Virus record (IMG/VR): IMGVR_UViG_3300031993_000007
From: a virus
Taxonomy: Duplodnaviria > Caudoviricetes
Reading direction: 5' to 3' (one strand)
Length of the DNA stretch: 64,000 nt
Shown here: positions 1-64,000 of the stretch, in pieces
How the letters are laid out: each line of letters begins with the position of its first letter
Position numbering within the stretch: the first letter of the stretch is position 1
Made by a program: the position numbers and the translations under genes
Notes under the pieces: model-generated
What the model saw: the letters and a program-made list of their open reading frames with translations, nothing else
Databases searched by the model: none
What the model was told of the DNA's origin: nothing

Positions 1-360
1 AATAGCCACAACCTTTACGTTTCGGAATTGGGCATGAAGAACTTTGGCATCAATCATGTCTCTGACCCACCAGCTTCGGTTGATCAAAGGCGTGCCAAGA
101 TGGATATCCCATTCTTCTCCAACTTTTTCTACAAAGTAATGGAAAGGAACGTCGCCGCTCATTAGATCACTTCGGTAGTAATCGTCTACAGCGGTGTACT
201 TATAATCGTTATTGCGCTTGAGCCACGGCCTAAATCTGAATGCCTTACTGTCCTTGACCATGTTATGAAACGGAACTAAAAGCCAGCCCGGATCATAGGT
301 CTCTATAATAAGGTCTTCATAATTCAGCAAACGCTTTGGAGTCTTGTTGAATTGTATCAT
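1..360 (-). CDS. Hypothetical protein, 3' end beyond window; weak amidase-like motif
   Basis: Not in ORF track. ATG at 360 overlaps the upstream TGA (ATGA). Open to the edge: MIQFNKTPKRLL...VPFHYFVEKVGEEWDIHLGTPL... Confidence 0.7.
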   Translation of the reverse strand, partial: MIQFNKTPKRLLNYEDLIIETYDPGWLLVPFHNMVKDSKAFRFRPWLKRNNDYKYTAVDDYYRSDLMSGDVPFHYFVEKVGEEWDIHLGTPLINRSWWVRDMIDAKVLHAQFRNVKVVAI

Positions 361-902
361 TGGATAGTCACCATAGTTACAGCTCCGGTAGAAGACTTGG
401 TCAGTCTAGCTCCGAGAGAAGGTGTTATACTGATAAACCCAGTTTTAATTTGATTCAGAATGCTGTCGCAGTACTTTTCCATAAAGTCATCTACCGAGGC
501 ATTCTTATCAGTTGCATCAAAGCTTGGAAAGACAGTTACAATCATCCCAGCTGGATTAAAGGCTAATGGCGGAAAAGTTATTCCATTAGATTCGTCCCCA
601 TTAGAAATTAGACCGCCCTTTACAGCTGTAGAAAGATTGAGGTCGAAAGCTTCCTTTGTAGGAGCTGGCAAAAAGTCAAAAGTCGGAAAGGTCAATTTTC
701 CTTTAAAGGATGGCTCCAGATCTGGCGTTGGAGGAGTGCCGGGAATAGCACCTTCATAAGATAGAGTGATATCAATATTTTTTTCTAGATACGTCTTGAT
801 TGTATCTTGATACTTAGAGCGAATGGTGTCACCTTCCTTGGCAGGATCTAGATTTTCCAATGCGCTCTTAATCTCTCTAGCTAGGTCTTTTCCTTTCAAC
901 AT
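357..902 (-). CDS. Hypothetical virion/baseplate-associated protein
   Basis: Start moved to ATG 902 (MLKGKDL), just after the spike gene stop. Confidence 0.7.
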   Translation of the reverse strand: MLKGKDLAREIKSALENLDPAKEGDTIRSKYQDTIKTYLEKNIDITLSYEGAIPGTPPTPDLEPSFKGKLTFPTFDFLPAPTKEAFDLNLSTAVKGGLISNGDESNGITFPPLAFNPAGMIVTVFPSFDATDKNASVDDFMEKYCDSILNQIKTGFISITPSLGARLTKSSTGAVTMVTIQ

Positions 903-903
903 C

Positions 904-1683
904 TTATAATACCTTTTGTCCGCCCTTAAGGTCGGAGATAGCAGGTTCGCCGCCGTGGATGAATCCTCCAAGCGGACAATTCGGAACGATATTAGGCTTC
1001 CAAAGGATAGCGCCTTTTGGAGTATTGAGGACAATCTCATTTCCAGAAATGGCTAGCTTGTCTCCAATGATGTTTATCGCTCCATCCTTTTTCATTTCGA
1101 TCTTTGCTGCGGAACTCTTAGTCATCACATCGATGGTTCCATTCTTAGAATCAATCTTGATTCCAGATCCGTCGGGAAGCTCCACATAGAACGTGTCATC
1201 CAGATATACATCCTTAACGCTTGTGAAGGAGAAGCCAATCTTAGACCCACCTGGAGTTTCGTGGATCACAGCATCATCGATATCCTTAGAGCGTTTGCAA
1301 CGGTCACCCGGCCCAAACGGAAGATAATACAGCTGCGTTGGATCGCCATCCAGAAAAAACACGAACACAGACGTTCCCACTCTGGGAATAATCCACTCGC
1401 CAAAATCCTTACCACACCGGCTTGCTCGCTTTGCCCATAGGTAGTTGACACCATTTACGATAGCCGTACCAGATACAGCATTAGCATCGTCATCTTTCGA
1501 TGATTCTTTGTCTACAATTAGGATGGAATCCTCTTCTTCGGAAGAATTAGGGATTAGACCCATCACTCTAGAAATGAATACTCCGACCCTACCTTCCTTC
1601 TTGGGATCATTACGATTAAGGACTACGCCTTCCATCAGTCCGTGTAAATTTACACCCGGCTTTAAGTTATTTATGAGACTCAT
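904..1683 (-). CDS. Baseplate central spike (T4 gp5 / gpV / VgrG OB-fold type)
   Basis: GVVLNRNDPKKEGRVGV...WAKR...IPRVGTSVFVFFLDGDP is the gp5 N-terminal OB pattern; beta-helix-like middle; C-terminal CPLGGFIH tip. Confidence 0.8.
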   Translation of the reverse strand: MSLINNLKPGVNLHGLMEGVVLNRNDPKKEGRVGVFISRVMGLIPNSSEEEDSILIVDKESSKDDDANAVSGTAIVNGVNYLWAKRASRCGKDFGEWIIPRVGTSVFVFFLDGDPTQLYYLPFGPGDRCKRSKDIDDAVIHETPGGSKIGFSFTSVKDVYLDDTFYVELPDGSGIKIDSKNGTIDVMTKSSAAKIEMKKDGAINIIGDKLAISGNEIVLNTPKGAILWKPNIVPNCPLGGFIHGGEPAISDLKGGQKVL

Positions 1684-1716
1684 AATTTTCCTTTATTCAG
1701 ATAGATCGAACATCTA

Positions 1717-1728
1717 CATTGAAGAGTT
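1717..1728 (-). promoter_or_regulatory. Putative late promoter AACTCTTCAATG
   Basis: AACW-N4-AW-TR motif upstream of the spike gene. Confidence 0.55.
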
Positions 1729-1753
1729 CAACTATGAATCATATAGGTGAAAT

Positions 1754-1936
1754 ATGCCAAATCCGAAATCTAAAAAAGATCTGGAAGATCTTATTAATCT
1801 TTGTAAGGAAGAGAAGTGCGAACTTCAGAGCCTAATCTCTAGATCCAAAGAAAGAATCAAGGAGCTGGATGCTAAGATTGAAAAGGCTTCTAAGGAACTG
1901 AACGGACAGATCGATCTATTTGAAGGACTGATGTAA
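1754..1936 (+). CDS. Small coiled-coil protein
   Basis: 60 aa, heptad pattern, TAATG overlap with helicase start. Confidence 0.7.
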   Translation: MPNPKSKKDLEDLINLCKEEKCELQSLISRSKERIKELDAKIEKASKELNGQIDLFEGLM

Positions 1937-3204
1937 TGGAGTTTGATCCAAAACAACTTGAAGCCATAGCTGCTGTAAAGCATTGGTTTATTTACGACAA
2001 GACGAACAAGCAATCTTTTACGCTAGCTGGGCGAGCTGGAACTGGTAAGAGCACTATCATCAAAGAGGCCATTACACAACTGGGTTTAGGCCCGGATGAC
2101 GTTGCGTTCATCGCTCCAACTGGTAAAGCCGCTGAAGTGATGCGCAGCAAAGGTATTTTGAATGCAAAGACGCTTCATAAGCTGATTTACATCTTGAAAG
2201 ATGAAGTAGACAAAGACAACGAGAAGATTCATATCGATGGCATTGAAGACATCATTCAGCGTATGAAGAACGGCGAAAATGTCACTTCTGAAATCCATTC
2301 AAAGATCAACAAAGCTCGTGTATCTGCAACGGTAAATCGTCCGGATTTGGAATTCATCTTGAAGCCAGAACTTCCGGGAGAATTCAAGCTGATAGTAGTA
2401 GACGAAGCTTCTATGGTGGACGATCGCCAGATTGAAGATCTTGAAAGTTTCCACGTTCCAGTTTTGTATATCGGCGATCACCGTCAGCTTAAGCCTGTAA
2501 AGGGTTTTAATAGCCGTATTTCTGAGCCTGATTTTACTTTGGAAGTTATCCATCGCCAAGGTGGAGACAGTGGGATCTTGACTCTAGCTAACAGCATACT
2601 GGATTCTGTAAATGGCTACATTCCTAGAAGATGGCAAAACACCTCTGATACTATCGTAATGGACTTTGGAAGTTTCATGGATCGTTTCATCAAGTATGGC
2701 ATCGAATGGCCTGACCAACTTCTGTGCTGTAAGAATGCCATTCGCCAAGCTTTGAATGCCTATGTACGACAGAAGATGGGTTTCACCAAACCCATTCCAG
2801 AGATCGGCGACAAGTTGATCTGTCTCCGTAACAACTACGAGATCGATCTTTATAACGGCCTTCAGGGAACTGTAGAAGAGGTTGATGATATCTCTGAGAG
2901 TATCCTTGGAATCAACTTCCGAAGACAGAATGGAGAAGCATCTTTCATTGCAATAGACAAGAGCATCTTCTTGCCGGGTATTCCTCCAGCGCCAAAGGGA
3001 ACTGACTTATTTGACTTTGGCTATGCCGTAACCGTTCATAAGTCTCAGGGCAGTGAATGGAGAAACGTGTCATACATTTCTGGATTCTTTGGTCAAGAGA
3101 CAAGGTCTTTAAATTATACAGCAGTAACCCGAGCGAGCGAAAAGCTTGTAGTAGTTAGACCACCATCTTCGGCTGAAGTAGATAGACTTCTCTCTTTGAT
3201 CTAA
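1936..3204 (+). CDS. dda: SF1B DNA helicase (Dda/RecD2-like)
   Basis: GRAGTGKS, DEASM, GDHRQLKPV, HRQ, YAVTVHKSQGSEW, YTAVTRA. Confidence 0.9.
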   Translation: MEFDPKQLEAIAAVKHWFIYDKTNKQSFTLAGRAGTGKSTIIKEAITQLGLGPDDVAFIAPTGKAAEVMRSKGILNAKTLHKLIYILKDEVDKDNEKIHIDGIEDIIQRMKNGENVTSEIHSKINKARVSATVNRPDLEFILKPELPGEFKLIVVDEASMVDDRQIEDLESFHVPVLYIGDHRQLKPVKGFNSRISEPDFTLEVIHRQGGDSGILTLANSILDSVNGYIPRRWQNTSDTIVMDFGSFMDRFIKYGIEWPDQLLCCKNAIRQALNAYVRQKMGFTKPIPEIGDKLICLRNNYEIDLYNGLQGTVEEVDDISESILGINFRRQNGEASFIAIDKSIFLPGIPPAPKGTDLFDFGYAVTVHKSQGSEWRNVSYISGFFGQETRSLNYTAVTRASEKLVVVRPPSSAEVDRLLSLI

Positions 3205-3208
3205 AAAA

Positions 3209-3232
3209 AAACGCTAGCAAACGCTAGCGTTT
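3209..3232. terminator. Bidirectional intrinsic terminator
   Basis: AAACGCTAGC-aaac-GCTAGCGTTT between convergent genes. Confidence 0.8.
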
Positions 3233-3233
3233 A

Positions 3234-3770
3234 TTATTTGCTTATCATCCGTCTAGTTGACTCCGGAAATAATTTCGGATACTGTAACGGATTGGTTCGT
3301 ATTTCCTTAGCAATCTCGTCTGTTAGCATTTTTCTAATTTCGTATCCATCAACTTTTGGATTTATAAAAGCTCTGGTTCCATAATTTATAGCTCTGGTTT
3401 CATATCCATCAATTTTTGGACTTGTACAAGCTAAAGCGTTTATGATGTTCTGATTACGAAATAACGAGGCCAGCTCGGATAGTTCTTCCTTTTGTAAAGT
3501 ATGATTTCCGTATCCGCAGTGTAAACCTACAGTCTTCATGCCTTCTATAAGAGGAGTCAACTTCAGGTTATTGTCAGATCCGGTAGACCCATAGTACACA
3601 TCTATAATTAGCCCTACGACATTCTTTATTTCATTGGCCATCAAAATGCCATCCAAGATGTCTTTAATGCTATCTTGTAAGCCTTCTTCTATTTCTATCT
3701 CCATTTCTAATTTTTGGGATTCTTTAGGAATTGAATTTTCTAAGGCTTCTTCGATCTCGTTGCTATCCAT
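3234..3770 (-). CDS. Hypothetical; divergent DP-turn family member
   Basis: EIAKEIRTNPLQYP; N-terminus EIEEALENSI. Confidence 0.75.
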   Translation of the reverse strand: MDSNEIEEALENSIPKESQKLEMEIEIEEGLQDSIKDILDGILMANEIKNVVGLIIDVYYGSTGSDNNLKLTPLIEGMKTVGLHCGYGNHTLQKEELSELASLFRNQNIINALACTSPKIDGYETRAINYGTRAFINPKVDGYEIRKMLTDEIAKEIRTNPLQYPKLFPESTRRMISK

Positions 3771-4128
3771 TAGTACCTCTATTCAAAACGAAAGTAGAGA
3801 AATTAGGAGCAAGACGCTCGAATTTTATTGGATCTAATTGGATGGCTTTCATGAGGTAGTCAATCATGGCTTTGTTCGCATGAGTAGTAGCTACTTTGTG
3901 ATACAAAGCTAATTGCATTCCTTCTATAGTATTAAAGAAATCTATAATCATCTCTGCGTCGGCTTTACTTATAAATTTATTGCCTATTTGAGAGATTGCA
4001 GGAGACTTTGGACTACTGATAGATCTGGTGATTCCCACGGTAAATACTTTCCAGTAAATATCAGCTAGTCCAGCTATCTCCTCAACGATTTCTTTTGGTT
4101 GATCTAAACGAACATTTGGATTTTCCAT
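3763..4128 (-). CDS. Hypothetical; DP-turn family
   Basis: Start at ATG 4128 (TAATG overlap); LMKAIQLDPIKF. Confidence 0.75.
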   Translation of the reverse strand: MENPNVRLDQPKEIVEEIAGLADIYWKVFTVGITRSISSPKSPAISQIGNKFISKADAEMIIDFFNTIEGMQLALYHKVATTHANKAMIDYLMKAIQLDPIKFERLAPNFSTFVLNRGTNG

Positions 4129-4559
4129 TAGGCTTTCTCCGAAGAAGTCATGTAAAGAGCTGCCAAGGTCGATATCCTCGGGACATTCATCCAATCAATA
4201 GGATTAGCTTCAATATCCTTGAGAATAGCGTCTCGCATTATGGCCATAGCTGGAGGATCTATATTCTGAAGTCCTGAAGCAGCCTTGAATATCTCCAAAG
4301 CTACTTCAATCTTTCCAAAAGTTAGTTCCCATGCTTTCACAACAGCATCTACAAACGACTTGGAATAGTTATATGGCTCTAACATCGTAAGATCTTTGAG
4401 ATTATCATCTTTTAAAGATCGATTGTTATCTCGGAGATTCCGCTGAATCAGAATCACTGCCTTGATAAGATACTCAATTTCTTGGATAGCCAAGTAAGCT
4501 GATGCATCTATCTTAGTATTCTCTTTTAAGTATTCTTTTCTAGCATTCTCTTCTGTCAT
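4128..4559 (-). CDS. Hypothetical; divergent DP-turn family
   Basis: ILKDIEANPIDW. Confidence 0.75.
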   Translation of the reverse strand: MTEENARKEYLKENTKIDASAYLAIQEIEYLIKAVILIQRNLRDNNRSLKDDNLKDLTMLEPYNYSKSFVDAVVKAWELTFGKIEVALEIFKAASGLQNIDPPAMAIMRDAILKDIEANPIDWMNVPRISTLAALYMTSSEKA

Positions 4560-4933
4560 TTTGTTGAATCCTCTATAAAGAATTTTGCTATGTCAATGTA
4601 AACTGACCATTCAAAAGGTCTGATCAGCACATCATTAACCACAGCTTGTGTCAGGTAAGTAAAGAAATTAGAACAATCTCCGGCCTTTATCAATGCAGAG
4701 AATAAGAAGCCAGCTACAAAACACTCAGTTCCAACAGAAGAGCTATTTTCTAATTTAAGAAATCGAAGTAACTCTTGCTCTATACTTCTTAAATACAAGA
4801 ATGCGGAATTGTAGTCGCTACAATATCCTGCGGTTCTTTCCTTATCTATTTCTAAAAACTTTCGAACAATCGAAGCGCACTCTAAATAGAGCATCGCCTC
4901 GGCTTCTTGTTTAGATAGATAATCAAACGCCAT
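4556..4933 (-). CDS. Hypothetical; possible DP-turn family
   Basis: VVNDVLIRPFEW; EAMLYLE also seen as EALLYLE in 57013..57603. Confidence 0.7.
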   Translation of the reverse strand: MAFDYLSKQEAEAMLYLECASIVRKFLEIDKERTAGYCSDYNSAFLYLRSIEQELLRFLKLENSSSVGTECFVAGFLFSALIKAGDCSNFFTYLTQAVVNDVLIRPFEWSVYIDIAKFFIEDSTK

Positions 4934-5513
4934 CGGTATTTATCCATTCAAAAGATTTACCTTCTTCTTCATTGAAGTATTCGGTCTTGAGAAATTCTTC
5001 GAGCTCTTTAATATTCCTGAGCCTTTCAGAACCGTAGCTTGCAAGAGTAAAATACTTCTCGATGAATACCTGTTCTTGCTCTACAAAATTATGACGAATG
5101 AGATCGTCTGCCGTAACAGAAAGCTGAACCCAGACTCTAGTTTCAAATTCCGGATAGGCGCACATCATGTTTGCAGCAGATTCGACTTCTTCCTTGTCAG
5201 GCCCAACAAGATATCCGGCTAGGCCGCTATCCCACTGGTCTACCTTTCCACTTCCACGATAGAAAGAGATTCCAGAATGGATATACGCACCCATCGGAGT
5301 AGGGTTCTGCCAAGACGGATCCACTTCTCCTTCATACTTCTTGTCTTTTCCAGAAACTTCGTACCCGGTTAGGTTGGAGTAAAAGTCTACTTCGCTTGGC
5401 CAGTTATCAGACAGAGCAATCTCTTCAGGTACTGACACAGATATAAGAGCATAGACATCTTTGTTAGATTTGCTCCATTTGAGTTTTGCGATTAAATGTA
5501 AGTTAGAGCTCAT
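4923..5513 (-). CDS. Hypothetical protein with YxHSG...WDSG motif
   Basis: AYIHSGISF...WDSGLAGY. Confidence 0.75.
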   Translation of the reverse strand: MSSNLHLIAKLKWSKSNKDVYALISVSVPEEIALSDNWPSEVDFYSNLTGYEVSGKDKKYEGEVDPSWQNPTPMGAYIHSGISFYRGSGKVDQWDSGLAGYLVGPDKEEVESAANMMCAYPEFETRVWVQLSVTADDLIRHNFVEQEQVFIEKYFTLASYGSERLRNIKELEEFLKTEYFNEEEGKSFEWINTDGV

Positions 5514-6303
5514 TTTTAACTCCCATGTTTAAAGGATTAATCAGGTAAATCATTTTATTATTGTCCTCTACAAGACTAATAATGTGACTAGACTTTTCCA
5601 GAACGTCCATCTCAACAAGATCATCTATTAAGATCGTAGACCTCTCTCCAGACTTGAGACGTTGGCCACGGATATCTGCTAGAAAACAGTTGGTCTTGCA
5701 AAGACCAAATTCTTTCATCATTCCGGGGCAGATAGCTCGGTCAAAATCTTCCGGCAGAAGATACTTGTCTTCGATAGCTCCTCGAACTGAGAGATCTTTG
5801 GTGTAGACACTACCTTGCATATCCAACGGAACCCCTAATTCAGCAAAAATGATTTTGACCAGGTGCTGTATGTCCAAAGAGCGTGTAGGGTGATCAAGAT
5901 CTTTGTCTGTCAGACCCCAAGTAAAGAAATTCACTCTGTAAGGTTTGTAGCTACCATCATTCATATTACCCATCGTCTTCAGGAACCTAAAAGTACTTTC
6001 GCAACCCTTCAGGAACTTAGAAATATTTTCGCAATTCTCTTTCAAAATGTTACAGTCATTCAGATTGTCAATGACCGTTCCTTCGAAGTCTATATAGATC
6101 TCACTCTTGTACTTTACTTCTTCATTCGTGGCAGGCTTAATTGGCCTAGGCTCACGGTTCGGACAATCCTCAAACTTCGGACACTTCCGGCACGCAGATA
6201 TGTTATGATAGAAATAGCACATCGTATTTTCTTTTGCATATCCCGGTGCTTTCATAAGCTCTTCAATGAAATCATCAAATTCTTGTCCATCTGCCATTGA
6301 CAT
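5503..6303 (-). CDS. HAD-like phosphatase fold with N-terminal Cys cluster
   Basis: Start ATG 6303 after AAAGGAG; IYIDFEGTVID (motif I variant), TILIDD (motif IV), C-x8-CxxC-x5-C. Confidence 0.5.
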   Translation of the reverse strand: MSMADGQEFDDFIEELMKAPGYAKENTMCYFYHNISACRKCPKFEDCPNREPRPIKPATNEEVKYKSEIYIDFEGTVIDNLNDCNILKENCENISKFLKGCESTFRFLKTMGNMNDGSYKPYRVNFFTWGLTDKDLDHPTRSLDIQHLVKIIFAELGVPLDMQGSVYTKDLSVRGAIEDKYLLPEDFDRAICPGMMKEFGLCKTNCFLADIRGQRLKSGERSTILIDDLVEMDVLEKSSHIISLVEDNNKMIYLINPLNMGVKNEL

Positions 6304-6332
6304 TTTAACTCCTTTGAAATTAGTGCAAAGAA

Positions 6333-6370
6333 TAATATAAATATGGAAATCCCGAAGGATTTCCATATTT
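6333..6370 (-). promoter_or_regulatory. Terminator (14-bp stem, UUCG loop) overlapping early promoter TATATTA
   Basis: Hairpin 6339-6370; TAATATA (plus strand) at 6333-6339. Confidence 0.75.
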
Positions 6371-6389
6371 AATCTCTGTTTGAGAGCAA

Positions 6390-7178
6390 TTATTCTGCAC
6401 CAAAGTTGCCAACGTTTTCGGTCTGGAGGCAGGCGATGGAAGCGAAGGAGCTCAAGGTGGCGGCAGCATATTCAAGCACACCTGCACCGAACCAGCGGTC
6501 AGCTGTAAAGCTCTGTTCCACAGTCACGCCTTCCTGAGAACCCTGCTGGAAGTTCAGATGAGAGCGCTGAATCTTCAGAGGTTGGACGTTAGTGTAGTAC
6601 GTTGCATCTTCGATATCGTAAGCAATCTGACGAGCAGCTTCGCCAATCTTACCAGCAGACGGCTTGAGCTGGACATAAAGCAATTCGCCAGTATGGTTAC
6701 GAGCGGCATAATCTACGCCATGTTCTGCCGGGTAAGTAGCAATACCGGAGTGCGGGTCACGGATAGAGCTAACCCAGTAGTTGTAGGCTTCAATGATCGG
6801 GGATCCGGCATATTCGTTGTGGCTCATGGTGAAGCCAGAACCCTTAGAGCCGATGGCACCGCTGAACTGGCTTTCGTTGCCAGTAAAGCCGATCTGAACG
6901 CCGACAGGAGAGATTTCGATGTCGTCGTTACCCTGGAAGCTCTTCAGGTTCTTCTCGGTGATAGCCGGGAAATAATCGAATGTCTTAGTGAACCAAGACG
7001 GCAGACGGATCCACTTAATAAACGCATAACCAGTGATCAGCGGGTCAAGAGGAAGGGTCTTAGTATTGAATCCACCAGTGTAGAAGGTATCGGTCTTTGC
7101 CTGTTCTGCACTATCGTTGTGAAGAGAAATAGCGCTCGTGGCTCGACGTAACCCGTAATTTGATCCTTTATAGGCCAT
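6390..7178 (-). CDS. Tail tube protein
   Basis: 262 aa directly downstream of sheath; YNYWVSSIRDPHSG, GELLYVQLKP, YYTNVQP tube-like pattern. Confidence 0.75.
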   Translation of the reverse strand: MAYKGSNYGLRRATSAISLHNDSAEQAKTDTFYTGGFNTKTLPLDPLITGYAFIKWIRLPSWFTKTFDYFPAITEKNLKSFQGNDDIEISPVGVQIGFTGNESQFSGAIGSKGSGFTMSHNEYAGSPIIEAYNYWVSSIRDPHSGIATYPAEHGVDYAARNHTGELLYVQLKPSAGKIGEAARQIAYDIEDATYYTNVQPLKIQRSHLNFQQGSQEGVTVEQSFTADRWFGAGVLEYAAATLSSFASIACLQTENVGNFGAE

Positions 7179-7210
7179 AATTTTTTGTCCTTATTTAAAG
7201 AAAAAAGAAG

Positions 7211-7238
7211 AAAGAGGGGCGAGATTCGCCCCATCTTT
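7211..7238 (-). terminator. Hairpin plus U-tract between sheath and tube
   Basis: GGGGCGA/TCGCCCC stem followed by T-rich run on minus strand. Confidence 0.55.
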
Positions 7239-7247
7239 CAGGGAAGG

Positions 7248-10200
7248 TTACACACGGTTCACGATAAAGTTGAACGCAAAGCGCTCGATGATATCGGTGA
7301 ACGCAACGTCCACGTCAACACGGCAAATACGCTGCTGGCGATCGTAGTCAGAGGTGTTAATCACCGGAGTGATGTATTCATAGCCACCTGCCAACACATA
7401 GCTCGTAGCGATTTCGTTCAGTTCGGTCTGGAGGAGACCATACACATCGGAAGTCGCAAACTCACTACGGTAGTTACGGCTGACGGCCACCATGCTACGA
7501 CGGAGGCGCAACAGAGTTCGCACCGCATGGATGAGGGTCAAGGGGGTGTTCTTAGTCTGGGTCGTCAACTCGGTCGCAAACACCGTAGCGATGTTATCAC
7601 GTTCGATGTAGTTGATCTGGTTGCGATAGAGCTGATCCTTTTCAGGTTCAGTCGGAATCCAGCTGACAGAGTTAAATCCAGACACAACGCCACGGTTCGG
7701 GCCAACGAAGTTAACCGCCGGACTGTAAGCCGTATCGTTGAGAGGAATCTTGCTTGCCAAGAAGAAGGTCGGAGTAACCTTAACAGGCTTGCCGCTCCAT
7801 TCATCCGTAATTTCAAGATGCTGCGTGAAGATAGACGTATAGAACGTATCGTAGTTCATACTGTTCTTACGCATGTCGATAGCTTGCTGGGCATTTGCAG
7901 TGGAGATACCCTGGTCAAGGATCGTTACGCAGTCCTGACGGATCACAGAACTCAGCTCGTTCATAGCAGTCTTGACCATCACCGGATAGTTACAGTCCAT
8001 CACCATGTCGAACACGCAGAGGTTGATGTTCGTAACGATAGCGTCTGTAGTACCGTTGTAGGCCTTGACAAGAGCTTCTTCAAGCGTGGAGTTCGTAATG
8101 AGCTCGCCTTCTTCATTTTCGTGTTCGTAGCCCCAGCCACGACCATGAGAACCACCGCCGAGATAGAGCGAGTTGGTGCTGGAAAGCGTCTGGAAGAGAT
8201 ACAGAGACACGAACGGTTCGAGATAGGTCTGTTCGCCTTCGTCATCATACAACGTGGTATCAAGATGACAGAGGTTGGTATCATAACCGATAGCGCTCAT
8301 AAGGCTCTTGATCTCGTACTGAGCGAGAGCTGTTTCCTTATAGCCTTCGCCGAAGATACGATCGTTGAACTGATCCAGATCAATCTGGTTGTAAATGTAC
8401 TTCACAACAGCATCAACCGGAACAACGATTTCGTTACCGTCTTCATCTTCAATAGGCTTGTTGTCATCCGTGTGGACGCCAATCTTAGCATCAATGAAGT
8501 TGGAGAGGTTGTCGTAGTTCACCACGCAAGTGAGATACTTGGAGAAGCGGTTAACCACATCTTCGATGAAGAGACTTTCCTTAGCAGCAGAAACGGCATC
8601 CGGATCCAGAGAAACATTGAATGCTTCACGAGATACTTCGCCGCCATCAAGCTTTTCAGAAATAGTCAGACGGAACATGCTCCATTCGGTGTACGTGCGA
8701 TCCATCGAGTCGTCATAAGCGAGGTTGACGGACAGACGGTTGTACCACTTACCAGAACCCTTAGGCAAGAAGCGGAGGAATTCTGCGTAGCAAGCAGACT
8801 GCGGACGGAGACTTGCAATGTCCCGAGTCTGAATCTTGTCAAGAGTGGAACCGACCACACGGCCCTTAGCAGAGTTTGCACGCTGCTCGATAACTTCATC
8901 GTCATCCGCATGATAGCTGCTGCCCTGAAGATCAAAGACAGAATACGGAGTAGCAACGAAGCCGATAGCGTTGTAGCCAGCGTGAGAGTAGTCAGCGTTG
9001 GGCTCAAAGTTACCCTTGCTGCCACCCGTCTTGTAATGAGCAACCACCTTTCTTTCAGGATAGTAGGCATATTCGCCAGTGCTCTTACCAGTGATAACCA
9101 CAGGATGATCCGGATCGTCCTTAGCAGCCTTAGCCGTAAAGAACGAAGTATCCAGAGCCGTAGCATCAAAGACCATACGAATGCCCCAGAGGCTATCGCT
9201 GTCAATGAACACGCTTCTGTAAGACGGAGCATAATGGATATCGACCGTGGTCGAACCATTGTCACCATCGCCTTCAACAGTGCAGTCTGCATTGCGGATC
9301 ATTTCACGAAGGAAGGAGTTCGTCTTTAGCTGAGCATACCAAGAATTGATAGCTTCGACATTCAAGAGATAAGTGTTCGACTCACTCATCTTGAGGTACA
9401 TTCCAGTGCCTTCGGTATTGACCAGATTCCTGAACGAGCCAGAAATCAGCTCTTGCGGGAATTCGGACGCCGTAAACGTGGTGGTGCGGAAAACGTACTT
9501 ACCCGGCGTTTCTTCGACAAACAGGTTAGCGAGATCACTAGATTCGTCAACCAAGGTCTGATATTCAGCAGCGCTAAGATAGCCCTTACCATTGCAGATA
9601 TTGCCGAACTTGACGATCGTGTTGCCGTTTTCGTTTTCGTCAGGAGCGAAAGTCATGAAGTTCGTTCCGCCGACCTTCTTGAGAAGAGCAATAAGGTCAG
9701 TAGCTACGAAGCTTTCAGTCCTATCTCCGCCTTCATTGTCGCTGAAGAACAGCTGAATATTATCTTCGGACATCGAAGAAATCTTGGAAGACATAGTGTA
9801 GCGAACAACAGGTTTAGTGGTGTAAGCACTTGTTCCGTACACATATTGACTTTCGTTGGGAGCAGTGTTGAGGTCAACAGCTTCCCAGCGCTCATCGAGG
9901 TTGTTGAGGTTGTAGTAAGCAACTTCAGGATCGGTGGAAGTCTTGGAAGAAAGCGCATTGCCGTTTTCGTCATTCACGAAGTACAACTTCTGAAGATCGT
10001 AATAACCAGTACTCGGACTAGAAATCAAGACTTCAGTGTTGATTGCAGTAAGCACTCTGAGTTCCATTTCGTCAGCAAAGATAGCGAATCCCTGAGAGGT
10101 AACGATAACGTTGCCATTCTGATCTTCAAGAGCAGAGCCGCTATTGCCACCATCGGTGCTACTAAACTGGCTACCAAGAGCGAACAGATTTTCGTCCAGC

Positions 10201-11555
10201 TGATTGGCGTACAACCAGTCAAGATATTCAACAACAGACAGAGCAGGCTGGCTGGTCTTGTCATTGATGCTGATAGACTTCATTTCTTTTTCAGAAATCG
10301 GACGTACAGTTCCGTCGGTGTCACCATAGTTCTTCGGATCGAAATGGTAGACTTCATAGCTGTTCTGCCATTCGTTGATAGAACTGCCAGTGATGATGCC
10401 CTTGATACAAGTGTCGCCAACACCCTGAATGTCAGTCTTCAGGAGATTGATAAAGTCAGCAGTATGGCTGCTACCACCATCGGAAAGCGCAGGATTCAAC
10501 TCGTTCAGGCGAGACAAGAAGCGAGTCTTCCAGAAGCTTTCATCCGACGGATCGTGTTCCGCCTTGGAGCCAACGCTAGCTTCCCTTTCCTGAGTACCAG
10601 TCTTGCCATCGACGTAAGCCGCCAACAGAGACGGAACATCATTTGCTTGAAGAGCAGAGAAACCGGCAACAACTGTAATAGTTGCTTCGGTGCCTTCTTC
10701 AATCTTGACAGCAGAAACCCTCTTGGCCGTACCGTTATCGTCTATTTCGATCTCAACGGCCATAGCCGAAGATTCACGATAACCAAGCTTGCTATCGCCA
10801 AGAGCAGCTTCGTCAGCGGCAGTATGCAAGACATAGTAGTTATTTTCATCTTCCGGATCAGTGGAATTGATGGTGTCAGATACCTTAGCCTCGAACTTGA
10901 GTTCGATGGTTTCATTCCTGACGAGAGACACACGGCGAGCAGCCATCGGAGAATACTTCTTGCGATCATCTGCAATGCCCACATTAAGCATGGCGATCTC
11001 GTCTTCAGTCAAAAGGCCGAGAGAAGTTTCAGGTTCAAAGACTTCGGATTCACCCCTCTTAACCCAACGACCAGCATAGAACTTCGGAAGAAGGACAGAG
11101 TTACCAGAAGACCTGCCCTTAACCATAGTCGGATTGCCGTTAGAAACAGCGACGTATGCATTCCAGACCTTGATCTGGCCTTCAGTGCGCTCAAGGAGCT
11201 TGAATTCGGGTTCGTCGTTAGCGTATTCGCTATTGGCACGATAGCCAATACCAATGCTAAGACCAGCAAAAGTTTCGTCATCCGGGACTACACGGATCAC
11301 CCAAAGGCCACCGCCAGCACGAAGCCACTGAATGGCATTCAGGCCGCTCTGCCCATACTTGTTGTAGTTGGGCTCGCCAAAGTTGAACGTGTACTCCGAG
11401 GGAGAACTAATGTAAGTAGCCTCGTTAGGCATACCCTTCTCGGCTTCCAGCGCAATGAATTTATTGGACAATCCCGATGCAGACACAGTCAGAACGGCAT
11501 TGTCAATAATCCGGCTCTCCGAGTGGGGATGGATGTACTTCATATCAGTACTCAT
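7248..11555 (-). CDS. Contractile tail sheath protein, with large internal insertion
   Basis: N-terminal YIHP..S.IID, AEKG.PN, FGEP, WLRAGGGLWVIRV; PKGSGKWYNRLSV; C-terminal FVGPNRG, LYRNQINYI, VRTLLRL, DVAFTDIIERFAFNFIV. Confidence 0.9.
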   Translation of the reverse strand: MSTDMKYIHPHSESRIIDNAVLTVSASGLSNKFIALEAEKGMPNEATYISSPSEYTFNFGEPNYNKYGQSGLNAIQWLRAGGGLWVIRVVPDDETFAGLSIGIGYRANSEYANDEPEFKLLERTEGQIKVWNAYVAVSNGNPTMVKGRSSGNSVLLPKFYAGRWVKRGESEVFEPETSLGLLTEDEIAMLNVGIADDRKKYSPMAARRVSLVRNETIELKFEAKVSDTINSTDPEDENNYYVLHTAADEAALGDSKLGYRESSAMAVEIEIDDNGTAKRVSAVKIEEGTEATITVVAGFSALQANDVPSLLAAYVDGKTGTQEREASVGSKAEHDPSDESFWKTRFLSRLNELNPALSDGGSSHTADFINLLKTDIQGVGDTCIKGIITGSSINEWQNSYEVYHFDPKNYGDTDGTVRPISEKEMKSISINDKTSQPALSVVEYLDWLYANQLDENLFALGSQFSSTDGGNSGSALEDQNGNVIVTSQGFAIFADEMELRVLTAINTEVLISSPSTGYYDLQKLYFVNDENGNALSSKTSTDPEVAYYNLNNLDERWEAVDLNTAPNESQYVYGTSAYTTKPVVRYTMSSKISSMSEDNIQLFFSDNEGGDRTESFVATDLIALLKKVGGTNFMTFAPDENENGNTIVKFGNICNGKGYLSAAEYQTLVDESSDLANLFVEETPGKYVFRTTTFTASEFPQELISGSFRNLVNTEGTGMYLKMSESNTYLLNVEAINSWYAQLKTNSFLREMIRNADCTVEGDGDNGSTTVDIHYAPSYRSVFIDSDSLWGIRMVFDATALDTSFFTAKAAKDDPDHPVVITGKSTGEYAYYPERKVVAHYKTGGSKGNFEPNADYSHAGYNAIGFVATPYSVFDLQGSSYHADDDEVIEQRANSAKGRVVGSTLDKIQTRDIASLRPQSACYAEFLRFLPKGSGKWYNRLSVNLAYDDSMDRTYTEWSMFRLTISEKLDGGEVSREAFNVSLDPDAVSAAKESLFIEDVVNRFSKYLTCVVNYDNLSNFIDAKIGVHTDDNKPIEDEDGNEIVVPVDAVVKYIYNQIDLDQFNDRIFGEGYKETALAQYEIKSLMSAIGYDTNLCHLDTTLYDDEGEQTYLEPFVSLYLFQTLSSTNSLYLGGGSHGRGWGYEHENEEGELITNSTLEEALVKAYNGTTDAIVTNINLCVFDMVMDCNYPVMVKTAMNELSSVIRQDCVTILDQGISTANAQQAIDMRKNSMNYDTFYTSIFTQHLEITDEWSGKPVKVTPTFFLASKIPLNDTAYSPAVNFVGPNRGVVSGFNSVSWIPTEPEKDQLYRNQINYIERDNIATVFATELTTQTKNTPLTLIHAVRTLLRLRRSMVAVSRNYRSEFATSDVYGLLQTELNEIATSYVLAGGYEYITPVINTSDYDRQQRICRVDVDVAFTDIIERFAFNFIVNRV

Positions 11556-11625
11556 ACTGTCCTCATTTGAGTAGATTGTTTTAAGTTTACGGACTTCGGT
11601 GGAAGTCCGCTTATGGATTGTTACC

Positions 11626-11637
11626 TAATGAAAAGTT
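11626..11637 (-). promoter_or_regulatory. Putative late promoter AACTTTTCATTA
   Basis: Motif upstream of sheath; leader contains hairpin CGGACTTC/GAAGTCCG. Confidence 0.55.
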
Positions 11638-11669
11638 TCTAGGGCCTTTATAGAATCTTTGAAATTTAT

Positions 11670-11697
11670 AAAAGCCAAGCTCGGTGGCTTGGCTTTT
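11670..11697 (-). terminator. Intrinsic terminator
   Basis: AAAAGCCAAGC...GCTTGGCTTTT. Confidence 0.7.
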
Positions 11698-11701
11698 AGA
11701 A

Positions 11702-12427
11702 CTAAAAGTAGAGAATTTCCTCGGTAGGAGCTATAGTCTCTTCTCGGCCAGTTTTAGAATTAATCAAGCCACTAAGGATGGCATCACCGATGTTTTCAAA
11801 GGCCAATCCTCCGAAAGTACTAGCCATTGCTGGAAGTTCGTTAATCTTTATGGTCTGGTATCCGGATTCAGCTCCAGTCTTTCCAGCTACCACTCTGAAC
11901 GGGGTACGCAGATCCTTTTCGTCTCTAGCAAGTTCGCCCATCAGAAGTTCCACAATAGAGTCAGGAACACCGATATTAACTCCGTTAAACGAAGCGTTCT
12001 GAAGAAGGTTCTCCGGGAGCTGGCTGTACTTCAGATTATTAGGGATCTTGCCATTAAGAATGAAAGTCAAAAATCTGTTAGCCGCTTTAGAGTTTTGAAC
12101 GTGGATAGCATCTTTGAAAAGAATTTCACCTTTGTGTGCAGTAAACACACGATATTCTTCTGGAGTTGAATCCAGCTTAGAGAACGTCCTAGTAACCTTA
12201 GAGTTTTCAGTACTCATCACATGGACAATCACCGGGCAATTCATTTCCCACAATTCAGGAGTCTTGAGGGTGCTATCCCAGATCTCAAGAGTCATAATGC
12301 CTACAGTATCTACTTGGTTGCCAAGTTCTGTAGCCATATCGATGCCGAAGTAATATGACGGAATGTACACATTAATCTTTTCAGCTTCGACGATATAATC
12401 ATTATTTTGAGCTTTTAAGTACTTCAT
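11702..12427 (-). CDS. Phage multisubunit RNAP, stand-alone beta-prime C-terminal piece (probably virion RNAP)
   Basis: NGVNIGVPDSIVELLMGELARD resembles RpoC QGVKINDKHIEVIVRQMLR; STFGGLAFENIGDAIL resembles SFISAASFQETTRVL. Start 12427, alternatively 12445. Confidence 0.65.
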   Translation of the reverse strand: MKYLKAQNNDYIVEAEKINVYIPSYYFGIDMATELGNQVDTVGIMTLEIWDSTLKTPELWEMNCPVIVHVMSTENSKVTRTFSKLDSTPEEYRVFTAHKGEILFKDAIHVQNSKAANRFLTFILNGKIPNNLKYSQLPENLLQNASFNGVNIGVPDSIVELLMGELARDEKDLRTPFRVVAGKTGAESGYQTIKINELPAMASTFGGLAFENIGDAILSGLINSKTGREETIAPTEEILYF

Positions 12428-12429
12428 AA

Positions 12430-12478
12430 CAATATCGAGTTGCATAGAAATCCGGTAGGCCCAAACGAGCCTACCGGA
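12430..12478 (-). promoter_or_regulatory. Terminator-like hairpin followed by late-type promoter AACTCGATATTG
   Basis: TCCGGTAGGC/GCCTACCGGA at about 12451-12478; motif at 12430-12441. Confidence 0.5.
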
Positions 12479-12514
12479 AGACATATGAGGACAACACTAG
12501 AGTTTGCGCCTAGA

Positions 12515-13318
12515 CTAGAAAGCTGCTTCCTTGATGTTATATTCAACCACCGAATTGAAATCCACAAGGGCCTGACTAAAGACTTCAAGAGCTTTAAAGT
12601 CGATCTTCTTCAGATCTTCTTCGGGCATAGCCCTTGCAGCCATAATAGAGGCAGAGACAGCGTTTGCGTTCTTAGTAAGCTGGAGGCACATAGGAGCAAC
12701 GTCATAAGTACCTTCAGTCTTTGCTAAAGCCTTGGCGGCAAAAATGAGGTGGGTGCCAAGAGTACTAAGCAAATCATGGTTGGCATACTGAACTGCGGAC
12801 AGGGTATCAGCATTATTCGCCTTGCTAATGTCCTTTCCAAGAGCATTGTTAAACCACTTTTTAGCGGCAGCAATTGCTTCTTCGTCGTTACGCAATTCAG
12901 CGCATTTTTCGGCAACATAGGCATTAGCTAACTTCTTAAGCTCAAATGCATCAAGAATATTAGCATTAATACGCAATGCAGCACGGATTTTAACTTCTTC
13001 AGTCTTTGCACGACGGCGACGAGCCTTTCCAGACTCACCGTTCTTTCCAATAAAGACTTTCTGCTTAGAAAGGTAGGCTTCTGGATTTTCCGCAGTGAGC
13101 TTTACCTTTTCATAGGAACTGTTGAAGAATTCCATGAAGTCTTTAAAGGTGTGCTTAGCTAAGGTGCTGTTGGCTTTAGCCTGGAAATCTTCCAAGGAGA
13201 TCTCTTCATTTTCAAGCTTATCACCAAGAGTGTTTAGATCTTCTTGGAGATCGCTGACTTCTTTCTTAAGAACCTTGTCAGATTCAATTTCTTCAGGGGT
13301 GGGTGCTGTGTTATTCAT
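12515..13318 (-). CDS. Hypothetical helical protein (likely virion/morphogenesis)
   Basis: 267 aa, in terminase operon, biased codons. Confidence 0.8.
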   Translation of the reverse strand: MNNTAPTPEEIESDKVLKKEVSDLQEDLNTLGDKLENEEISLEDFQAKANSTLAKHTFKDFMEFFNSSYEKVKLTAENPEAYLSKQKVFIGKNGESGKARRRRAKTEEVKIRAALRINANILDAFELKKLANAYVAEKCAELRNDEEAIAAAKKWFNNALGKDISKANNADTLSAVQYANHDLLSTLGTHLIFAAKALAKTEGTYDVAPMCLQLTKNANAVSASIMAARAMPEEDLKKIDFKALEVFSQALVDFNSVVEYNIKEAAF

Positions 13319-14141
13319 TAGGTTTTCCTTTGTAGCGCTCAGAGAGCAAAGAGTAAACTTTCATCGTAAGCTGACGAAGGCTATCTGGAGACTCTAGGAT
13401 ATCACCGATATAAGCCTTCTCAAGGTTAGGAATATTGACGGCTTCGAATTCTTCGATGACCATAGCATTCTGCCATTCATCTTCCAGACCCTTTGTAAGC
13501 TCAGATAAGAAGTCTTCGACTTCGAAACTTCCGCTCAAAATGTCTTTGGTGATGTCATCGATACGATCCAGAACTACAGCGCAGTCAAGACTCTTAGCCT
13601 TGCGCCTTGCGTCTTTAGCTCCAAGATCCTGACGATTGACAAGCGGCTTATAGGTTTGAACCAGAGCCTTGAAGTTACGATTAACCATGTTGTAGACATA
13701 GTTAACAAGATTTTCAAGACGATAAGTCACCAAGAACTTGTAGAGAGCTTCAATGAAGTTATGAAGTTCACTGGACTCAAGATCCTTCAGGCTTCCAAAG
13801 GCATTAGAGTTTTCATCAATGCCAATGTAAGACTTCATAATACTAAAGAGCTTCTGGCGAAGATCACTGGTATAAGTATTGATCACCCCGAGCTTTTCAG
13901 CATTAACTTCAGGCTGTTCAGAGAGAGACTTTCGAAGGATACTGATAGAATTGAACAGCGGACTGAACTTGTCTTCAGGTTCAAATTCTGCAATATGATT
14001 GAGGTTCTCAATCTGGTTCATCAAAGCATCTTCCATAGTCCGGATGTCCGGGCTAATGGTTGTGCTATTGCTAGTAATATCTGCATAGTTATCTATGGCT
14101 TCAAATTTGTCAAAGACTTCATTTACTGGTTTTTCTAGCAT
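13311..14141 (-). CDS. Hypothetical protein in terminase operon
   Basis: 276 aa, abuts terminase stop. Confidence 0.8.
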   Translation of the reverse strand: MLEKPVNEVFDKFEAIDNYADITSNSTTISPDIRTMEDALMNQIENLNHIAEFEPEDKFSPLFNSISILRKSLSEQPEVNAEKLGVINTYTSDLRQKLFSIMKSYIGIDENSNAFGSLKDLESSELHNFIEALYKFLVTYRLENLVNYVYNMVNRNFKALVQTYKPLVNRQDLGAKDARRKAKSLDCAVVLDRIDDITKDILSGSFEVEDFLSELTKGLEDEWQNAMVIEEFEAVNIPNLEKAYIGDILESPDSLRQLTMKVYSLLSERYKGKPNE

Positions 14142-14142
14142 G

Positions 14143-16023
14143 TTATAGCCTGTTTAGTGAAAAGATTTTTCTGGCCTTGTTGTTGGATTCCTTGATAAGA
14201 TCATCAAGCGTTCTGACACGTTCGGTAACGACCGTAGGACGGACATAAGCATTTTCTCCGCCACGTTCTTGATGAGCATATCTCTTACGCCTAAATAGAT
14301 TTATAGACGCAAAGGTCATAGCGTATCTTCCAATCAGGTAAGAGAAGATATCGTCGTCATGCTCGCCTTGAGTATGTTCAACCTTTCCATTTTTCTTGCG
14401 CTCAAGAGTTTTGAGTTGTTTATGGATCCAACGGCTACGAAGCTTAGACGGCTCCTCGGCCACATACAAAAATAAGTTCGAAATCATAGAATCTCGAGAG
14501 CTTACATTGGTAGAGACACCGTATTCACGCTTTTCCTTCGGGCCTTTTATCAGCGAGCCGTCAGGTTTATTATCACGAACCACCGTATAGAATACCTTGG
14601 GCTTAGTGATAGGATTCTCCAGTAGTGTGGTGATCACATCAAGACCATAGGAGTTTCGTTCTACAACTATCGTGGAGTTGGGGAAGATTCGTTCAGAAAC
14701 CTTTCCAACTATCCTAGCAAAAGGCAATGGCACAATTCTGTTGGATCTAAAGTATCCGATTGTATGACCGTCAAAGGCATCCAACACGGTCATAGTGCTA
14801 AAGTCATCTCCAGATCCAGCGCCAACGTCACAAGACAGTATCACCGGAGCATAGAAATCCACCGTCTCTAGGAGAGTCAGCTTATGATTGCCAGTGTCAA
14901 AGATAGGCATGAACATCTCTTGCTCTTCTTTGACAATGTATCTATCAACAGTTTCTAGCTCTTCTTCAGTGAACGGGCTCTTGTCAGAAGATAAAGTCCA
15001 TTCCAAGTCAATTTCACGTTTGATCTTTAGACGATCGTTGTTCAATTCACGACACTGCTTACGATACCACTTCTGGTCTCGACCTAGCTGTTGCCAAGTG
15101 AATTCAATATGCACAAAGTCGTTTTCGCTATTCTTATCTACATAGTCAGCAAGTTCGCTAACTGGAAGATCATAGAAGATCTTTTCATCAAAGTCTACAG
15201 CTCCATTAATAATGGTAGTCTTGCAGTACTGTCCAGCCGGAAGGTCAATACTATTCGGAGTGGTGGTGATGCACTTCCAGTGAGGGCTAGCATTCTTCGC
15301 AGCAGCTTCAGAAGCGGCAGACAGAGCCGGAGCAGCCGCAGCGTACATGACCCAGTTATAATCCAAGAACGCAAATTCGTCGCACCACAAGATAGGAATC
15401 GTAAGACCACGACCAAGCTTGTCAGCATCTTCTTCAGAATTGGCGCTAGGAATGACGTTGATAGCGTTATTAAGATGCTCTTTACGAGTGAAGTTCTGGA
15501 AGTTTTCGTGGTCTTTCTTCGGGTGCTTCTGTTCTATCAGCCAAGGAGGGAGCAGACGAATGATATCTTCAAAGCGCTGTAAGTTCTTTTCAGCGTCAGA
15601 GAGCTTCTTATTGGCATAGACGATATCAGAGTTTTTAGTACCAAAAAAGAAAGTCCAAGCCATCACGAAGTTAACACCTACGGTCTTACCATTCTGACGA
15701 GGGAGAAGTTCTACCACAGATAAGTTATTCAGCAAGCAATAGGTAAGGGCTAGATTTCCACGATGAAGTTCGTATTGGATAGTGCCACCCGGAACGTTAA
15801 GCCGAGCTACTTCCCGAAGGAAGTACCAAGGATTAATTTTGCATTCACGAATAATTCTGGCTCTCAAATTCGGATCCGTAACGTGATATGGATCTACATT
15901 CTCTAAGAGCTGGTCGTACAGGACTAGAAAGAACTTGTTGTTCCGTATTCCTTGATCTTTAAGAAATTTGTGCATACGAAGAAAGCTTTTATTCTTCGTG
16001 AGCTGATAATGGACTTCAGGCAT
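14143..16023 (-). CDS. terL: Terminase large subunit
   Basis: PRQNGKT (Walker A), LWCDEFAF (Walker B), TTTPN, CDVGAGSGDDFS, VVERNSYG, HDDDIFS. Confidence 0.93.
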   Translation of the reverse strand: MPEVHYQLTKNKSFLRMHKFLKDQGIRNNKFFLVLYDQLLENVDPYHVTDPNLRARIIRECKINPWYFLREVARLNVPGGTIQYELHRGNLALTYCLLNNLSVVELLPRQNGKTVGVNFVMAWTFFFGTKNSDIVYANKKLSDAEKNLQRFEDIIRLLPPWLIEQKHPKKDHENFQNFTRKEHLNNAINVIPSANSEEDADKLGRGLTIPILWCDEFAFLDYNWVMYAAAAPALSAASEAAAKNASPHWKCITTTPNSIDLPAGQYCKTTIINGAVDFDEKIFYDLPVSELADYVDKNSENDFVHIEFTWQQLGRDQKWYRKQCRELNNDRLKIKREIDLEWTLSSDKSPFTEEELETVDRYIVKEEQEMFMPIFDTGNHKLTLLETVDFYAPVILSCDVGAGSGDDFSTMTVLDAFDGHTIGYFRSNRIVPLPFARIVGKVSERIFPNSTIVVERNSYGLDVITTLLENPITKPKVFYTVVRDNKPDGSLIKGPKEKREYGVSTNVSSRDSMISNLFLYVAEEPSKLRSRWIHKQLKTLERKKNGKVEHTQGEHDDDIFSYLIGRYAMTFASINLFRRKRYAHQERGGENAYVRPTVVTERVRTLDDLIKESNNKARKIFSLNRL

Positions 16024-16045
16024 GGCAGGTGGTTCCTAGGTTATT

Positions 16046-16057
16046 CATTTCTAAGTT
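16046..16057 (-). promoter_or_regulatory. Putative late promoter AACTTAGAAATG
   Basis: Between capsid terminator and terminase start. Confidence 0.55.
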
Positions 16058-16066
16058 GAAACAAGA

Positions 16067-16099
16067 TAAAGGGCATAACCTTGATGGTTATGCTCTTTA
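16067..16099 (-). terminator. Terminator after major capsid gene
   Basis: TAAAGGGCATAACC-ttgat-GGTTATGCTCTTTA. Confidence 0.75.
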
Positions 16100-16111
16100 A
16101 TCTTTTGGCAA

Positions 16112-17968
16112 TTAGCCGATGTGCGTGTCGGTCGGGAGGTACGGGGACTGACCAGCGTAGGACATTTCTGCCGCGCTGTTGTTAGTGATCGTAACCTTAC
16201 CGTAGCCAGGAAGCACTTCCTGGAACGTGTAACGACGATGGCACATGATGGTCGGCACACGACCGTTGTTGGGGCTGTTGTAGCCAGAACCCGGCTGTTC
16301 CACCGTGAAGGAGTACGGGTAGAACTTCATGGTCATCTGGTCTTCGTTCGTCGGGATGAACACCATACGGATGAAGCCCTGCGGAACGTTCGGAGAAGCC
16401 ACCATGTTGTAGCTGTAGATGCCTTGGAAGGAACCGTAGCTATAGTTGGAGGTCACACCAGAATGTTCCTTGCCGGAACCAGAGTTGAACACCCAGTCAA
16501 CCTGCGGGAAGAGGTGAGCGTCAAGCGGGTTGCAGATGAGGCTGAAGTAGCCCTGTTCGTAATGGAATTTGTTGATGATTCGGGCGCTCAGGTGATCGAT
16601 GAGCGACGGAAGCACCTTCTTCCATTCAACGGGGTTCATGTTGTAGGAACCAACCGGCTTCGCAGAGAAGGCAGTCGTGAACTGACCCGGATTCTGTTCG
16701 ATGAAGTCGTTGATGTTGGTATCGATGAAGGCGATGGCGTCGAGGTCAACCTTCTGAGCCACAAAGTTCGACATGACTTCGAGAAGACGAGTAACGCCCT
16801 GGAAGTTGAACATGCGGAGAAGGTCAGTGATGTACTCGTTCGGCACCGGAGCTTCGAGGTGTTCGCCGTCGCCGATATCGACTTCCTTGTCACGGATGTC
16901 GAAGCCAACCTGAATATTGGCATTGTTCATCCTGCTTGCCACGAAGGCACGGATCATCACGAAGTCGAGCTTACCAGCCACGCAAGTACCGGAGAAACGA
17001 CCAGTCTTGGTGTCAACGTCGCCGTAGAAGTTGTCCTGAATGGTGACCTTAGCCACGTCGCCAGCCGCACCGTCAACGCAATCAGCGTCAACTTCGAGAG
17101 AAATAGCGATCGTACCCTTGAAAGCCATCACACGAGAGGCAACCTGGATCTTGATGTTCTTGATGAGGTCGTCAGCAGTCACGGTTTCACCATTGACAGT
17201 GAGAGCCTTGGTGAGAGCCACAGCCTGACCATCAACGACAACAATGTCGCCAACAGCCGGAACCTTGAAGCCAGCCTGAACGATAGAGAAGTTGACATCA
17301 ACTTCGTCGTTGCCCATAATGGCCTTTTCTTTGAGAGCGAGAATGGCATCATACTTCGGAGAAGAACCCTTCTTGTAGTTCGTGGTGTTGGTATCGTTAC
17401 CAGCCATGTCCACGTCCTTACCAGTGAAGAGGTTCATGGAGAAGCAGTTGTTGGTGAACTGGAACTTCACGTCTTCAGCGAGCTTCACCTTGGAAACAGC
17501 GTCACCCACGTCAGCGAGGTCTTCCGGAGCGTAGTGCTTGATGCCGTCCAGCGGATTCATGATCCACGGATGCCAGTAGTTGATCGCGAACTTCGGCTTT
17601 TCAACAGCTTCGGTCGGGATGGCCTTGGGCATGCACAGACGAGCCCAGCTCTTACGGAGCATCGGGGTCGAGAGGAAGGACATCGGAGCAACAGTGCCGA
17701 TAGCACCACCTTCGTTGGCGAGAGCATCGAGACGGTTGTTCTTAGCCATCTGCGTGAAGGCTGCCTGTTCATCGGAGCTCAGCTGAGCAGCGAGAAGTTC
17801 AGTATAGCGGTTATGAAGATTTTCGTCGTTCAACACTTCCTCGAAGTCCTTAGCACTAAAGACGTTGAGGTCGGTCGTCTTGAATTCTTCAGCGCATTCT
17901 TTAAGAATGCCAGCAAAAGAGTCATTGCAACCCTTCGTCTGGGCACTTTGAATGTACGAGATAGACAT
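16112..17968 (-). CDS. Major capsid protein (precursor)
   Basis: 618 aa; most extreme codon bias in window; next to terL; helical N-terminal propeptide ending ALANE/GG then PMLRKSW; C-terminal FYPY...RRYTF pattern of large myophage capsids. Confidence 0.75.
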   Translation of the reverse strand: MSISYIQSAQTKGCNDSFAGILKECAEEFKTTDLNVFSAKDFEEVLNDENLHNRYTELLAAQLSSDEQAAFTQMAKNNRLDALANEGGAIGTVAPMSFLSTPMLRKSWARLCMPKAIPTEAVEKPKFAINYWHPWIMNPLDGIKHYAPEDLADVGDAVSKVKLAEDVKFQFTNNCFSMNLFTGKDVDMAGNDTNTTNYKKGSSPKYDAILALKEKAIMGNDEVDVNFSIVQAGFKVPAVGDIVVVDGQAVALTKALTVNGETVTADDLIKNIKIQVASRVMAFKGTIAISLEVDADCVDGAAGDVAKVTIQDNFYGDVDTKTGRFSGTCVAGKLDFVMIRAFVASRMNNANIQVGFDIRDKEVDIGDGEHLEAPVPNEYITDLLRMFNFQGVTRLLEVMSNFVAQKVDLDAIAFIDTNINDFIEQNPGQFTTAFSAKPVGSYNMNPVEWKKVLPSLIDHLSARIINKFHYEQGYFSLICNPLDAHLFPQVDWVFNSGSGKEHSGVTSNYSYGSFQGIYSYNMVASPNVPQGFIRMVFIPTNEDQMTMKFYPYSFTVEQPGSGYNSPNNGRVPTIMCHRRYTFQEVLPGYGKVTITNNSAAEMSYAGQSPYLPTDTHIG

Positions 17969-18059
17969 TGTAGTTACCTTAATTAAGGAGGTTTGTGTTT
18001 ATCTGTCCAAGGACAGACTTTAGGAAATTTGAACCGTGCGCACGATGCTTGGTTCTTTC

Positions 18060-18071
18060 TAATCTAATGTT
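18060..18071 (-). promoter_or_regulatory. Putative late promoter AACATTAGATTA
   Basis: Exact AACA-N6-TA, about 90 nt upstream of capsid start. Confidence 0.6.
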
Positions 18072-18131
18072 ATCCGTAAACTGGAAAAAATAACCGCTTT
18101 CGCAAAAAATCTGAATTTTAGCCATAAAAAT

Positions 18132-18158
18132 CCACGATACGAACAAATCGTATCGTGG
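18132..18158 (-). terminator. Intrinsic terminator
   Basis: CCACGATACGA-loop-TCGTATCGTGG then T-run. Confidence 0.75.
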
Positions 18159-18174
18159 CTAAGCAAAATATAAG

Positions 18175-18942
18175 TTAAGCTTCTGCGTTCTCTTTTCGGA
18201 TTTTTCTGATGGTCTCCGTCATGAGGGATACCTTCTTTTCAAGAACCTTATAGATTTCAGTAGCCTTTTCCATGTCAATAGTCTTGAAGTCAAGACTGAT
18301 GGCATACTCTAACTGACCCTTGGTCACCAGCAAATCCTTCTGAATTCGGAGCAGTTTGATTCGGCTGTCGGTTGTTACCACCTGACCGATGGCTCCAGAT
18401 ACAGCGTCATACAAAACCTGAACGGTATCTTCAAGCTTACGGTGCTTCCTGAATAGATTAATTCGCTCATTGATATCTTGTATTTTCTTGTCGGCATCAG
18501 ATCCTGCATCTTGATTTGGATCTTGAGGAGGTTGCTGGGCATTCGGATCTTGAGCAACGTTAGGATCTTGTCCGCTCTGATCAGGATTTTCCAGATTCTC
18601 GCCAGAACCATTATCCTCTCCGCCCTGAGGTTGTCCGCCAGTGTCCTGATTGTCATCAGGGTTTTCTAGGGACTCTCCGGTGCCATTATCATCTTCACCC
18701 TGCTGATTGCCTTCGCCAGGATTTTCCAAGGATTCTCCGGTATCATTTTCATTGCCGCCTTGAGCTGCTCCGGCATCTTCGCCAGCATTACCACCGCCTT
18801 CATCAGGATTCTCTAGGGATTCTCCTGTGTCATCATCGTCGGCTTTAAAGATAGACACAAACATTTCTTCGTCTTTATCAGAGAAGACTTTTTGTTGTTT
18901 GATAGGCTCTTCAGCTTGTTTGAGAATTTTATCGAAGTACAT
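18175..18942 (-). CDS. Acidic low-complexity repeat protein (candidate head scaffold/internal protein)
   Basis: Four (T/S)GE(S/N)LENP and three QDPN repeats; C-terminal helical domain; next to capsid gene. Confidence 0.7.
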   Translation of the reverse strand: MYFDKILKQAEEPIKQQKVFSDKDEEMFVSIFKADDDDTGESLENPDEGGGNAGEDAGAAQGGNENDTGESLENPGEGNQQGEDDNGTGESLENPDDNQDTGGQPQGGEDNGSGENLENPDQSGQDPNVAQDPNAQQPPQDPNQDAGSDADKKIQDINERINLFRKHRKLEDTVQVLYDAVSGAIGQVVTTDSRIKLLRIQKDLLVTKGQLEYAISLDFKTIDMEKATEIYKVLEKKVSLMTETIRKIRKENAEA

Positions 18943-18961
18943 AATTTATCCTTGAAATTTT

Positions 18962-19015
18962 CATTATGGAGTTTCAACTAATCTGGCATAGCCAACAAGA
19001 GGCTATGCCAGATTA
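18962..19015 (-). promoter_or_regulatory. 15-bp terminator hairpin then late promoter AACTCCATAATG
   Basis: TAATCTGGCATAGCC/GGCTATGCCAGATTA at 18979-19015; motif at 18962-18973. Confidence 0.6.
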
Positions 19016-19042
19016 TCTATTTGAGGAGAAACACTCTATAGA

Positions 19043-19363
19043 TTACTTCTTCTTGGTAAGGGCTTCACGAAGAGCCTTACCGCCACGGAAGCACACAACA
19101 CGAGTAGCCGGAATGGGTACCTTTTCACCAGTACGGGGATTCTGGCCCTGACGAGCTGCACGTTCAGAGACACGGAAGGTGCCGAGGCCGTCAATACGAA
19201 CCTGACCTTTTTCCTGAAGCATTTCAACGATGCAGTCCTTCACGGAAGCAACGATGACCTTCGCATCTTTCTTGGTGGCGGAGACAGCCTTGGACACACG
19301 ATCAACGAGATCCAAGCTGGAGAAGTAAGCCTTGTCTGTAGTCTTTTTCTTGTTATTAGACAT
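19043..19363 (-). CDS. hup: HU/IHF-family DNA-binding protein
   Basis: VRIDGLGTFRVSERAARQGQNPRTGEKVPIPATRVVCFRGGKALRE. Confidence 0.95.
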   Translation of the reverse strand: MSNNKKKTTDKAYFSSLDLVDRVSKAVSATKKDAKVIVASVKDCIVEMLQEKGQVRIDGLGTFRVSERAARQGQNPRTGEKVPIPATRVVCFRGGKALREALTKKK

Positions 19364-19400
19364 GGTGGGATCCTTTTGGTTATGGGCCGAAGCCCGGTTT

Positions 19401-19412
19401 CATTATAAAGTT
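19401..19412 (-). promoter_or_regulatory. Putative late promoter AACTTTATAATG
   Basis: Upstream of HU; leader has GGGC-TTCG-GCCC hairpin. Confidence 0.5.
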
Positions 19413-19454
19413 AGGTGAGAACTAGCTAAAATACACCAAAATTGAAATCTGGTT

Positions 19455-19461
19455 TATATTA
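19455..19461 (+). promoter_or_regulatory. Early promoter TATATTA (plus a late-type motif at 19508-19519)
   Basis: Plus-strand copy of the cassette motif, upstream of the RNAP beta piece. Confidence 0.55.
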
Positions 19462-19544
19462 AGCATTGAACAGGAAATTTAAAAGTTTCTGTTGTCCTGT
19501 CTTGGACAACTAGAAATTACTAATTTTCGCAACCCAGAGGTAAA

Positions 19545-21053
19545 ATGGAAACAGCAACAGAAGAAGTAGCTGATCAGCTATTAGTTGAGCAGTGGTATGA
19601 AAGATATCAAGGAGCGAATCCGGAAAAATTCAATGAAGCCTTCATTTACAATAAAGGTAGTTCAGAGAATATGAAGGATATCATCGCTCACGTCTCCAAA
19701 GCAATGGAAAGTACTGGACACGTTAAGTATCTGGACTGCACCATTGAAGAAGATGAAAGCAAATTCTCCGATATTCATAAGATCGAAGAGTCTCGTCTGT
19801 ACGAGGCTACGATCCGCTTCAAGATATTCTGTGTCGAAGACGGCAAAAATTATCAAGAAGAGGAGGTGTCAATTAAATTGTTATTGCCGAGAGTAATTAA
19901 CAATTTCTTCTTCAAGATCAACGGTATTATGTACTATGCAATCTACCAAATGATTGATCGAGGTACCTATGCTGTTGGCAATAATACGATTGGCTTGAAA
20001 ACCATGCTTATGCCATTCGTGATTCGCCGGAAGGAAGAAATTTTCAGAGACACTGAAGGCACAGAGTATCGAAATAGAGTTATGGAACTCGACGTGTTCC
20101 GTAGGTCTGTGAACATCATGCTGTATTACATCAGCGACGGTGGATGGGACCAGACTATGAGGTTCTTTGGAGCTGACCAGTTCGTGAGTGTTATAGACCA
20201 AAAACCTACCGAAGAAGATTTAGAACAGTTTGCGTATTTTGAAGTTGGAAAGAAATTCTGGTTCAAGGCTAGTAGAGAATTTTTGGCTACTGACAAGTGG
20301 CTATCTGGGTGTTTAATCTCTCTCCTCTCTAAAGCTAGATTTGAAAGCCTTGACGATCTTTCTAAACCTGAGTTCTGGAACTTCCAGCTTGGTAAGATCT
20401 ACACGACTACCAAAGAGCAAGCCATCAATAAGGCAGACAAGATTCATACTTCAGTTCGAAGAATCTTGGATGGATGCACCAGTGATAATATGGTTCACGT
20501 TCTGCCGAAAGATAAGAAAAGCATTTATCATCTCTTCAGGTGGATCTTGTGGTTCTATGACGATCTGATTCGTGAAGATAACATGGACATCAAGAACAAG
20601 AGACTCCGTCTGAACGAGTATGTGCTGTATCCGTTTATCAAGAAACTCAGCACAGAAACGTATCGTTGCTTGAATACTCGAAAAATTACGATGAAGATTC
20701 TCAGGAGTATGTTCAGCAACATCAAACCCAATATCTGCTTAAAGCAGCTTGTCACTAATGAACTTCTGCGTTTCGCAAACGGCGTAAACGGAATTGAGCT
20801 CTTTAGTGCTGCTATGAAGATCACCCAAGCTGGCCCTCAAGGCTTGACCAATCGAGACAATGTGCCGATGAGATATCGTGGCATTCACGACTCGTATGTA
20901 GGTGTCCTTGACTTGGCATTCAGTTCTGCTGATGACCCAGGTATTACCGCTAGCTTGGTTCCATTTGTAAAAACCGACGGGTTGTTCTTTGATCGCACTG
21001 TAAAGTATGTGACTCCAGAACTTCCTGAAGTGTTCATCCCAATCGGAAAGTGA
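19545..21053 (+). CDS. Phage multisubunit RNAP, beta N-terminal subunit (probably non-virion RNAP)
   Basis: [23 protein letters not shown] resembles RpoB [32 protein letters not shown] resembles DHLGNRRIR; GPQGL...RGIHDSYVG resembles GPGGL...RDVHPTHYG. Confidence 0.88.
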   Translation: [502 protein letters not shown]

Positions 21054-21059
21054 AGAAAT

Positions 21060-21083
21060 CCGGATTCCCTAAAAGGAATCCGG
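21060..21083. terminator. Bidirectional terminator
   Basis: CCGGATTCC-ctaaaa-GGAATCCGG. Confidence 0.75.
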
Positions 21084-21088
21084 TTCTT

Positions 21089-21361
21089 TTATTTTTTGTC
21101 CGCTTCGGCTAATTCTATAGCCTTTAGCATAGCGGCTCTGCAACGTTGACAACGGGTTTGTTCCTTACGTTCTTGGTCGGAACCTCCCATTCCAAATCTG
21201 GAACAATTCCAGCATTTGTCTATAATCTTTGCAGTATCACGGTTATACCTAGCAGCATTTTCATAATGCTTGGCGGATTCGTTGTAGCTACTTCCGTGAG
21301 TTACACCTGCGTATATGGGATTTAGTGGCCTTGCTAGGGCTTCAGCATCTGATGGACTCAT
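21089..21361 (-). CDS. Small Zn-finger-like protein
   Basis: CWNC...CQRC. Confidence 0.65.
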   Translation of the reverse strand: MSPSDAEALARPLNPIYAGVTHGSSYNESAKHYENAARYNRDTAKIIDKCWNCSRFGMGGSDQERKEQTRCQRCRAAMLKAIELAEADKK

Positions 21362-22415
21362 GAGACAACCGTGTGTTTAATTTTGTGGCGGCTATGGATA
21401 CAGCCAACACGGTTGTGTCCATCTTAAAGACAGGTTTGAATTCAATGAATCCTTCAGAGTTTACCTTCGGATCCATCACTAGCTGCGACTCTTGGTCACT
21501 AATCCTGACAAGATACACGTCATGATTCAACAAGTTAATCATCGCCTTGAAGAACTCTTCGGAACATAGATCTTTGATCATTTCACAACGAGATTTCAAA
21601 GTCGTAATGAACGGCATGTCATTCAGAGTAGTCTTCGTTGGATCCACAAGGTCTCCTTGTAGGCGAAGGTTGCTCCCGTTATCTCTCCAGATCTGATTGA
21701 TCTTGTTAATAACAGCAGAGTATTCGCACGAAAGGTTATCTGCGGTAATGGCTGCTCCGTTAAGCTTCTTCTTGAACATGTTGCTCTTGTAGTAAGCTGT
21801 AAAGTACCTATCCTCATCTAGGAGTTTGTACCTAATTCCCAATCCGATAGACTGCACTTCACCTTCGTAAAACGGTTCGTTTTTCTCATTCAACGGAACA
21901 AGCTCGATATTCACGAGCACATCATTGCCAAACCTCTCGTACAGATTGTTTATCTTCTGGCAAGCATGAGCAATCTCTTTTGTGGCTTTTGCACTTAGAG
22001 CTAATTCAGTACGCTCAAGACCCGAAAGGCTTGTAGAACGCCCGTCTCCGGCAGGTTTATAAAACTCTACGGCAATAACCAGATTGTAAGAGTTGTCTAG
22101 CTTTATCCTAAGGGAATGAGCTGCACATCCCCGACAGTTCAAGAAATTTCGTTGAAACCGCTTTTCGCCTTCAAAAATATGATGATACGCACTTAATTCA
22201 TGAAAGGCCTCAAAGATGTAATGGAATTTGTTCGTTGGTTCTTTGGACTTTTCGAACAGATAGAATATCTGTTCATCTACAGATTTGCCTCTGAGTTTTT
22301 CAAGGCATTTCTTAGGATCGTACGGATCTTCTTCAGGTTTGGTTTCAACTCCATAAACCAGAAGTGCAAACCATTTAGCAATGGTCTTGATTGTAGTGCT
22401 GAGAAATTTTTTCAT
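21342..22415 (-). CDS. Hypothetical protein
   Basis: 357 aa, SD AAGGA. Confidence 0.8.
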   Translation of the reverse strand: MKKFLSTTIKTIAKWFALLVYGVETKPEEDPYDPKKCLEKLRGKSVDEQIFYLFEKSKEPTNKFHYIFEAFHELSAYHHIFEGEKRFQRNFLNCRGCAAHSLRIKLDNSYNLVIAVEFYKPAGDGRSTSLSGLERTELALSAKATKEIAHACQKINNLYERFGNDVLVNIELVPLNEKNEPFYEGEVQSIGLGIRYKLLDEDRYFTAYYKSNMFKKKLNGAAITADNLSCEYSAVINKINQIWRDNGSNLRLQGDLVDPTKTTLNDMPFITTLKSRCEMIKDLCSEEFFKAMINLLNHDVYLVRISDQESQLVMDPKVNSEGFIEFKPVFKMDTTVLAVSIAATKLNTRLSHESIRC

Positions 22416-22544
22416 GGTGGGTTTCCTTGTGGGTTATCCGTAAAAGACGGACTTTTGCAATAGATCGTTACGAAAGTCTGAATATTGCACAGTAGAGTTC
22501 GGCGACGAAAAGTGTACACTTCCTAGGTGATTCCTAGCTTTCGG

Positions 22545-22712
22545 TTCTACCCTTTCTCCCTCTCTTCTCTTCTCTCCCCTTAAACCCCTCTTATTACTAC
22601 ACTTACTCATACCCCTCTCCGGCGGACGTTCCGTCCGCCAACCATGATAGTAGGAAAAAAAAGAAAAATATATTCTTTTTTCTTAAATTTAATTTTAATT
22701 TTATAGTATATA
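22545..22712. other. Origin-like intergenic element (G-free tract, mirror repeat, GC hairpin, AT-rich block)
   Basis: No G on plus strand 22545-22620; perfect pyrimidine mirror repeat 22558-22578; hairpin 22621-22639; AT-rich about 22655-22712. Confidence 0.4.
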
Positions 22713-22723
22713 GTGTTGATTTA

Positions 22724-22735
22724 AACACTTCATTG
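22724..22735 (+). promoter_or_regulatory. Putative late-type promoter AACACTTCATTG
   Basis: AACA-N6-TG, about 20 nt before ATG 22754. Confidence 0.5.
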
Positions 22736-22753
22736 AAATTTATTAGAGGATTT

Positions 22754-23932
22754 ATGCCAAGTCAATGTTTTATAGAATTGGAACCTTATATCGTAAAAGG
22801 TTTAAATGACAAAGACAATCAGAAATTGTTAGAAGCTCATGTCAAAAAGTATCTAGGAGATAACGCTCCTATATTGGCTAAAGCTGATCTTCATGAATGT
22901 CCAGGATTTAGTAGAGAAGCAGACCAAGGCATTATGTTTGAATGTATGGGAACTTCCAGAGCTCAATTTGCAGATGTTCTAAAGAGAACTACCAACCGTG
23001 ATGTTAGAACTGGATGGAGAATGTTCCAGAATGAAATGTATCTAGCTTGTACTATGGCAGTACGTTTCTTTATCAAGACTAACAACAAGAGGATGGCAGA
23101 ACTCATCAGCATCTTCTTTGGAGTATGGCTCTATTCTAGTTTGCATCGTAAGTACTGGGAATTCGGTAACAACGAAGCTGCAATGGCATATACCATCAAC
23201 AACTTGAGCAATAAATTTGACCTCAAAAAATTTGGAAGCGTTATAGCCGTTTTGAAAAAGATTTCTGATTCTAACTTAGCTAATGCTAAGTCTAGACTGC
23301 TCAGCAAGAGCGATGACGACATTTTTGTGTATGCTCGAGACTATCGCACAAGATGCAACAGCTTCATCAAGAACATCGCTAAAGAGTACTATGACAACCT
23401 TCAGAACGGTCGATACATGGTTGTAGACAAGACTACAAACCTTGACGAAGAGGGTGAAGAGTATGCCGTGGAACGTACATCTGACAGCGGAGCTATATTC
23501 TCAGCTTCTGAGAGCTTTGAAATCTGGTTCATGACTAACAGACTTAACGAGCGCTTGCTACGAACCATTTCTAGCCTTACCCCAGAAATTAGCCCTGCTA
23601 AGCTGGCTAATACTCTTAACAGCATCAAGGCTGATAACAATGGCCGGATCCGAAAGGTGCTGGCCGGAATGCTTGGATCCCTGATGGAAGTCCAGAAAGA
23701 TAATAGCCTTAGAGCTATCCACTCTAGGGAGTTTCCAATTTTCTGTGTTCGCATTCTCTCTAAGAGCAACAGTAAGAATGAACTAGTTATCGAAATGAAG
23801 AAGTCAGTAGACGGCCTTCTAAATGATTACTGTGAGACATTCCGAAAGACTAAGCGTGAAGCCTCCAAGATCAATTACCGTAAGGCTCTGGTTTTGTATT
23901 TCGCTATGGCTCTTCAGATTCAGCGCAAGTAG
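22754..23932 (+). CDS. Probable sigma-like promoter-specificity subunit of non-virion RNAP (phiKZ gp68 / AR9 gp226 type)
   Basis: All-alpha 392 aa; LYSSLHRKYW...YTINNLSNKFDLKKFGS...DDD...D.RTR.NS..KNI..EYY matches my recollection of this family; near the RNAP beta piece. Confidence 0.6.
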   Translation: MPSQCFIELEPYIVKGLNDKDNQKLLEAHVKKYLGDNAPILAKADLHECPGFSREADQGIMFECMGTSRAQFADVLKRTTNRDVRTGWRMFQNEMYLACTMAVRFFIKTNNKRMAELISIFFGVWLYSSLHRKYWEFGNNEAAMAYTINNLSNKFDLKKFGSVIAVLKKISDSNLANAKSRLLSKSDDDIFVYARDYRTRCNSFIKNIAKEYYDNLQNGRYMVVDKTTNLDEEGEEYAVERTSDSGAIFSASESFEIWFMTNRLNERLLRTISSLTPEISPAKLANTLNSIKADNNGRIRKVLAGMLGSLMEVQKDNSLRAIHSREFPIFCVRILSKSNSKNELVIEMKKSVDGLLNDYCETFRKTKREASKINYRKALVLYFAMALQIQRK

Positions 23933-23960
23933 TTCAATTTCAAGATCTTCTATGTGGCCA

Positions 23961-23972
23961 AACACTAATTTG
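23961..23972 (+). promoter_or_regulatory. Putative late-type promoter AACACTAATTTG
   Basis: AACA-N6-TG upstream of 23995. Confidence 0.4.
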
Positions 23973-23994
23973 AATTAGCTACTGCGAGAGACAC

Positions 23995-24285
23995 ATGAAA
24001 TTCATATTCAGCCCACCTGAGATTGAACACAAGCAAGATGCACCATTAGCAATTACAGAGGTTTTAAAGGAAGAGTCAAGTATGACAGCAGGCATACTTA
24101 GCAAGGTAGTCACTGGAATCTATCTCTTCCCTAACAAAGACCATACAGAGTGGAGATTCGTAAATCTCAAGAAAGGTCATATAAGCAACTGTAGTTTTCC
24201 ATCTAGAGCAGATGCTATAGAAGACCTTAAGAAGAACTACTCTGATCGAATTGAAATGGTAAGATTCAAGAACGTACTCGCATGA
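23995..24285 (+). CDS. Hypothetical protein
   Basis: 96 aa, followed by hairpin. Confidence 0.7.
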   Translation: MKFIFSPPEIEHKQDAPLAITEVLKEESSMTAGILSKVVTGIYLFPNKDHTEWRFVNLKKGHISNCSFPSRADAIEDLKKNYSDRIEMVRFKNVLA

Positions 24286-24511
24286 AAATAGGCTCCTGGC
24301 CCATTCGAGCCAGGAGCGCACCCACCATTGAAGGAGCCATTCGGCACCTCATCAAAAAGTTTTTCATGAATTATAGTTAAAACTCGAAACTTTGAAAGCC
24401 CTTTTACACAAGCGAATTCCAAAAAATAAAATCAAGCCAGAATCAAAGATATGAAAGATCTTCTTAGCTTGTAAGCATTTAATAAATAATGCTCGCAACC
24501 AAGGAGATTCT

Positions 24512-25501
24512 ATGAGCGACGTTTTTTATGCAGCAATAATGCACGGAAAGGAACCGGGTAGGTTTCTTCCAGGAAAAGGAAAGAGATTTAAAGGCGGCAC
24601 CCGTACGGATCCGCAGATCAATTTCAGTATTAACAAGAACAGAAACAGAGACATTTTTGGTGTACATGATACGGATATCATCCTTGATGATCCGTTTATG
24701 TTGAAGTTATTTAATAGCAAGACATTCTCGGTCGCCGATCGAGAATTGATGTTCGAATTTGAGAAGAATGACGACGGAAAGTTTGTAGCTACCGGACTTC
24801 CATTTTCTGAAAGTGCTGGAGCTTGGATAGATGACATTTGTTATCTTCATGCGTTTGACGATTTCTCTCCAGCAGAGATGCTTGTTTTAGATTTTAGAAG
24901 CTCTGTTGGAGCGTATCGAAAAGAGACGTTGGAGGGATTCAATTTCAAAATTGGATTTCACTCCTATTATTCTGATCAAACGCAACCAGCCCATTTTAAG
25001 GGAACAGAAGAATTATCTCTTGAAGATCGAACAAAGTGGTCCGAAAAGTCCTTCTTTGATTTCTGGCAATCTGCTATGGCTCCAGAAGTTTGGAAGGGAA
25101 TTTCTACCAAAGATTTGTACATATACAGCGCTACAAAGCCTGAATTAAGCTTGTACCACATGGCCATGAAGGCTAACCCGGTAATCTCTCCGAAATGGGA
25201 AGATGAAATGCTTAAGACATCTTTTCATAATATGGTACATTGGTACAAGATGAGCGTCGAATACCATCCTGCAAGGGTTCCAATCCTTGACAAGCTTATT
25301 GGAGAAATCAGAACTGCTAACACAAGATTTTCCAAGTTCGTTAATAACAACATCATCGACATTATGAACCTCTGGAACAAGCTTGATCATAGCCAGAATA
25401 ATGATGGAAAGATTGGTTCTTCGCCATATACATGGTTCGGAAGCTATTGTTATTATAATGAGCCATTTATTGAAACATTGATCAAAAGCTTTATGCAGTA
25501 G
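24512..25501 (+). CDS. Hypothetical protein, paralog of next gene
   Basis: Shared G..FLPG...RF.G, KLF, EFEK, ATGLP..ESA, DLYIYS, SLYH. Confidence 0.8.
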   Translation: MSDVFYAAIMHGKEPGRFLPGKGKRFKGGTRTDPQINFSINKNRNRDIFGVHDTDIILDDPFMLKLFNSKTFSVADRELMFEFEKNDDGKFVATGLPFSESAGAWIDDICYLHAFDDFSPAEMLVLDFRSSVGAYRKETLEGFNFKIGFHSYYSDQTQPAHFKGTEELSLEDRTKWSEKSFFDFWQSAMAPEVWKGISTKDLYIYSATKPELSLYHMAMKANPVISPKWEDEMLKTSFHNMVHWYKMSVEYHPARVPILDKLIGEIRTANTRFSKFVNNNIIDIMNLWNKLDHSQNNDGKIGSSPYTWFGSYCYYNEPFIETLIKSFMQ

Positions 25502-25506
25502 GAGCA

Positions 25507-26445
25507 ATGATGGATATTCCTGAATATTACTTCTGCGGTATCAAGAGAGGTATAAGATATCCGTTTATCCCCGGTAATAATTATGGAAACCGTTTTACTG
25601 GGGAAAAGAAGGACGGTTCTTCTACCTTACGAATGAGTCCTAAACTTCGAGAAAATCCAAAAGATTCTACTATTGACGTATTTCCAAATCAGATTGTCGT
25701 AGAAGACAATCTGATTTCTAAGTTGTTTGACATTAGCCGGGATGACTGCGACAAGGCTATTGGAGTCTTCTTGGAATTCTCTAAAGAAGGAGAGACCTTT
25801 AGAGCCGTTGGAATGCCAATAGTAGAAGCTGGGAATTCTTATCTGAGCATAGCTGAATTTCTCTGGCCTATGTTCGGCGTAGATTTTGAGTTTGCTTTGG
25901 CATGTATGATCGGCAAAGCGAACAAATACTACAAACAGACTTTGAAAGGTAACATAATCTTCAAAGGAGACGAAATCTTCGGTGAAGAACTTCAGGAAGA
26001 AATAAAGACCATTCTAGAGCCTACAAGCATCTGGAATAGACATATCAGTGACCTCTATGTCTATAGTTCCAGACCTTCTCAAGAGATTTATAGCCTCTAT
26101 CATATTATCAAAGAAAAAGCTAAGGATCCTAATTGGGAACTCGTAAAGCAGAGAATTTGGAAGATAATCCTTGGAAAAGTATGCGAGAAATTTGTCGGTG
26201 ACTACGTCAGTATTCATCACTATCGGACTAGAGGAGCCGCATTCTTAGACAGATTCAACAAGAATATTTCCAGAATTCGAGACAGGTCTATCGACTTCTA
26301 TAATACGACTATGGCTAATATCGATACCATCATGGAATATGCTTGTACTGGAATGCCTTGTCCAGCGAGTTATCGTGATAAAGATAAGTGGGCAAATCCT
26401 TCCAAAGAATTCTTTAAGGATCTAAGTCGAATTCTCTTACAATAA
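25507..26445 (+). CDS. Hypothetical protein, paralog of previous gene
   Basis: FIPG...RFTG, KLF, EFSK, AVGMP..EAG, DLYVYS, SLYH. Confidence 0.8.
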   Translation: MMDIPEYYFCGIKRGIRYPFIPGNNYGNRFTGEKKDGSSTLRMSPKLRENPKDSTIDVFPNQIVVEDNLISKLFDISRDDCDKAIGVFLEFSKEGETFRAVGMPIVEAGNSYLSIAEFLWPMFGVDFEFALACMIGKANKYYKQTLKGNIIFKGDEIFGEELQEEIKTILEPTSIWNRHISDLYVYSSRPSQEIYSLYHIIKEKAKDPNWELVKQRIWKIILGKVCEKFVGDYVSIHHYRTRGAAFLDRFNKNISRIRDRSIDFYNTTMANIDTIMEYACTGMPCPASYRDKDKWANPSKEFFKDLSRILLQ

Positions 26446-26447
26446 AA

Positions 26448-26484
26448 AAGAAAGCCTTACCTTGCGGTAGGGACTTTCTTTTTT
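26448..26484. terminator. Bidirectional terminator
   Basis: AAGAAAG..TACC-ttgc-GGTA..CTTTCTT with A/T flanks between convergent genes. Confidence 0.7.
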
Positions 26485-26498
26485 TGGCCACTTTACTG

Positions 26499-26765
26499 CT
26501 AGTTGAAAATTCGTTCAATTTCATTGCAGTTGATGGTCAATCTTCTATAGGTTATCTGAATTCCGTTACATATCGAATGCCGCTCACTCACAAATATGAT
26601 AAAATCTCCGTGAAAGTGCATTTCTTCGACGTTCTTAATATCCAAACTTGTTCCATTTCGAAATAGAATGGTTCCTGTAAAACGGCGATATTCCCCGAAA
26701 ATCTTGTAAGATTTGTCACGGAAGTGGAAAATGATATCGTACAGACACTTAAGAAGCTTTTTCAT
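26499..26765 (-). CDS. Hypothetical protein
   Basis: GGAGG before ATG 26765 (alternative start 26837). Confidence 0.6.
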   Translation of the reverse strand: MKKLLKCLYDIIFHFRDKSYKIFGEYRRFTGTILFRNGTSLDIKNVEEMHFHGDFIIFVSERHSICNGIQITYRRLTINCNEIERIFN

Positions 26766-26888
26766 AATGTACCTCCAAGTACTATGAACAGATGCGACAC
26801 TGCACCTGAGACGAATCTTTTTTTCTAGTTCGTCCATAGTTTAATACAGGGGATATAGACAAAATTTTACGGATCTTAGAAAAAATAA

Positions 26889-26908
26889 AGGGTGGCAAAA
26901 GCCACCCT
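26889..26908 (-). terminator. Intrinsic terminator
   Basis: AGGGTGGC-aaaa-GCCACCCT plus T-run. Confidence 0.75.
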
Positions 26909-26915
26909 GAACTTA

Positions 26916-27212
26916 TCACGCTGGAGGTAAGCAGTGTGATAAGAATGTTATGAAGCAGGCAATGCCAAAGATAATAAATCCTGCCATAACGATGCCACAG
27001 GAGATAAAAGAGAGGTTGAGCTCCCGGTGCGTTTCGTTTCCATTTTCATCTAGATAAATGTCTGTACAGATGAATGGAGATAAAATCCACTTAAATGGAT
27101 TATGACCTTTCGGCTTAATGAAGACACGAATAGTTCTTTCACATCCCATTTGTCCAGTGATAAGAATCATGTTCGTATCAATTTGATGAGTTTCTTGAAA
27201 GCCGAAATTCAT
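26916..27212 (-). CDS. Small membrane protein
   Basis: C-terminal hydrophobic helix; start ATG 27212. Confidence 0.65.
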   Translation of the reverse strand: MNFGFQETHQIDTNMILITGQMGCERTIRVFIKPKGHNPFKWILSPFICTDIYLDENGNETHRELNLSFISCGIVMAGFIIFGIACFITFLSHCLPPA

Positions 27213-27213
27213 A

Positions 27214-29472
27214 TTACAAGTACTGCTTGACTTCGCTAAAGCCAAAGGTTACAGTCATTTCTTCACCAGCAAAGTTGGTAATCTTGTCGGTGTTATCGTC
27301 GAAGCTGTCGCAGTCATTGAACCAACGGCGTGCAACGATCATTGCAAACTTGGTTTGCGCAATCTTAATGCCCAGATCACGCTTTTCCTTTGTTTCTGCA
27401 TTGAACATTTCAACGATTTTTTTAGACTTTTCATCTTCGGTCTTGCACTTCGCCAAAGTCTTGTCAATATCTTCAATGACCTTGCGGAGAAGAGTCAGAG
27501 AGGGAGTAGCCTTGTTCTTCAGATCCATAGCGTCTTCAACCTTCGGAATCTTAGAGAACTTCGCAAAGGCAGAATCGAAATTGAGCGAGAGATAGAAGTC
27601 GTCTTCGTTCTTCTCAACCTGAGTCGGCGGATTAAAGCCTTCAGAGGTAATCCCAAGAGAAGCGAGCCACTGAGTTTCTTCGTTGTCGGGCCACTTATTC
27701 TTATTGGTATACTTCGTGTCGAGACCCTTCTTAAGCCATCCGAGGTATTTGAGACGGAACTTGAGTTCAAGAAGATCGTATTCCATCTTCGTCATTGTGG
27801 CCTTCTTAACGCCACGAGCACGGTTGATATTGACGACTGGAAGTTTGCTGATGTCAACATCAACACGGATAAGACCATTAGCGGTCTGCTTTTGTTCACC
27901 AAGAATCACAGCCTTGTGGCGGCTGATTTCCTTAACAGTTTCCGGCGTGAGTTCCAACGGAAGCAAAGAAGTATTGACAAGCCCATCCTTCACAATGTTG
28001 TAATTGCGGTAGACAGTGCTGTTCATCTTGTCCTTGTTGAACTTGTTCTTCGGAAGAGTAAGTTCCACGTCGATCTTGATGCGTGCATTCAAGTTAGCAC
28101 GGGTTTCGTTCCAGACGAAATTGTCAACCGGATAACCCTTATTGATAAATTCCATCTTGACATTGGTTTCTTCCTTCTTGTCGAGCACTTCCTTGAGTTC
28201 GGAAGCGGTCTTAGCCTTAGCCAACTTTTCCTGATCTTCGGCAGAAAGGGCTTCAGACTTTGCTACGGCCTTGGAACCAATGCGCTTGTAGGAGAATGCC
28301 GGGTCAGTAACCCAGATGAGGTTGCCATCAACCTTCTGAATGTCGTTGAAGAAGTCAACGATGCAGTAGTTAGCCGGAGACGGCTTGTACTTCGGATCGA
28401 TTTCACCACGGAGAGATTCATCAAACACAGCATTCAGCAATTCGCCTTGGAAGGCAAAGAGCTTCTGCTTGCCAAAGCTGTTGGCATACATTTCGATGAA
28501 CTTCTTGTCGCCGATCGTAGCAAGAACCTTTTCAGTCCAGTCGTACTTCAGCATGTCAGCCAAGATGTAAGCTGCGGCATAGAGATAGGACTTGTCGTCA
28601 TTCTTCTTCGCCTTAGCCTTTTCGTCGCTGATATCATCGTTGGTGAAGGAATAGAATTCCATTACGCCTTCAGGAAGCATGATCTTTCCGTTGTTGGCGA
28701 ACGCCACGTTGATAAGCTTGGTAGCCGGATTGATAAAGAACACCTTCGGCACAGACGGGCTGATGTTGTCAGTCACACTCTTCGGAATACTTACTTCGAT
28801 GACGTTCACGGAGCTGCCAGCGCCAGTAATGGCGGCGTTGAACTTGGGCTCGTAAGATTCAAAATCTTCAGCAGTCACCTTGGCACCGCCGAGTTCTGAA
28901 GCCATCTTGGACAGAGCGTCGGAGTCTGCGTAGTAGCCGTATTCAATAATCGTGGCACCCTTGACGCCACTCTTGATTTCACCAAGAGCATCAATAACTT
29001 CCGGGAACGGGCCTTCGTTATGGCCACCGTCACTCAGGAAGATCCAGTTAAGGCCATTCTTGGCTTTTTCAATGAGCTTCTTTGTTTCCTTGATAGGATT
29101 GACGAAGTCCGTACAACCTCCAGGTTGGAGGAAGCGATCAATAGCAGCATGAAGTTGTTGAAGCTGTTCCGGAGTGGAACACTTTACGAACTCCTTCAGC
29201 ACAAAGCAGCGATTGCTTCCTGCAAATGCAATGATTGTAATTGTATCTTCATCCTTCACAAGGTCGGACAAACGGTTCTTCAGCTGACGCCGCATGAGGG
29301 GCAATTCGTCCCACATAGAGCCACTGATGTCACAGCAAAAGACGTGATCGACCGGAGTCTTTACGGCTTTGACTTTCTTTGCTTTGGATTCTTTGATAGT
29401 CACTTCATGAGCATTTACGAAGAAGTGCTGAGTGACCTTGCAACTTCTCGTAGATAACGTTGTCTTATTCAT
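27214..29472 (-). CDS. vWA (MIDAS) domain protein
   Basis: CCDISGSM, GGCTDF, IFLSDG; 752 aa; strong codon bias. Confidence 0.85.
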   Translation of the reverse strand: MNKTTLSTRSCKVTQHFFVNAHEVTIKESKAKKVKAVKTPVDHVFCCDISGSMWDELPLMRRQLKNRLSDLVKDEDTITIIAFAGSNRCFVLKEFVKCSTPEQLQQLHAAIDRFLQPGGCTDFVNPIKETKKLIEKAKNGLNWIFLSDGGHNEGPFPEVIDALGEIKSGVKGATIIEYGYYADSDALSKMASELGGAKVTAEDFESYEPKFNAAITGAGSSVNVIEVSIPKSVTDNISPSVPKVFFINPATKLINVAFANNGKIMLPEGVMEFYSFTNDDISDEKAKAKKNDDKSYLYAAAYILADMLKYDWTEKVLATIGDKKFIEMYANSFGKQKLFAFQGELLNAVFDESLRGEIDPKYKPSPANYCIVDFFNDIQKVDGNLIWVTDPAFSYKRIGSKAVAKSEALSAEDQEKLAKAKTASELKEVLDKKEETNVKMEFINKGYPVDNFVWNETRANLNARIKIDVELTLPKNKFNKDKMNSTVYRNYNIVKDGLVNTSLLPLELTPETVKEISRHKAVILGEQKQTANGLIRVDVDISKLPVVNINRARGVKKATMTKMEYDLLELKFRLKYLGWLKKGLDTKYTNKNKWPDNEETQWLASLGITSEGFNPPTQVEKNEDDFYLSLNFDSAFAKFSKIPKVEDAMDLKNKATPSLTLLRKVIEDIDKTLAKCKTEDEKSKKIVEMFNAETKEKRDLGIKIAQTKFAMIVARRWFNDCDSFDDNTDKITNFAGEEMTVTFGFSEVKQYL

Positions 29473-29521
29473 TTTTTTTGTTTACCTTTGTAATTGCTCT
29501 GAGGCATTTCAGAGCAAATGA

Positions 29522-29562
29522 TAATATAGAAACAAAAAATAAAAGGCTGCAAGCGCAGCCTT
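29522..29562 (-). promoter_or_regulatory. Terminator + early promoter cassette
   Basis: Hairpin 29543-29562; TATATTA 29522-29528. Confidence 0.75.
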
Positions 29563-29565
29563 AAT

Positions 29566-30348
29566 TCATAAGTCACCTCGATCCCAGTTCCTCTTATACA
29601 GCCATTTGTTTTCCATTGCCACGAACACAATGGCAATAGCCAACACAACGAATATAAAGACTCCCCAGAACCAGTAATGAGCGTGTAATATCACTAAACG
29701 TTGCATAGCTCCTTCGCATGATTCTCCATTCATAAACTCTGAGTGATCCTTAAGAGACTGAGAACGGTCTGCGATGGCATAGAATGCACCAGTAAATTGT
29801 GTTGGACGAGCAAAGAAGACGTAACGTTTCCTACTTTCAAACTGCCACGTCTTAACATGATCTTCTCCCGGAAGCCGAGGAAAGGATTGATACAGAAACC
29901 ACTGTCCTAAGAATTCTACTTTGGCCACAGATTTCCCTTCACTATGAATGGCATCCCATGTCCAGTAATACTTCGTATGACAATGACGATTCTTACCATC
30001 TCCGCTACAAACTCTCTTGGAGTGCATACGATACTCTTCATACACACGGGTGATAGTCATGTAGGTTCTTCCATCCAAGCCTTCATAAGTCACTGGGTCG
30101 ATAGCCTTCACAGTTCCGTGCACAATCATATGACCAGCATTGGTCTCAAGTGCATATTTAAACTGCGCAGGATCGTTAGTGATTTTTATGGCTTGGTAAT
30201 ACTTGGCATTATGGTCTGCCTGATACTTTTGAATATAGTCAGACACATAAAAGCCGAGCAATGCCATGAGACAAAGGAAGATTATAGTTACAAACATTTC
30301 TCGTTTAGTAACTTCAATCTCCGAGTCTGAACCTTTAAAGAAGATCAT
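29566..30348 (-). CDS. Two-TM membrane protein coupled to LemA
   Basis: N- and C-terminal TM helices; ATGA overlap with lemA. Confidence 0.8.
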   Translation of the reverse strand: MIFFKGSDSEIEVTKREMFVTIIFLCLMALLGFYVSDYIQKYQADHNAKYYQAIKITNDPAQFKYALETNAGHMIVHGTVKAIDPVTYEGLDGRTYMTITRVYEEYRMHSKRVCSGDGKNRHCHTKYYWTWDAIHSEGKSVAKVEFLGQWFLYQSFPRLPGEDHVKTWQFESRKRYVFFARPTQFTGAFYAIADRSQSLKDHSEFMNGESCEGAMQRLVILHAHYWFWGVFIFVVLAIAIVFVAMENKWLYKRNWDRGDL

Positions 30349-30911
30349 TCCTTGTTCCCCTTCAAGAGACCACGAGGAGCGTCAACTGGGGCATCTTTAA
30401 ACTCGAGATACTTAAAGTCTTTGACTTCGTAACCCAGAAATGAAAGTATCGGGCCAACTGGGAAACTGCGCACATAGCTTTTGTAATTTCGGGCGCTGTT
30501 GTTGTAATATTTCCTATGTTCCGAGATACGGTTTTCGGTTATTGCTAGCTCGTTCATATATCTAGCATAGTTCTTTTCGGATTTTAGCTCAGGATATCGT
30601 TCTGCAACAGCCTTGATATAAGCTGAAGCATTTACGTCGCCAGCCTCTTGTACTGTACGGGCCTTTGATAATTCAACGATCACTTTGTATTCATGTTCGT
30701 TGTAAGACAAGACGGCTTCAGCCAGATTCACCAGCAACCCAGAACGGCGGTTGTATTCTGCGTTCAGGTCGGACAGAGATGATTCCACCAATTCTTCCTT
30801 GCCGACAGCAGAGTTCTTAAAGCTCTGTAAACCGAAGATGGCTGTAATGGCTACAAAGACCATCATGATAATAACGGCTACGATGATACCTACAATGTGT
30901 TTTACTTTCAT
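30345..30911 (-). CDS. lemA: LemA family protein
   Basis: N-terminal TM; EYNRRSGLLVNL, AERYPELKS, ELAITENRI...YN, RSFP; start ATG 30911. Confidence 0.9.
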   Translation of the reverse strand: MKVKHIVGIIVAVIIMMVFVAITAIFGLQSFKNSAVGKEELVESSLSDLNAEYNRRSGLLVNLAEAVLSYNEHEYKVIVELSKARTVQEAGDVNASAYIKAVAERYPELKSEKNYARYMNELAITENRISEHRKYYNNSARNYKSYVRSFPVGPILSFLGYEVKDFKYLEFKDAPVDAPRGLLKGNKE

Positions 30912-30972
30912 TTGATTCCTCTTGGGTTGATGATTGAGATAAAGAAAAAATTGTCGTGGGACACGAAGAACG

Positions 30973-31434
30973 CTAAAGCACGAATTTAGATTTCTCCAAA
31001 ACATACTTTAGCGTTCTTACAATAGTTCCAAGGTTTAATATATTAACAAAGATGAACATTATACGAGGATAGAAAGCAATTGCTCGCTTATTATGTAAAT
31101 AGACTCTTAAGGACGTCAATATACACTTGGTGCATAGACTGTAGTCACGATGATTTCGAGTCATACGGCTTCCTATATCACGATCGTATTGTTCCATTTG
31201 TTTGATAAATGGAACAGCACATCGTATAGGATCAGTTTTGACTGCTTCTATAACTTTCTTCATAGTATTCTTGTATAGCTCATGTTCTTGCTGTTCATCT
31301 AAATGGCCTGTAATTTTGAATAGTACAATGTTACTTTCTTCTTTGCTAAGGCCAAGAATTCCTGCAAAATCTTTTGTGGATGGTGTAATACTAAAAGCGG
31401 CTTCTAAGGCCTTTTCGATATCTTCGTTGTTCAT
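30973..31434 (-). CDS. DP-turn family protein
   Basis: VIEAVKTDPIRCAVPFI. Confidence 0.75.
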   Translation of the reverse strand: MNNEDIEKALEAAFSITPSTKDFAGILGLSKEESNIVLFKITGHLDEQQEHELYKNTMKKVIEAVKTDPIRCAVPFIKQMEQYDRDIGSRMTRNHRDYSLCTKCILTSLRVYLHNKRAIAFYPRIMFIFVNILNLGTIVRTLKYVLEKSKFVL

Positions 31435-31790
31435 TGGATTAAAGCCTCCAGATGCGCTACGGTAGCCCTTTGACGGGCAATGATCTCATCTTGTCTGCTC
31501 CGTATTCCCATGAATTCAGTGATCGTCCTGTCAATTGCAAGATTGTACCTGTCAATCCACGGCTTAGCATATCGAACTGGATCAATCTTTATGAGATCAA
31601 AGATCTTTTGTACGATCGGGCTTTCGACACATTTTTCTTCTACTTCATATACTATAGCCTCACGAAACTTTGCAGCTTCTTCATTGGTTATACAGAAGAT
31701 TTTTACTGCGAATTGATCAAAGATTGTGACTTGATCAAAATCTATCTCGTTTTGCACGACTTCTATTATAGCTTTTTCTAATTCTGTCAT
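31431..31790 (-). CDS. DP-turn family protein
   Basis: IFDLIKIDPVRYAKPWI...LEALIQ. Confidence 0.8.
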   Translation of the reverse strand: MTELEKAIIEVVQNEIDFDQVTIFDQFAVKIFCITNEEAAKFREAIVYEVEEKCVESPIVQKIFDLIKIDPVRYAKPWIDRYNLAIDRTITEFMGIRSRQDEIIARQRATVAHLEALIQ

Positions 31791-32131
31791 TGGATTAATC
31801 CTTCTAAAGTGGCAATAGCCTTTTGGATCTTATCAGGTAAGCTGGCTTCTATCGCTTCAAACGGTTGCATCTTTTCCTTTAGGAGCCCAACTAAGTCCGG
31901 CACATAACGAACCGGATCTAGCATCACCCTATTCGCCCATGCTCGGCATGAGATTTCCAAGTACTTCCCATCAGGTTCGATGACGCCCCTGATTACATCA
32001 ATATACGAGAACACACGCTTTCGATCGACTTCAAACAATTTACAGAAGAAGCTCATGTTGTATCCGGCATTGTGCTTACTTTTTATACGGGCTATCTTGA
32101 TAGTCTCAATTAATTCTGGTGTTGCGCTCAT
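31787..32131 (-). CDS. DP-turn family protein
   Basis: ANRVMLDPVRYVPDLV...LEGLIQ. Confidence 0.8.
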   Translation of the reverse strand: MSATPELIETIKIARIKSKHNAGYNMSFFCKLFEVDRKRVFSYIDVIRGVIEPDGKYLEISCRAWANRVMLDPVRYVPDLVGLLKEKMQPFEAIEASLPDKIQKAIATLEGLIQ

Positions 32132-32197
32132 TGTAACAATCCTTGTATAGTAATTAAAATATCACCCCCAATACTCGCTAAGTTATTCTTGTTTCAT
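32128..32197 (-). pseudogene. C-terminal remnant of a DP-turn gene
   Basis: Reads NKNNLASIGGDILITIQGLLQ-stop with ATGA overlap on next gene; no in-frame start. Confidence 0.4.
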
Positions 32198-32212
32198 TTC
32201 TCGATTGAGAAA

Positions 32213-32518
32213 TCAAATGTGGTTGTAAGCTTGGATAAGTGCGTCAACCTTATTTCCGTGTCGATCGCCCTTTTCGTCAAAGGTATAGAGTTCAGCAATA
32301 TCATCGCAGGATACTTCCACAAAAGGAAACACGATGAATTGAACACGCTTGGCAATATACCGAGCAGCCAACGCAGGATCTCTTCCAATTTCAGCTTGAG
32401 CCTTCGCAGGCATAACCATCTTGGAGCGGAAACCAATAGGAACTCCGCATTCCTCTGTTCCGTCCTTGCGAACGATACACACCATCGGCATATCTAGCCC
32501 AATTCGTCTTTCTTTCAT
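32213..32518 (-). CDS. Hypothetical protein (possible DP-like motif)
   Basis: SD AAGGAG; EIGRDPALAARY. Confidence 0.7.
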   Translation of the reverse strand: MKERRIGLDMPMVCIVRKDGTEECGVPIGFRSKMVMPAKAQAEIGRDPALAARYIAKRVQFIVFPFVEVSCDDIAELYTFDEKGDRHGNKVDALIQAYNHI

Positions 32519-32562
32519 ATTATCATTCTCCTTTGCTAGTAATAATTTGGGTTGACAAAGCT

Positions 32563-33009
32563 TTATTTACTGAATTTTGCAAGTTCATATATCTCTCCTA
32601 GCGTGCGTTTTCCTAAATTTACCTTTATCTTAGAGAGTCTTTCCTTTTCGTTTAAAGAGAGACAAGACATTACCTTAGCCAGAATAGTCATATCTGGATA
32701 GTTAGTATTCAGCTTTTCCTTGGCTACAGACAGGCTTTCTTTAGCTGATTTAATCTTAGCTTCTAGCCACGATCTATCAGTCCTCTCTATACAATTTTCG
32801 TCATTACAGAATCCTGATATTGACGCATACACGGTTCCAAGAGAGACAAAGATTTTGGAATAGTCATCTTCCATACAATCTGACCATTCCACTGAAAGAG
32901 CTACATGCCCATTTAGGATTTTCCCGTATTCTATGATCTCATTACTATCTTGTTTGATGAGGTCAAGACCTTCCTGTTGGCATATCTTCTCAAATTCACT
33001 TATTTCCAT
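32563..33009 (-). CDS. Hypothetical protein
   Basis: SD AAGGAG; first gene of module. Confidence 0.75.
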   Translation of the reverse strand: MEISEFEKICQQEGLDLIKQDSNEIIEYGKILNGHVALSVEWSDCMEDDYSKIFVSLGTVYASISGFCNDENCIERTDRSWLEAKIKSAKESLSVAKEKLNTNYPDMTILAKVMSCLSLNEKERLSKIKVNLGKRTLGEIYELAKFSK

Positions 33010-33122
33010 TTTTACTCCTTAAAGAAAAATTTGGGTTGGTGGATTCCATAGAGAATTCCAAAGCCAATTTAAGATTTCTCTATAAATTATGCTTTGGTAT
33101 TCTCTATATTTATTCCACAATT

Positions 33123-33180
33123 TAATATATCACCAGGTCATAGAAATTTACAAAAAAGGTAAGGACGCTTGTCCTTACCT
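33123..33180 (-). promoter_or_regulatory. Terminator + early promoter cassette
   Basis: Hairpin 33157-33180; TATATTA 33123-33129. Confidence 0.75.
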
Positions 33181-33190
33181 GATATTAGAG

Positions 33191-33427
33191 CTAATCGCCT
33201 GTTTCCTTCTGGTTCGTGGCCCAAACGTAGAACGCCTTGAAGATGGTCATCATCATACAGACGAAGAATGCCATTCCGGCAAAGGCCGTTAGAAGTATAG
33301 AAGATAAGCTTCCGCCTTCAGTTAAGAAACTGAGCCAGATCTTAACGTGAAGGCAAAACAGCATTGCAAAGCTGCCGCTTATAAAGTGGAGGCCCAACAG
33401 TTTGATAACGTATTTTAGTTTGGTCAT
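33191..33427 (-). CDS. Small two-TM membrane protein
   Basis: Two hydrophobic segments. Confidence 0.7.
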   Translation of the reverse strand: MTKLKYVIKLLGLHFISGSFAMLFCLHVKIWLSFLTEGGSLSSILLTAFAGMAFFVCMMMTIFKAFYVWATNQKETGD

Positions 33428-33660
33428 ATGTTTCTAGGTGCGGTTGGAGGGTTAACGATTATTCCATCTGGTTTATCCGTATAACTCCCTTGGGAGATAC
33501 GTTGTACATTGATCTTGCCATCAAATCGGATCTTGCGAGCATTGCTGTCACAGATCCAAAGGTTATTTGTTCCTGGCTCGATCTCAATACTTATCGATGG
33601 ATACTTGTTCAATATTAGACACGAAAGATGTTCTAAGAAGCTTTCTGCAACTGTAGCCAT
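33424..33660 (-). CDS. Hypothetical protein
   Basis: Coupled ORF. Confidence 0.7.
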   Translation of the reverse strand: MATVAESFLEHLSCLILNKYPSISIEIEPGTNNLWICDSNARKIRFDGKINVQRISQGSYTDKPDGIIVNPPTAPRNI

Positions 33661-33661
33661 G

Positions 33662-33994
33662 CTATTTCCTCACATTGAATCTCACCATTACTGGATCAAT
33701 TAAGTGAAATTGCAGCTCTTTCAAAGCTTTTACAGCATCATTGAGATCAATATTTGATGTTATGGCTTTCGAGCTTCCGGGATACTGAAGGTGATAGCCA
33801 TTATCGTTCTTGTCATAAATCAGTCTGTTTACGGCCTTGCCATCGGCATCGCCTTGTACAAAGCAGACAGCGATACTTTCAATGGAGTCCTTAAGTGTCT
33901 TGAGATTATGCTTGACAATACTGCTATCTAGCTCTTTAAAGTGAATGCTTATGGTGTCTATGAATATTTCTGCGTTGAAGATATCTTTGTCCAT
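33662..33994 (-). CDS. Hypothetical, paralog of 44825..45151
   Basis: IESIAVCFVQGD...VNRLIYD...DPVMVRFN. Confidence 0.75.
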   Translation of the reverse strand: MDKDIFNAEIFIDTISIHFKELDSSIVKHNLKTLKDSIESIAVCFVQGDADGKAVNRLIYDKNDNGYHLQYPGSSKAITSNIDLNDAVKALKELQFHLIDPVMVRFNVRK

Positions 33995-33997
33995 AGT

Positions 33998-34288
33998 TTA
34001 ATTCTTCCAGTTAAGTTCAAAGTATACGAAGTCAGTGTTGAATTCAGGGGAGTGTACATTTTCGATATACCTCACATGGTAGAAAGAGTCAGTGAAGACT
34101 TTTACATAGCTATTGTACTTGCATTCCGAGATCATAAGATTGATGCTCTTCTTGCCTTCGGACAGAGCCTTGGCGACCCTAGCCTCAATATCCTTTATGA
34201 TGTTTTCTTCTCGAACGATCTTTTCCTGAGCCTCTTTCGAAAGCTTGGATTCTCGCTCAATTTCTCCGATGGATTTCATTCTCATCAC
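33998..34288 (-). CDS. Hypothetical, terminal-W family
   Basis: MKSIGEIE...ELNW. Confidence 0.7.
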   Translation of the reverse strand: MMRMKSIGEIERESKLSKEAQEKIVREENIIKDIEARVAKALSEGKKSINLMISECKYNSYVKVFTDSFYHVRYIENVHSPEFNTDFVYFELNWKN

Positions 34289-34291
34289 AGT

Positions 34292-34465
34292 CTACCTCTT
34301 TGAATGTTTGTGTTTAAGTTTTCTTCGTTGCGCACGATTAAGACCTCCAGAATTGCTAGGGTCTTCAATCGCTGATTTCATCAGGCTTCTGGGAGGATGT
34401 TTGCATCTGACCCAAATTCCTAAGAATGGAAAATAGTACGGCTTTCGTTCTTCGGAATCGGTCAT
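34292..34465 (-). CDS. Small basic protein (57 aa)
   Basis: Below ORF-track cutoff; MTDSEERK...NRAQRRKLK; fills gap with ATGA overlap. Confidence 0.6.
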   Translation of the reverse strand: MTDSEERKPYYFPFLGIWVRCKHPPRSLMKSAIEDPSNSGGLNRAQRRKLKHKHSKR

Positions 34466-34626
34466 GAGATAATATCCTTTATTATTATGTAGTAGAACGC
34501 AAATCCGTACAGTACTGCCATGACAACAAGGCCGATGATATTAAATATGGCCACGGCCAGCTTGTCAGTAAACAACCTGTCCGCAGCCTTTTGGCGTTTG
34601 TACCAATGAACGATACTACGGATCAT
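34462..34626 (-). CDS. Small membrane protein (54 aa)
   Basis: Below cutoff; one TM; SD GGAG. Confidence 0.6.
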   Translation of the reverse strand: MIRSIVHWYKRQKAADRLFTDKLAVAIFNIIGLVVMAVLYGFAFYYIIIKDIIS

Positions 34627-34999
34627 GATCTACTCCATTTTCAAACAGGAATGCCTTTACAATCCGATCTCGATTGGAATCGTCGCACTCTTTAAATCCG
34701 GTATTGAAATGCTCGTAGTACGGAGACCACCAGTCATATGCTTCCGGATTGCGCTTGAGCCACGATTTTTTCCATTCAAAGCCGTTCTTCTTGTGCCAGA
34801 TCTTGATCTCAATTCCGCTATAGTCTTCCCACTCGTTCCAATATTCGTAGCTAAGCTTTCTGGTAAACCTGTTATAGTACCGGAACCAGATGCTAGGCTT
34901 AACATTTATCTTCACTTTCTTGTATAAGATGAGTTGCCATAGTATAAATGCAGCTACGACAATTACTACTGACAACAATGACGAAAGTAGAATACCCAT
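34616..34999 (-). CDS. Membrane-anchored hypothetical
   Basis: N-terminal TM, Trp-rich. Confidence 0.7.
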   Translation of the reverse strand: MGILLSSLLSVVIVVAAFILWQLILYKKVKINVKPSIWFRYYNRFTRKLSYEYWNEWEDYSGIEIKIWHKKNGFEWKKSWLKRNPEAYDWWSPYYEHFNTGFKECDDSNRDRIVKAFLFENGVDHDP

Positions 35000-35301
35000 T
35001 ATTGAACCTTCTTTTCGATGTAGTAACGAGTGTAAGTATCTTCCTCAATAGGATAAGCTCTATAGCGATCAGATAGAAGCTTGAGAATCAGAGATGGATT
35101 GACGGACAAATCGTACATCAAATCACGGATCTCACAACTTTCGTTCACAAATGGCATGATTGAGATAGCAATGCTGTTATGCGTCTTCATCCACTCGTCA
35201 ATCTTCTCTATGAGTAGCTTCTCCTCGGGGTTCGGTTCCGGCAAGATTTCAGTGAAGATCATCTCCGGAATCTTGAACAAAGACTTCAGGAATTTAAACA
35301 T
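34999..35301 (-). CDS. Hypothetical protein
   Basis: Start ATG 35301 (MFKFLK). Confidence 0.7.
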   Translation of the reverse strand: MFKFLKSLFKIPEMIFTEILPEPNPEEKLLIEKIDEWMKTHNSIAISIMPFVNESCEIRDLMYDLSVNPSLILKLLSDRYRAYPIEEDTYTRYYIEKKVQ

Positions 35302-36250
35302 TGGAAGTTTCCTTTTTGGGAAGGTCGTTAAAGCCAATGATTGTGATGTCTTTCTTCTGTAGCGCTTTAGCACCGTAGGTAGTGAAATTGCCTTCACGAT
35401 CCCAACCATCTTCTTTATACTTGTAATCTTCAAGCATACTAATATTGTTTTTCTTGAAGGCGTTGCCAATGATCCTTTCGCCAACATCAAGAAGGCTTGC
35501 GAGCGTGCTGCAACCTCCGGTGGCAGTACTCAAGCGCTTATCAAGGCTGTTCATGAAGTTTTGAATCTGCTTCCGGTTCCAGCTGCCAGCCGGGAACAAA
35601 GCCATTCCTTGCATGGAATGCCATTCTGGCCCATTAGAGAAGCGCCATCCGGCATCTCCGCCACAAGTGAAGATGTACGAGATAAACTTTGGCTTCTTAG
35701 AAATGGACTGTTTGGCAGTCTGTTTCGTCGTAGCACCCTTGGGGATGAAACGGACAGAATCCTTAAAGGTAACTTCTTGCACATCGCCATCTCTTTCCTG
35801 ATGGTACAGAAACTCATAAACATTCTGCGTGCTGAAGGAAATAACGTAGAACGAAAGGTCAGCTGTAATCTCGCCTTCATATACACCATCTTCGTAGATG
35901 GTCAAGATATCCAAGTCTAGATACGGCTTCTTGTGCTCTTTTTGGTACTTTTCCAGCTTGTCTGTGTCAAGCCTTCCGTTGTGCCATTCATCATCTTCGT
36001 CGTGTTCAAAGATATCTCGATCCGGAACCTTCTCAAGAATATCCGTTCCGAACATATCTAAAACCAGATCCCTGAAGCACTTGTTATTTCCAGCGCTTCC
36101 AAGGAACAGAAAGCCATCCTTTGTCTTGTCAAAGGTAAAGTAATGAAAGCCGAACGGTGTTACAAAGCTCTTCAGAAATACCTTAGCTTCCTTGGCATTC
36201 TTAAAGTCTTTCATCCACTTAGCAATGGTTGCAAGATGTTTCTTGGACAT
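35294..36250 (-). CDS. Hypothetical protein
   Basis: 318 aa, SD AAGGAG. Confidence 0.8.
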   Translation of the reverse strand: MSKKHLATIAKWMKDFKNAKEAKVFLKSFVTPFGFHYFTFDKTKDGFLFLGSAGNNKCFRDLVLDMFGTDILEKVPDRDIFEHDEDDEWHNGRLDTDKLEKYQKEHKKPYLDLDILTIYEDGVYEGEITADLSFYVISFSTQNVYEFLYHQERDGDVQEVTFKDSVRFIPKGATTKQTAKQSISKKPKFISYIFTCGGDAGWRFSNGPEWHSMQGMALFPAGSWNRKQIQNFMNSLDKRLSTATGGCSTLASLLDVGERIIGNAFKKNNISMLEDYKYKEDGWDREGNFTTYGAKALQKKDITIIGFNDLPKKETSNV

Positions 36251-36399
36251 TATTTCTCCTTAGGTTGAGTTCTATCTTTCGCATGGAAGATAGTTTGGTT
36301 GTAGTGAAACTTGTAGTAGAGATCCATTCCGCACTTTGGACAAGTGCAATCAAAACTGTTAACCTGATGGTCACAATTTTCATTCAGACATTTTGGCAT
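36250..36399 (-). CDS. Zn-ribbon miniprotein (49 aa)
   Basis: Below cutoff; MPKCLNENC...CPKCG; TAATG overlap; first gene after promoter. Confidence 0.7.
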   Translation of the reverse strand: MPKCLNENCDHQVNSFDCTCPKCGMDLYYKFHYNQTIFHAKDRTQPKEK

Positions 36400-36433
36400 G
36401 ACAAAATCCTCGAGTTGATGATTGTCTATCTAA

Positions 36434-36476
36434 TAATATAAAAAATAAAAAAGATAAGGATATAGAGTCCTTATCT
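36434..36476 (-). promoter_or_regulatory. Terminator + early promoter cassette
   Basis: Hairpin AGATAAGGAT..GTCCTTATCT 36452-36476; TATATTA 36434-36440. Confidence 0.75.
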
Positions 36477-36499
36477 CGTAGTATCATTCTTTCGTTGGT

Positions 36500-36682
36500 T
36501 TATTTTGTTCCTAGAATTTGTTCACGAACAAATCCTCTTGAATCCCAGAATTCAGATAGATACTTAATGGTATCCACTTCAGTAGCACAAGCCTTGAAAC
36601 CTGGGCCATCTGTTCTACGCCCTTTGTTCGATTCCATACCAGATCTGATTACATCCATCCACTTCTTAGAAATGTTATTCAT
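36500..36682 (-). CDS. Hypothetical protein
   Basis: Start MNNISK. Confidence 0.55.
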   Translation of the reverse strand: MNNISKKWMDVIRSGMESNKGRRTDGPGFKACATEVDTIKYLSEFWDSRGFVREQILGTK

Positions 36683-37067
36683 TCTTGCTCCTAAACTTCT
36701 CGGCAAGTTCCATATACTTATCATGCAATTTACAGTAAAACTTTATTTCTTTTTCCCAGCTTACGCCTTGAATTTCTTGCTGCAAACTATATCGACAGCA
36801 CCGCTCTTCGCACCACCGGGCTTTATCCAAGCACCGTTTGTACTTTTGGAGACGAATTGTCTTTACTGCATTATCAACACTTCTCTTTTGAGTCTTTTGC
36901 AACTCTGCAAGGAATTCTTTAGTTTCCTTGAGAAGCCTGGATTTTTCATGCAGTTTATATTCCTTCTCGGCAATCTCCTTGTCAGCTTCTGACTTGATGC
37001 AAACTTCAACCTCATCCGTTGAATTTTCATTAAATTCAAAAACCTTTACTACTTTCAGTTGTGCCAT
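36675..37067 (-). CDS. Hypothetical coiled-coil protein
   Basis: Start MAQLK; EADKEIAEK similar to 37832..38101. Confidence 0.7.
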   Translation of the reverse strand: MAQLKVVKVFEFNENSTDEVEVCIKSEADKEIAEKEYKLHEKSRLLKETKEFLAELQKTQKRSVDNAVKTIRLQKYKRCLDKARWCEERCCRYSLQQEIQGVSWEKEIKFYCKLHDKYMELAEKFRSKNE

Positions 37068-37069
37068 AT

Positions 37070-37270
37070 CTAGTCTTCCCCAGTCCATTGTCCCAAGCCA
37101 TCTCCAGAGACTTGGGCCAGTTTGTTGTTAATCTTTGCGGTAAATGAATCAATCATTTCTTGCTTTTCGTATACGGCATACCATCCACCCTGCGGAGCTT
37201 TCTCAAATCTCTTGAACTTGAACCCTTTGGCCTCGTTCTCAGAAATCCGCTTACGGAGTTCGGCGGTCAT
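37070..37270 (-). CDS. Hypothetical protein
   Basis: Operonic small ORF. Confidence 0.6.
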   Translation of the reverse strand: MTAELRKRISENEAKGFKFKRFEKAPQGGWYAVYEKQEMIDSFTAKINNKLAQVSGDGLGQWTGED

Positions 37271-37629
37271 CTGCGGCCCATTTCGTTTCCTTACCTCCGG
37301 TTAGTCTCCTGTATAATGTCGCTCGGCTGATTCCCAGCTCCTCACAAGCCTTTGTCTTGTTGCCGCCAAACTTTTCCAAAAACGTTCGTTATGGTTTTCA
37401 GCTCAACATTGTCCAAGTTTGATTCGTTAGCACTGTTGGCCAGATCGTACATCTCTAGCGCTAATTTCGCTGTCCGATAGCCCACATTCCATTCTGGACA
37501 AGTGTTACACGGCTTCTGGTTGCACTTTTGATGAGCGTCTTTATGGACTTTATCGCACTTAAAGCACTTGCATTGTGTGCTAGCAGCCATAGATGCGTAA
37601 TGGTCTCGCTCTTCACTCGTCATCGCCAT
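37251..37629 (-). pseudogene. Cys-rich + Fis/NtrC-type HTH protein split by +1 frameshift
   Basis: Removing one base of the A5 run (37378-37382) gives NLDNVELKTITNVLEKFGGNKTKACEELGISRATLYRRL. Confidence 0.8.
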
Positions 37630-37632
37630 ATG

Positions 37633-37863
37633 CTACTCCTTCTTAACAATAGTTCCGCAATGCATGGCCCACCATACCTTGCCATCTGCGATACACACAA
37701 CGTTTGCGTGATTTGGCAACGGTGGTAAAATAGCAACCACATCGCACTCACGAAAGTAAGCTACTTCCCCCTGTTGCATACTCCATGTATACAGCTTTCT
37801 TGGAGGGCTAAAGATCTGCGGTTCTGTAATTTCACCTATCTTCACTTTCAGTTCTTGTATCAT
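37633..37863 (-). CDS. Hypothetical protein
   Basis: SD GGAGG. Confidence 0.7.
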   Translation of the reverse strand: MIQELKVKIGEITEPQIFSPPRKLYTWSMQQGEVAYFRECDVVAILPPLPNHANVVCIADGKVWWAMHCGTIVKKE

Positions 37864-38101
37864 TACTTACCTCCTCGAACTTATCAATCATGTGACGGCA
37901 GCGAGCCATTCGTGCTTCATCACACTCGGCTTCAGCCGCTTCGAGTCTAGCAGACCACAAGTTGAAATTAAGCTTGCGGATCTCAGCGTCCTTCTCTGCG
38001 ATCACTTTGTCAACCTCGTTTGCGTGATATACACGATACCGATGAGTAGCTGGCGTGATGACAGTATCTTCATAGTAAAAGTGCGATGTCAGTTCGCTCA
38101 T
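37832..38101 (-). CDS. Hypothetical protein
   Basis: EVDKVIAEKDAEI. Confidence 0.7.
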   Translation of the reverse strand: MSELTSHFYYEDTVITPATHRYRVYHANEVDKVIAEKDAEIRKLNFNLWSARLEAAEAECDEARMARCRHMIDKFEEVSNDTRTESEDR

Positions 38102-38161
38102 ATTTGTAATACCTCTTGAGATGGATATTTGTCATGCTACCACGATAAAATCATATAGCCT

Positions 38162-38557
38162 TTAGGCTTGATCTTTTGCGTCTTTAGCAAATCCGGCCTT
38201 TGATAGAGCGCTAAAGGCTTTGTCAATATGACAAAGCTTTCCGCTATACAAGACCTTTCCTAGATATCCATCTGGGTACAGCTTAATTGCTTTATCTTCT
38301 TCGCTGATTCTTAATATTACAGAATAAGTATTAAAATTGTTTTCATTGTCAGTAAATTCAGCGACATACGATTTGATAGCTTCAATTAGTTCAAGCGACT
38401 TTTCATCATTTGATTTGTCAGCTTGTAAGTTTTGCTTTTGACGGATACTTTGCATGAATGTTTTGATATCTGCATCTGCATTATCCATGTGCATTACTGT
38501 TTTAACTGTCTTGCTAACGATACCAAGAAGTTCTTTCTTTGTAACAATTTTGCCCAT
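38162..38557 (-). CDS. Hypothetical protein
   Basis: SD GGAGG. Confidence 0.75.
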   Translation of the reverse strand: MGKIVTKKELLGIVSKTVKTVMHMDNADADIKTFMQSIRQKQNLQADKSNDEKSLELIEAIKSYVAEFTDNENNFNTYSVILRISEEDKAIKLYPDGYLGKVLYSGKLCHIDKAFSALSKAGFAKDAKDQA

Positions 38558-38566
38558 TGAGACCTC

Positions 38567-38860
38567 CTACTGTTCGATACATTCAAGGGCCACAGGGTAC
38601 GGGTAACCATCCATGTTTTGAGCACTTGAGTATCCTCCTTTATTGTGGTTTCTAAAACTGTAATCATTCACAATTTTGCACTTGGCCTTCTTAAGAGGAA
38701 CTTGCTTTTCGATGCAAGTCATCTTCAAAGTAGCTCCTCCCTTAGTTTCGTTGGCGATCTGTGCCTTTGCCGTATTGCATTGATGCAAAGTGGTGAAGTC
38801 AATAGTATCTACTCCACCATAGTAAGAATTTATTACGAGCACGAATATGACCTTAAACAT
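38567..38860 (-). CDS. Hypothetical Cys-containing protein
   Basis: SD AAGGAG. Confidence 0.7.
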   Translation of the reverse strand: MFKVIFVLVINSYYGGVDTIDFTTLHQCNTAKAQIANETKGGATLKMTCIEKQVPLKKAKCKIVNDYSFRNHNKGGYSSAQNMDGYPYPVALECIEQ

Positions 38861-38894
38861 AGTTATTTTATAACTCCTTCGTAGATTTTTGCTC

Positions 38895-39146
38895 CTAAAA
38901 GGTTATCAGACAGAAGACGCTAATTCCAAGAGAGGCAAGTAAGGCAATTACTACCAAAATTGCACCTAGAAACAGAAGTACGATGAAGAGCGCTGTAGCG
39001 TCATAGCGCCAAAAGCCATCATCGAACATTCTAGTTTCTAGGCCTATACATACTAAGAAGGTATGATAGCGTTCATACCAAGAATAGCACTGAAGGATCT
39101 CTCGGAATTTAACGTCATGATGGTCTTGTTTAACATCGTCCATCAT
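38895..39146 (-). CDS. Small membrane protein
   Basis: Long C-terminal hydrophobic stretch. Confidence 0.65.
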   Translation of the reverse strand: MMDDVKQDHHDVKFREILQCYSWYERYHTFLVCIGLETRMFDDGFWRYDATALFIVLLFLGAILVVIALLASLGISVFCLITF

Positions 39147-39158
39147 GACATCAGTCTC

Positions 39159-39875
39159 CTAGCCTAAGCCAATGCTGCTTAGCATATGGCCGTAATGATT
39201 AGCCATTGCGATATTTTCTGCTTCTCTTTTCGCCGTATACTTTTGGTATCTGGCTTCCTTGGCTCGCAAATCCCCTGAGATTTCGGTTGTAATCAGGTCT
39301 ATGTTGCCAAGGATTAAGATAGCAGTATCCAATGATCCAAGACCATTCGGATCATTGGTGTCAAAACATTGCATGGCAGGATCGCTATTTCCGAAAGAAG
39401 GAATACGGCTGCGTTTTACTGTAAGCTCGTCAGTATTTTCTTTAAGCCTGTATTCTGTCTTGTACGGATAAAGGTTACAAGCAACTTTTCCATAACTAAC
39501 GATCATACAAACTTCGTCAGAATGGATATGGATGTCAATCTGTAATTCTGTATACCTGTTATACCATTTTGTGGTTTCGTGGTATGATTTAAATTGCGTC
39601 CACAGACATCGAAGATAATGATTATTAGTATCTGGGTTTACTCTTTTTCGGACTTCCATATGCTGCTCTAATGTTCTACAAACTTCAGGCTCATAAGCAA
39701 TAAGATACTTTTGTTGCATTTTATCGCCGAACTTGAGGTTTTTCCAAGGAATTACGCTAGTACCAGCATTTGTGTATATGCTGCCCTTAAAGACTTCTTT
39801 GAAAGACAGAAGGTACTTTTTCATGCCAGCAATTACTCTTCCCTTGATAGCCTCCATTTCTTCCTGTGTATCCAT
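39159..39875 (-). CDS. Hypothetical protein
   Basis: 238 aa, SD AAGGAG. Confidence 0.75.
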   Translation of the reverse strand: MDTQEEMEAIKGRVIAGMKKYLLSFKEVFKGSIYTNAGTSVIPWKNLKFGDKMQQKYLIAYEPEVCRTLEQHMEVRKRVNPDTNNHYLRCLWTQFKSYHETTKWYNRYTELQIDIHIHSDEVCMIVSYGKVACNLYPYKTEYRLKENTDELTVKRSRIPSFGNSDPAMQCFDTNDPNGLGSLDTAILILGNIDLITTEISGDLRAKEARYQKYTAKREAENIAMANHYGHMLSSIGLG

Positions 39876-39884
39876 TTGAGCTCC

Positions 39885-40319
39885 TTAGCAGGTGTAGATG
39901 TGATGGATCCAAGCCGTGCCAATGCACTTCTTGTCATCCATGCTATCACCGAACAGAGGACAGCCTTCTTCATTCTTCTTTACACAGAACATGATGCGAT
40001 CGAAGTCCATACCGCAGTTTCCTACGACACGATACTTCTTTCCGACTTCTGCGTCGAAGAAGGGGATTTCCTTGGGTTCCTGATATGGAGTCCAGTCTTC
40101 CGGGATTTCTGCTGCGTGCTGCCAGTAGAAGTCCCAATCGCCATCTTGAAGTGCAGCAGTTGTAATCCACGGCTTAGGGCCTATTTGCATACCAGTAACT
40201 AGTCTCTTTTCGGGTTGTTGATCGTCATCATCATTCCAAACGAGCATGTAATGGCCAGTAGCATGGATAGGAAATTTGAACTTTGTAGTTTCCTTAAGTT
40301 TATCTTTTGTATAGTTCAT
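39885..40319 (-). CDS. Hypothetical protein
   Basis: LVWNDDD...YWQHAAEI. Confidence 0.75.
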   Translation of the reverse strand: MNYTKDKLKETTKFKFPIHATGHYMLVWNDDDDQQPEKRLVTGMQIGPKPWITTAALQDGDWDFYWQHAAEIPEDWTPYQEPKEIPFFDAEVGKKYRVVGNCGMDFDRIMFCVKKNEEGCPLFGDSMDDKKCIGTAWIHHIYTC

Positions 40320-40540
40320 GCTTCTTTCTCCAACGGCATATAGGTATTTGAGGGAGGATTGGTATTTATCTTGTGCAAGTCATCCTCGATAGTTCTTTCA
40401 ACGCAGGACTCATCGCCGTCTACATCAATAGACAACTCGAAGTTATCATAATTCTTAGGATCGCCAAGGGCTCTAACTGCATTGGATGCAATCCTTGTCA
40501 GTTCTGCACGGGAAATTTTCTTAAATGTAAATCTCATCAT
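40316..40540 (-). CDS. Hypothetical protein
   Basis: Coupled ORF. Confidence 0.7.
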   Translation of the reverse strand: MMRFTFKKISRAELTRIASNAVRALGDPKNYDNFELSIDVDGDESCVERTIEDDLHKINTNPPSNTYMPLEKEA

Positions 40541-40552
40541 TTTGATTTTCCT

Positions 40553-41167
40553 TTAATTTTCTTTCGTCGAGCTACTTATTGAACTCATAAGCTTTTCAAC
40601 AATATCAAACACCTTGGACTTGCCATCGCCGGATTTCACACTTGCAAATTTTCCTTCAATAGTCTTTGCGGCATTCTCGATATCTGCCAAGGCAAGCTTC
40701 TCGACTTCCTCGTCTCGGGATCCCATTTTGGAAAGATTCCCGATTGCAGCTCTGTAAAGCATACTGCTACCATCGGTAGTGACTCGAATAACCTTATAGT
40801 CATTCGTAACTACTACCATTCCCTTCCAGTACTGGTTAACTTCGCTGTTGAAAGATTCCATTTCCCACGGAAGGACAGAGCGGATTAATCCGGCCAGACA
40901 ATCAATCTCACAGATATCGTCGTGCTCAAGATCGCCCTCTTCACCTTCGTCATATCCAAGATTGGCAAGGATGCCATTCTTAATCGGAAAGTCCTTAGGA
41001 GCCTGTTCCAGTTCCATTTCGTGAGAAATGTCAGAAATGTAATCCGACCAGTCACGATTAGAAGCAATGCCGTCATAGTCGTGGTCGCCATACATCACAA
41101 GGCAAATCATATTGCCCGGATGCTTGGCAAAGACTGCGTCAATTCGTTCTTTAATTTGAATGTCCAT
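40553..41167 (-). CDS. Hypothetical, paralog of 46887..47456
   Basis: IKERIDAVF; GMVVVTNDYKV. Confidence 0.8.
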   Translation of the reverse strand: MDIQIKERIDAVFAKHPGNMICLVMYGDHDYDGIASNRDWSDYISDISHEMELEQAPKDFPIKNGILANLGYDEGEEGDLEHDDICEIDCLAGLIRSVLPWEMESFNSEVNQYWKGMVVVTNDYKVIRVTTDGSSMLYRAAIGNLSKMGSRDEEVEKLALADIENAAKTIEGKFASVKSGDGKSKVFDIVEKLMSSISSSTKEN

Positions 41168-41184
41168 TAGTTATCTCCTTTGTA

Positions 41185-41248
41185 GGTTGAATTGTACATA
41201 CTATAATATACCGCAGAAAAAATAAAGGCCTAGTAAAGACCTTTATTT
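41185..41248 (-). promoter_or_regulatory. Terminator + early promoter + TCAACC leader cassette
   Basis: TATATTA 41204-41210; hairpin about 41220-41248. Confidence 0.75.
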
Positions 41249-41563
41249 CTTCAAAATTTCCAGATATGCCCATTTACAAAATGCTACTTTGTCGTATAAG
41301 CATACATCGTTTATGTCTTCAGAGTAAAACATACCATCCGGTATTCTAAGCTCAGAAGCACGATCTCTTTCTTCAGATAACGGGAATCGTTTGCAATCAT
41401 CGTATTGACTCCAATCGGTATATTCTACGCACACATCCATATACTCTGATAGAGTCATGTTGCATTCACTAGAAGATATGCAAGTTTTTGTATCAGCAGA
41501 GATCGATGATGATTAGCTGCAAGCCATAAAAATGATGGAAATAAGAATGACTACGTACCTCAT
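41243..41563 (-). pseudogene. Lipoprotein gene with premature TAA at codon 17
   Basis: GGAGG-ATG, MRYVVILISIIFMACS-stop-SSSISADT..., in frame with ORF 41243..41458. Confidence 0.8.
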
Positions 41564-41601
41564 AATATACCTCCATTGTTTAATTTTATGATTTACGCAT
41601 C

Positions 41602-41662
41602 ATTTAATATACCGCCGGATCATAGAAATCTACGAAAAAAAAACGAGTTGTTACCCTCGTTT
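41602..41662 (-). promoter_or_regulatory. Terminator + early promoter cassette
   Basis: TATATTA 41605-41611; hairpin 41641-41662; 39 bp near-identical to 51612-51650. Confidence 0.75.
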
Positions 41663-41894
41663 CGTGCCACTTCCGTCCTCCGTCATAATCCACAAACAGC
41701 TACGCATGCTGTTACACTGGATCATAGACTTCGAAACGCCTCTCGACGCTGGCTCCACGTTATCAAGCGAGTCCCCACCTCCCCTGGGAAGGTAGATCAA
41801 CCGTACAAGTACTATTGGGAATACTCTCGTGGATGCGGTGTTTCACTTTATTTTTCGCTTGTTTCATTATTCAATATAATACAGTCTTTTAGAA

Positions 41895-42446
41895 TTATTC
41901 GGAGATTGTACCTTCTATGTAGCGAGCTTTGATGTAATCAACCGTAAAGTCAAAGAAGTTGCATGGTGACACGGCATATCTTAAGGTTCCTATAGTTTCT
42001 GCAATATGACTTTGCAGCGTTAGTAAAACAGTTATAGCATGAATAGGATCTATTCTTGCCATCGAGGCTATATCTTCAACCCATTTCTTCCAGACCGGAA
42101 TAGATTTATCGAACAAGCCTTCATCTTCTAAGACATTCTTGTCTATTCCGTCGCATCTGTCGATGCTGTAAGAAAGAGTTAAGGCGTGATACAATTCTTC
42201 CCAATGAAAGCAAGTCACAATATTATTCAAAGAATCATTTTCATCATAGCGATAATTTCCAAAGGTTTCCATCAATAGATAGCGTATCTTCTTTTTGCAG
42301 TCTTCTTTATTGGTAGCGATCCCATTAGAGTCCACAATAATATGCCAAGGAAACGCTCCGTATTCTTTTACGCACCGACACAGAGCTTTAAAGATCTTTT
42401 TCTCGAGCCTAAATTCAGCAGGAATATGGGAAAATATTTCTGTCAT
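41895..42446 (-). CDS. DP-turn family protein
   Basis: IASMARIDPIHAITVL. Confidence 0.75.
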   Translation of the reverse strand: MTEIFSHIPAEFRLEKKIFKALCRCVKEYGAFPWHIIVDSNGIATNKEDCKKKIRYLLMETFGNYRYDENDSLNNIVTCFHWEELYHALTLSYSIDRCDGIDKNVLEDEGLFDKSIPVWKKWVEDIASMARIDPIHAITVLLTLQSHIAETIGTLRYAVSPCNFFDFTVDYIKARYIEGTISE

Positions 42447-42453
42447 TTCTACC

Positions 42454-42867
42454 TCATTGAATTAGCGAATTGATAACTTTGGCTACATTTTTATAGGTCT
42501 TATACCACTCGCAATGATGGCTTCCTCCAAGCCATGCACTACGGTATGAAGAAGATCCAAGGTATTCTACAATCATCGGCACGTATAGCGACGGATCAAT
42601 GGTCAGTATCTTGCAAACTTTCTTTACGAATTCGTGTTTGTTGATGAAATCTTTAACGGAGTCATCAGAACGTCTAAACCATGTTGTTGGAATTTCTTCT
42701 TCTGAGGATGCCCAAGGCTCTAGCCCAAGCTGTTTAAGAATGTATCTAGATTGAACCCGCTCTGTCGACAAAAAGTGAACTCCGGCAACGGCATAGATAA
42801 ATTCTCTCAAAGCAAAGAACACAGCTTTCTCCAAGGACATTTCGCCTTTTTCAAATTTTTTATTCAT
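42454..42867 (-). CDS. DP-turn family protein
   Basis: VCKILTIDPSLYVPMIV...INSLIQ. Confidence 0.8.
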   Translation of the reverse strand: MNKKFEKGEMSLEKAVFFALREFIYAVAGVHFLSTERVQSRYILKQLGLEPWASSEEEIPTTWFRRSDDSVKDFINKHEFVKKVCKILTIDPSLYVPMIVEYLGSSSYRSAWLGGSHHCEWYKTYKNVAKVINSLIQ

Positions 42868-42925
42868 TGTATTATTCCTTTACAGCAGCTAGAAAAAATA
42901 TTTCTATTATAAGTACCTCGCTGTT

Positions 42926-42968
42926 TAATATACAAGCAAAAATAAAAGGTATACCCGAAGGTAGACCT
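42926..42968 (-). promoter_or_regulatory. Terminator + early promoter cassette
   Basis: TATATTA 42926-42932; UUCG hairpin 42947-42968. Confidence 0.75.
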
Positions 42969-43203
42969 AATTCATGGTATGAGGGAACACGGCTTCTAGC
43001 CCCTCATACCTACGCAATTCCACTATCCGGCGAACTCCTTGTAAGCCTTCCTCGCCGTAACTTTTCCACCTCCCAAAGGTGGCGTTTCTCCTGCGCACTA
43101 TGATCTTTGCTCTAAGATGTTGGGTTTGCATAGGATGGCTCTCCCGGCCATCTCTCCAAGGATTTCTAGAACGTCCTTGTTTCCTGTTGGACGTGCACAT
43201 CAC
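42967..43203 (-). CDS. Small Arg-rich protein (doubtful)
   Basis: 78 aa, GC-richer than neighbours. Confidence 0.4.
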   Translation of the reverse strand: MMCTSNRKQGRSRNPWRDGRESHPMQTQHLRAKIIVRRRNATFGRWKSYGEEGLQGVRRIVELRRYEGLEAVFPHTMN

Positions 43204-43228
43204 AGCTATGCCACCCCTTTTAAATTAT

Positions 43229-43582
43229 TTATTTTTTCTGTGCTTCCTTGGCTTTGGCTATTTCTTCGAAATGATCAATGACATTTAAAAACGTCTGGAA
43301 TACCTTTAGGTCTTTAATGGTCTTGTCATTAGTAGGAAGCACAAACGGAATATCAACAAGCTTCGTATCTTCAGCCTTGCGGCATTCGATATGAATTACT
43401 TCCATACCCATGTCTTGCATATCATCATTTGCACAACGAACATTAATAACCGCCTTGCGAGCCGGGGAGTTATACTCGAATTTGAGGTTCTTCTCGGTTT
43501 CTTCCAGCAATTTGTACGTGTCTTTTTTATTCTTGGCAATCATATTGTTGATGCTGGTTTTTAACGGCACAAAGAATTTCAT
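43229..43582 (-). CDS. Hypothetical protein
   Basis: TCAACC leader plus AAGGAG. Confidence 0.75.
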   Translation of the reverse strand: MKFFVPLKTSINNMIAKNKKDTYKLLEETEKNLKFEYNSPARKAVINVRCANDDMQDMGMEVIHIECRKAEDTKLVDIPFVLPTNDKTIKDLKVFQTFLNVIDHFEEIAKAKEAQKK

Positions 43583-43632
43583 TCATTATCTCCTTGGTTT
43601 AGGTTGAATTTGTACAGGTAGGGTCTAAATTC

Positions 43633-43974
43633 TTAGCAGTTCTCAGGTGAAAGCTCGTAGATTGTTCCATCTTTTCTGGTCTCAATCCATTCTTCTCTTT
43701 CAGCTATGTATGAAGCCAGATCGTAGTTCGCAATATCTTCGGGAACCTTCGTCATGTCTATTGCAAGCGGATTCTTTAATGCCCTTATGATTTCAGAGCA
43801 ACCAACTTCGACTATATTCTCTTCGTTATAGAACGTAAGAGTTTTATTTGATTTATGTTTGCTACTGAATTCTTCGAATATTCTTAAAAGAATATTTCTG
43901 TTTCCTTCTGTGACAAATCCGCATAATGGAAATTTTATGCTCTCAACGTTGTAAATGATAAGAAATTTATCCAT
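43633..43974 (-). CDS. Hypothetical protein
   Basis: Start ATG 43974 (MDKFL). Confidence 0.75.
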   Translation of the reverse strand: MDKFLIIYNVESIKFPLCGFVTEGNRNILLRIFEEFSSKHKSNKTLTFYNEENIVEVGCSEIIRALKNPLAIDMTKVPEDIANYDLASYIAEREEWIETRKDGTIYELSPENC

Positions 43975-43994
43975 TTGTGTTTTCCTTTTGTTTG

Positions 43995-44059
43995 GGTTGA
44001 ATTTGTACACATTATAATATACAAGCAAAAAGAAAAAGGTCTACCCGAAGGTAGACCTT
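43995..44059 (-). promoter_or_regulatory. Terminator + early promoter + leader cassette
   Basis: TATATTA 44015-44021; UUCG hairpin 44036-44059. Confidence 0.8.
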
Positions 44060-44246
44060 ATAGCCCTAGTGCTGACTGACAGCTTCACGACTGAACCATG
44101 TAGGTACATCTTTGACGTTTTGCTCGTTTGAAGTCGTGGACGATCGTTACTTCGCCGAATAAGAGGGCTGTTTATTTGTTATACGCATATCTGTACAATG
44201 TATTGTTATTCTTTCTCACATGAGTATTTTTCTTTACTTTTCATAG

Positions 44247-44807
44247 CTAGCCGTCCTTACATTCGGAATCTCTTCCTTTCTCCTTTTCTGGTTCATCGTG
44301 CACAACGGGCTTCAGCTGGAAGTATTTCTCCCAGTCAAACGCTTTGATAAGGTACTGAACGAATCTTTGGAATGTATCCCTTCGTTCTTCGTCCTTTCCT
44401 GACCAACCAACAATGCAACGGCTTACGATGAAGCTTAGCATGTGGAAACGGTCGTTTTGCGCTAGATCTTTCTCAGTAAAGTACCCTTCAATCTCTTCGG
44501 ATTTCTTGTTTCGGAATTTCAAGAAGGTTACTACGTCTTTGCTAAAGGACTTGATGTACCGCTTCAGTTGCCAATCATGGATAGTTTTCATATATCCATC
44601 TTTCTTCCTAGCTCTTAGCACGGTCTTGAAAGTAGAGACATCGATGGTGAGCTCTGCGGCAATTGAACCTTCAATAAAGCACTGAATCTCTTTCTCAAAG
44701 ACTCCGGTTATTGTACCCATTTGAGACGTTCTTTCTTTGGTCTTGTAGGTAACAATTTCGAATCCGGCCGCTTCACGGATTATCTTGCAAAACTGTTTTT
44801 CATTCAT
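44247..44807 (-). CDS. Hypothetical, paralog of 48331..48906 and 46340..46894
   Basis: ERTSQMGTITGVFEK. Confidence 0.8.
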   Translation of the reverse strand: MNEKQFCKIIREAAGFEIVTYKTKERTSQMGTITGVFEKEIQCFIEGSIAAELTIDVSTFKTVLRARKKDGYMKTIHDWQLKRYIKSFSKDVVTFLKFRNKKSEEIEGYFTEKDLAQNDRFHMLSFIVSRCIVGWSGKDEERRDTFQRFVQYLIKAFDWEKYFQLKPVVHDEPEKEKGRDSECKDG

Positions 44808-44824
44808 GGGTTTTCCTTAAGTTG

Positions 44825-45151
44825 TTATTTATTAAGGTTAAACTCTACTCCGATCGGATCCTGAACACTGAAAGAGAGCTTCTTCATAGAAGACGCAATA
44901 TCCTGCAAGGAATCAACGTCATTGTAGGATTCGCCTACGTCAGCGTACTGGTGGATAACCGTTCCCTTACCATTTTCGGAATCCCAAATCAAACGGTTTA
45001 CGCCGCTGTATTTTTCAGGATCGCCTTGAGCAAAGCATACAGTAATGCTCTCAATAGTCCGGCACAGCGAAAATAAGGCTGCACTTATGCCATGGTTTTT
45101 CAGTTCAGGGAAGTTGTCTGACAAAACATTGATAAACTGTTCTGGGCACAT
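44825..45151 (-). CDS. Hypothetical, paralog of 33662..33994
   Basis: IESITVCFAQGD...VNRLIWD...DPIGVEFN. Confidence 0.75.
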   Translation of the reverse strand: MCPEQFINVLSDNFPELKNHGISAALFSLCRTIESITVCFAQGDPEKYSGVNRLIWDSENGKGTVIHQYADVGESYNDVDSLQDIASSMKKLSFSVQDPIGVEFNLNK

Positions 45152-45634
45152 TTATTTTTCCTCCTTGGATTTTTTGAAGATTTGGCAGATATAAGCCATG
45201 ATTCGGCTGATTCTGCCTTCTTTGGGCTTTTGACTTGCTTGTTGCTCGTTGTCCATTTGATCCATAACTCTTTTAAGCCAAGCGATGTGGACGTCAGCTA
45301 CATGCTTTTCATTCCGACGACACAAAGGCATCTTTTTATAGCTTTCAAGGTCATTGATAAGAACCGGAATTCTTGTCTTTGGATCTGCAAGAACAGCTTT
45401 TGCAATTTCTGTTTTTAGATCAAGTCTTTCGCATTGAAAATCCCAGAAGTCGTCATCAGAATTAAAGGTGTTTTCCATCACTTCTTCACGATTCGGAATC
45501 CACTTCTGGTCTCTATTTTTAAAGAAGATCTCTGTTTCAACTTGTCCACGAACTGCAATCCCACAACGGATAGCATCCCAAACAGTATTTATAAACCATC
45601 TGGCGATATTCCCAGATTTGTAATATACTTTCAT
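45152..45634 (-). CDS. DP-turn family protein
   Basis: IAKAVLADPKTRIPVLI. Confidence 0.75.
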   Translation of the reverse strand: MKVYYKSGNIARWFINTVWDAIRCGIAVRGQVETEIFFKNRDQKWIPNREEVMENTFNSDDDFWDFQCERLDLKTEIAKAVLADPKTRIPVLINDLESYKKMPLCRRNEKHVADVHIAWLKRVMDQMDNEQQASQKPKEGRISRIMAYICQIFKKSKEEK

Positions 45635-46347
45635 TATTTTTCTCCTAATTTGAACTCTTTTACAAGCTCAGGACTAAATAATTCAGGGAATTCAGCATAC
45701 AATGCTTTTGCATTTACCGTGTAACATGCCAACAGATGATCGATCTCTTCAGCGGTTTTAAGATTAAAGAGATCATCCGGATGGATTCTCAGTGCATCTG
45801 CAACATTATCATCAGTGGTTATAAAGAAATTGTGAGCGTAAGCCTCTACACGAATCTTGTATCCTCGGCCTTGAAGCTCCTTAATAGCGATGTAGATATT
45901 AACAGTCTCTAGCAAGCTTCTGTAGTAATCTTCTGGCTTAAAACAACTGTTCTGATAGAATTTCTTATCGACAACTCCGGTGCAACAGTCTATGAAGACA
46001 CGCGCTCCGTAGTAGCCTTTCTTTCCGGCGTTGGTTATTTTTTCTAAGAATTTTTCGATAAATTCTCTAGGTCTTTTAGCTGCCTTCTGTATTGCCATAA
46101 GATTTTTAGCGTGTTCCGCTGCTTCAAGAACTTCCTGAGAAGTTACCTTAACATCAGCGGCTTTAATAACGCTCTCGTAATCAAGGGATGTCCGAATTTT
46201 CACGAGATAATCTATAAGGCTATCAATTTCCCCAGCCTCAATAGAGAGACGGGTTTTTATCGGAGAGCAAGTTGGACTTGGGCTATCTACAGGGGTGGCG
46301 CTAGCGCTACTTTTGGATCCAAATAGTTTAGATAAGCATTTAAACAT
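45634..46347 (-). CDS. Hypothetical protein
   Basis: Start probably MFKCL (46347). Confidence 0.75.
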   Translation of the reverse strand: MFKCLSKLFGSKSSASATPVDSPSPTCSPIKTRLSIEAGEIDSLIDYLVKIRTSLDYESVIKAADVKVTSQEVLEAAEHAKNLMAIQKAAKRPREFIEKFLEKITNAGKKGYYGARVFIDCCTGVVDKKFYQNSCFKPEDYYRSLLETVNIYIAIKELQGRGYKIRVEAYAHNFFITTDDNVADALRIHPDDLFNLKTAEEIDHLLACYTVNAKALYAEFPELFSPELVKEFKLGEK

Positions 46348-46894
46348 CTTCTTCATTCCTTTTGGTTTTATCAGTGACCTTAATGTCCACTGTCCAATTC
46401 GGGGCGACGTAGCTTGCAATCTTTTTCAGGAAGGTTTCTAGACTTTCGTAGTCTTCAAAACACCTGCACACAATCCGATAAAGCACAAGCATTTTGTTTT
46501 CTTTAGGAAGAATAGCAGCATACGGCTTCGGGCTGTGGATGTCATCAAATATATCCCAGATCTTGTTGCGTCCACGGATCCATTCAATTTCGTGTCTCAT
46601 GCACTTTCGTACACATCTCTTCAAGAAAAGGGGATTTATAATGCGAAGATCATCAGTAATCTTTTTCTTGGCGTGCACAATTGTAGTACCCCGATCAACA
46701 TCTACGATGATATTGGCGATAACATAGCCCTGCCATTCATATGTGACCTTCTTAAGGTCAGTAGATCCGTGCATGTATCCGCCGCAGCAGTATTTCTCCT
46801 CGTGGATTTTAAATTCTCCAATTTGAAAGCCATACATGGCTTTTTCTACGTCATTGATAAAATTGATGATAGTATACATAGGTCTCTTATACAT
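46340..46894 (-). CDS. Hypothetical, divergent paralog of 44247..44807
   Basis: IANIIVDV...T.VHAKK...LKRCVR...IVCRC. Confidence 0.7.
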   Translation of the reverse strand: MYKRPMYTIINFINDVEKAMYGFQIGEFKIHEEKYCCGGYMHGSTDLKKVTYEWQGYVIANIIVDVDRGTTIVHAKKKITDDLRIINPLFLKRCVRKCMRHEIEWIRGRNKIWDIFDDIHSPKPYAAILPKENKMLVLYRIVCRCFEDYESLETFLKKIASYVAPNWTVDIKVTDKTKRNEEDV

Positions 46895-47456
46895 CTTGCT
46901 GGGTGATTTGAGAAAAGTTGTGTTTAAGCTTGGCAAATACATCAGGATCGCTGAATAGAGCTACCTTCCTGCGTACAGGTTCAAAGTATTTATTATTGAA
47001 TATCAACAGCTTTTTGATAACAGGCGTATCCATTTGCAGATTAAACTTATAGAAAGCCGATCTGATGAAGTAGAGCTGATCTTCGGCATAACGCTTAAAG
47101 ATAATCTTATAGATATCAAACTTGGAATTCACAGCTATAACGCCGTATTCATTTTCTTTGAGTTCGTCAAGTTCCCAAAAACTTGTAGAGTTAGCGAAAT
47201 AGCAGTTTTCGTAGGTGTCAATCTCTTCAAGAACAGAGGAAAGCTGTTCAAAGTCTTCCGGAATAAAAATCTTAAGTTTGTCGTTATCAGCGATTATCCT
47301 CCTGAAGGTGTCTAGTCCTATATTGGCAGAATGGATATAGTAATGCTTTTCTTGAAGCTCTCCTCTAGCCAAGAATAACGGAACATAGATTTCACTCAGG
47401 CTTGAAACACTCCGAAAGATTGCTTCGAGCTTAGCCTTAACAGCATTTTCGATCAT
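46887..47456 (-). CDS. Hypothetical, paralog of 40553..41167
   Basis: Start ATG 47456; VKAKLEAIF; GVIAVNSKFDI. Confidence 0.75.
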   Translation of the reverse strand: MIENAVKAKLEAIFRSVSSLSEIYVPLFLARGELQEKHYYIHSANIGLDTFRRIIADNDKLKIFIPEDFEQLSSVLEEIDTYENCYFANSTSFWELDELKENEYGVIAVNSKFDIYKIIFKRYAEDQLYFIRSAFYKFNLQMDTPVIKKLLIFNNKYFEPVRRKVALFSDPDVFAKLKHNFSQITQQDV

Positions 47457-47487
47457 TTGTATCTCCTTAGGTTGGTTGTACATTCTA

Positions 47488-47530
47488 TAATATACAAACC
47501 AAAAAAAGAAAGACATCCGAAGATGTCTTT
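47488..47530 (-). promoter_or_regulatory. Terminator + early promoter cassette
   Basis: TATATTA 47488-47494; UUCG hairpin 47509-47530. Confidence 0.8.
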
Positions 47531-47531
47531 A

Positions 47532-47732
47532 TTAATATTTGAAGGCTTTTATTTTACCGCACTTCGTGCATTTGTAGATAGGGGCTTCTGTTGACATCTT
47601 GTTTTGTAGCTTGTAGTCATGGTCACACCACAAACTCGAAATCTTGGTAAGAATCCAGATGACAAGCAGGATACCCAATATAACGCACAGAATAATTATT
47701 AGCATTGTTGTTCCGTCGATAGTTATTATCAT
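47532..47732 (-). CDS. Membrane-anchored Zn-ribbon miniprotein
   Basis: TM then CDH...CTKCG. Confidence 0.7.
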   Translation of the reverse strand: MIITIDGTTMLIIILCVILGILLVIWILTKISSLWCDHDYKLQNKMSTEAPIYKCTKCGKIKAFKY

Positions 47733-47772
47733 TGTTACTCCTTTGTTAATTTGAAGAGTTACCTAGAATAAC

Positions 47773-48329
47773 TTATGAGGGTTTTTTCTTCACTTTCCGT
47801 GCAACGAACGGTTTAAACGCTTCCGGCAGTATGTTTTGGTCATTAAGAAATTTGAATATTCCGAAAAATTCCTTCAAGACATTTTTCTTGATTTCATTTG
47901 GGTTTACTGGAATCAACGAATCTAGTTCTCCGGGATCAAGCAATTCAGATATTTCTCTATAAATTAGGATATCATTACAAAGGTCTTTACTTCCCCATAG
48001 ATCCATATTAAGATCAAACAGAGTTAATTTCCTATAAACTGAACCGTCGTTATACCGCTTATATCCATGATCTTTTATCACGTAATAATACTGCTTACAA
48101 TTTTCGTCGGCTGATGTTCCGTCTTCAGTTTTAAACCATTTGCCTTCATAGGTCTTGGTATCTTCTGGAAGACTAGAAGACTTTTCAAGCTGCTTAAGCT
48201 TAGCCTTTAGATCGCTTACTTCGGCGGTTTTTCTGCAAGAGATTTCTGCGCATCTGCCAATACTTTCTTGGTTTCGGCGATCCGCTTAGAGATTTCATCT
48301 TTCGGAATCGACTCTTTCTTCTTAGCCAT
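47773..48329 (-). pseudogene. Frameshifted paralog of 51684..52235
   Basis: ATG 48329 MAKKKES...LAEK; one base missing in T5 run 48228-48232; continues TAEVSDLK...YEGKWF...YYYVIKDHGY. Confidence 0.75.
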
Positions 48330-48330
48330 A

Positions 48331-48906
48331 TTATTCACCTTCAATTGCGCTTACTGAGCCATCACTCATTTGAAATTTGGGCTCAGGCTCATCATAAACT
48401 ATATCAGACAACTTGAGCTTCGTTTCCCATCCAAAGAATTCGATAATACGATTAACGAAATCCTTGAAGTTATTCATTCGTTTGTCATCATCCATTGAAT
48501 AAGTAACGATGCTGCGACCGATGAAGAAATTGAGCAGATGATAGCGCCTTTCTTTGCTAAGATCATTGTCGTCAATAAAGTCGTCAATAAGTTTTGCCGT
48601 TTTGTTGCGGAATTTTAGATAGTCCACAGTCTTCTTGGCACAGGCCTTTACGCAGCCCTTGAGCTTCCGTTCAGGAATTACCACAAAATGGCCATCGCTC
48701 TTCTTAGCTTCCAATATGGTTTCGAAGTTGCAAATCTTTATAGTAAGTCTGGCAACAAGCTTTTCTTCCATAAAGCAACTGATAACCTTTTCATAGACAC
48801 CAGTAATCGCTCCAACCTGTGATGTACGTTCAGAAGTCCGGTATTCAAGAATATCAAAATTCTGAACAGCATCCTTTGTAATTTTGAAGAATTGACATTC
48901 GGTCAT
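48331..48906 (-). CDS. Hypothetical, paralog of 44247..44807
   Basis: ERTSQVGAITGVYEK. Confidence 0.8.
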   Translation of the reverse strand: MTECQFFKITKDAVQNFDILEYRTSERTSQVGAITGVYEKVISCFMEEKLVARLTIKICNFETILEAKKSDGHFVVIPERKLKGCVKACAKKTVDYLKFRNKTAKLIDDFIDDNDLSKERRYHLLNFFIGRSIVTYSMDDDKRMNNFKDFVNRIIEFFGWETKLKLSDIVYDEPEPKFQMSDGSVSAIEGE

Positions 48907-48927
48907 ATTTACCTCTTTCTTGGGTCG

Positions 48928-49548
48928 TTAAATTACCTGTTTGATAGCCTTTTGGGATATATCCTTTACTGCTTTTTCGTATTCTTCTTTGGTGATCTCT
49001 ATTATAGAGTCAGGCACTTCTTCAGTCAGAGAGTACGAAGTTCTGGTGTGCTTAGGTCTAAGGATGAATACCGGGTTCTTGTCATAGTCTTTGTAAATGA
49101 AGACCAAAGTTCCGATGATGTTAAATAACGGATCTCCTTGATTGAAATTGATCTTAGCTTCACTTACATGGATATAAAATCCGCTATGACCTTCTTTTGT
49201 TAATTCGTCGGTAGGATATTCATACAGATACTTATCTTTGAAGAATTCATCAAAGGCTTTATTGACAGCTTGTATGTCGTTCAGCAATTCTTGAGTAGAT
49301 CTGTCATCTTGAATCAAAACTTTCGTCTTGAATTCTTTTAAAGATTTCAAGAGGGCACTTCCAGTTGCTTCGAGCTGAATAACATGGCACTCTGGATCTC
49401 TGCCATTAGACATCATATTGGTAATGTCTGACGCATATTTGGTAATATTTACCTTAAGATTGTTAATATTATTCCGGTTATTCAGAATCTTGCGGATCTT
49501 TTCTTTAAGATCTCCAGGAAAGATAAGATTGGATTTTTGTTCAGGCAT
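48928..49548 (-). CDS. Hypothetical protein
   Basis: First gene of module. Confidence 0.75.
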   Translation of the reverse strand: MPEQKSNLIFPGDLKEKIRKILNNRNNINNLKVNITKYASDITNMMSNGRDPECHVIQLEATGSALLKSLKEFKTKVLIQDDRSTQELLNDIQAVNKAFDEFFKDKYLYEYPTDELTKEGHSGFYIHVSEAKINFNQGDPLFNIIGTLVFIYKDYDKNPVFILRPKHTRTSYSLTEEVPDSIIEITKEEYEKAVKDISQKAIKQVI

Positions 49549-49586
49549 GTTTCAATTCTCCATTGAGTTGATGGTTATACAAAAAA

Positions 49587-49641
49587 TAATATAGGCACGT
49601 TTGAATGTATAAAAAATAAAGGTCTACCCGAAGGTAGACCT
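49587..49641 (-). promoter_or_regulatory. Terminator + early promoter cassette
   Basis: TATATTA 49587-49593; UUCG hairpin 49620-49641 identical to 44037-44058. Confidence 0.8.
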
Positions 49642-49646
49642 GTTTA

Positions 49647-49937
49647 TTACTCCTGAATGAACTTCTTGAGTACGTTCTTAGCATCAATGATAATCTTATC
49701 AACAGCCTTGGCAGACTTGAACTTCTTTTCAAGACCATTGCAAATATGGATCATCAATGCCTTATGATTTGCTTCAAGATTTTCTAGCGAAGACTCTAAG
49801 AGATTTGAGAACAAGGCGTAGGCTTCACCTTGCCAAAAAGCTTCTTCGCTTGATACCGTGGTGTCTTTAGCTAAGGCAGAACTTAAGATGTTTTGGATAT
49901 CATAAACAATGCCTTTCTTTTTATCTTATTCGAGCAT
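49647..49937 (-). pseudogene. 97-codon gene with premature TAA at codon 4
   Basis: AAGGAG-ATG; MLE-stop-DKKKGIVYDIQ...KKFIQE-stop. Confidence 0.7.
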
Positions 49938-49976
49938 ATAGTCTCCTTATATCTAGCACAGATTTGCTTTCTGTTA

Positions 49977-50408
49977 TTACGGTTTGTTGGCTAAATTTGG
50001 AGCCTTCCGATCCTGCTGGCCACACGGAACTCCGTAGAGCCGTTGGGCAGCTTCATTGACAATGGTTTTGATCTTTTTCCAATTATCCATGCGTTCGTGG
50101 CTCTGACCAAACCAGTGTATAAAGTGATGTTCATGCAGGACTTTACTGTCGTTCGGTACCAAGCTGAAGAACAACTTTGCGGCCTCATCGATGTCGAAGA
50201 ATTCCTTTAACTCGGGAATCGTAAAGTACCTTCTTCTTTCCTCAGCAATCTGCCGGAGTCGGCGCTCGCTAAACTGTGACTCGTGATTTACATGCCAGCC
50301 ACCGCCAAAGCCACATCCAGCCAAGAAGAACAGACTATGACAGCAATCATCGTTGTTCTTTAAGGCCTCAATGGTTTTCTGGTATTTTTCAGTCTCTTGG
50401 ATAGGCAT
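49977..50408 (-). CDS. Hypothetical protein
   Basis: SD AGGAG. Confidence 0.75.
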   Translation of the reverse strand: MPIQETEKYQKTIEALKNNDDCCHSLFFLAGCGFGGGWHVNHESQFSERRLRQIAEERRRYFTIPELKEFFDIDEAAKLFFSLVPNDSKVLHEHHFIHWFGQSHERMDNWKKIKTIVNEAAQRLYGVPCGQQDRKAPNLANKP

Positions 50409-50416
50409 AGATTCTC

Positions 50417-51139
50417 CTAGAGAGATGCATCATAGCCAGATTCGTTAGTCTTGACTTTCTTGTTGATATACAAACCGCCGTAGAAGTGATCTCTGTCGGA
50501 ATTGTAATCATTCGATCTCGGATGTTCGTCATACGCTAAATATTTGCCGTCTTTGGCTTCTTTACCCTCTCTACAAGCCTTTCTGAGATCTTGAGAAGTC
50601 ACGATATTGTGGTTAGAAAGATTGATAACCTTGAAGCCAATATATACCCCATCTTTCATAGCCGGAGCAATGGTTGCATCTTCAAGAGCCATGTCCTTAT
50701 AAGAGCCACCCCCATTGCAAATGGTGTAATTTGCAAAGAATCCGGTCACTCCATGTTCCTTCATGTATTCGATGTCTGCCTTAAGAGCAGCCATGACGTC
50801 TTCAGAAACTGGGGTAAGGGCTAATGCAAGATTAAAGTGCACGATTTTGTAACCACCATGCTTCTCATCTTTTTCGGTAGAGTACAGATGACGCTCCCAG
50901 AGGAAGGTTCCGCCAAAGTAATGCTTGTCGAATTTTCCGTTGCAAGCATAGTACATGTCATTATTTTCCAGATCTTTGAAGCCTTCTGCCTTTCTCAATC
51001 TTTCGACAAAGATATCAACGCTGGAATTGTCGATGCGATGGATCGTAACAAAGGGGTTTTTGATTCCGTACTTTTTGACCTCCATAAAGTTGCGGATTTC
51101 GAGTTCTTGGCCAATGCCAAAGTTAGATTCTATTTGCAT
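50417..51139 (-). CDS. Hypothetical protein
   Basis: Start ATG 51139 (MQIESN). Confidence 0.8.
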   Translation of the reverse strand: MQIESNFGIGQELEIRNFMEVKKYGIKNPFVTIHRIDNSSVDIFVERLRKAEGFKDLENNDMYYACNGKFDKHYFGGTFLWERHLYSTEKDEKHGGYKIVHFNLALALTPVSEDVMAALKADIEYMKEHGVTGFFANYTICNGGGSYKDMALEDATIAPAMKDGVYIGFKVINLSNHNIVTSQDLRKACREGKEAKDGKYLAYDEHPRSNDYNSDRDHFYGGLYINKKVKTNESGYDASL

Positions 51140-51158
51140 ATAGATTATTCTCCTATAG

Positions 51159-51226
51159 GGTTGAATTGTGCGTAATTTAATATACAAGTAAAAGAAAGGC
51201 ACAAAAAATAAAGCCCCGAAGGGCTT
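51159..51226 (-). promoter_or_regulatory. Terminator + early promoter + leader cassette
   Basis: TATATTA 51178-51184; UUCG hairpin 51211-51226. Confidence 0.8.
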
Positions 51227-51230
51227 AGTA

Positions 51231-51587
51231 TTAGGGTCTTGAACTTGCGACCTTCTTTCCACTTTTATCTCCTTTGGATTTGGTGGGTTTCAGAAGTCCT
51301 TCGCAGAATTTGTGGATAGGATCTTTCTTGAGAGCCGCTTTTGCCGTATATCCCATGCCCGCATGAACCAATTCTCTGATTTGATCCATCAGTTCACTGC
51401 TTATGAGCACTGGGGCTGGATCCCAAGGAATAAATCCAATGGCCATTCTGGCATTCCACAAGTCTTCAAGACTTTCAATGTCACGCCAATCTACTACAGA
51501 TTCTGTCACTTCCTTGGGTTTAAGGTTATGACAGAACAACTTTTTCGACGGGTGTGACTTCACAAGTTTATTGTAGGTTTTAAGCAT
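51231..51587 (-). CDS. Hypothetical protein (single-gene module)
   Basis: Flanked by two cassettes; SD GGAGG. Confidence 0.75.
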   Translation of the reverse strand: MLKTYNKLVKSHPSKKLFCHNLKPKEVTESVVDWRDIESLEDLWNARMAIGFIPWDPAPVLISSELMDQIRELVHAGMGYTAKAALKKDPIHKFCEGLLKPTKSKGDKSGKKVASSRP

Positions 51588-51611
51588 TTTTGCCTCCAGT
51601 TAATGTTCAGT

Positions 51612-51675
51612 ATTTAATATACCGCCGGATCACAGAAATCTACGAAAAAAGAAAGGCCTACCTTCAGGTAGACCT
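51612..51675 (-). promoter_or_regulatory. Terminator + early promoter cassette
   Basis: TATATTA 51615-51621; hairpin 51654-51675. Confidence 0.8.
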
Positions 51676-51683
51676 AGGTTCTG

Positions 51684-52235
51684 TCATTTTGTCTTTTCCG
51701 TGGAAGGAAGAGGAAGATTTAACCCAAAGTCTTTCAACTTTTTGGAATAGTTCTTATACTGTTTTAGAACTTCTCTTTCGATCTCTTCATTGCTAACGGG
51801 CTTCAAATGGTTCGGATCACTGAAGTAACTGTAGCCTTTATCAACTTGGAAAGAGAATGTAGTATTTCTGTTATCTCCGTATACTGTCCTTTCTATGGAC
51901 AGAATATTGATAAGAAGCTTTCTGCGGACACTAACCCAACCTTTTACTGTTATATACCCTAAATCTTCTTTTACGAAGACATACTTTTTAGACATTCGAT
52001 TAGAATCAGCAGTATTCAAATACCATTTACCAGCAAGACTGGTAAAACCTTTTTTACGCTTTTCGTTGGATTTCTTCAATCTGGTTTCCAAAACCTTTAT
52101 AGAGGTCTTAAGGTTATTAATGGCAGTCTTCTTCTTTCCGACGGAAGCCTCAAGCTGCAATAGCTCTTTCTTCCGTTTATTTATAAGGGCGATTATACTT
52201 GTTACAGTTTCTTCTTTAGAAGTTGTGTTTGTCAT
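51684..52235 (-). CDS. Hypothetical, N-terminal coiled coil
   Basis: LAGKWY...YVFVKEDLGY...LKPVSNEEI. Confidence 0.8.
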   Translation of the reverse strand: MTNTTSKEETVTSIIALINKRKKELLQLEASVGKKKTAINNLKTSIKVLETRLKKSNEKRKKGFTSLAGKWYLNTADSNRMSKKYVFVKEDLGYITVKGWVSVRRKLLINILSIERTVYGDNRNTTFSFQVDKGYSYFSDPNHLKPVSNEEIEREVLKQYKNYSKKLKDFGLNLPLPSTEKTK

Positions 52236-52245
52236 AATTACTCCT

Positions 52246-52774
52246 TTAGTGCTCAGCAGCTACTAGAGCTACTTTGTGCTTAAGATTCTTAGCCCATTTG
52301 ATAATCTGACTAAACTTTCTTTCTGTAAACTCCGAAGAGATTTCATCAGCTGGAGAATCTCCCAATGCTTTATTGACATCTGCATACAGCAACTTTGAAG
52401 ACGCCTTTGTGTTGACGAATGACTTCCAGAATTTGTATCCGAATCTACCGGAATCTTCTTCCAGCAGCCAGTCGATAAAATCTTCTATCAGAGCAGATGC
52501 GCTTTCGTAGTACATGACTTCACAGTCTTCATTGTCATATCCCTTATGGCTAATGAAGTACAAGAATTCCGGCGGTAGAACCTCGTTACCCCTAACGCTA
52601 GAAAGGGCGCTTAGCGTTCCAAGCTCGCCTTCCTTTTTCCAGGTTTCGATCAGTAGATCTCCCCATCCTTTAAGCATATCCTTGAGCTTTACCTCGCTTT
52701 CTATTGCACGAAGCTCTTTCATTAGAGGATGCTTTTCAAGATCCAATCTTTCAAGAAATGATTTTTTCTGCCAT
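52246..52774 (-). pseudogene. Gene with +1 frameshift near the start
   Basis: AAGGAG-ATG 52774; removing one base of T6 run 52762-52767 gives MAEKSFLERLDLEKHP... joined to ORF 52246..52746. Confidence 0.7.
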
Positions 52775-52790
52775 AGGTCTCCTTAAGTTT

Positions 52791-52848
52791 AATTGTACAT
52801 ACTATAATATACAAATCAAAAAAAGATAAGGATGCAAAGTCCTTATCT
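52791..52848 (-). promoter_or_regulatory. Terminator + early promoter cassette
   Basis: TATATTA 52805-52811; hairpin 52824-52848. Confidence 0.8.
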
Positions 52849-52858
52849 ATTGCGTCTG

Positions 52859-53281
52859 TTACCAAGATATCTTTAGTTCAATCTCTTTGACTTGGAGTCT
52901 AGATACGCTCTCTACAACCGTGTCAATAGATTTAGCTTCCACTTTAAAACCAAGTGCTTCTAGCTTACTGTGGAAACCCATAGAGATCTTGGAGTAGTTT
53001 GTTTCTATATCATTCGAAAGCTTTGTACGAAATTTTGTATTCACCCAGTAGGGAGAATCTGTATACGCATCTGTTACATGAACAGTAACCTCTGTGTCTG
53101 GGGAGTCAACCTTATTCAATATTCTTTGTTGGATATAGGCCATCATATTTTCGAATATGTGCTTTTCAATTCCAAAGATATCTGCAAAGTGTTTCTCTTC
53201 TTCTTTGTTCTTGAGAGTTTCAGCTTGAATCTTGCGGATGAAATCCGCATTAAAGATTGGTTTATCTTCTTGTTCCGGCAT
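52859..53281 (-). CDS. Hypothetical, terminal-W family
   Basis: Start MPEQ; LEALGFKV...LKISW. Confidence 0.75.
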   Translation of the reverse strand: MPEQEDKPIFNADFIRKIQAETLKNKEEEKHFADIFGIEKHIFENMMAYIQQRILNKVDSPDTEVTVHVTDAYTDSPYWVNTKFRTKLSNDIETNYSKISMGFHSKLEALGFKVEAKSIDTVVESVSRLQVKEIELKISW

Positions 53282-53307
53282 TTTGGCCTCTTGATTTTGG
53301 GTTATTC

Positions 53308-53586
53308 TTACTTCCAAGAAATCTCATATAATGAGCACATCTTGCCAGAAGCGGAATTAAAGATTTCTTCTTTGAATCGGGATTCATAACCAGCTTTGTG
53401 GAGCTCATCCAAGACACGAGAAGTTCCCTTAGGTATGATGACTTTGATCATATTAGGGTAAAGCCTATCAGAAGATAAGGCTTCCTTTATTGCAGATTCT
53501 ATATTGAAGATAATAGTATCGCAATTAGGCGTAGCACCGTCCTTTTCTCTTGCTACTTCAAATCTGATTTGTTCAATAGATTTCAT
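53308..53586 (-). CDS. Hypothetical, terminal-W family
   Basis: MKSIEQIR...LHKAGY...EISW. Confidence 0.75.
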   Translation of the reverse strand: MKSIEQIRFEVAREKDGATPNCDTIIFNIESAIKEALSSDRLYPNMIKVIIPKGTSRVLDELHKAGYESRFKEEIFNSASGKMCSLYEISWK

Positions 53587-53633
53587 TGTGATATTTCTTT
53601 GGGTTTGAGTTTAACTGAAGGGATTTACATCGC

Positions 53634-53837
53634 CTATCCTCTATTACAGAACTTGGCCATAAGAAACTCAGTTGTATTATGGCAGCTGCAAACTTCGTTG
53701 ACGCTTACAACTCCGATCCTCTTGTAGATCCGCCAGAAGATGCGCTTGTATACTTCGAAATATCTGTAGATCCTTCTATCGATTGCATTACTAGGCTCCA
53801 CCAGATAAAACGCCTTTTTCTCTGGAAAGATTCTCAT
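53634..53837 (-). CDS. Hypothetical protein
   Basis: ATGA coupled. Confidence 0.6.
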   Translation of the reverse strand: MRIFPEKKAFYLVEPSNAIDRRIYRYFEVYKRIFWRIYKRIGVVSVNEVCSCHNTTEFLMAKFCNRG

Positions 53838-54502
53838 GGTTTCTCCTTTGAATTAGATTCTGTTTTTACAAAGTTCTCGTCGACAAACTGCTGCTGTCTA
53901 TCGTTCATGACTTTAAGTAGCTCTTGCAGTTCTTCAACAGAGGAAATTTTATATCTTGCATATGCGTCTTTGGTAAAGTCTTCTGCTGAGAATTCTTTTC
54001 TCAAATCTTGTTCGCCGGGATCTCCATAGATCGCTCTAAGAGTAAAGAGAGTTTCATCATATGTTTCCAAACTAAGACTGGTATTCCTGAATGTTTTATT
54101 TTCTTCTCTAGGAATATGGATCACAATATGACTTCCAGTCAAGCCTACATATGTTCGCGTGAAGAAGATTCCTCTAACTTTGAAGAAATCTGTCTCGTCA
54201 GCCTTTTCGCTACCGATCCTTTCACGTTTTCCATCTTTACCTGCGTCAAACAAGAAATATTCTTTTTCTTCAGTTCGTTTGAGCATTTTTCCAATAAATT
54301 CTTCTTCAAGCTTTTTAAGAGTACCTTCTTTTTCAAAGTCAATGAATTCAATACCCTTTAAAAGCTTATCCTTTTTATCTTGAAGATCGGCAATTTCATC
54401 TTTCTTTTCTGTGATTTTGTCATTGATCTCCTTGATTTGATCTCTGATCGATTCGTCCTTAAATGTATCTCCATTGATGGAGGTTGTTTTCTCAATAGCC
54501 AT
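53834..54502 (-). CDS. Hypothetical, N-terminal coiled coil
   Basis: Start 54502 (TAATG overlap). Confidence 0.75.
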   Translation of the reverse strand: MAIEKTTSINGDTFKDESIRDQIKEINDKITEKKDEIADLQDKKDKLLKGIEFIDFEKEGTLKKLEEEFIGKMLKRTEEKEYFLFDAGKDGKRERIGSEKADETDFFKVRGIFFTRTYVGLTGSHIVIHIPREENKTFRNTSLSLETYDETLFTLRAIYGDPGEQDLRKEFSAEDFTKDAYARYKISSVEELQELLKVMNDRQQQFVDENFVKTESNSKEKP

Positions 54503-54867
54503 TAGCGCCACCTAACAGTGAGATGTCCATTATTACCGAAAGATCCGGAAGTGCTAAGGCCACTTTCTTTAAGGGAGATTCTATTGTCAAGTATACACAA
54601 CTCGCTCATGGACAGCTTGGCAATAGAAGAGGTGGGATCCATTTCGTCATACAGCTCCAGTAGTCCGGGCTTGACTTCACGGATTTTAAAGGTTATTCCG
54701 CTGGAGAAACAATTATTAGGATTTTCTACGAATTTCTCAATGGCTTTCTTTATGTTTTCGAAGGCAGTTTCTACAACCTCTGGATTAACAGTTTGCTTTT
54801 GTTCCTGTTGAATGCGACGCATTTTGCTAGCAAAGCTTTCTTGAAGGGCGGGGTTATTTAGATCCAT
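54502..54867 (-). CDS. Hypothetical, terminal-W family
   Basis: FASKMRRIQ...LKESGL...LTVRW. Confidence 0.75.
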   Translation of the reverse strand: MDLNNPALQESFASKMRRIQQEQKQTVNPEVVETAFENIKKAIEKFVENPNNCFSSGITFKIREVKPGLLELYDEMDPTSSIAKLSMSELCILDNRISLKESGLSTSGSFGNNGHLTVRWR

Positions 54868-55152
54868 TTAATTCTCCTTTGTCCAATATGGGTTAGCTAC
54901 TGATCTGTTGCCATGTTTATCTATAGGAAGCTCTGATTCTCCCCATTCGACGGTTATATCATCCAAGCCTCTGCCTTTCCAGCCGAAGCTTGCGATGATC
55001 ATAGCGTCATCGTAGCTTTCGCTCTCGTAGAAGGTTACTCGACGATTTTCAGCTGGAATTACTCCAGAAACCTTATACAATTCGGTCTTTCCGAAGATTC
55101 CAGCAAGGATAAACATGAAAGCTATGAATGCAAATAAAATGAGTAATGGCAT
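54868..55152 (-). CDS. Membrane-anchored hypothetical
   Basis: Start MPLLIL after AGGAG; N-terminal TM. Confidence 0.7.
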   Translation of the reverse strand: MPLLILFAFIAFMFILAGIFGKTELYKVSGVIPAENRRVTFYESESYDDAMIIASFGWKGRGLDDITVEWGESELPIDKHGNRSVANPYWTKEN

Positions 55153-55160
55153 AGTATCTC

Positions 55161-55343
55161 CTAGATTATGAACATATGAAACAAGTCTATAGCATTCAGG
55201 ATGTAGAAAAGGATACAGACTACTCCGATTAGAGTTTCTTCTTTCCGTCCTTTTCCATTCCACCAGATGATGATAGCCGGGATGCCTGCTATTAAGTAGA
55301 CAAACTGCGTTATGATCAGAAGGATTCTACTGACTTCTTCCAT
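55161..55343 (-). CDS. Small two-TM protein
   Basis: Two hydrophobic helices. Confidence 0.65.
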   Translation of the reverse strand: MEEVSRILLIITQFVYLIAGIPAIIIWWNGKGRKEETLIGVVCILFYILNAIDLFHMFII

Positions 55344-55558
55344 TATTTTGTCTCCTGACGGTTGGGTTGTTCTATTTTCTCAAGGAATTCCAAGAGTTTG
55401 ACCTGACACTCGCCACATGTATGAGCGTCCATCAAAGTCTGTGCAACCACAGTTTTAGCTTCTTTGGGATCCTTGTTAGAACCCGGAAAGGGCATAGGAA
55501 AGGCTATGCGATTAGTGTAGCAAGCGTCCTTTCCGCATTTAATACATTTTTCTGTCAT
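55343..55558 (-). CDS. Small Zn-finger protein
   Basis: CIKC...CGEC. Confidence 0.7.
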   Translation of the reverse strand: MTEKCIKCGKDACYTNRIAFPMPFPGSNKDPKEAKTVVAQTLMDAHTCGECQVKLLEFLEKIEQPNRQETK

Positions 55559-55588
55559 TGTCTACCTCGTTATGTTGAACACAAAAAT

Positions 55589-55630
55589 TAATATACATAC
55601 AAAAAATAAAGACGAACCCGAAGGTTCGTC
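55589..55630 (-). promoter_or_regulatory. Terminator + early promoter cassette
   Basis: TATATTA 55589-55595; UUCG hairpin 55611-55630. Confidence 0.8.
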
Positions 55631-55632
55631 AT

Positions 55633-55866
55633 CTACTTAATAATCTTTACTTCATAGCTTCCAATGGGCAAGTCCAAGATTTGTCCAGAGTAAAACCATA
55701 CTCGCAGGACAGATTTGTCTGCTATCCACTGGTAGTTTCGTGCATCTTCTAGGACGTATATGGCCGGAGCTTTCCAGTCCGGTTGTTTCACTTCAATTCT
55801 AATTGGCTTGGATCCTGCGAAGGCCAACCCAACCATTAGTAATGCAATCCACAAAATCTTCTTCAT
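55633..55866 (-). CDS. Small secreted protein
   Basis: MKKILWIALLMVGLAFA signal peptide. Confidence 0.7.
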   Translation of the reverse strand: MKKILWIALLMVGLAFAGSKPIRIEVKQPDWKAPAIYVLEDARNYQWIADKSVLRVWFYSGQILDLPIGSYEVKIIK

Positions 55867-55911
55867 ATTCTTCTCCAGGTTGAACATTTAAGAGTTTTCC
55901 CCTGATAGATT

Positions 55912-56241
55912 TCACTGAATTAGCTCCTTATACCAGTTTTCAAACGTTGTAAAAGCTTCTGTACACCATGCGGTTGAGGCGTGCTTTTTCCAATCTGTAA
56001 GCAAAACAGGAATAGTTGCAAGCGGATCAATTTTCATCTCATCTAGCATCTTTGTTATGATGGGGCTAGCTTTCATTATGAAATCAAAACTCTTCGTCTC
56101 TTGGTCGTTTGCAAATCTTATAATAACACTAGCCTCTTCATCAGATAGCTTAAAGGCTTTTTGGATTTCATCATATAGCCCAAAAATCTGAATGTGAAGT
56201 ACGTACCAAAGGCGATCTCTCGTTATGCCTTCATCCATCAC
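55912..56241 (-). CDS. DP-turn family (array member 13)
   Basis: LDEMKIDPLATIPVLL...YKELIQ. Confidence 0.8.
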   Translation of the reverse strand: MMDEGITRDRLWYVLHIQIFGLYDEIQKAFKLSDEEASVIIRFANDQETKSFDFIMKASPIITKMLDEMKIDPLATIPVLLTDWKKHASTAWCTEAFTTFENWYKELIQ

Positions 56242-56645
56242 GATATCAACCTCCTGAATAGCTCACCAGAATCCCAGAAGTCTGCACAAGTAGTGTGGTT
56301 ATTAAAGAAATCACGGATATAACGACTGTGCATGACTTCTAGAATCTCCGGCACAAAACACAGTGGGTCGGATAAGATGATCTCAGCAATTCGATTAGAT
56401 AACGGTGTGCTGTAGAATTTAGCACATGCGATTGGATCGATTCTCCAAAACTGATTGCCATTCTTTAGTTGCTCGTAAGCCCTAGAATACTTGATTAGAG
56501 ATTTGAATTCTTCATATTCCTCATCAGTCATTTTAAAGACTTCACGCTTAGTCTCAAGAAGACTCTTCATACTATTGAATGGTTTCAAGTACGCATTCAC
56601 TATCCAGAAAGCTTCTTTAATTTTTTCAGCAGTTATTTCATTCAA
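56238..56645 (-). CDS. DP-turn family (12)
   Basis: IAEIILSDPLCFVPEIL...FRRLIS. Confidence 0.8.
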   Translation of the reverse strand: MNEITAEKIKEAFWIVNAYLKPFNSMKSLLETKREVFKMTDEEYEEFKSLIKYSRAYEQLKNGNQFWRIDPIACAKFYSTPLSNRIAEIILSDPLCFVPEILEVMHSRYIRDFFNNHTTCADFWDSGELFRRLIS

Positions 56646-56647
56646 GA

Positions 56648-57016
56648 TTATCCCTCGAATAATTTGCGAATAGCGTTTTTAGAGTTGGTGATGAGTGTGA
56701 TGTCTCTGGAAGACTCGTAAGCAAGGCTCTCGTTCGGCACGGCTTTGTCCACCTGTGCGATACAAGTTAGCGGATCGGTTTGGATCCATTTGAGGATGAG
56801 GTTCCCAATCTCGCATTTGCAAAACTTGCGTCTAAGAGTCTTGTTACGAGAAGCATTGTCTAGGCATTCCCCTAAAGCGTGCCTTAGTCTCTGTACTTGA
56901 ATTGGTTTCAAAGGAATATTCTCTACCAGCGTACTAAAGCTATTATAGTAGGTCGCCATTACAGCGATATACCAAAAAGCCAGCTTAAGCCTATGGGCAT
57001 CCTCATCTTCTTTCAC
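56648..57016 (-). CDS. DP-turn family (11)
   Basis: ILKWIQTDPLTCIAQV. Confidence 0.8.
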   Translation of the reverse strand: MKEDEDAHRLKLAFWYIAVMATYYNSFSTLVENIPLKPIQVQRLRHALGECLDNASRNKTLRRKFCKCEIGNLILKWIQTDPLTCIAQVDKAVPNESLAYESSRDITLITNSKNAIRKLFEG

Positions 57017-57603
57017 TGGATCATCCGCCTAGCTACTTGATAAATATAGTCATAGCCGTCGCCCTTGTCATACCCAAGGATAGCTGACAGCGCATCAACA
57101 CCTTGAGTAAATTCCAAAGGACAGCTTGTATAAAAGTTCCAAAGCCCCTTCTCAGTAGTGGGGAATCCAAACTTCACAAAGATATCATGAATCTTTGTAG
57201 CATTTTCTGCAATTGCAAATTCTGTATTTACGGAAGGACTTATATGTCGCAGATACTTTTTGTTGTAACGCAGCTTAGACATCAGTGCTAAATCTTTGGC
57301 AGATAGCTCCTTAATCTGAGCTAGAGTGATCCGCTCTAGATACAATAAGGCTTCGATGCCTTCTGATTCTAAAGCAGTCGTGCGAAGATCAAGCGCCAAT
57401 TTAGAATTTACATTTTCTCCTTTAGCTGCCGATCGCACAAACTTGGTGACAAAGATGAATCCATCAACCAAAGCCAAAGCCAGTATAGCCACCACAACGG
57501 TTAAGACGATTTGACTAGTTTCTTTGGCAACACTACTAGCTAACGCAAGGCTTATAAGAAAGCATACGATGTAGCTAATAAGATGAATGGTTTCCTTGCT
57601 CAT
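57013..57603 (-). CDS. DP-turn family (10), with two N-terminal TM helices
   Basis: FYTSCPLEF...ARRMIQ. Confidence 0.7.
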   Translation of the reverse strand: MSKETIHLISYIVCFLISLALASSVAKETSQIVLTVVVAILALALVDGFIFVTKFVRSAAKGENVNSKLALDLRTTALESEGIEALLYLERITLAQIKELSAKDLALMSKLRYNKKYLRHISPSVNTEFAIAENATKIHDIFVKFGFPTTEKGLWNFYTSCPLEFTQGVDALSAILGYDKGDGYDYIYQVARRMIQ

Positions 57604-57616
57604 ATTGCGATTTCTC

Positions 57617-58030
57617 CTATTGTATTAGGTTTTGAAGGTTGATACAATCTTTCTCCAAGGTGGGAGAGGTTGTATAGTTCTCGTTGATAATAATCTTTAT
57701 TGCATCAGCTAGGAAAGAAACATAGCGGTAAGGATTAATCAAGACCTCATCAACCAGCTCGTTGAATACCTTTCCCTTGAAGAATTTAACCTTAGCATCG
57801 CTCTTTCCAACTCCGACGTACGCAAGTTTAAGATTCTGGTACTCACTAGATTTCTTTTCAAATCCTAAATACTTCGTCAGCTTGTCGTATATGTCAGCAT
57901 CGATTGAGCACCAGATAGCAGACCAGACAGCAATTTTGATATTGGTAGTCCGGGCGGGTTCGGTGTTAACCCTTCCAAGATAGGTCAGGTACCGCCTAGA
58001 CCAATTGTTGTCTTTTGTAAATTTATTCAT
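57617..58030 (-). CDS. DP-turn family (9)
   Basis: LVDEVLINPYRYVSFL...LQNLIQ. Confidence 0.8.
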   Translation of the reverse strand: MNKFTKDNNWSRRYLTYLGRVNTEPARTTNIKIAVWSAIWCSIDADIYDKLTKYLGFEKKSSEYQNLKLAYVGVGKSDAKVKFFKGKVFNELVDEVLINPYRYVSFLADAIKIIINENYTTSPTLEKDCINLQNLIQ

Positions 58031-58047
58031 TACGTTAGAAAATCCTC

Positions 58048-58494
58048 TTAGCATAATAGACCTTTAATAGTTTTAGCAGCAGCTTCGACCTCGGCATTCC
58101 ATTTGGCAATATCTTCCGGACTAGCGTTAAAACTATTCCAGAGGATGTCATCCAAAGTCTTTGGCTCCTCTAGAATTTTTAGCAGCTTCGGAGCATAGAT
58201 AATTGGATCGACCATTGTCTGTTTAGTCCACTCTGTGACCATCTGAAATTCCATAGAAACTTTTGTGTCAATGTTTTCTAAGAGGATCTTTTCAGATTGT
58301 TCTACAGCCTTGATGAAATCCTTGTAAAGTGGATCGCTGGGGCTAACCATTTGTTCTCTTGGGTCATACTGAAGAAAACTTATAACTAAATCCAGATTAA
58401 AGACTTCACAGAAGTACTTAGCATTGAAAACTGTATTCCTCTTGCACTTTCTGTAAGCTACTTTTATGGCCTGAAAGACATCATCTTTTGTCAT
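58048..58494 (-). CDS. DP-turn family (8)
   Basis: TKQTMVDPIIYAPKLL...IKGLLC. Confidence 0.8.
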   Translation of the reverse strand: MTKDDVFQAIKVAYRKCKRNTVFNAKYFCEVFNLDLVISFLQYDPREQMVSPSDPLYKDFIKAVEQSEKILLENIDTKVSMEFQMVTEWTKQTMVDPIIYAPKLLKILEEPKTLDDILWNSFNASPEDIAKWNAEVEAAAKTIKGLLC

Positions 58495-58907
58495 TGTAAC
58501 AAACTCCTTAAAGTGGATTTAATCATCATAATTTCAGGTGAATTCTCTTTCATAACTCCAAGTGGATTAGTCAAAGTGGCATCGTAAATATCAGCAATCC
58601 TTTCTAGTCTCTTGGCATAGGCTAGTGGGTCTACTTTGATGTTATCGACACCTCTTATAAAATTCTCGTTCTGGAACAAGCGCTTCTTGAATCTGGCATT
58701 ATTCAGAGGTTTCCTAGTAATCGGGTCAAACCGCTCTATGCTCTTGCGCAACAGCCGCTTGGTATCTCGATCAGTGATCTTTAATACTTCGTTGCAAAGC
58801 ATTCCAAGTAGTCCTTCGTCTTCTGTATAATTGATGCGGCTGTCCAATTTACTAGCATACTCCATTACCTTAAATACGGCTTCTTCTATAGTCATAAAGT
58901 AATTCAT
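58491..58907 (-). CDS. DP-turn family (7)
   Basis: VDNIKVDPLAYAKRL...LRSLLQ. Confidence 0.8.
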   Translation of the reverse strand: MNYFMTIEEAVFKVMEYASKLDSRINYTEDEGLLGMLCNEVLKITDRDTKRLLRKSIERFDPITRKPLNNARFKKRLFQNENFIRGVDNIKVDPLAYAKRLERIADIYDATLTNPLGVMKENSPEIMMIKSTLRSLLQ

Positions 58908-59500
58908 TGAATTAATTTCTCCAAGATATTAATATACTTCTTTTCATACTTTCGAGCTTCCTCTTGGTCATAGTCATGATAGGTGATTCCTTTGTCTGCA
59001 AGCTCGCCAGTGTCTAAGAAGTTGACTTTATCCCAAGGAATAATGTTTCCGTTCCTATCTTCATAGCCGCAGTTATTGCCAGCTTCATGAAAAGAGTACA
59101 TCTCAGATCTAATTAGCTCTACCAGCGGAGGAACAAACTTCATAGGATCAACTAGAACTTCTCTAGCTGCCTTAAGAAGCCAGTCGCACATGCTGTGCTC
59201 TAGTTCGTCATCATCAATGACGGAATGGCATTCATCATACAGATCAAAGGTCAAAGGATCTAGCAGATCTTTATAGCGATCCAGCATTGTTGATAGCCGC
59301 TCAATCGAAAATGTGTTGAATGGCCCTTTATTCGGATTATCGACATTAGCACAAAAGTCAAAGAATATCTTGTGATTTGTCTTCGTCTTATCGCGATGAT
59401 ACATTCCTTCTGCAAAATCGTAGTAATGCTCATAGAAACATAAGACAATGGCTTCTACGATTTCCATCTCCTGTTCGGTCATTTGGTCTTTGTTATACAT
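58904..59500 (-). CDS. DP-turn family (6)
   Basis: AREVLVDPMKFVPPLV...LEKLIQ. Confidence 0.8.
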   Translation of the reverse strand: MYNKDQMTEQEMEIVEAIVLCFYEHYYDFAEGMYHRDKTKTNHKIFFDFCANVDNPNKGPFNTFSIERLSTMLDRYKDLLDPLTFDLYDECHSVIDDDELEHSMCDWLLKAAREVLVDPMKFVPPLVELIRSEMYSFHEAGNNCGYEDRNGNIIPWDKVNFLDTGELADKGITYHDYDQEEARKYEKKYINILEKLIQ

Positions 59501-60006
59501 TGATCTCCCTCAACTAAGTTTCTAAGAGTACCAATACAAATTTTAACAAAATTCTTGCTGTCTTCCTGAAGGTCCATGCGAATTTGTTGATTCTGATTGC
59601 CGGAGCCTTCCAAGCTGTCTTTAACAAAATCACCATTCGAGATAACTTCTTCCATCTTGAAAATGTAATGAATAGGATCCAAGATTATCTCTTCTGTACA
59701 GATTTTTATAGCAAGGATTTGTCGGTAGTCCGTTTTCCAGCACTTGATAACTGTAGGTATCTCTTGAGGACTTATAGAGCTAACCCAATCAAGTACATGG
59801 CTAAATTCTCGGCTGTCATTACAGAAACATTCCGCGCAATGCTTACTGGCGCTCTGGAAGAGCCAGTCACGATCATGAGTATTTCTGCACGAATACACAT
59901 ACAGAACAAAGCATACCGCTACAGCTTCTTCCGTGTGAGAGAAGTGCGTTATTCCTCCTGTTGCATCTCGTACCCATAAACCTGTATTTTCTTCTTCAAT
60001 TTCCAT
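59479..60006 (-). CDS. DP-turn family (5)
   Basis: TEEIILDPIHYIFKM...LRNLV. Confidence 0.8.
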   Translation of the reverse strand: MEIEEENTGLWVRDATGGITHFSHTEEAVAVCFVLYVYSCRNTHDRDWLFQSASKHCAECFCNDSREFSHVLDWVSSISPQEIPTVIKCWKTDYRQILAIKICTEEIILDPIHYIFKMEEVISNGDFVKDSLEGSGNQNQQIRMDLQEDSKNFVKICIGTLRNLVEGDQCITKTK

Positions 60007-60007
60007 A

Positions 60008-60448
60008 TTACTCCAGTAGGGTTTTAAAGTGGTCTCGGTGAATTTTAAGCGTAGCTTTTTGGATACGCCCTCCGATAAATCCGTTTATAGCTTTATCAAA
60101 AGCTGCTGTAACTTTCGGGCATACTTCTATGGCATTTACAATGATGGAAATCATTACGTCAGTCACAATTCGGACTTCTTGATCATTTATCCAGTAGGCG
60201 ATGGCTTCTCTGGTGGAATATCCTCTGATTTTACATTGCCATAGGATTTCTATGAAATAACCAAAAGAGCGATTATCCTTGCAGATAGATTCCTTGCAAA
60301 GAATTTCTGATAAATCTTTACAAAGATCTTTGTATTGATCAGGAGACAGCGGCGTGGAATCTTTGTCTAAAGCACAGATATCCGTCAGATGGATTAGATC
60401 CTCAAGATACTCAAGGTGCTTATCCTGAAATTGGTTTAAGTAGGCCAT
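60008..60448 (-). CDS. DP-turn family (4, divergent)
   Basis: IVNAIEVCPKV...FKTLLE. Confidence 0.7.
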   Translation of the reverse strand: MAYLNQFQDKHLEYLEDLIHLTDICALDKDSTPLSPDQYKDLCKDLSEILCKESICKDNRSFGYFIEILWQCKIRGYSTREAIAYWINDQEVRIVTDVMISIIVNAIEVCPKVTAAFDKAINGFIGGRIQKATLKIHRDHFKTLLE

Positions 60449-60449
60449 A

Positions 60450-60902
60450 CTATCCTTGGATTAAAGATTGAAGATTCTTGATGTACCCTTCGATTTCTAT
60501 CATTTCCTTACTGGCATAGAAATGAGAGTCTTCAAGGCTAGAAGTAATATTAAACATGTTTTCGCATACTTTGAAACGCTCATTAAAGACTTCAACCATC
60601 TTTGGAACTATGGTAGCCGGATTAAGAACAATCTCATTGACCAATTCTGTCACAGAATTCTCGTGTAAGTAATTCTTGAAGGATTTGCCAATCTCAGAAT
60701 CGATCTGAATATCTCCAAATATTACGCAACAAATCAACGAATGATTAACATCACTGAACAGATATCCAAATTCTTCTTTGTATTTCGGATCCTCAGCTCC
60801 AGAAGATCCGAGCTTATTACTAACGATGCAGTGACATCTCCAAAAGATCTTATAGATTTTTAGATAATCGACTCCATCAAGTTTGACTGGAGGTCTAAAC
60901 AT
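60450..60902 (-). CDS. DP-turn family (3)
   Basis: VNEIVLNPATIVPKMV...LQSLIQG. Confidence 0.8.
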   Translation of the reverse strand: MFRPPVKLDGVDYLKIYKIFWRCHCIVSNKLGSSGAEDPKYKEEFGYLFSDVNHSLICCVIFGDIQIDSEIGKSFKNYLHENSVTELVNEIVLNPATIVPKMVEVFNERFKVCENMFNITSSLEDSHFYASKEMIEIEGYIKNLQSLIQG

Positions 60903-61246
60903 AACTTCCCTTCATTCAAAAAGTGTTTACGAATTTCGTCTATGATTTGTACGCCACTTCCCTCTTCCATCCACATATTGCAATGAATGCTAAACGGTTC
61001 TAGATCCTTAAAGACTTTTCTCAATGGCATAAGATACTTGTCCGGATCCAGACTTATGGCACGCTCTAGCTTCGATTCAATATCTGAAAGTAGGTAGAGG
61101 CTTTCGTCCTGCCACTTTATCCATATAGCTAGTCTGGTATTGTCAATGCTGAATTCTTCTTTCATAAAATCCAAGCAATGATCACCAATAGCTTCTGTCA
61201 TGTACAAGCACTTCGAAAGCATTTTAGCAAAGATGTATTTCTGCAT
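60860..61246 (-). CDS. DP-turn family (2)
   Basis: LERAISLDPDKYLMPL. Confidence 0.8.
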   Translation of the reverse strand: MQKYIFAKMLSKCLYMTEAIGDHCLDFMKEEFSIDNTRLAIWIKWQDESLYLLSDIESKLERAISLDPDKYLMPLRKVFKDLEPFSIHCNMWMEEGSGVQIIDEIRKHFLNEGKLCLDLQSNLMESII

Positions 61247-61252
61247 AGTTTC

Positions 61253-61663
61253 TCACTGAAGAAGATGAAGACTCTCTAGAAATTCTTCCTCTGCGACTAC
61301 AAGCGGAGGATTTAAAGCGATTTTCTTGTATCGCTCTAGGAATGGAAGATAGAACCTTATCGGATCTAGTTTCATTAAATCATAGATTGCCTGAGCATTT
61401 TCAATGACTTCTTTCTTGATGCTTGGATAAATCGTGAAATTAGTAACAGCAACATCCCAGTTACTCTTCAAGACAACTATCTGCCAAGGATCTATCCCAG
61501 ATTCTTCTTTAATACTGCTCAGAAGAGTGTCATAAGTATGAATGCGAAGAGTGCGGCAGTACTTTTCTACGATGTTAATTAGCTGCGATGCCGTATCTAT
61601 ATCAAGAATTTTCTTTTGTCTTGATTCTTCGCTTGACTTTGTAGTTTCTTCCGTACTTGACAA
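61253..61663 (-). CDS. DP-turn family (1)
   Basis: IYDLMKLDPIRFYLPFL...LHLLQ; likely TTG start 61663 after GGAGG. Confidence 0.75.
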   Translation of the reverse strand: MSSTEETTKSSEESRQKKILDIDTASQLINIVEKYCRTLRIHTYDTLLSSIKEESGIDPWQIVVLKSNWDVAVTNFTIYPSIKKEVIENAQAIYDLMKLDPIRFYLPFLERYKKIALNPPLVVAEEEFLESLHLLQ

Positions 61664-61997
61664 GGTAGATTCCTCCACTTTTGAGAATTGCACTAACAGG
61701 AATGACTTTGCGATCTCCGGTATAGCCACTATAGACTAAGGATATCCCGGTGTCCTCGTTAGTAGATTCAAGGATATCTCTGATAGCTCTGGCATAGTAA
61801 AACTTTTCAACCGGAGTATCATTGAAGTCAATGTTGAACAGGAGCTGGTTTGAATCTCGATCGAACTCAACTCCGTAAGGGACACTTCCATTAATGGGAA
61901 GCACATTAGGAAATAACTCTAGCCTAACCGTTCCAATCACATTCTCTTTGAAGCGGCTGAAAGATTTAAGTAATCCTTTGGATTTTGATGTGTACAT
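61602..61997 (-). CDS. Hypothetical protein, first gene of the DP-array operon
   Basis: Start ATG 61997 after GAGG. Confidence 0.7.
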   Translation of the reverse strand: MYTSKSKGLLKSFSRFKENVIGTVRLELFPNVLPINGSVPYGVEFDRDSNQLLFNIDFNDTPVEKFYYARAIRDILESTNEDTGISLVYSGYTGDRKVIPVSAILKSGGIYLVKYGRNYKVKRRIKTKENS

Positions 61998-62021
61998 TTT
62001 TACCTCTTGATGTTCAAGATA

Positions 62022-62061
62022 TAATATACTATAAAAAATAAAAGCGCACCCTAAGGTGCGC
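62022..62061 (-). promoter_or_regulatory. Terminator + early promoter cassette
   Basis: TATATTA 62022-62028; hairpin 62044-62061. Confidence 0.8.
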
Positions 62062-62067
62062 CTTGTT

Positions 62068-62853
62068 TTATTCTTCAACCATTTCCAAGTTGGGGTTAAA
62101 CGCCGGGATGTTGAGCATCCTACGTTTGAATTCGTTAGTCTTCATACGAGCAATGATAGCTTGCTTCACACCTTCAGTAATGTTCTTACCGTCGTTGCGA
62201 ATGAAGTCATCAATGTCTGCGTACTTCAGACCCATCTTGGCTTCGTCAGATTGTCCAGAGAGTCCGTCAGCTGGAGTCTTGAGAACAAGATCTTCAGGAA
62301 GACCCAGTTCGAGACCTAGCTTGCGGACTTCAGTCTTGGTGAGGTTTCCAAGCGGAGCAAAGGATCCCATGTCTGCCCAGAGGGTAAAATAACCCATCAT
62401 CAGTTCAGACAAGTTTGCAGTGCAGACCACCACAGATTCTGGAATGTAAGCCTGAGCAATGCCGAATTCGACAGCTTGGCGAACACGAGGAACCATGTTG
62501 ATCTTTGCTTGCATATTCAGATCACCGCCCTTAGCTGGGCCAGCGAGACGGATCGTAGCTTCGGTAGCCATGCAGGCTAGAGCGAGGTTAGCTTCAATGG
62601 TATGAATGACACCAGCGGCCTTTGCAGCGCGCTTAGCATCTTCAAAGTCTGCCTGAATACCATTAGGCATGAATATGCCAAAAACGTGATCCGGGCCGAT
62701 AGATTCGGTCAAGAGCCTTGCGATGACAGTAGAGTCAGTTCCGCCGGAAATACCCAGCACAACATTCTTTGCATGGCACGAAGCCACAGTGTCAACTGTC
62801 CAGCTTTTCATAGCCTGAACGGTATTGCGGTAGTCTTTGATTGCTTTCATCAT
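62068..62853 (-). CDS. nadE: NH3-dependent NAD+ synthetase
   Basis: LGISGGTDS PP-loop; N..PRVR; TANLSE..MGYFT...D; PLGNLTKTEV; KTPADGL..QSDE. Confidence 0.93.
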   Translation of the reverse strand: MMKAIKDYRNTVQAMKSWTVDTVASCHAKNVVLGISGGTDSTVIARLLTESIGPDHVFGIFMPNGIQADFEDAKRAAKAAGVIHTIEANLALACMATEATIRLAGPAKGGDLNMQAKINMVPRVRQAVEFGIAQAYIPESVVVCTANLSELMMGYFTLWADMGSFAPLGNLTKTEVRKLGLELGLPEDLVLKTPADGLSGQSDEAKMGLKYADIDDFIRNDGKNITEGVKQAIIARMKTNEFKRRMLNIPAFNPNLEMVEE

Positions 62854-63419
62854 TAGACAATTACCTCGATCATGATGGCCTTAGCAATAGCAATAGCGTG
62901 CTGATGGTTTTCCGGAGTCGTACCAGCCGAATAGCGAGAATCCCAAACGATCTTCTTATCCGGGAACAGGGTACGAAGGATAACAAGGTTAGAAATCACA
63001 CAAATGTCGGATACAAAGCCGACAACCGTAATGCTTTCTGCCTGAGAGATGATCCTGTCAAATTGACGATCGCACCAATCAAAAGTACCGAAAGATTCCT
63101 TGGTGATATCCTTGTAGTACTTTTCCTTGAGGCTTTCCTTAATTTCAGGAACGATTCCCCATCCACAGTTGTCTTCGTCGCGATATGCCTTGTCGTCATC
63201 GCCGATGCAATGCTTCAGGCCATCCGAAGACTTGAGTTTCTGGCCTTCAAGAGTATAGTCATACAACTTGTCTTCATGGGTGTCGTGAGTTACGACAACC
63301 GGCCCTTCCCAGTCACGAATAAGCTTAGCCAGAGAAGGAATAACCTTCTGGGCTGCTTCGTTCTTTAGAGCTCCGGTAACGAAGTCAATTTGCGGGTCGA
63401 TTACTGCTAAAGTATTCAT
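62853..63419 (-). CDS. pncA: Nicotinamidase (isochorismatase family)
   Basis: VIDPQIDF, THDTH, KHC, K..FG, GFVSDICV. Confidence 0.88.
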   Translation of the reverse strand: MNTLAVIDPQIDFVTGALKNEAAQKVIPSLAKLIRDWEGPVVVTHDTHEDKLYDYTLEGQKLKSSDGLKHCIGDDDKAYRDEDNCGWGIVPEIKESLKEKYYKDITKESFGTFDWCDRQFDRIISQAESITVVGFVSDICVISNLVILRTLFPDKKIVWDSRYSAGTTPENHQHAIAIAKAIMIEVIV

Positions 63420-63667
63420 TTTTTCTCCTTGGGTGGAATTGTTAGGATAGATTCAACTTTTCTGGTTTCTTTAACGATCTGGACTTCCTTCTTAGGATGC
63501 CTTTTCTGGATATAATCAGCATGTTCCTTAGCACGCTCTTGTGTATCCATTGGATCGCTGTAGAACATTGTTCCGTCTATATCTACGTATGTACGGAAGT
63601 ATGTTTCTGTAAAATTTACTCTGCCACCGGGATGGTCGCAGATGACACTAGTTGGCTTGCCTGTCAT
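63416..63667 (-). CDS. Hypothetical protein
   Basis: 83 aa, coupled within NAD cluster. Confidence 0.65.
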   Translation of the reverse strand: MTGKPTSVICDHPGGRVNFTETYFRTYVDIDGTMFYSDPMDTQERAKEHADYIQKRHPKKEVQIVKETRKVESILTIPPKEKK

Positions 63668-64000
63668 GAGCAGCTTTCCTTTTCAAATGCTCTGCTATGA
63701 TGTCCTTGTGGTGAAATGCCATCTTAGGCAAGTCCCAAATCGGCCACAGCTTTGCTTCAGCAGCATCATCGTCACCTCCGATCTTATCTTCTTGATCACG
63801 AGGAATTCTGACAGAGAATGCCACATCCACAACACGAAGCCTTGGATCAAACACATGAGCATAGGTTTTAAGCTGTACAAAGTCTTCAGGAGGAAGATCC
63901 ACATGAGTTTCTTCCTTGAGTTCTCTAGCAGCCGTATAGTTGATGTCTTTATCCGTAAGATCAAAGAATCCACCCGGCAAGGCCCAATAGTTCTTGAACG
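63648..64000 (-). CDS. Nudix hydrolase (ADP-ribose pyrophosphatase / NrtR-like), 5' end beyond window
   Basis: FKNYWALPGGF...AARELKEET, DPR, DDAAEA.., MAFHH..II. Confidence 0.88.
   Translation of the reverse strand, partial: FKNYWALPGGFFDLTDKDINYTAARELKEETHVDLPPEDFVQLKTYAHVFDPRLRVVDVAFSVRIPRDQEDKIGGDDDAAEAKLWPIWDLPKMAFHHKDIIAEHLKRKAAHDRQAN

Follow-up and report, generated by a model that had tools for sequence, protein, structure and literature searches.

A lineage-specific family of small, divergent helical-bundle proteins in an uncultured rumen jumbo phage

Described expansions and the rumen phage locus

Paralogue expansion in jumbo phages is already known as such and is not in itself surprising. 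Bacillus phage G carries about 35 copies of a zinc ribbon (PMC7824862), and arrays in which over 30 genes closely resemble one another have been described in jumbo phages (PMC13282480). The family described here resembles these expansions in that dozens of small-domain paralogues, arranged largely in tandem and ascribed to duplication, are present per genome. It differs from the phage G zinc ribbons in being all-alpha and devoid of metal ligands, from the arrays of highly similar genes in that its copies within one genome are very divergent, mostly below 30% identity, and from the known jumbo phage expansions in general in its early-type coupled operons and in having orthologues common to related phages.

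The window that we analyzed, i.e., the whole stretch of 64,000 nucleotides, is part of an uncultured jumbo phage of about 260 kb from the cattle rumen. The phage is a distant relative of AR9, PBS1 and phiR1-37, with which it shares a related backbone (the AR9-type capsid protein is about 30% identical) and a TATATTA(T) core that resembles the AR9 early promoter consensus, AAATATATATTAT-(6N)-G; as with AR9-type early genes, the genes here form short cassettes with terminators at their borders (PMC5312081). What distinguishes the rumen phage is that the family was found, among 1.84 billion proteins, in its clade only, and that the use of a virion polymerase is here a matter of analogy.

Two further groups of viral proteins offer looser parallels. 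The host-takeover block of Bacillus phage SPO1 (gp37-gp60) consists of small early genes whose products, mostly unrelated to each other, are presumed to bind host proteins. The likeness lies in the many small early genes of undescribed fold located beside counter-defence or metabolic genes, whereas in the rumen phages a single fold has undergone 17-25 or more duplications. The Bcl-2-like proteins of poxviruses and the MGF110/360/505 proteins of ASFV are multigene families of large eukaryotic DNA viruses which, by analogy, combine the same features: an all-helical scaffold, near-vanished similarity between paralogues, strain-variable copy number and diversified surfaces. However, we found no homology or fold match to them, and the host here is bacterial. 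A large share of jumbo phage genomes is made up of early genes of undescribed function that are believed to determine how an infection ends. In this case about 11% of the 64-kb window, and some 15 kb of a sister phage, is taken up by one undescribed scaffold, which thus provides both a compact, well-defined candidate set for anti-defence or host-shutoff screens and a natural series for studying the diversification of one small fold.

Membership and turnover of the family

The initial annotation grouped 23 ORFs of the window into one family, and their coordinates and motifs are present as it described them. Pairwise BLAST among the window ORFs detects few pairs. In a leave-one-out test with HMMs built from the window paralogues alone, 13 of the 23 were recovered, none of them outscored by a real or decoy ORF. 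With an iterated HMM built over the window and related loci, E was <=4e-8 for the 17 window ORFs that it included, vs 0.075 for the top real ORF left out and 0.3 for the highest-scoring decoy; this HMM also found 7 members (E 1e-4 to 2e-12) in an IMG/VR contig, L005, that was absent from training. In the strictest test, the query and all of its BLAST-detectable relatives were taken out of the profile, and about 1,090 decoys were scored; 14 of the 17 outscored every decoy with E about 1e-3 or better, while the ORFs at 41895, 60860 and 61253 did not outscore the decoys and join only if they are themselves in the profile. This failure of 3 of the 17 counts against the explanation of the family that we favor below. 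Taken with the shuffle results given below, these tests reduce the count from 23 to 14 firm members, 3 probable ones and 2 supported at the level of a motif, with 4 ORFs left without statistical support; the initial annotation is largely correct. The small-gene family is real and under selection.

Most members lie in a translationally coupled tandem array on the minus strand (55912..61729), behind a promoter-like site at 62022. Nine of its genes, at 55912, 56238, 56648, 57617, 58048, 58491, 58904, 59479 and 60450, are firm members by profile and leave-one-out, and two are probable by the iterated profile. One of the latter, 60860..61246, is borderline in the strict test (9.2 bits vs 10.5 for the best decoy) and has an orthologue, 37% identical, in L005; the other, 61253..61729, owes its support mostly to the D-P segment and is 136 aa long in public gene calls, which places its start near 61663. 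The remaining two array genes lack support. The gene at 57013..57603, whose product has two hydrophobic helices at the N-terminus and ends in R-M-I-Q, looks like a member and is positioned like one, and it had been taken for a member with added TM helices, but the profile searches gave it no support. The gene at 60008..60448 has C-P in place of D-P and is marginal, since its score is reached by 7 of 200 shuffles of its own sequence. A search for orthologues of both in related loci returned identical copies only.

All other candidates are also on the minus strand. Three firm members (31787-32131, 31431-31790 and 30973-31434, the last with a frameshifted C-terminus) occupy 30973..32131 in an operon that begins at a promoter-like site at 33123. 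The firm member at 42454..42867, which ends in S-L-I-Q, is the first gene after the promoter-like site at 42926, and next to it lies a probable member of 183 aa (41895..42446) that is included in the iterated profile and fails strict leave-one-out. The firm member at 45152..45634 was outside the seed alignment and was detected by the profile (strict leave-one-out E 3.7e-6). Finally, 3234..4194 holds two ORFs, 3234-3770 and 3763-4194, that may be distant or truncated relatives; the true start of the second is likely near 4128. They match the family by the D-P segment only, over about 22-24 residues at the D-P turn; the segment lies 20-25 residues before the C-terminus, and the L-I-Q helix is missing. 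Each scores above all of 200 shuffles of its own sequence, with hhalign P values of 0.003 and 0.004, respectively, the latter becoming 0.0012 when an orthologue is added. Profile tests gave no statistical support for the neighboring ORFs 4128-4559 and 4556-4933 (4128..4933).

Related phages have gained, lost and reshuffled members. There are at least 14-17 copies in this phage and at least 25 in a sister phage. In the relative k141_6569, an uninterrupted run of 41 small genes, of which 25 are significant members, is located between nadE and the vWA gene, whereas in the window the members are interrupted by about 23 kb of other cassettes; in both phages the array immediately follows the NAD-salvage operon. 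Homologues of 57617, 57013 and 55912 are missing from locus L001. Homologous paralogues, a tandem layout (at 55.9-61.7 kb and 31-32 kb in the window) and a content that differs between relatives together mark a lineage-specific tandem paralogue expansion. At least 6 array junctions are ATGA or GTGA overlaps with the SD within the tail codons, so the codons of the L-I-Q tail partly serve as the ribosome-binding site and start codon of the next gene. Because the conserved tail of each unit holds these signals of the following one, arrays probably grow and shrink via unequal recombination between units.

Promoter-like sites, predicted fold and selection

The motif TATATTA occurs 21 times in the window vs 10 times expected, a number reached in 0 of 100 shuffles, and 19 of the 21 copies are on the gene strand. 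Most are preceded by a hairpin and T-run and followed by an SD and ATG. The promoter-like core at 62022..62028 (minus strand), which follows a hairpin and T-run, heads the 55.9-61.7 kb array, and similar sites at 42926, 33123, 47488 and 6333 head other clusters. The proposal of TATATTA-driven modules finds support in that the genes sit in operons behind an AR9-like early-type core. The copies at 45621, which falls in the first codons of 45152-45634, and at 31036 and 58930, which lie inside coding sequence, are not promoters. No TATATTA-type core precedes the capsid, terminase or sheath genes of the window. The AR9 analogy suggests that the operons would be transcribed early by an injected virion RNA polymerase. 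An AR9-type early unit is characterized by the extended AT-rich consensus upstream and by early, translation-independent expression, and the flanks found here, G/T-TATATTA-A/T with a T-rich upstream stretch, are unlike those of AR9. The capsid protein of the phage that provides the analogy is only about 30% identical, which weakens the assignment to the early class.

The members are cytoplasmic, all-helical proteins of 109-198 aa in which a helix/D-P/helix turn lies between an N-terminal helix and a C-terminal one that ends in L-I-Q; a helix-turn-helix-like segment, h-x-x-h-F-x-h-(S/T)-x-x-E, recurs after the first helix. The AF2 model of 31787-32131 is a helical bundle (pLDDT 85.7, pTM 0.79), and that of 58048-58494 has the same helix order, which agrees with the earlier suggestion of an all-alpha family. 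The models and the pattern of conserved columns suggest a common helical-bundle core in every member, which would consist of the N-terminal helix, the long D-P-capped helix, the next helix and the C-terminal helix ending in L-I-Q, with inserts between the core helices that would differ in length and sequence and with different surfaces. A homodimer prediction for 31787-32131 with a 53-row alignment scored 0.36, below the mark of 0.42 (controls 0.00-0.01), and is taken as evidence in neither direction. Nearly all conserved columns are hydrophobic heptad-type core positions, to which the D-P helix cap and the terminal Q are added. Such columns carry no catalytic signature and reflect the needs of a shared fold rather than a shared polar interface, and hence the conserved docking surface that had been postulated finds no support. 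The pI of the members ranges from 4.6 to 9.3, about half of them being acidic. This implies diverse surfaces, and a uniform DNA-mimic or DNA-binding reading was rejected because of the wide pI range.

The family matches no known family or fold in the searches that we made. The initial annotation recognized no Pfam family, and this holds for all 53 non-redundant members: in a Pfam-A scan no family was matched by more than one member (best E 0.003), a PHROG scan gave no recurring family (best E 0.015), and no HTH or DNA-binding Pfam family was matched except once, at E 0.18. Dockerin-type C-terminal docking modules, which are defined by a duplicated Ca-binding loop-helix (F-hand) motif, were considered because the source is the rumen; 0 of the 53 members have a dockerin Pfam match, and the conserved columns contain no D/N-rich loop. 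Foldseek found no match at E<=0.001 in the PDB with both AF2 models or in BFVD with the first, lower-confidence model, for which a structure search of the ESM Atlas reached TM <=0.38; an ESM Atlas search by features returned no usable match. In a wide VIA-align search of the PDB the best Z was 5.1; since chance alone typically takes helical models to about 14, regulator folds (Z about 4.2) and a phage ejectosome protein (Z 4.7) are at noise level. Helical bundles are hard to place in fold searches, and a known relative may therefore have been missed. VPS35 repeats, which the family profile matched among PDB sequences at E 0.004, were rejected as a helical repeat with a marginal score. A near-identity DNA search with the array against 50,697 phage records gave no match. 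A profile search of 1.84 billion representative proteins returned 17 hits, all from this phage or close relatives except one, a 1,290-aa protein (P0014) that we consider spurious because it is repetitive and has scattered, stretch-less Pfam matches. By these sequence searches the family appears confined so far to one clade of uncultured rumen jumbo phages of about 255-260 kb.

Purifying selection maintains the genes, whose rate of evolution is several times that of core genes. The dN/dS is 0.10-0.31 in all unsaturated orthologue pairs, vs 0.03-0.07 for the vWA, polymerase-like and neighboring genes, and orthologues of members are 36-82% identical, vs 93% for the vWA protein. The members are diversified, as had been claimed, in that length, charge and copy number differ between related phages, but the gene-wide dN/dS values indicate purifying and not diversifying selection. 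Likewise, the segments between the helices are more variable than the shared helices, although between orthologues they evolve only moderately faster (53% identity vs 63-65%). Purifying selection and modestly faster inserts lack the signature expected of an arms race, which is an observation against anti-defence binders.

Possible functions

The explanation that we favor, and that we hold about equally likely to be right or wrong, is a lineage-specific family built on one duplicated helical scaffold whose members are non-enzymatic early binders. By stoichiometric, non-catalytic binding to different host (or phage) targets, they would help to take over the host or to counter its defences, and new specificities would arise from one stable scaffold as it is duplicated and diverges. 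The anti-defence, decoy or adaptor roles that had initially been proposed are conjectural. It is also possible, although we think it unlikely, that the helix before the D-P turn, the turn itself and the helices after it form a portable docking or sorting module that brings variable cargo to one common phage or host partner or location. Beyond the end of the window, the D-P motif is present 34-49 residues from the C-terminus in 5 of 14 larger proteins (222-527 aa), against a mean of 0.1 and at most 2 in 500 in the shuffle control, and a 527-aa protein scores above all of 200 shuffles of its own sequence with a profile of the C-terminal half. Such a position of the D-P segment in larger proteins fits a shared module better than a pure scaffold, as do its conserved distance from the C-terminus and the ORFs at 3234 and 3763, which have only this segment in common with the family. 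However, the regular expression for the motif was drawn up after the motif had been seen, most of the large proteins have weak or no profile support, the N-terminal helix of the small members is also conserved and is predicted by AF2 with high confidence like the other core helices, and the conserved positions are of the hydrophobic core type and include no polar patch. A candidate partner was not found either: the neighboring vWA protein is a poor one, because its homologues span 492 phage records and the family was found in one clade only. In the broadest form of this idea, which we consider rather improbable, the D-P module would be a phage-encoded address tag on at least 30 early proteins that docks to one hub or one cell site. 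Its extension to the small family, the truncated forms at 3.2-4.2 kb and the 170-530-aa proteins beyond the window is equally doubtful; if true, the tag would be a viral analogue of cohesin-dockerin or signal-sequence systems.

Internal head and ejection proteins are often paralogous in large phages, as in the paralogous internal-body sets of phiKZ-like phages, and one VIA-align row, at noise level, is the ejectosome protein mentioned above. That the members are packaged into the virion or ejected from it is nevertheless highly improbable, since early-type cores precede them and not the structural genes, neither a protease-site pattern nor a signal sequence was noticed, and their location is an accessory region beside NAD-salvage genes rather than a structural module. 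Phage-internal regulators, i.e., specificity or anti-specificity factors of the phage RNA polymerases or small DNA-binding proteins, are improbable as well. The recurrent helix-turn-helix-like segment would agree with such a role, no sigma factor is reported in the literature for group 1 jumbo phages, and the roughly 35 zinc ribbons of phage G, proposed to be transcription factors, set a precedent (PMC7824862). Yet the Pfam scan assigns none of the 53 members to an HTH or DNA-binding family, regulator folds are matched at noise level only, about half of the members are acidic, and the copy number swings widely among close relatives, which is unusual for core regulators. This unstable copy number, the one frameshifted member (30973-31434) and the several array genes that no longer have detectable similarity would be expected if the genes were dispensable by-products of runaway tandem duplication, drifting to loss without a specific function. 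We regard this as very unlikely, because purifying selection acts in every unsaturated orthologue pair, the reading frames of the array are intact and have retained their translational coupling, and the paralogues, at below 30% identity, are far older than the split of these phages, whose orthologues are still 36-82% identical.

Membership of the family and searches for relatives

All 23 window ORFs that the initial annotation had listed, from sequence alone, as one family of small all-helical proteins are present on the minus strand with the quoted motifs visible (ORFs are named here by their start coordinates). BLAST links only three pairs among these candidates (31787/58048, 31431/61253 and 31787/58904); pairwise similarity is nearly gone, and profiles are needed to test the family. 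With each candidate left out in turn, HMMs built on the remaining 22 alone found 13 of the 23, and neither other real ORFs nor reversed or shuffled decoys ever scored higher. Iterated over the window and four related loci, the HMM converged at 82 ORFs, 17 of them in the window at E<=4e-8, with the best excluded real ORF at E 0.075 and the best decoy at E 0.3; it recruited 45152-45634, which was absent from the seed. An IMG/VR contig (L005) obtained after profile building via its vWA gene (vWA 82% identical) yielded seven more members (E 1e-4 to 2e-12 with the family HMM). In the strictest test, a member and all its BLAST-detectable relatives were dropped from the 53-row non-redundant family alignment, the profile was rebuilt, and the member was scored against about 1,090 reversed and shuffled ORFs: 14 of the 17 window members passed (E 1e-3 to 4e-12), and 41895, 60860 and 61253 failed. 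ORFs 4128, 4556, 57013 and 60008 score no better than shuffles in profile tests, and 3234 and 3763 match the family only over 22-24 residues at the D-P turn. Adding a 74%-identical orthologue to 3763 improved hhalign only to P 0.0012; from its likely true start, this ORF has by eye a first helix E-I-x-x-x-A-x-x-x-Y-W, and the last helix is missing. The count of 23 was overstated, 17 members being found by the iterated profile and 14 in the strictest test. The core observation of a real family stands, its homology being borne out by the leave-one-out profiles, the decoys and the new L005 members.

Among the 53 members, no two match the same Pfam or PHROG family, in agreement with the earlier statement that no Pfam family is recognized. 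The family profile gave no credible match to PDB sequences, and Foldseek found nothing significant in PDB with two predicted models (described below) or in BFVD with the lower-confidence one, of 58048-58494, nor did an ESM Atlas shape search with the 58048-58494 model. Since the best Z obtained by the Foldseek-independent VIA-align over 48,161 chains was 5.1, far under the chance level for helical bundles, the predicted fold is treated as unplaced rather than proven new. Searching 1.84 billion cluster representatives with the family profile gave 17 proteins, which are the window phage's own members, sister-phage orthologues and one spurious repeat protein, and word-indexed searches across 5.8 billion proteins show the same range for the family.

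Conserved columns, predicted structure and operon architecture

The conserved alignment columns form four groups: (I/L)-x-x-A-h-W/h-x-h-h in the first helix; a short F-x-x-x-F-x-h stretch with acidic residues after it; h-x-x-x-h-x-h-D-P-h-x-Y-V-P-x-L at the end of a long helix; and h-x-x-L-x-x-L-I-Q in the last helix, at the extreme C-terminus. In the D-P segment, P is 98% and D 85% conserved, and 96% of rows have a hydrophobic residue at 'V'. All well-conserved columns save D, P and the final Q are hydrophobic, and per-column conservation over the 53 rows reveals no other conserved polar residue and no catalytic or metal-binding one; the proposed conserved docking face therefore overstated the case. 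The AlphaFold2 model of 31787-32131 made with this alignment (pLDDT 85.7, pTM 0.79) has helices at residues 5-20, 24-32, 37-41, 55-71, 73-85, 90-94 and 98-113, with high confidence for the four conserved helices and low confidence for the 42-54 loop. The model of 58048-58494 (148 aa) has an identical helix order plus one extra helix and a disordered insert at 36-50. Isoelectric points of members span 4.6-9.3 and lengths 109-198 aa.

TATATTA occurs 21 times in the window, where 10 copies are expected and none of 100 shuffles reaches 21; 19 of the copies are on the minus strand. Most are preceded by a GC hairpin and a T-run and followed by a 25-45-nt leader with a Shine-Dalgarno (SD) sequence and ATG. 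Promoter-like sites of this kind head each cluster, at 62022, 42926, 33123, 47488 and 6333; copies at 45621, 31036 and 58930 fall within coding regions and are unlikely to be promoters. The TATATTA core is similar to AAATATATATTAT-(6N)-G, the consensus of AR9 early promoters recognized by the virion RNA polymerase that this phage injects (PMC5312081), and by this analogy we infer that TATATTA-headed operons may be expressed early. In the window scan, the sheath, terminase and capsid genes had no TATATTA copy upstream. The site at 6333-6339 falls inside the longest ORF of 5503-6366 (-), and SD and ATG about 37 nt downstream suggest a real start near 6294.

Within the arrays, adjacent genes overlap or adjoin one another. 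Six junctions have tail codons of the form ...(GGAG/AGGAG)...CA(A/G)TGA, such that the terminal Q-stop holds the next ATG or GTG, and the residues preceding this Q encode the SD of the next gene. The L-I-Q tail is also kept without overlap at 42454, 57617 and 55912, and its L and I are heptad positions of the last helix, which argues that the tail is a feature of the protein as well as a signal for coupling. Units bearing the start signals of the next gene lend themselves to in-register unequal recombination, and it is by such recombination that arrays may grow.

Relatives of the phage and turnover of the array

The window encodes a Dda-like helicase (1936-3204), tail sheath (7248-11555), large terminase (14143-16023), major head protein (16112-17968) and a 752-aa vWA protein (27214-29472), and its GC content is about 0.39-0.48. 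Its head protein shares ~30% identity with its counterparts in Bacillus phages AR9 and PBS1 and 26-34% with those in related jumbo phages of Staphylococcus, Listeria and Yersinia (phiR1-37). The same window proteins recur in public assemblies (contigs of 259,622 bp and 259,461 bp), and a third public contig, of 254,314 bp, encodes close relatives of them. A near-identity DNA search of 50,697 phage records with the 55.9-61.7 kb array gave no match.

Orthologues shared by the window and related loci L001, L003 and L005 are 36-84% identical; for L003 alone, the range is 36-82%, compared to 93% for the vWA protein. Among pairs with unsaturated dS, dN/dS of member orthologues is 0.10-0.31, versus 0.03-0.07 for vWA, polymerase-like, LemA and neighbouring genes and ~1 or more for spurious overlapping ORFs, a pattern which argues that the member genes are real and under purifying selection, but fast-evolving. 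Orthologue identity is 63-65% in the three conserved helices, 53% in the middle and 47% in the pre-tail linker. The middle segments had been described as highly divergent: inserts do evolve faster than helices, but they are not hypervariable. The split of the compared phages is much younger than the divergence of paralogues within one genome.

The gene content of the array is fluid between related phages. On a 2.8-kb Logan contig the genes run 59479, 58904, 58491, 58048, 56648, 56238, 55633, without 57617, 57013 and 55912. In the 254-kb relative, an unbroken run of 41 small genes is flanked on one side by an NAD-salvage operon (pncB, nadD-Nudix, pncA, nadE) and on the other by a small signal-peptide protein and the vWA gene; 25 of these genes score as significant family members, and several others have family-like ends (-I-I-Q, -L-V-Q, -V-I-Q). 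In the window, the 55.9-61.7 kb array and the 31-32 kb cluster lie ~23 kb apart, with other cassettes in between, and two further small member groups are at 41.9-42.9 and 45.2 kb.

Neighbouring members with nearly identical tails in L003 (8529-8906/8903-9313 and 5819-6400/6593-7102) look like recent tandem duplicates, suggesting that duplication is ongoing. The frame of family member 30973-31434 (-) is shifted after ...R-N-H-R-D-Y-S, which adds a 50-residue hydrophobic, TM-like end; the ancestral tail M-H-Q-V-Y-I-D-V-L-K-S-L-F-T-stop is still readable in another frame and matches L003:10339-10683 and L002:6119-6463. Mutation, variation or an error in assembly could each account for the shift.

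Possible functions, precedents and neighbouring genes

We give about even odds to the members being non-enzymatic binding proteins for host takeover or counter-defence, a role that would fit their small and stable scaffold, their varied charge and the absence of conserved polar residues, as well as early-type operons, the place after the NAD-salvage operon and gene turnover. The main alternative, to which we assign a distinctly lower probability, sees in the D-P segment a common module for docking or sorting: the segment is present 34-49 residues from the C-terminus in 5 of 14 larger proteins outside the window, where 0.1 would be expected, but the search pattern was set post hoc and profile support is clear in just one of these proteins. 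Regulators, virion proteins or junk are less likely still. The vWA neighbour is implausible as a specific partner because its homologues are present in 492 phage records and the family was found in this clade only.

Lineage-specific expansion is already known in jumbo phages, from ~35 zinc ribbons of phage G (PMC7824862) and arrays of >30 similar genes (PMC13282480). Among such expansions, the window family is a new, unplaced one, notable for copy divergence, coupled-operon architecture and neighbourhood; on present evidence, it is not a categorically new system. It is worth screening as a target set.

Larger proteins (171-527 aa) encoded at 538-6391 and 12838-14265 of L009, ~2.3-16 kb past the window end, have a similar h-x-x-h-x-h-(D/N)-P-h segment 34-49 residues from the C-terminus, commoner than in shuffles, and an amphipathic helix at the end. 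The NAD-salvage operon (NAPRTase, NMNAT-Nudix, isochorismatase-type PncA, NAD synthase) at 62068-64000 (-), seen also in L006/L009 and L007, is immediately upstream of the array, the equivalent position to that in the 254-kb relative. The array is closed by 55633-55887 (-), whose small product begins with a signal or TM segment, and this position is kept in L001, L002, L003 and L004 (78-82% identity). Two more paralogue sets are present in the same accessory region: 44247-44807 and 48331-48906 (-), 43% identical (E 2e-50), with 46340-46942 (-) as a distant third, and 33662-33994 and 44825-45151 (-), 38% identical (E 2e-16); scans of 44247, 46340 and 33662 gave no Pfam match. Flanked by the 31-32 kb members on one side and the vWA gene on the other, 30345-31004 (-) encodes a LemA-family protein (Pfam E 7e-22), a 90%-identical copy of which follows the array in L002.

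Follow-up and report, generated by a model that had tools for sequence, protein, structure and literature searches.

The closest described counterparts of the elements analyzed here are the early promoters of giant phages and certain composite elements of T4-like phages. Early operons of the first group, including those carrying nvRNAP genes, are preceded by an invariant AT-rich motif of ~10 nt at -10 (PMC7598289). The chloramphenicol-insensitive early promoter of AR9 is AAATATATATTAT-N6-G(+1) (PMC5312081), and those of phiKZ and 201phi2-1 are TATATTAC and TATATTAC..GTG, respectively (PMC7058600 Table 2). In the PeSLs of T4-like phages (Arbiol 2010, PMC2839356; Comeau 2014, PMC4122927), a stem-loop, an AT-rich stretch, an early promoter, an SD and a start codon follow one another (PMC4122927), and the elements are repeated many times in a hyperplastic region of orphan genes. 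The cassettes described below share both this order and this setting.

The DNA analyzed (the window, 64,000 nt; a w before a coordinate denotes a window position) is part of the ~259 kb genome of an uncultured rumen phage. Judged from its proteins, this is a giant (jumbo) phage akin to AR9/PBS1. The major capsid protein is ~30% identical to its AR9/PBS1 counterpart, and split RNA polymerase genes of the AR9 type are common to both phages. One of them lies in the window:

19545..21053, plus strand: gene for the N-terminal beta-like subunit of nvRNAP, ortholog of AR9 gp104

Its product matches chain c of PDB 7S00, the AR9 nvRNAP beta chain (E 1.5e-74), and the AR9 ortholog bears the annotation 'non-virion RNAP subunit, beta N-terminus'. 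The relatives compared were G001, G003, L026, L028, L068 and L069. In G001 (235 kb), Rpb2_6 and Rpb1_2 were each matched twice, the former at 60 and 16 bits (one of the two under the Pfam cut-off) and the latter at 30 and 27 bits, and this pairing suggests two polymerase sets. Core genes of the window phage and G001 share just 64-70% nucleotide identity. A near-identity DNA search of GenBank phages with two 12-kb pieces of the window gave no match, and scanning the window for Rfam families and tRNAs yielded no hits.

Terminator-promoter cassettes in the window

Fifteen minus-strand cassettes and one plus-strand promoter were mapped. The single base given after TATATTA is the predicted +1.

61995..62064, minus strand: hairpin 62064-62041, TATATTA 62028-62022, G 62015, ATG 61997; unit of about 17 genes ending at hairpin 55633
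55556..55633, minus strand: hairpin 55633-55608 (TTCG loop), TATATTA 55595-55589, G 55582, ATG 55558; unit ending at hairpin 52848
52772..52848, minus strand: hairpin 52848-52824, TATATTA 52811-52805, G 52798, ATG 52774, which opens only a 7-codon ORF; real gene start 52722, two-gene unit
51585..51675, minus strand: class-2, hairpin 51675-51654, TTTCTGTGATCC box, TATATTA 51621-51615, G 51608, ATG 51587; unit of one gene ('gene A', 118 aa)
51137..51226, minus strand: hairpin 51226-51211 (AAGCCC-TTCG-GGGCTT), TATATTA 51184-51178, G 51171, ATG 51139
49546..49643, minus strand: hairpin 49643-49618 (GGTCTACC-TTCG family), TATATTA 49593-49587, G 49580, ATG 49548
47454..47530, minus strand: hairpin 47530-47509, TATATTA 47494-47488, G 47481, ATG 47456; six-gene unit
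43972..44061, minus strand: hairpin 44061-44034 (GGTCTACC family), TATATTA 44021-44015, G 44008, ATG 43974
42865..42968, minus strand: hairpin 42968-42947 (GGTCTACC family, 1 mismatch), TATATTA 42932-42926, G 42919, ATG 42867
41561..41663, minus strand: class-2, hairpin 41663-41640, TTTCTATGATCC box, TATATTA 41611-41605, G 41598, ATG 41563, which opens a 16-aa hydrophobic ORF; ~350-nt unit without a gene call in the source record
41165..41248, minus strand: hairpin 41248-41220, TATATTA 41210-41204, G 41197, ATG 41167; unit of about 15 genes ending at hairpin 36477
36397..36477, minus strand: hairpin 36477-36451, TATATTA 36440-36434, A (not G) 36427, ATG 36399, which opens an uncalled 49-aa Cys-rich ORF
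33007..33180, minus strand: class-2, hairpin 33180-33157, TTTCTATGACCT box, TATATTA 33129-33123, G 33116, ATG 33009; leader 107 nt
29470..29562, minus strand: hairpin 29562-29543, TATATTA 29528-29522, G 29515, ATG 29472 of a 752-aa protein (weak VWA match, under the cut-off); unit ending at hairpin 26908-26889
6301..6368, minus strand: hairpin 6368-6341, TATATTA 6339-6333, G 6326, ATG 6303; operon extending to the bidirectional terminator 3232-3209
19455..19547, plus strand: 16th promoter, TATATTA 19455-19461, T-G 19467-19468, ATG 19545; no hairpin, upstream gene divergent

An earlier note on this DNA had reported the 15 minus-strand copies of hairpin, T-tract, TATATTA, leader, SD and ATG, and all of them proved real. 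Each site is intergenic (15/15), and the order GC hairpin, T-tract, TATATTA, short leader, SD, start codon is the same in every one. A position matrix built from the 15 sites scored them at 21-39 bits, and the runner-up elsewhere on both strands of the window (128 kb) reached 14 bits. The list was not complete, however, as the plus-strand site at 19455 had been overlooked. TATATTA itself occurs 21 times in the window compared to 10.0 +/- 2.8 expected, with 19 of the 21 copies on the minus strand. Between 29.5 and 64 kb, 14/18 minus-strand copies fall in the non-coding 13% (P about 1e-9). The minus-strand copies at 31036, 41563, 45621 and 58930 are not promoter-like.

TATATTA is invariant in the cassettes (15/15) and is followed by N5-T-G, with the G at TATATTA+N6 in 14/15 sites and the preceding T in 13/15. 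Upstream of it there is a T-rich tract, then TTG. The hairpins have stems of 5-12 bp and RNAfold energies of -10 to -22 kcal/mol (60 nt upstream, 15 sites), and a second terminator scan recovered identical hairpins. The end of the T-tract lies 1-32 nt from TATATTA, and the predicted start base lies 18-107 nt from the start codon with its SD (15 sites each). The leaders are short and G-poor. A TTCG hairpin loop is present in seven cassettes and TGTACA in four of the 15 leaders, so that the earlier description of both as frequent was generous. The units hold 1 to ~17 genes each, slightly exceeding the upper limit of about 15 first proposed.

All but one of the cassettes (14/15) are located within 29.5-64 kb, a variable region of orphan genes. 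Only 11 of the 92 called minus-strand ORFs of this region have a homolog in G001, and no Pfam family was found for 8 of 10 proteins tested from it. Two early proteins that were tested yielded only 3-4 clusters among 5.8 billion proteins, and a 318-aa early protein had no relative in IMG/VR. In the 1-29 kb region, six larger proteins were without a Pfam family, and the proteins at 21342-22415 and 22733-23932 found no match in a PDB sequence search. The cassettes provide for this phage a map of promoters and terminators, with a predicted start base for each promoter, comprising 16 early units. These units mark the orphan genes that would be expressed first, which makes those genes candidates for roles in host take-over or anti-defence.

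The hairpin and the preceding transcription unit

The presence of the hairpin depends on the orientation of the gene upstream. A hairpin was found at 32/34 sites whose upstream gene is co-oriented and at 1/9 whose upstream gene is divergent (Fisher P 2.7e-6; window and G001, with the two classes taken from crude ORF calls and partly assigned by hand). This near-confinement to sites with a co-oriented upstream gene argues that the hairpin serves as terminator for the unit before it and does not belong to the promoter. In addition, the cassette hairpins have the features of intrinsic terminators, namely a GC-rich stem-loop and a T-tract after a stop codon.

The virion RNAP of phage N4 uses DNA-hairpin promoters, and the cassette hairpin could in principle serve the promoter in the same way. 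It does lie close to TATATTA in class 1 cassettes, at a fairly constant spacing of 9-14 nt. The overall spacing, however, varies from 1 to 32 nt, and the hairpin follows a stop codon and precedes a canonical T-tract. At w19455 and at seven G001 sites behind divergent genes, the motif, SD and gene are kept and the hairpin is missing. An upstream hairpin is also present at only ~7/29 motif-matched early-promoter sites of AR9. A promoter function of the hairpin is therefore highly improbable.

The cassettes are instead probably terminator/vRNAP-promoter junctions between tandem early units of an AR9-related jumbo phage. In such a junction, a terminator and an early promoter would be followed by an 18-50-nt leader and by the first start codon with its SD. 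The junction would open with an intrinsic terminator that belongs to the upstream unit and consists of a GC hairpin, whose loop is often UUCG, and a U-tract. The promoter would come directly after this terminator, as the T-rich tract, TTG, TATATTA and N5-T-G. The insulation of the modules, as the earlier note had it, is supported by this terminator and promoter anatomy, with termination being predicted. On this model, transcription of the early region would begin simultaneously in at least 15 units, each with a terminator of its own. Hairpin-promoter units of this kind could be useful to phage engineering as compact insulators.

The promoter motif and its polymerase

The cassette motif, compared at the level of its bases, agrees with the published early promoters read by the vRNAPs of AR9 and the phiKZ group. 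The TATATTA-containing, invariant AT-rich core near -10 is common to the cassettes and to the promoters of AR9/PBS1, phiKZ, 201phi2-1 and phiR1-37 (PMC5312081; PMC7598289; PMC7058600). A purine with a T before it at a fixed downstream distance, here read from the sequence, and a placement before early operons and nvRNAP subunit genes are shared with AR9/phiKZ-type promoters as well. In the case of w19455, TATATTA lies 83 nt before the nvRNAP beta gene, and the orthologous motif precedes the beta ortholog in G001 (site 174816). The same core was found in G001 and in metagenome contigs, and all SD-linked sites of G001 have a purine at the predicted start position. The window phage differs from AR9 in the upstream part (T-tract and TTG versus AAATA) and in the position of the G, which is one base nearer to TATATTA (N6 versus N7) and also nearer than in 201phi2-1. 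An upstream terminator is fused to 15 of the 16 window promoters, as compared to about 7/29 in AR9. Through these likenesses, the early-promoter rule of AR9 and phiKZ would apply to a distant lineage of uncultured phages as well.

The motif also resembles a strong -10-type element for host sigma-70/sigma-A RNAP, in which case the early genes would be host-transcribed as in T4. TATATT agrees with the bacterial -10 TATAAT at 5/6 positions, TG lies directly upstream of TATATTA in 10/15 sites, and a purine is found at a start-site-like distance. However, a -35 element is absent and its position is occupied by the T-tract or the hairpin. Two-hexamer sigma-70 sites are not enriched in the window (33, compared to 38.6 +/- 6.2 expected from shuffles). 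The invariance of seven bases in 15/15 sites, and likewise in G001 and the metagenome contigs, is characteristic of a phage polymerase and unlike sigma-70 sites, and TATATTA is the motif of AR9/phiKZ vRNAP promoters. Phages of the AR9/phiKZ group studied so far are independent of the host polymerase (PMC7598289). Host transcription of the early units is accordingly unlikely.

To judge from AR9, phiKZ and phiR1-37, a virion-packaged multisubunit RNAP that enters the cell with the injected DNA would read the promoter, and the G of N5-T-G is the likely start base. Homology thus lends good support to the earlier proposal that the phage's own virion RNAP is the reader, through the AR9 kinship, the nvRNAP beta gene behind the motif, the double beta/beta' domains of G001 and the consensus match. 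We infer the polymerase identity, the start base and the termination efficiency of the cassettes from these comparisons. The AR9 late motif AACA-N6-T[AG] was seen upstream of just 2/19 non-early genes, and no late-promoter class could be defined.

Cassettes and gene exchange among relatives

In its arrangement, the cassette is a vRNAP-promoter variant of the PeSL-like terminator/promoter elements. PeSLs rely on a sigma-70 -35/-10 pair (or a MotA-type promoter), whereas the cassette promoter is a phage-polymerase motif without a -35, and the carriers are T4-like phages in one case and an AR9-like jumbo phage in the other. Both adjoin some indels or replacements between relatives. In contrast to the picture drawn for PeSLs, many rearrangement joints of the window phage are plain gene junctions.

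One reading of the repeats is that the cassettes are PeSL-like recombination substrates through which modules are actively gained, lost and exchanged. This would proceed by homologous recombination or minicircle excision between repeats, with an accessory genome consisting mainly of promoter-gene(s)-terminator plug-ins. The top repeat families of the window (D1-D6, D14) are indeed cassettes. The 20-nt hairpin GGTCTACCTTCGGGTAGACC has two exact and two near copies in the window, two exact copies and a loop-inverted one in G001, and exact copies in further small metagenome contigs with mostly unrelated cargo. However, the repeats measure only 27-54 nt and share 60-95% identity. Contigs from other samples with the same proteins, compared as gene lists, have mostly the same neighboring genes, and no fresh events were seen in them. 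A pattern search of IMG/VR with the class-2 box gave no match, and the pattern TATATTATAGWATGTACA was found, besides the G001/G002 phage, only in contigs without detectable similarity to the window.

Several breakpoints coincide with cassettes. Gene A (w51587-51231), which has 85% nucleotide identity to its G001 copy, occurs in four neighborhoods (window, G001, L068 and L069), and the AAGCCC hairpin is retained in three of them. Downstream of gene A, the break separates the hairpin and T-tract from the promoter. The promoters found there belong to three different subtypes, and the genes behind them are three unrelated ones. The w6333 cassette corresponds to a 64/66-identical island in G003 (P 2e-4), flanked on one side by ~840 bp of extra DNA and on the other by an operon diverged to 24-64% amino acid identity. 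The gene w47456-46887 is extra in comparison with G001 and is found exactly between the cassette leader and the shared gene, and L028 has a 133-aa gene inserted in the same manner. The same promoter-leader-ATG precedes non-homologous genes at w52805 and at G001 3092.

Just as often, the breaks lie elsewhere. Shared genes are newly and directly adjacent in six places (four in G001, two in L026), every one of them a plain gene junction without a cassette. A 165-aa gene in L028 is inserted at a plain 12-nt junction, and gene A in L068 is joined to its upstream neighbor without a cassette. Only 6/18 ends of G001-shared segments adjoin a cassette, compared to 16% expected (P 0.06). G001 is strongly diverged, with nearly all junctions broken regardless of type. 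In the window and in G001, a 240-aa gene follows gene A; the equal length of the two hinted at homology, but they are unrelated.

Among the few relatives compared, cassettes bound the module of gene A, the island at w6333 and the insertions next to promoters, and they do not bound the six plain-junction adjacencies and the 165-aa insertion. The view of the accessory genome as built from plug-in modules has only partial support, and synteny breaks away from cassettes, one of the refuting observations named in the earlier note, are seen in part. An active role of the cassettes in recombination is, on this evidence, doubtful. As the only repeated, conserved DNA in an orphan region of fast turnover, the cassettes are among the sites of mosaic joints, although not the sole such sites. 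It is possible, if tentative, that members of a rumen AR9-like clade swap accessory genes of the early region in modules of the form promoter-gene(s)-terminator, joined in the hairpin/promoter T-tract, with gene A as a module in circulation and PeSL-type shuffling having evolved independently. Should the joints indeed serve exchange, large phages would have arrived convergently at gene shuffling through composite terminator/promoter elements, irrespective of the polymerase used.

Sequence likeness among the hairpins may also have another origin. Conserved terminator motifs occur in phiKZ and 201phi2-1, where no mobility was claimed (PMC11512511), so function alone may keep such sequences alike. 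The terminators of those phages likewise form sequence families that recur genome-wide and between related phages. Unlike them, the GGTCTACC-TTCG, AAGCCC-TTCG and GATAAGGA hairpin families are specific to the window lineage and are physically fused to the next promoter.

The TATATTA cassettes and their predicted polymerase

The window contains 21 copies of the heptamer TATATTA (19 on the minus strand), as compared to 10.0 ± 2.8 in shuffled sequences. Between 29.5 and 64 kb, 14 of 18 minus-strand copies lie in non-coding DNA, which makes up 13% of the sequence (P about 1e-9). The 15 minus-strand cassettes named in an earlier note are real, as each displays, in transcript orientation, a GC-rich hairpin, a T-tract, TATATTA, a short A/C-rich leader, a Shine-Dalgarno (SD) sequence and a start codon. 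Stems of 5–12 bp and loops of 4–8 nt (TTCG in seven) were found in our own hairpin-plus-T-tract scan, with which a second terminator scan agrees; TATATTA follows the stem end by 1–32 nt. A position matrix built from the 15 sites gave the consensus T-rich tract, TTG, TATATTA, W, A, N3, T, G, N, ACAA, with G at the thirteenth position in 14 cassettes and the preceding T in 13. Cassettes scored 21–39 bits, compared to 14 bits for the best other position on either strand. Minus-strand TATATTA copies at 31036, 41563, 45621 and 58930 were outside the cassette pattern. Units between cassettes in the minus-strand early region range from 1 to about 17 genes; the multi-gene units proposed earlier stand, with an upper end above the proposed 15 or so.

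The window is part of a 259,461-base contig with near-identical copies in several other samples. Its major capsid protein shares about 30% identity with those of AR9 (a related jumbo phage), PBS1, the Staphylococcus jumbo phages and phiR1-37. The best complete relative obtained was G001 (IMG/VR contig, 235,300 bases), of which G002 is a circularly permuted form. Two Rpb2_6 matches (one weak) and two Rpb1_2 matches in G001 suggest that it may carry two polymerase sets. Early genes have only 3–4 protein clusters each, reflecting sparse sampling of the lineage. The tail sheath homolog (7248–11555, minus strand; 1435 aa) aligns to the sheath profile phrog_19666 only over its last ~280 residues (1155–1433), and the PHROG sheath profiles it matched are 496–985 positions long.

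The AR9 virion RNA polymerase (vRNAP) promoter, AAATATATATTAT-N6-G(+1), is active without protein synthesis (PMC5312081), and the corresponding promoters are TATATTAC in phiKZ and TATATTAC..GTG in 201phi2-1 (PMC7058600 Table 2). A review describes an invariant AT-rich motif of ~10 nt near -10, 5’ of early operons, in all jumbo phages that encode an RNAP, and counts the non-virion RNA polymerase (nvRNAP) genes among the early genes (PMC7598289). The window motif matches the published description of this class, its G being one base closer than in AR9. A sixteenth site, unnoticed in the earlier note, precedes the nvRNAP beta gene by 83 nt:

19455–19461, plus strand: TATATTA, with T-G at 19467–19468
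19545–21053, plus strand: nvRNAP beta gene

The product of this gene matches AR9 nvRNAP in structure 7S00 (beta chain; E 1.5e-74), and AR9 gp104, its ortholog, carries the annotation N-terminal beta subunit of nvRNAP. The G001 ortholog (174824–176332) likewise has the TATATTA motif, at 174816. Canonical sigma-70 two-hexamer sites were not enriched between 41 and 56 kb (33 compared to 38.6 ± 6.2 expected), and a conserved -35 element was absent from the cassette promoters. Because the motif fits the vRNAP class, sigma-70 sites are not enriched and no -35 is conserved, the best-supported inference is that the phage’s virion polymerase reads these promoters. The polymerase proposed earlier therefore holds up as the likely one, with the nvRNAP gene behind the motif as a further point in its favor. 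Judged by its sequence, the TATATTA promoter adds a new member to the AR9/phiKZ class of vRNAP early promoters.

The hairpin upstream of the promoter

G001 contains 39 TATATTA-N6-purine sites, about 27 of which lie between genes and have an SD or a long leader. Sites from the window and G001 were pooled and classed from crude ORF calls at a threshold of -10 kcal/mol, with two borderline sites assigned by hand:

Upstream gene co-oriented: strong hairpin at 32 of 34 sites
Upstream gene divergent: strong hairpin at 1 of 9 sites

On these crude ORF calls, the dependence on upstream-gene orientation is strong (Fisher P 2.7e-6). The 19455 site, which has a divergent gene upstream, is without a hairpin, and of 29 early-promoter sites matched by the motif in AR9, only about 7 have a hairpin and T-tract upstream. 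A role for the hairpin as a promoter element was ruled out because it depends on orientation and is missing from these sites; it is the predicted terminator of the preceding unit. The cassette would then be the outcome of many short co-oriented early units packed head to tail. The operon preceding cassette 62022 closes with genes for an NAD synthase (PF02540, 1e-46) and a protein of the isochorismatase family (62068–63419, minus strand).

The PeSLs (promoter-early stem-loop elements) of T4-like phages consist of a stem-loop, an AT-rich stretch, a promoter, an SD and an ATG (PMC4122927). The window cassette has the identical order of parts but is without the defining sigma-70 promoter feature. 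Since this feature fails and recombination is putative here, the cassette is, by analogy, a PeSL-like element outside the PeSL family.

Probable gene exchange at cassettes and at plain junctions

The top repeat families of the window are the cassettes. Two window sites carry the 20-nt hairpin GGTCTACCTTCGGGTAGACC exactly and two more carry near copies; it was found again in G001 and in other small metagenome contigs, whose cargo is largely unrelated. DNA identity to G001 is only 64–70% in core genes (capsid, sheath, terminase) but reaches 85% at 51264–51597 and 90% at 42970–43100 in early genes. This difference indicates that small early genes were probably exchanged laterally, and recently, between diverged phages.

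The clearest case for cassette-organized exchange is gene A (51587–51231, minus strand; 118 aa), present in the window, G001 and two further loci, L068 and L069. An AAGCCC-TTCG-GGGCTT hairpin follows its 3’ end in three of the four loci; past the T-tract, the promoter is of three different subtypes and the next gene is one of three that are unrelated. G001 has a different hairpin after gene A, with the AAGCCC hairpin one module further on. The 6333 cassette is identical at 64 of 66 positions in the closer relative G003 (P 2e-4), where one flank carries about 840 bp of extra DNA behind a 99% identical gene and the operon on the other flank has diverged to 24–64% amino-acid identity. An extra gene relative to G001 (47456–46887) is placed exactly between cassette leader and shared gene, as is a 133-aa extra gene in locus L028.

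However, all six new direct adjacencies of shared genes (four in G001, two in contig L026) are plain gene junctions of 10–30 nt without a cassette. A 165-aa gene in L028 was inserted at a plain 12-nt junction, and no cassette separates gene A from its upstream neighbor in L068. Ends of G001-shared segments adjoined a cassette in 6 of 18 instances, compared to 16% expected (P 0.06). Only 11 of 92 minus-strand ORFs called in the early region have homologs in G001, in scrambled order, and contigs from other samples with the same proteins mostly keep the same neighboring genes. Conserved families of terminators occur in phiKZ and 201phi2-1 as well (PMC11512511). Synteny breaks thus coincide with cassettes in some comparisons and not in others. 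The earlier proposal of an accessory genome built from plug-in cassettes is partly supported: it survives as regulatory anatomy, with plug-in assembly still only putative, the joints of exchange often being plain junctions. Our reading is that exchange would move a single gene with its own SD at least as often as a cassette-bounded module, and that cassettes are probably frequent joints rather than the organizing principle.

Additional motifs, leaders and small ORFs

Three cassettes (33123, 41605 and 51615) have an additional box, TTTCTATGATCC, between T-tract and TATATTA, which was also found at several sites in G001, L019, L068 and L069. A second recurrent motif, TTTCTAAGATCCGTAAAATTT, lies 3’ of a hairpin and T-tract and is at times followed by TGTCTATGATCCCATATTAAC.

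33135–33157, 41617–41640 and 51627–51654, minus strand: additional conserved box, ~23 nt, YGTAGATTTCTATGATCCGGCGG
26842–26900, minus strand: motif TTTCTAAGATCCGTAAAATTT
G001 (L005–L016), near 40549, 59288, 93381, 100088, 123614, 124208 and 176366: motif TTTCTAAGATCCGTAAAATTT

Motif TTTCTAAGATCCGTAAAATTT is similar to the CCGTATTAAAAT boxes found 12–25 nt ahead of many early promoters in AR9 and may be a further promoter class or regulator site common to AR9-like phages. A ~60-nt repeat (…CATATTAAC-TATGCCGAATAGTACCTGAATGATGCGAGTGCAC…) occurs 3’ of the CCGTAAAAT-type motif in four copies in G001 (near 59288, 100110, 123592 and 124186) and may be a repeated leader or small RNA. A 29-nt direct repeat (79% identical) links the long leader of promoter 33123 (33061–33089) to a non-coding gap (47938–47966).

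The only ORFs in the unit behind promoter 41605 (41250–41600, minus strand; about 350 nt) are a hydrophobic one of 16 aa (MRYVVILISIIFMACS) and an uncalled one of 65 aa; the unit may produce a small membrane peptide or a non-coding RNA. The SD-ATG of cassette 52805 (52722–52774, minus strand) opens a 7-codon ORF, with the actual gene beginning 28 nt past its stop; this promoter-leader-ATG recurs in G001 (3092) ahead of an unrelated gene, and the short ORF could represent a leader peptide or a scar left by recombination. Promoter 36434 is first followed by an uncalled ORF of 49 aa (36250–36399, minus strand), which is Cys-rich and zinc-ribbon-like. Finally, 186 nt without an ORF (44062–44246, minus strand) separate a unit’s last gene from its terminator; part of this stretch is 82% identical in metagenome contig L020, which suggests a possible small RNA or 3’ UTR element.
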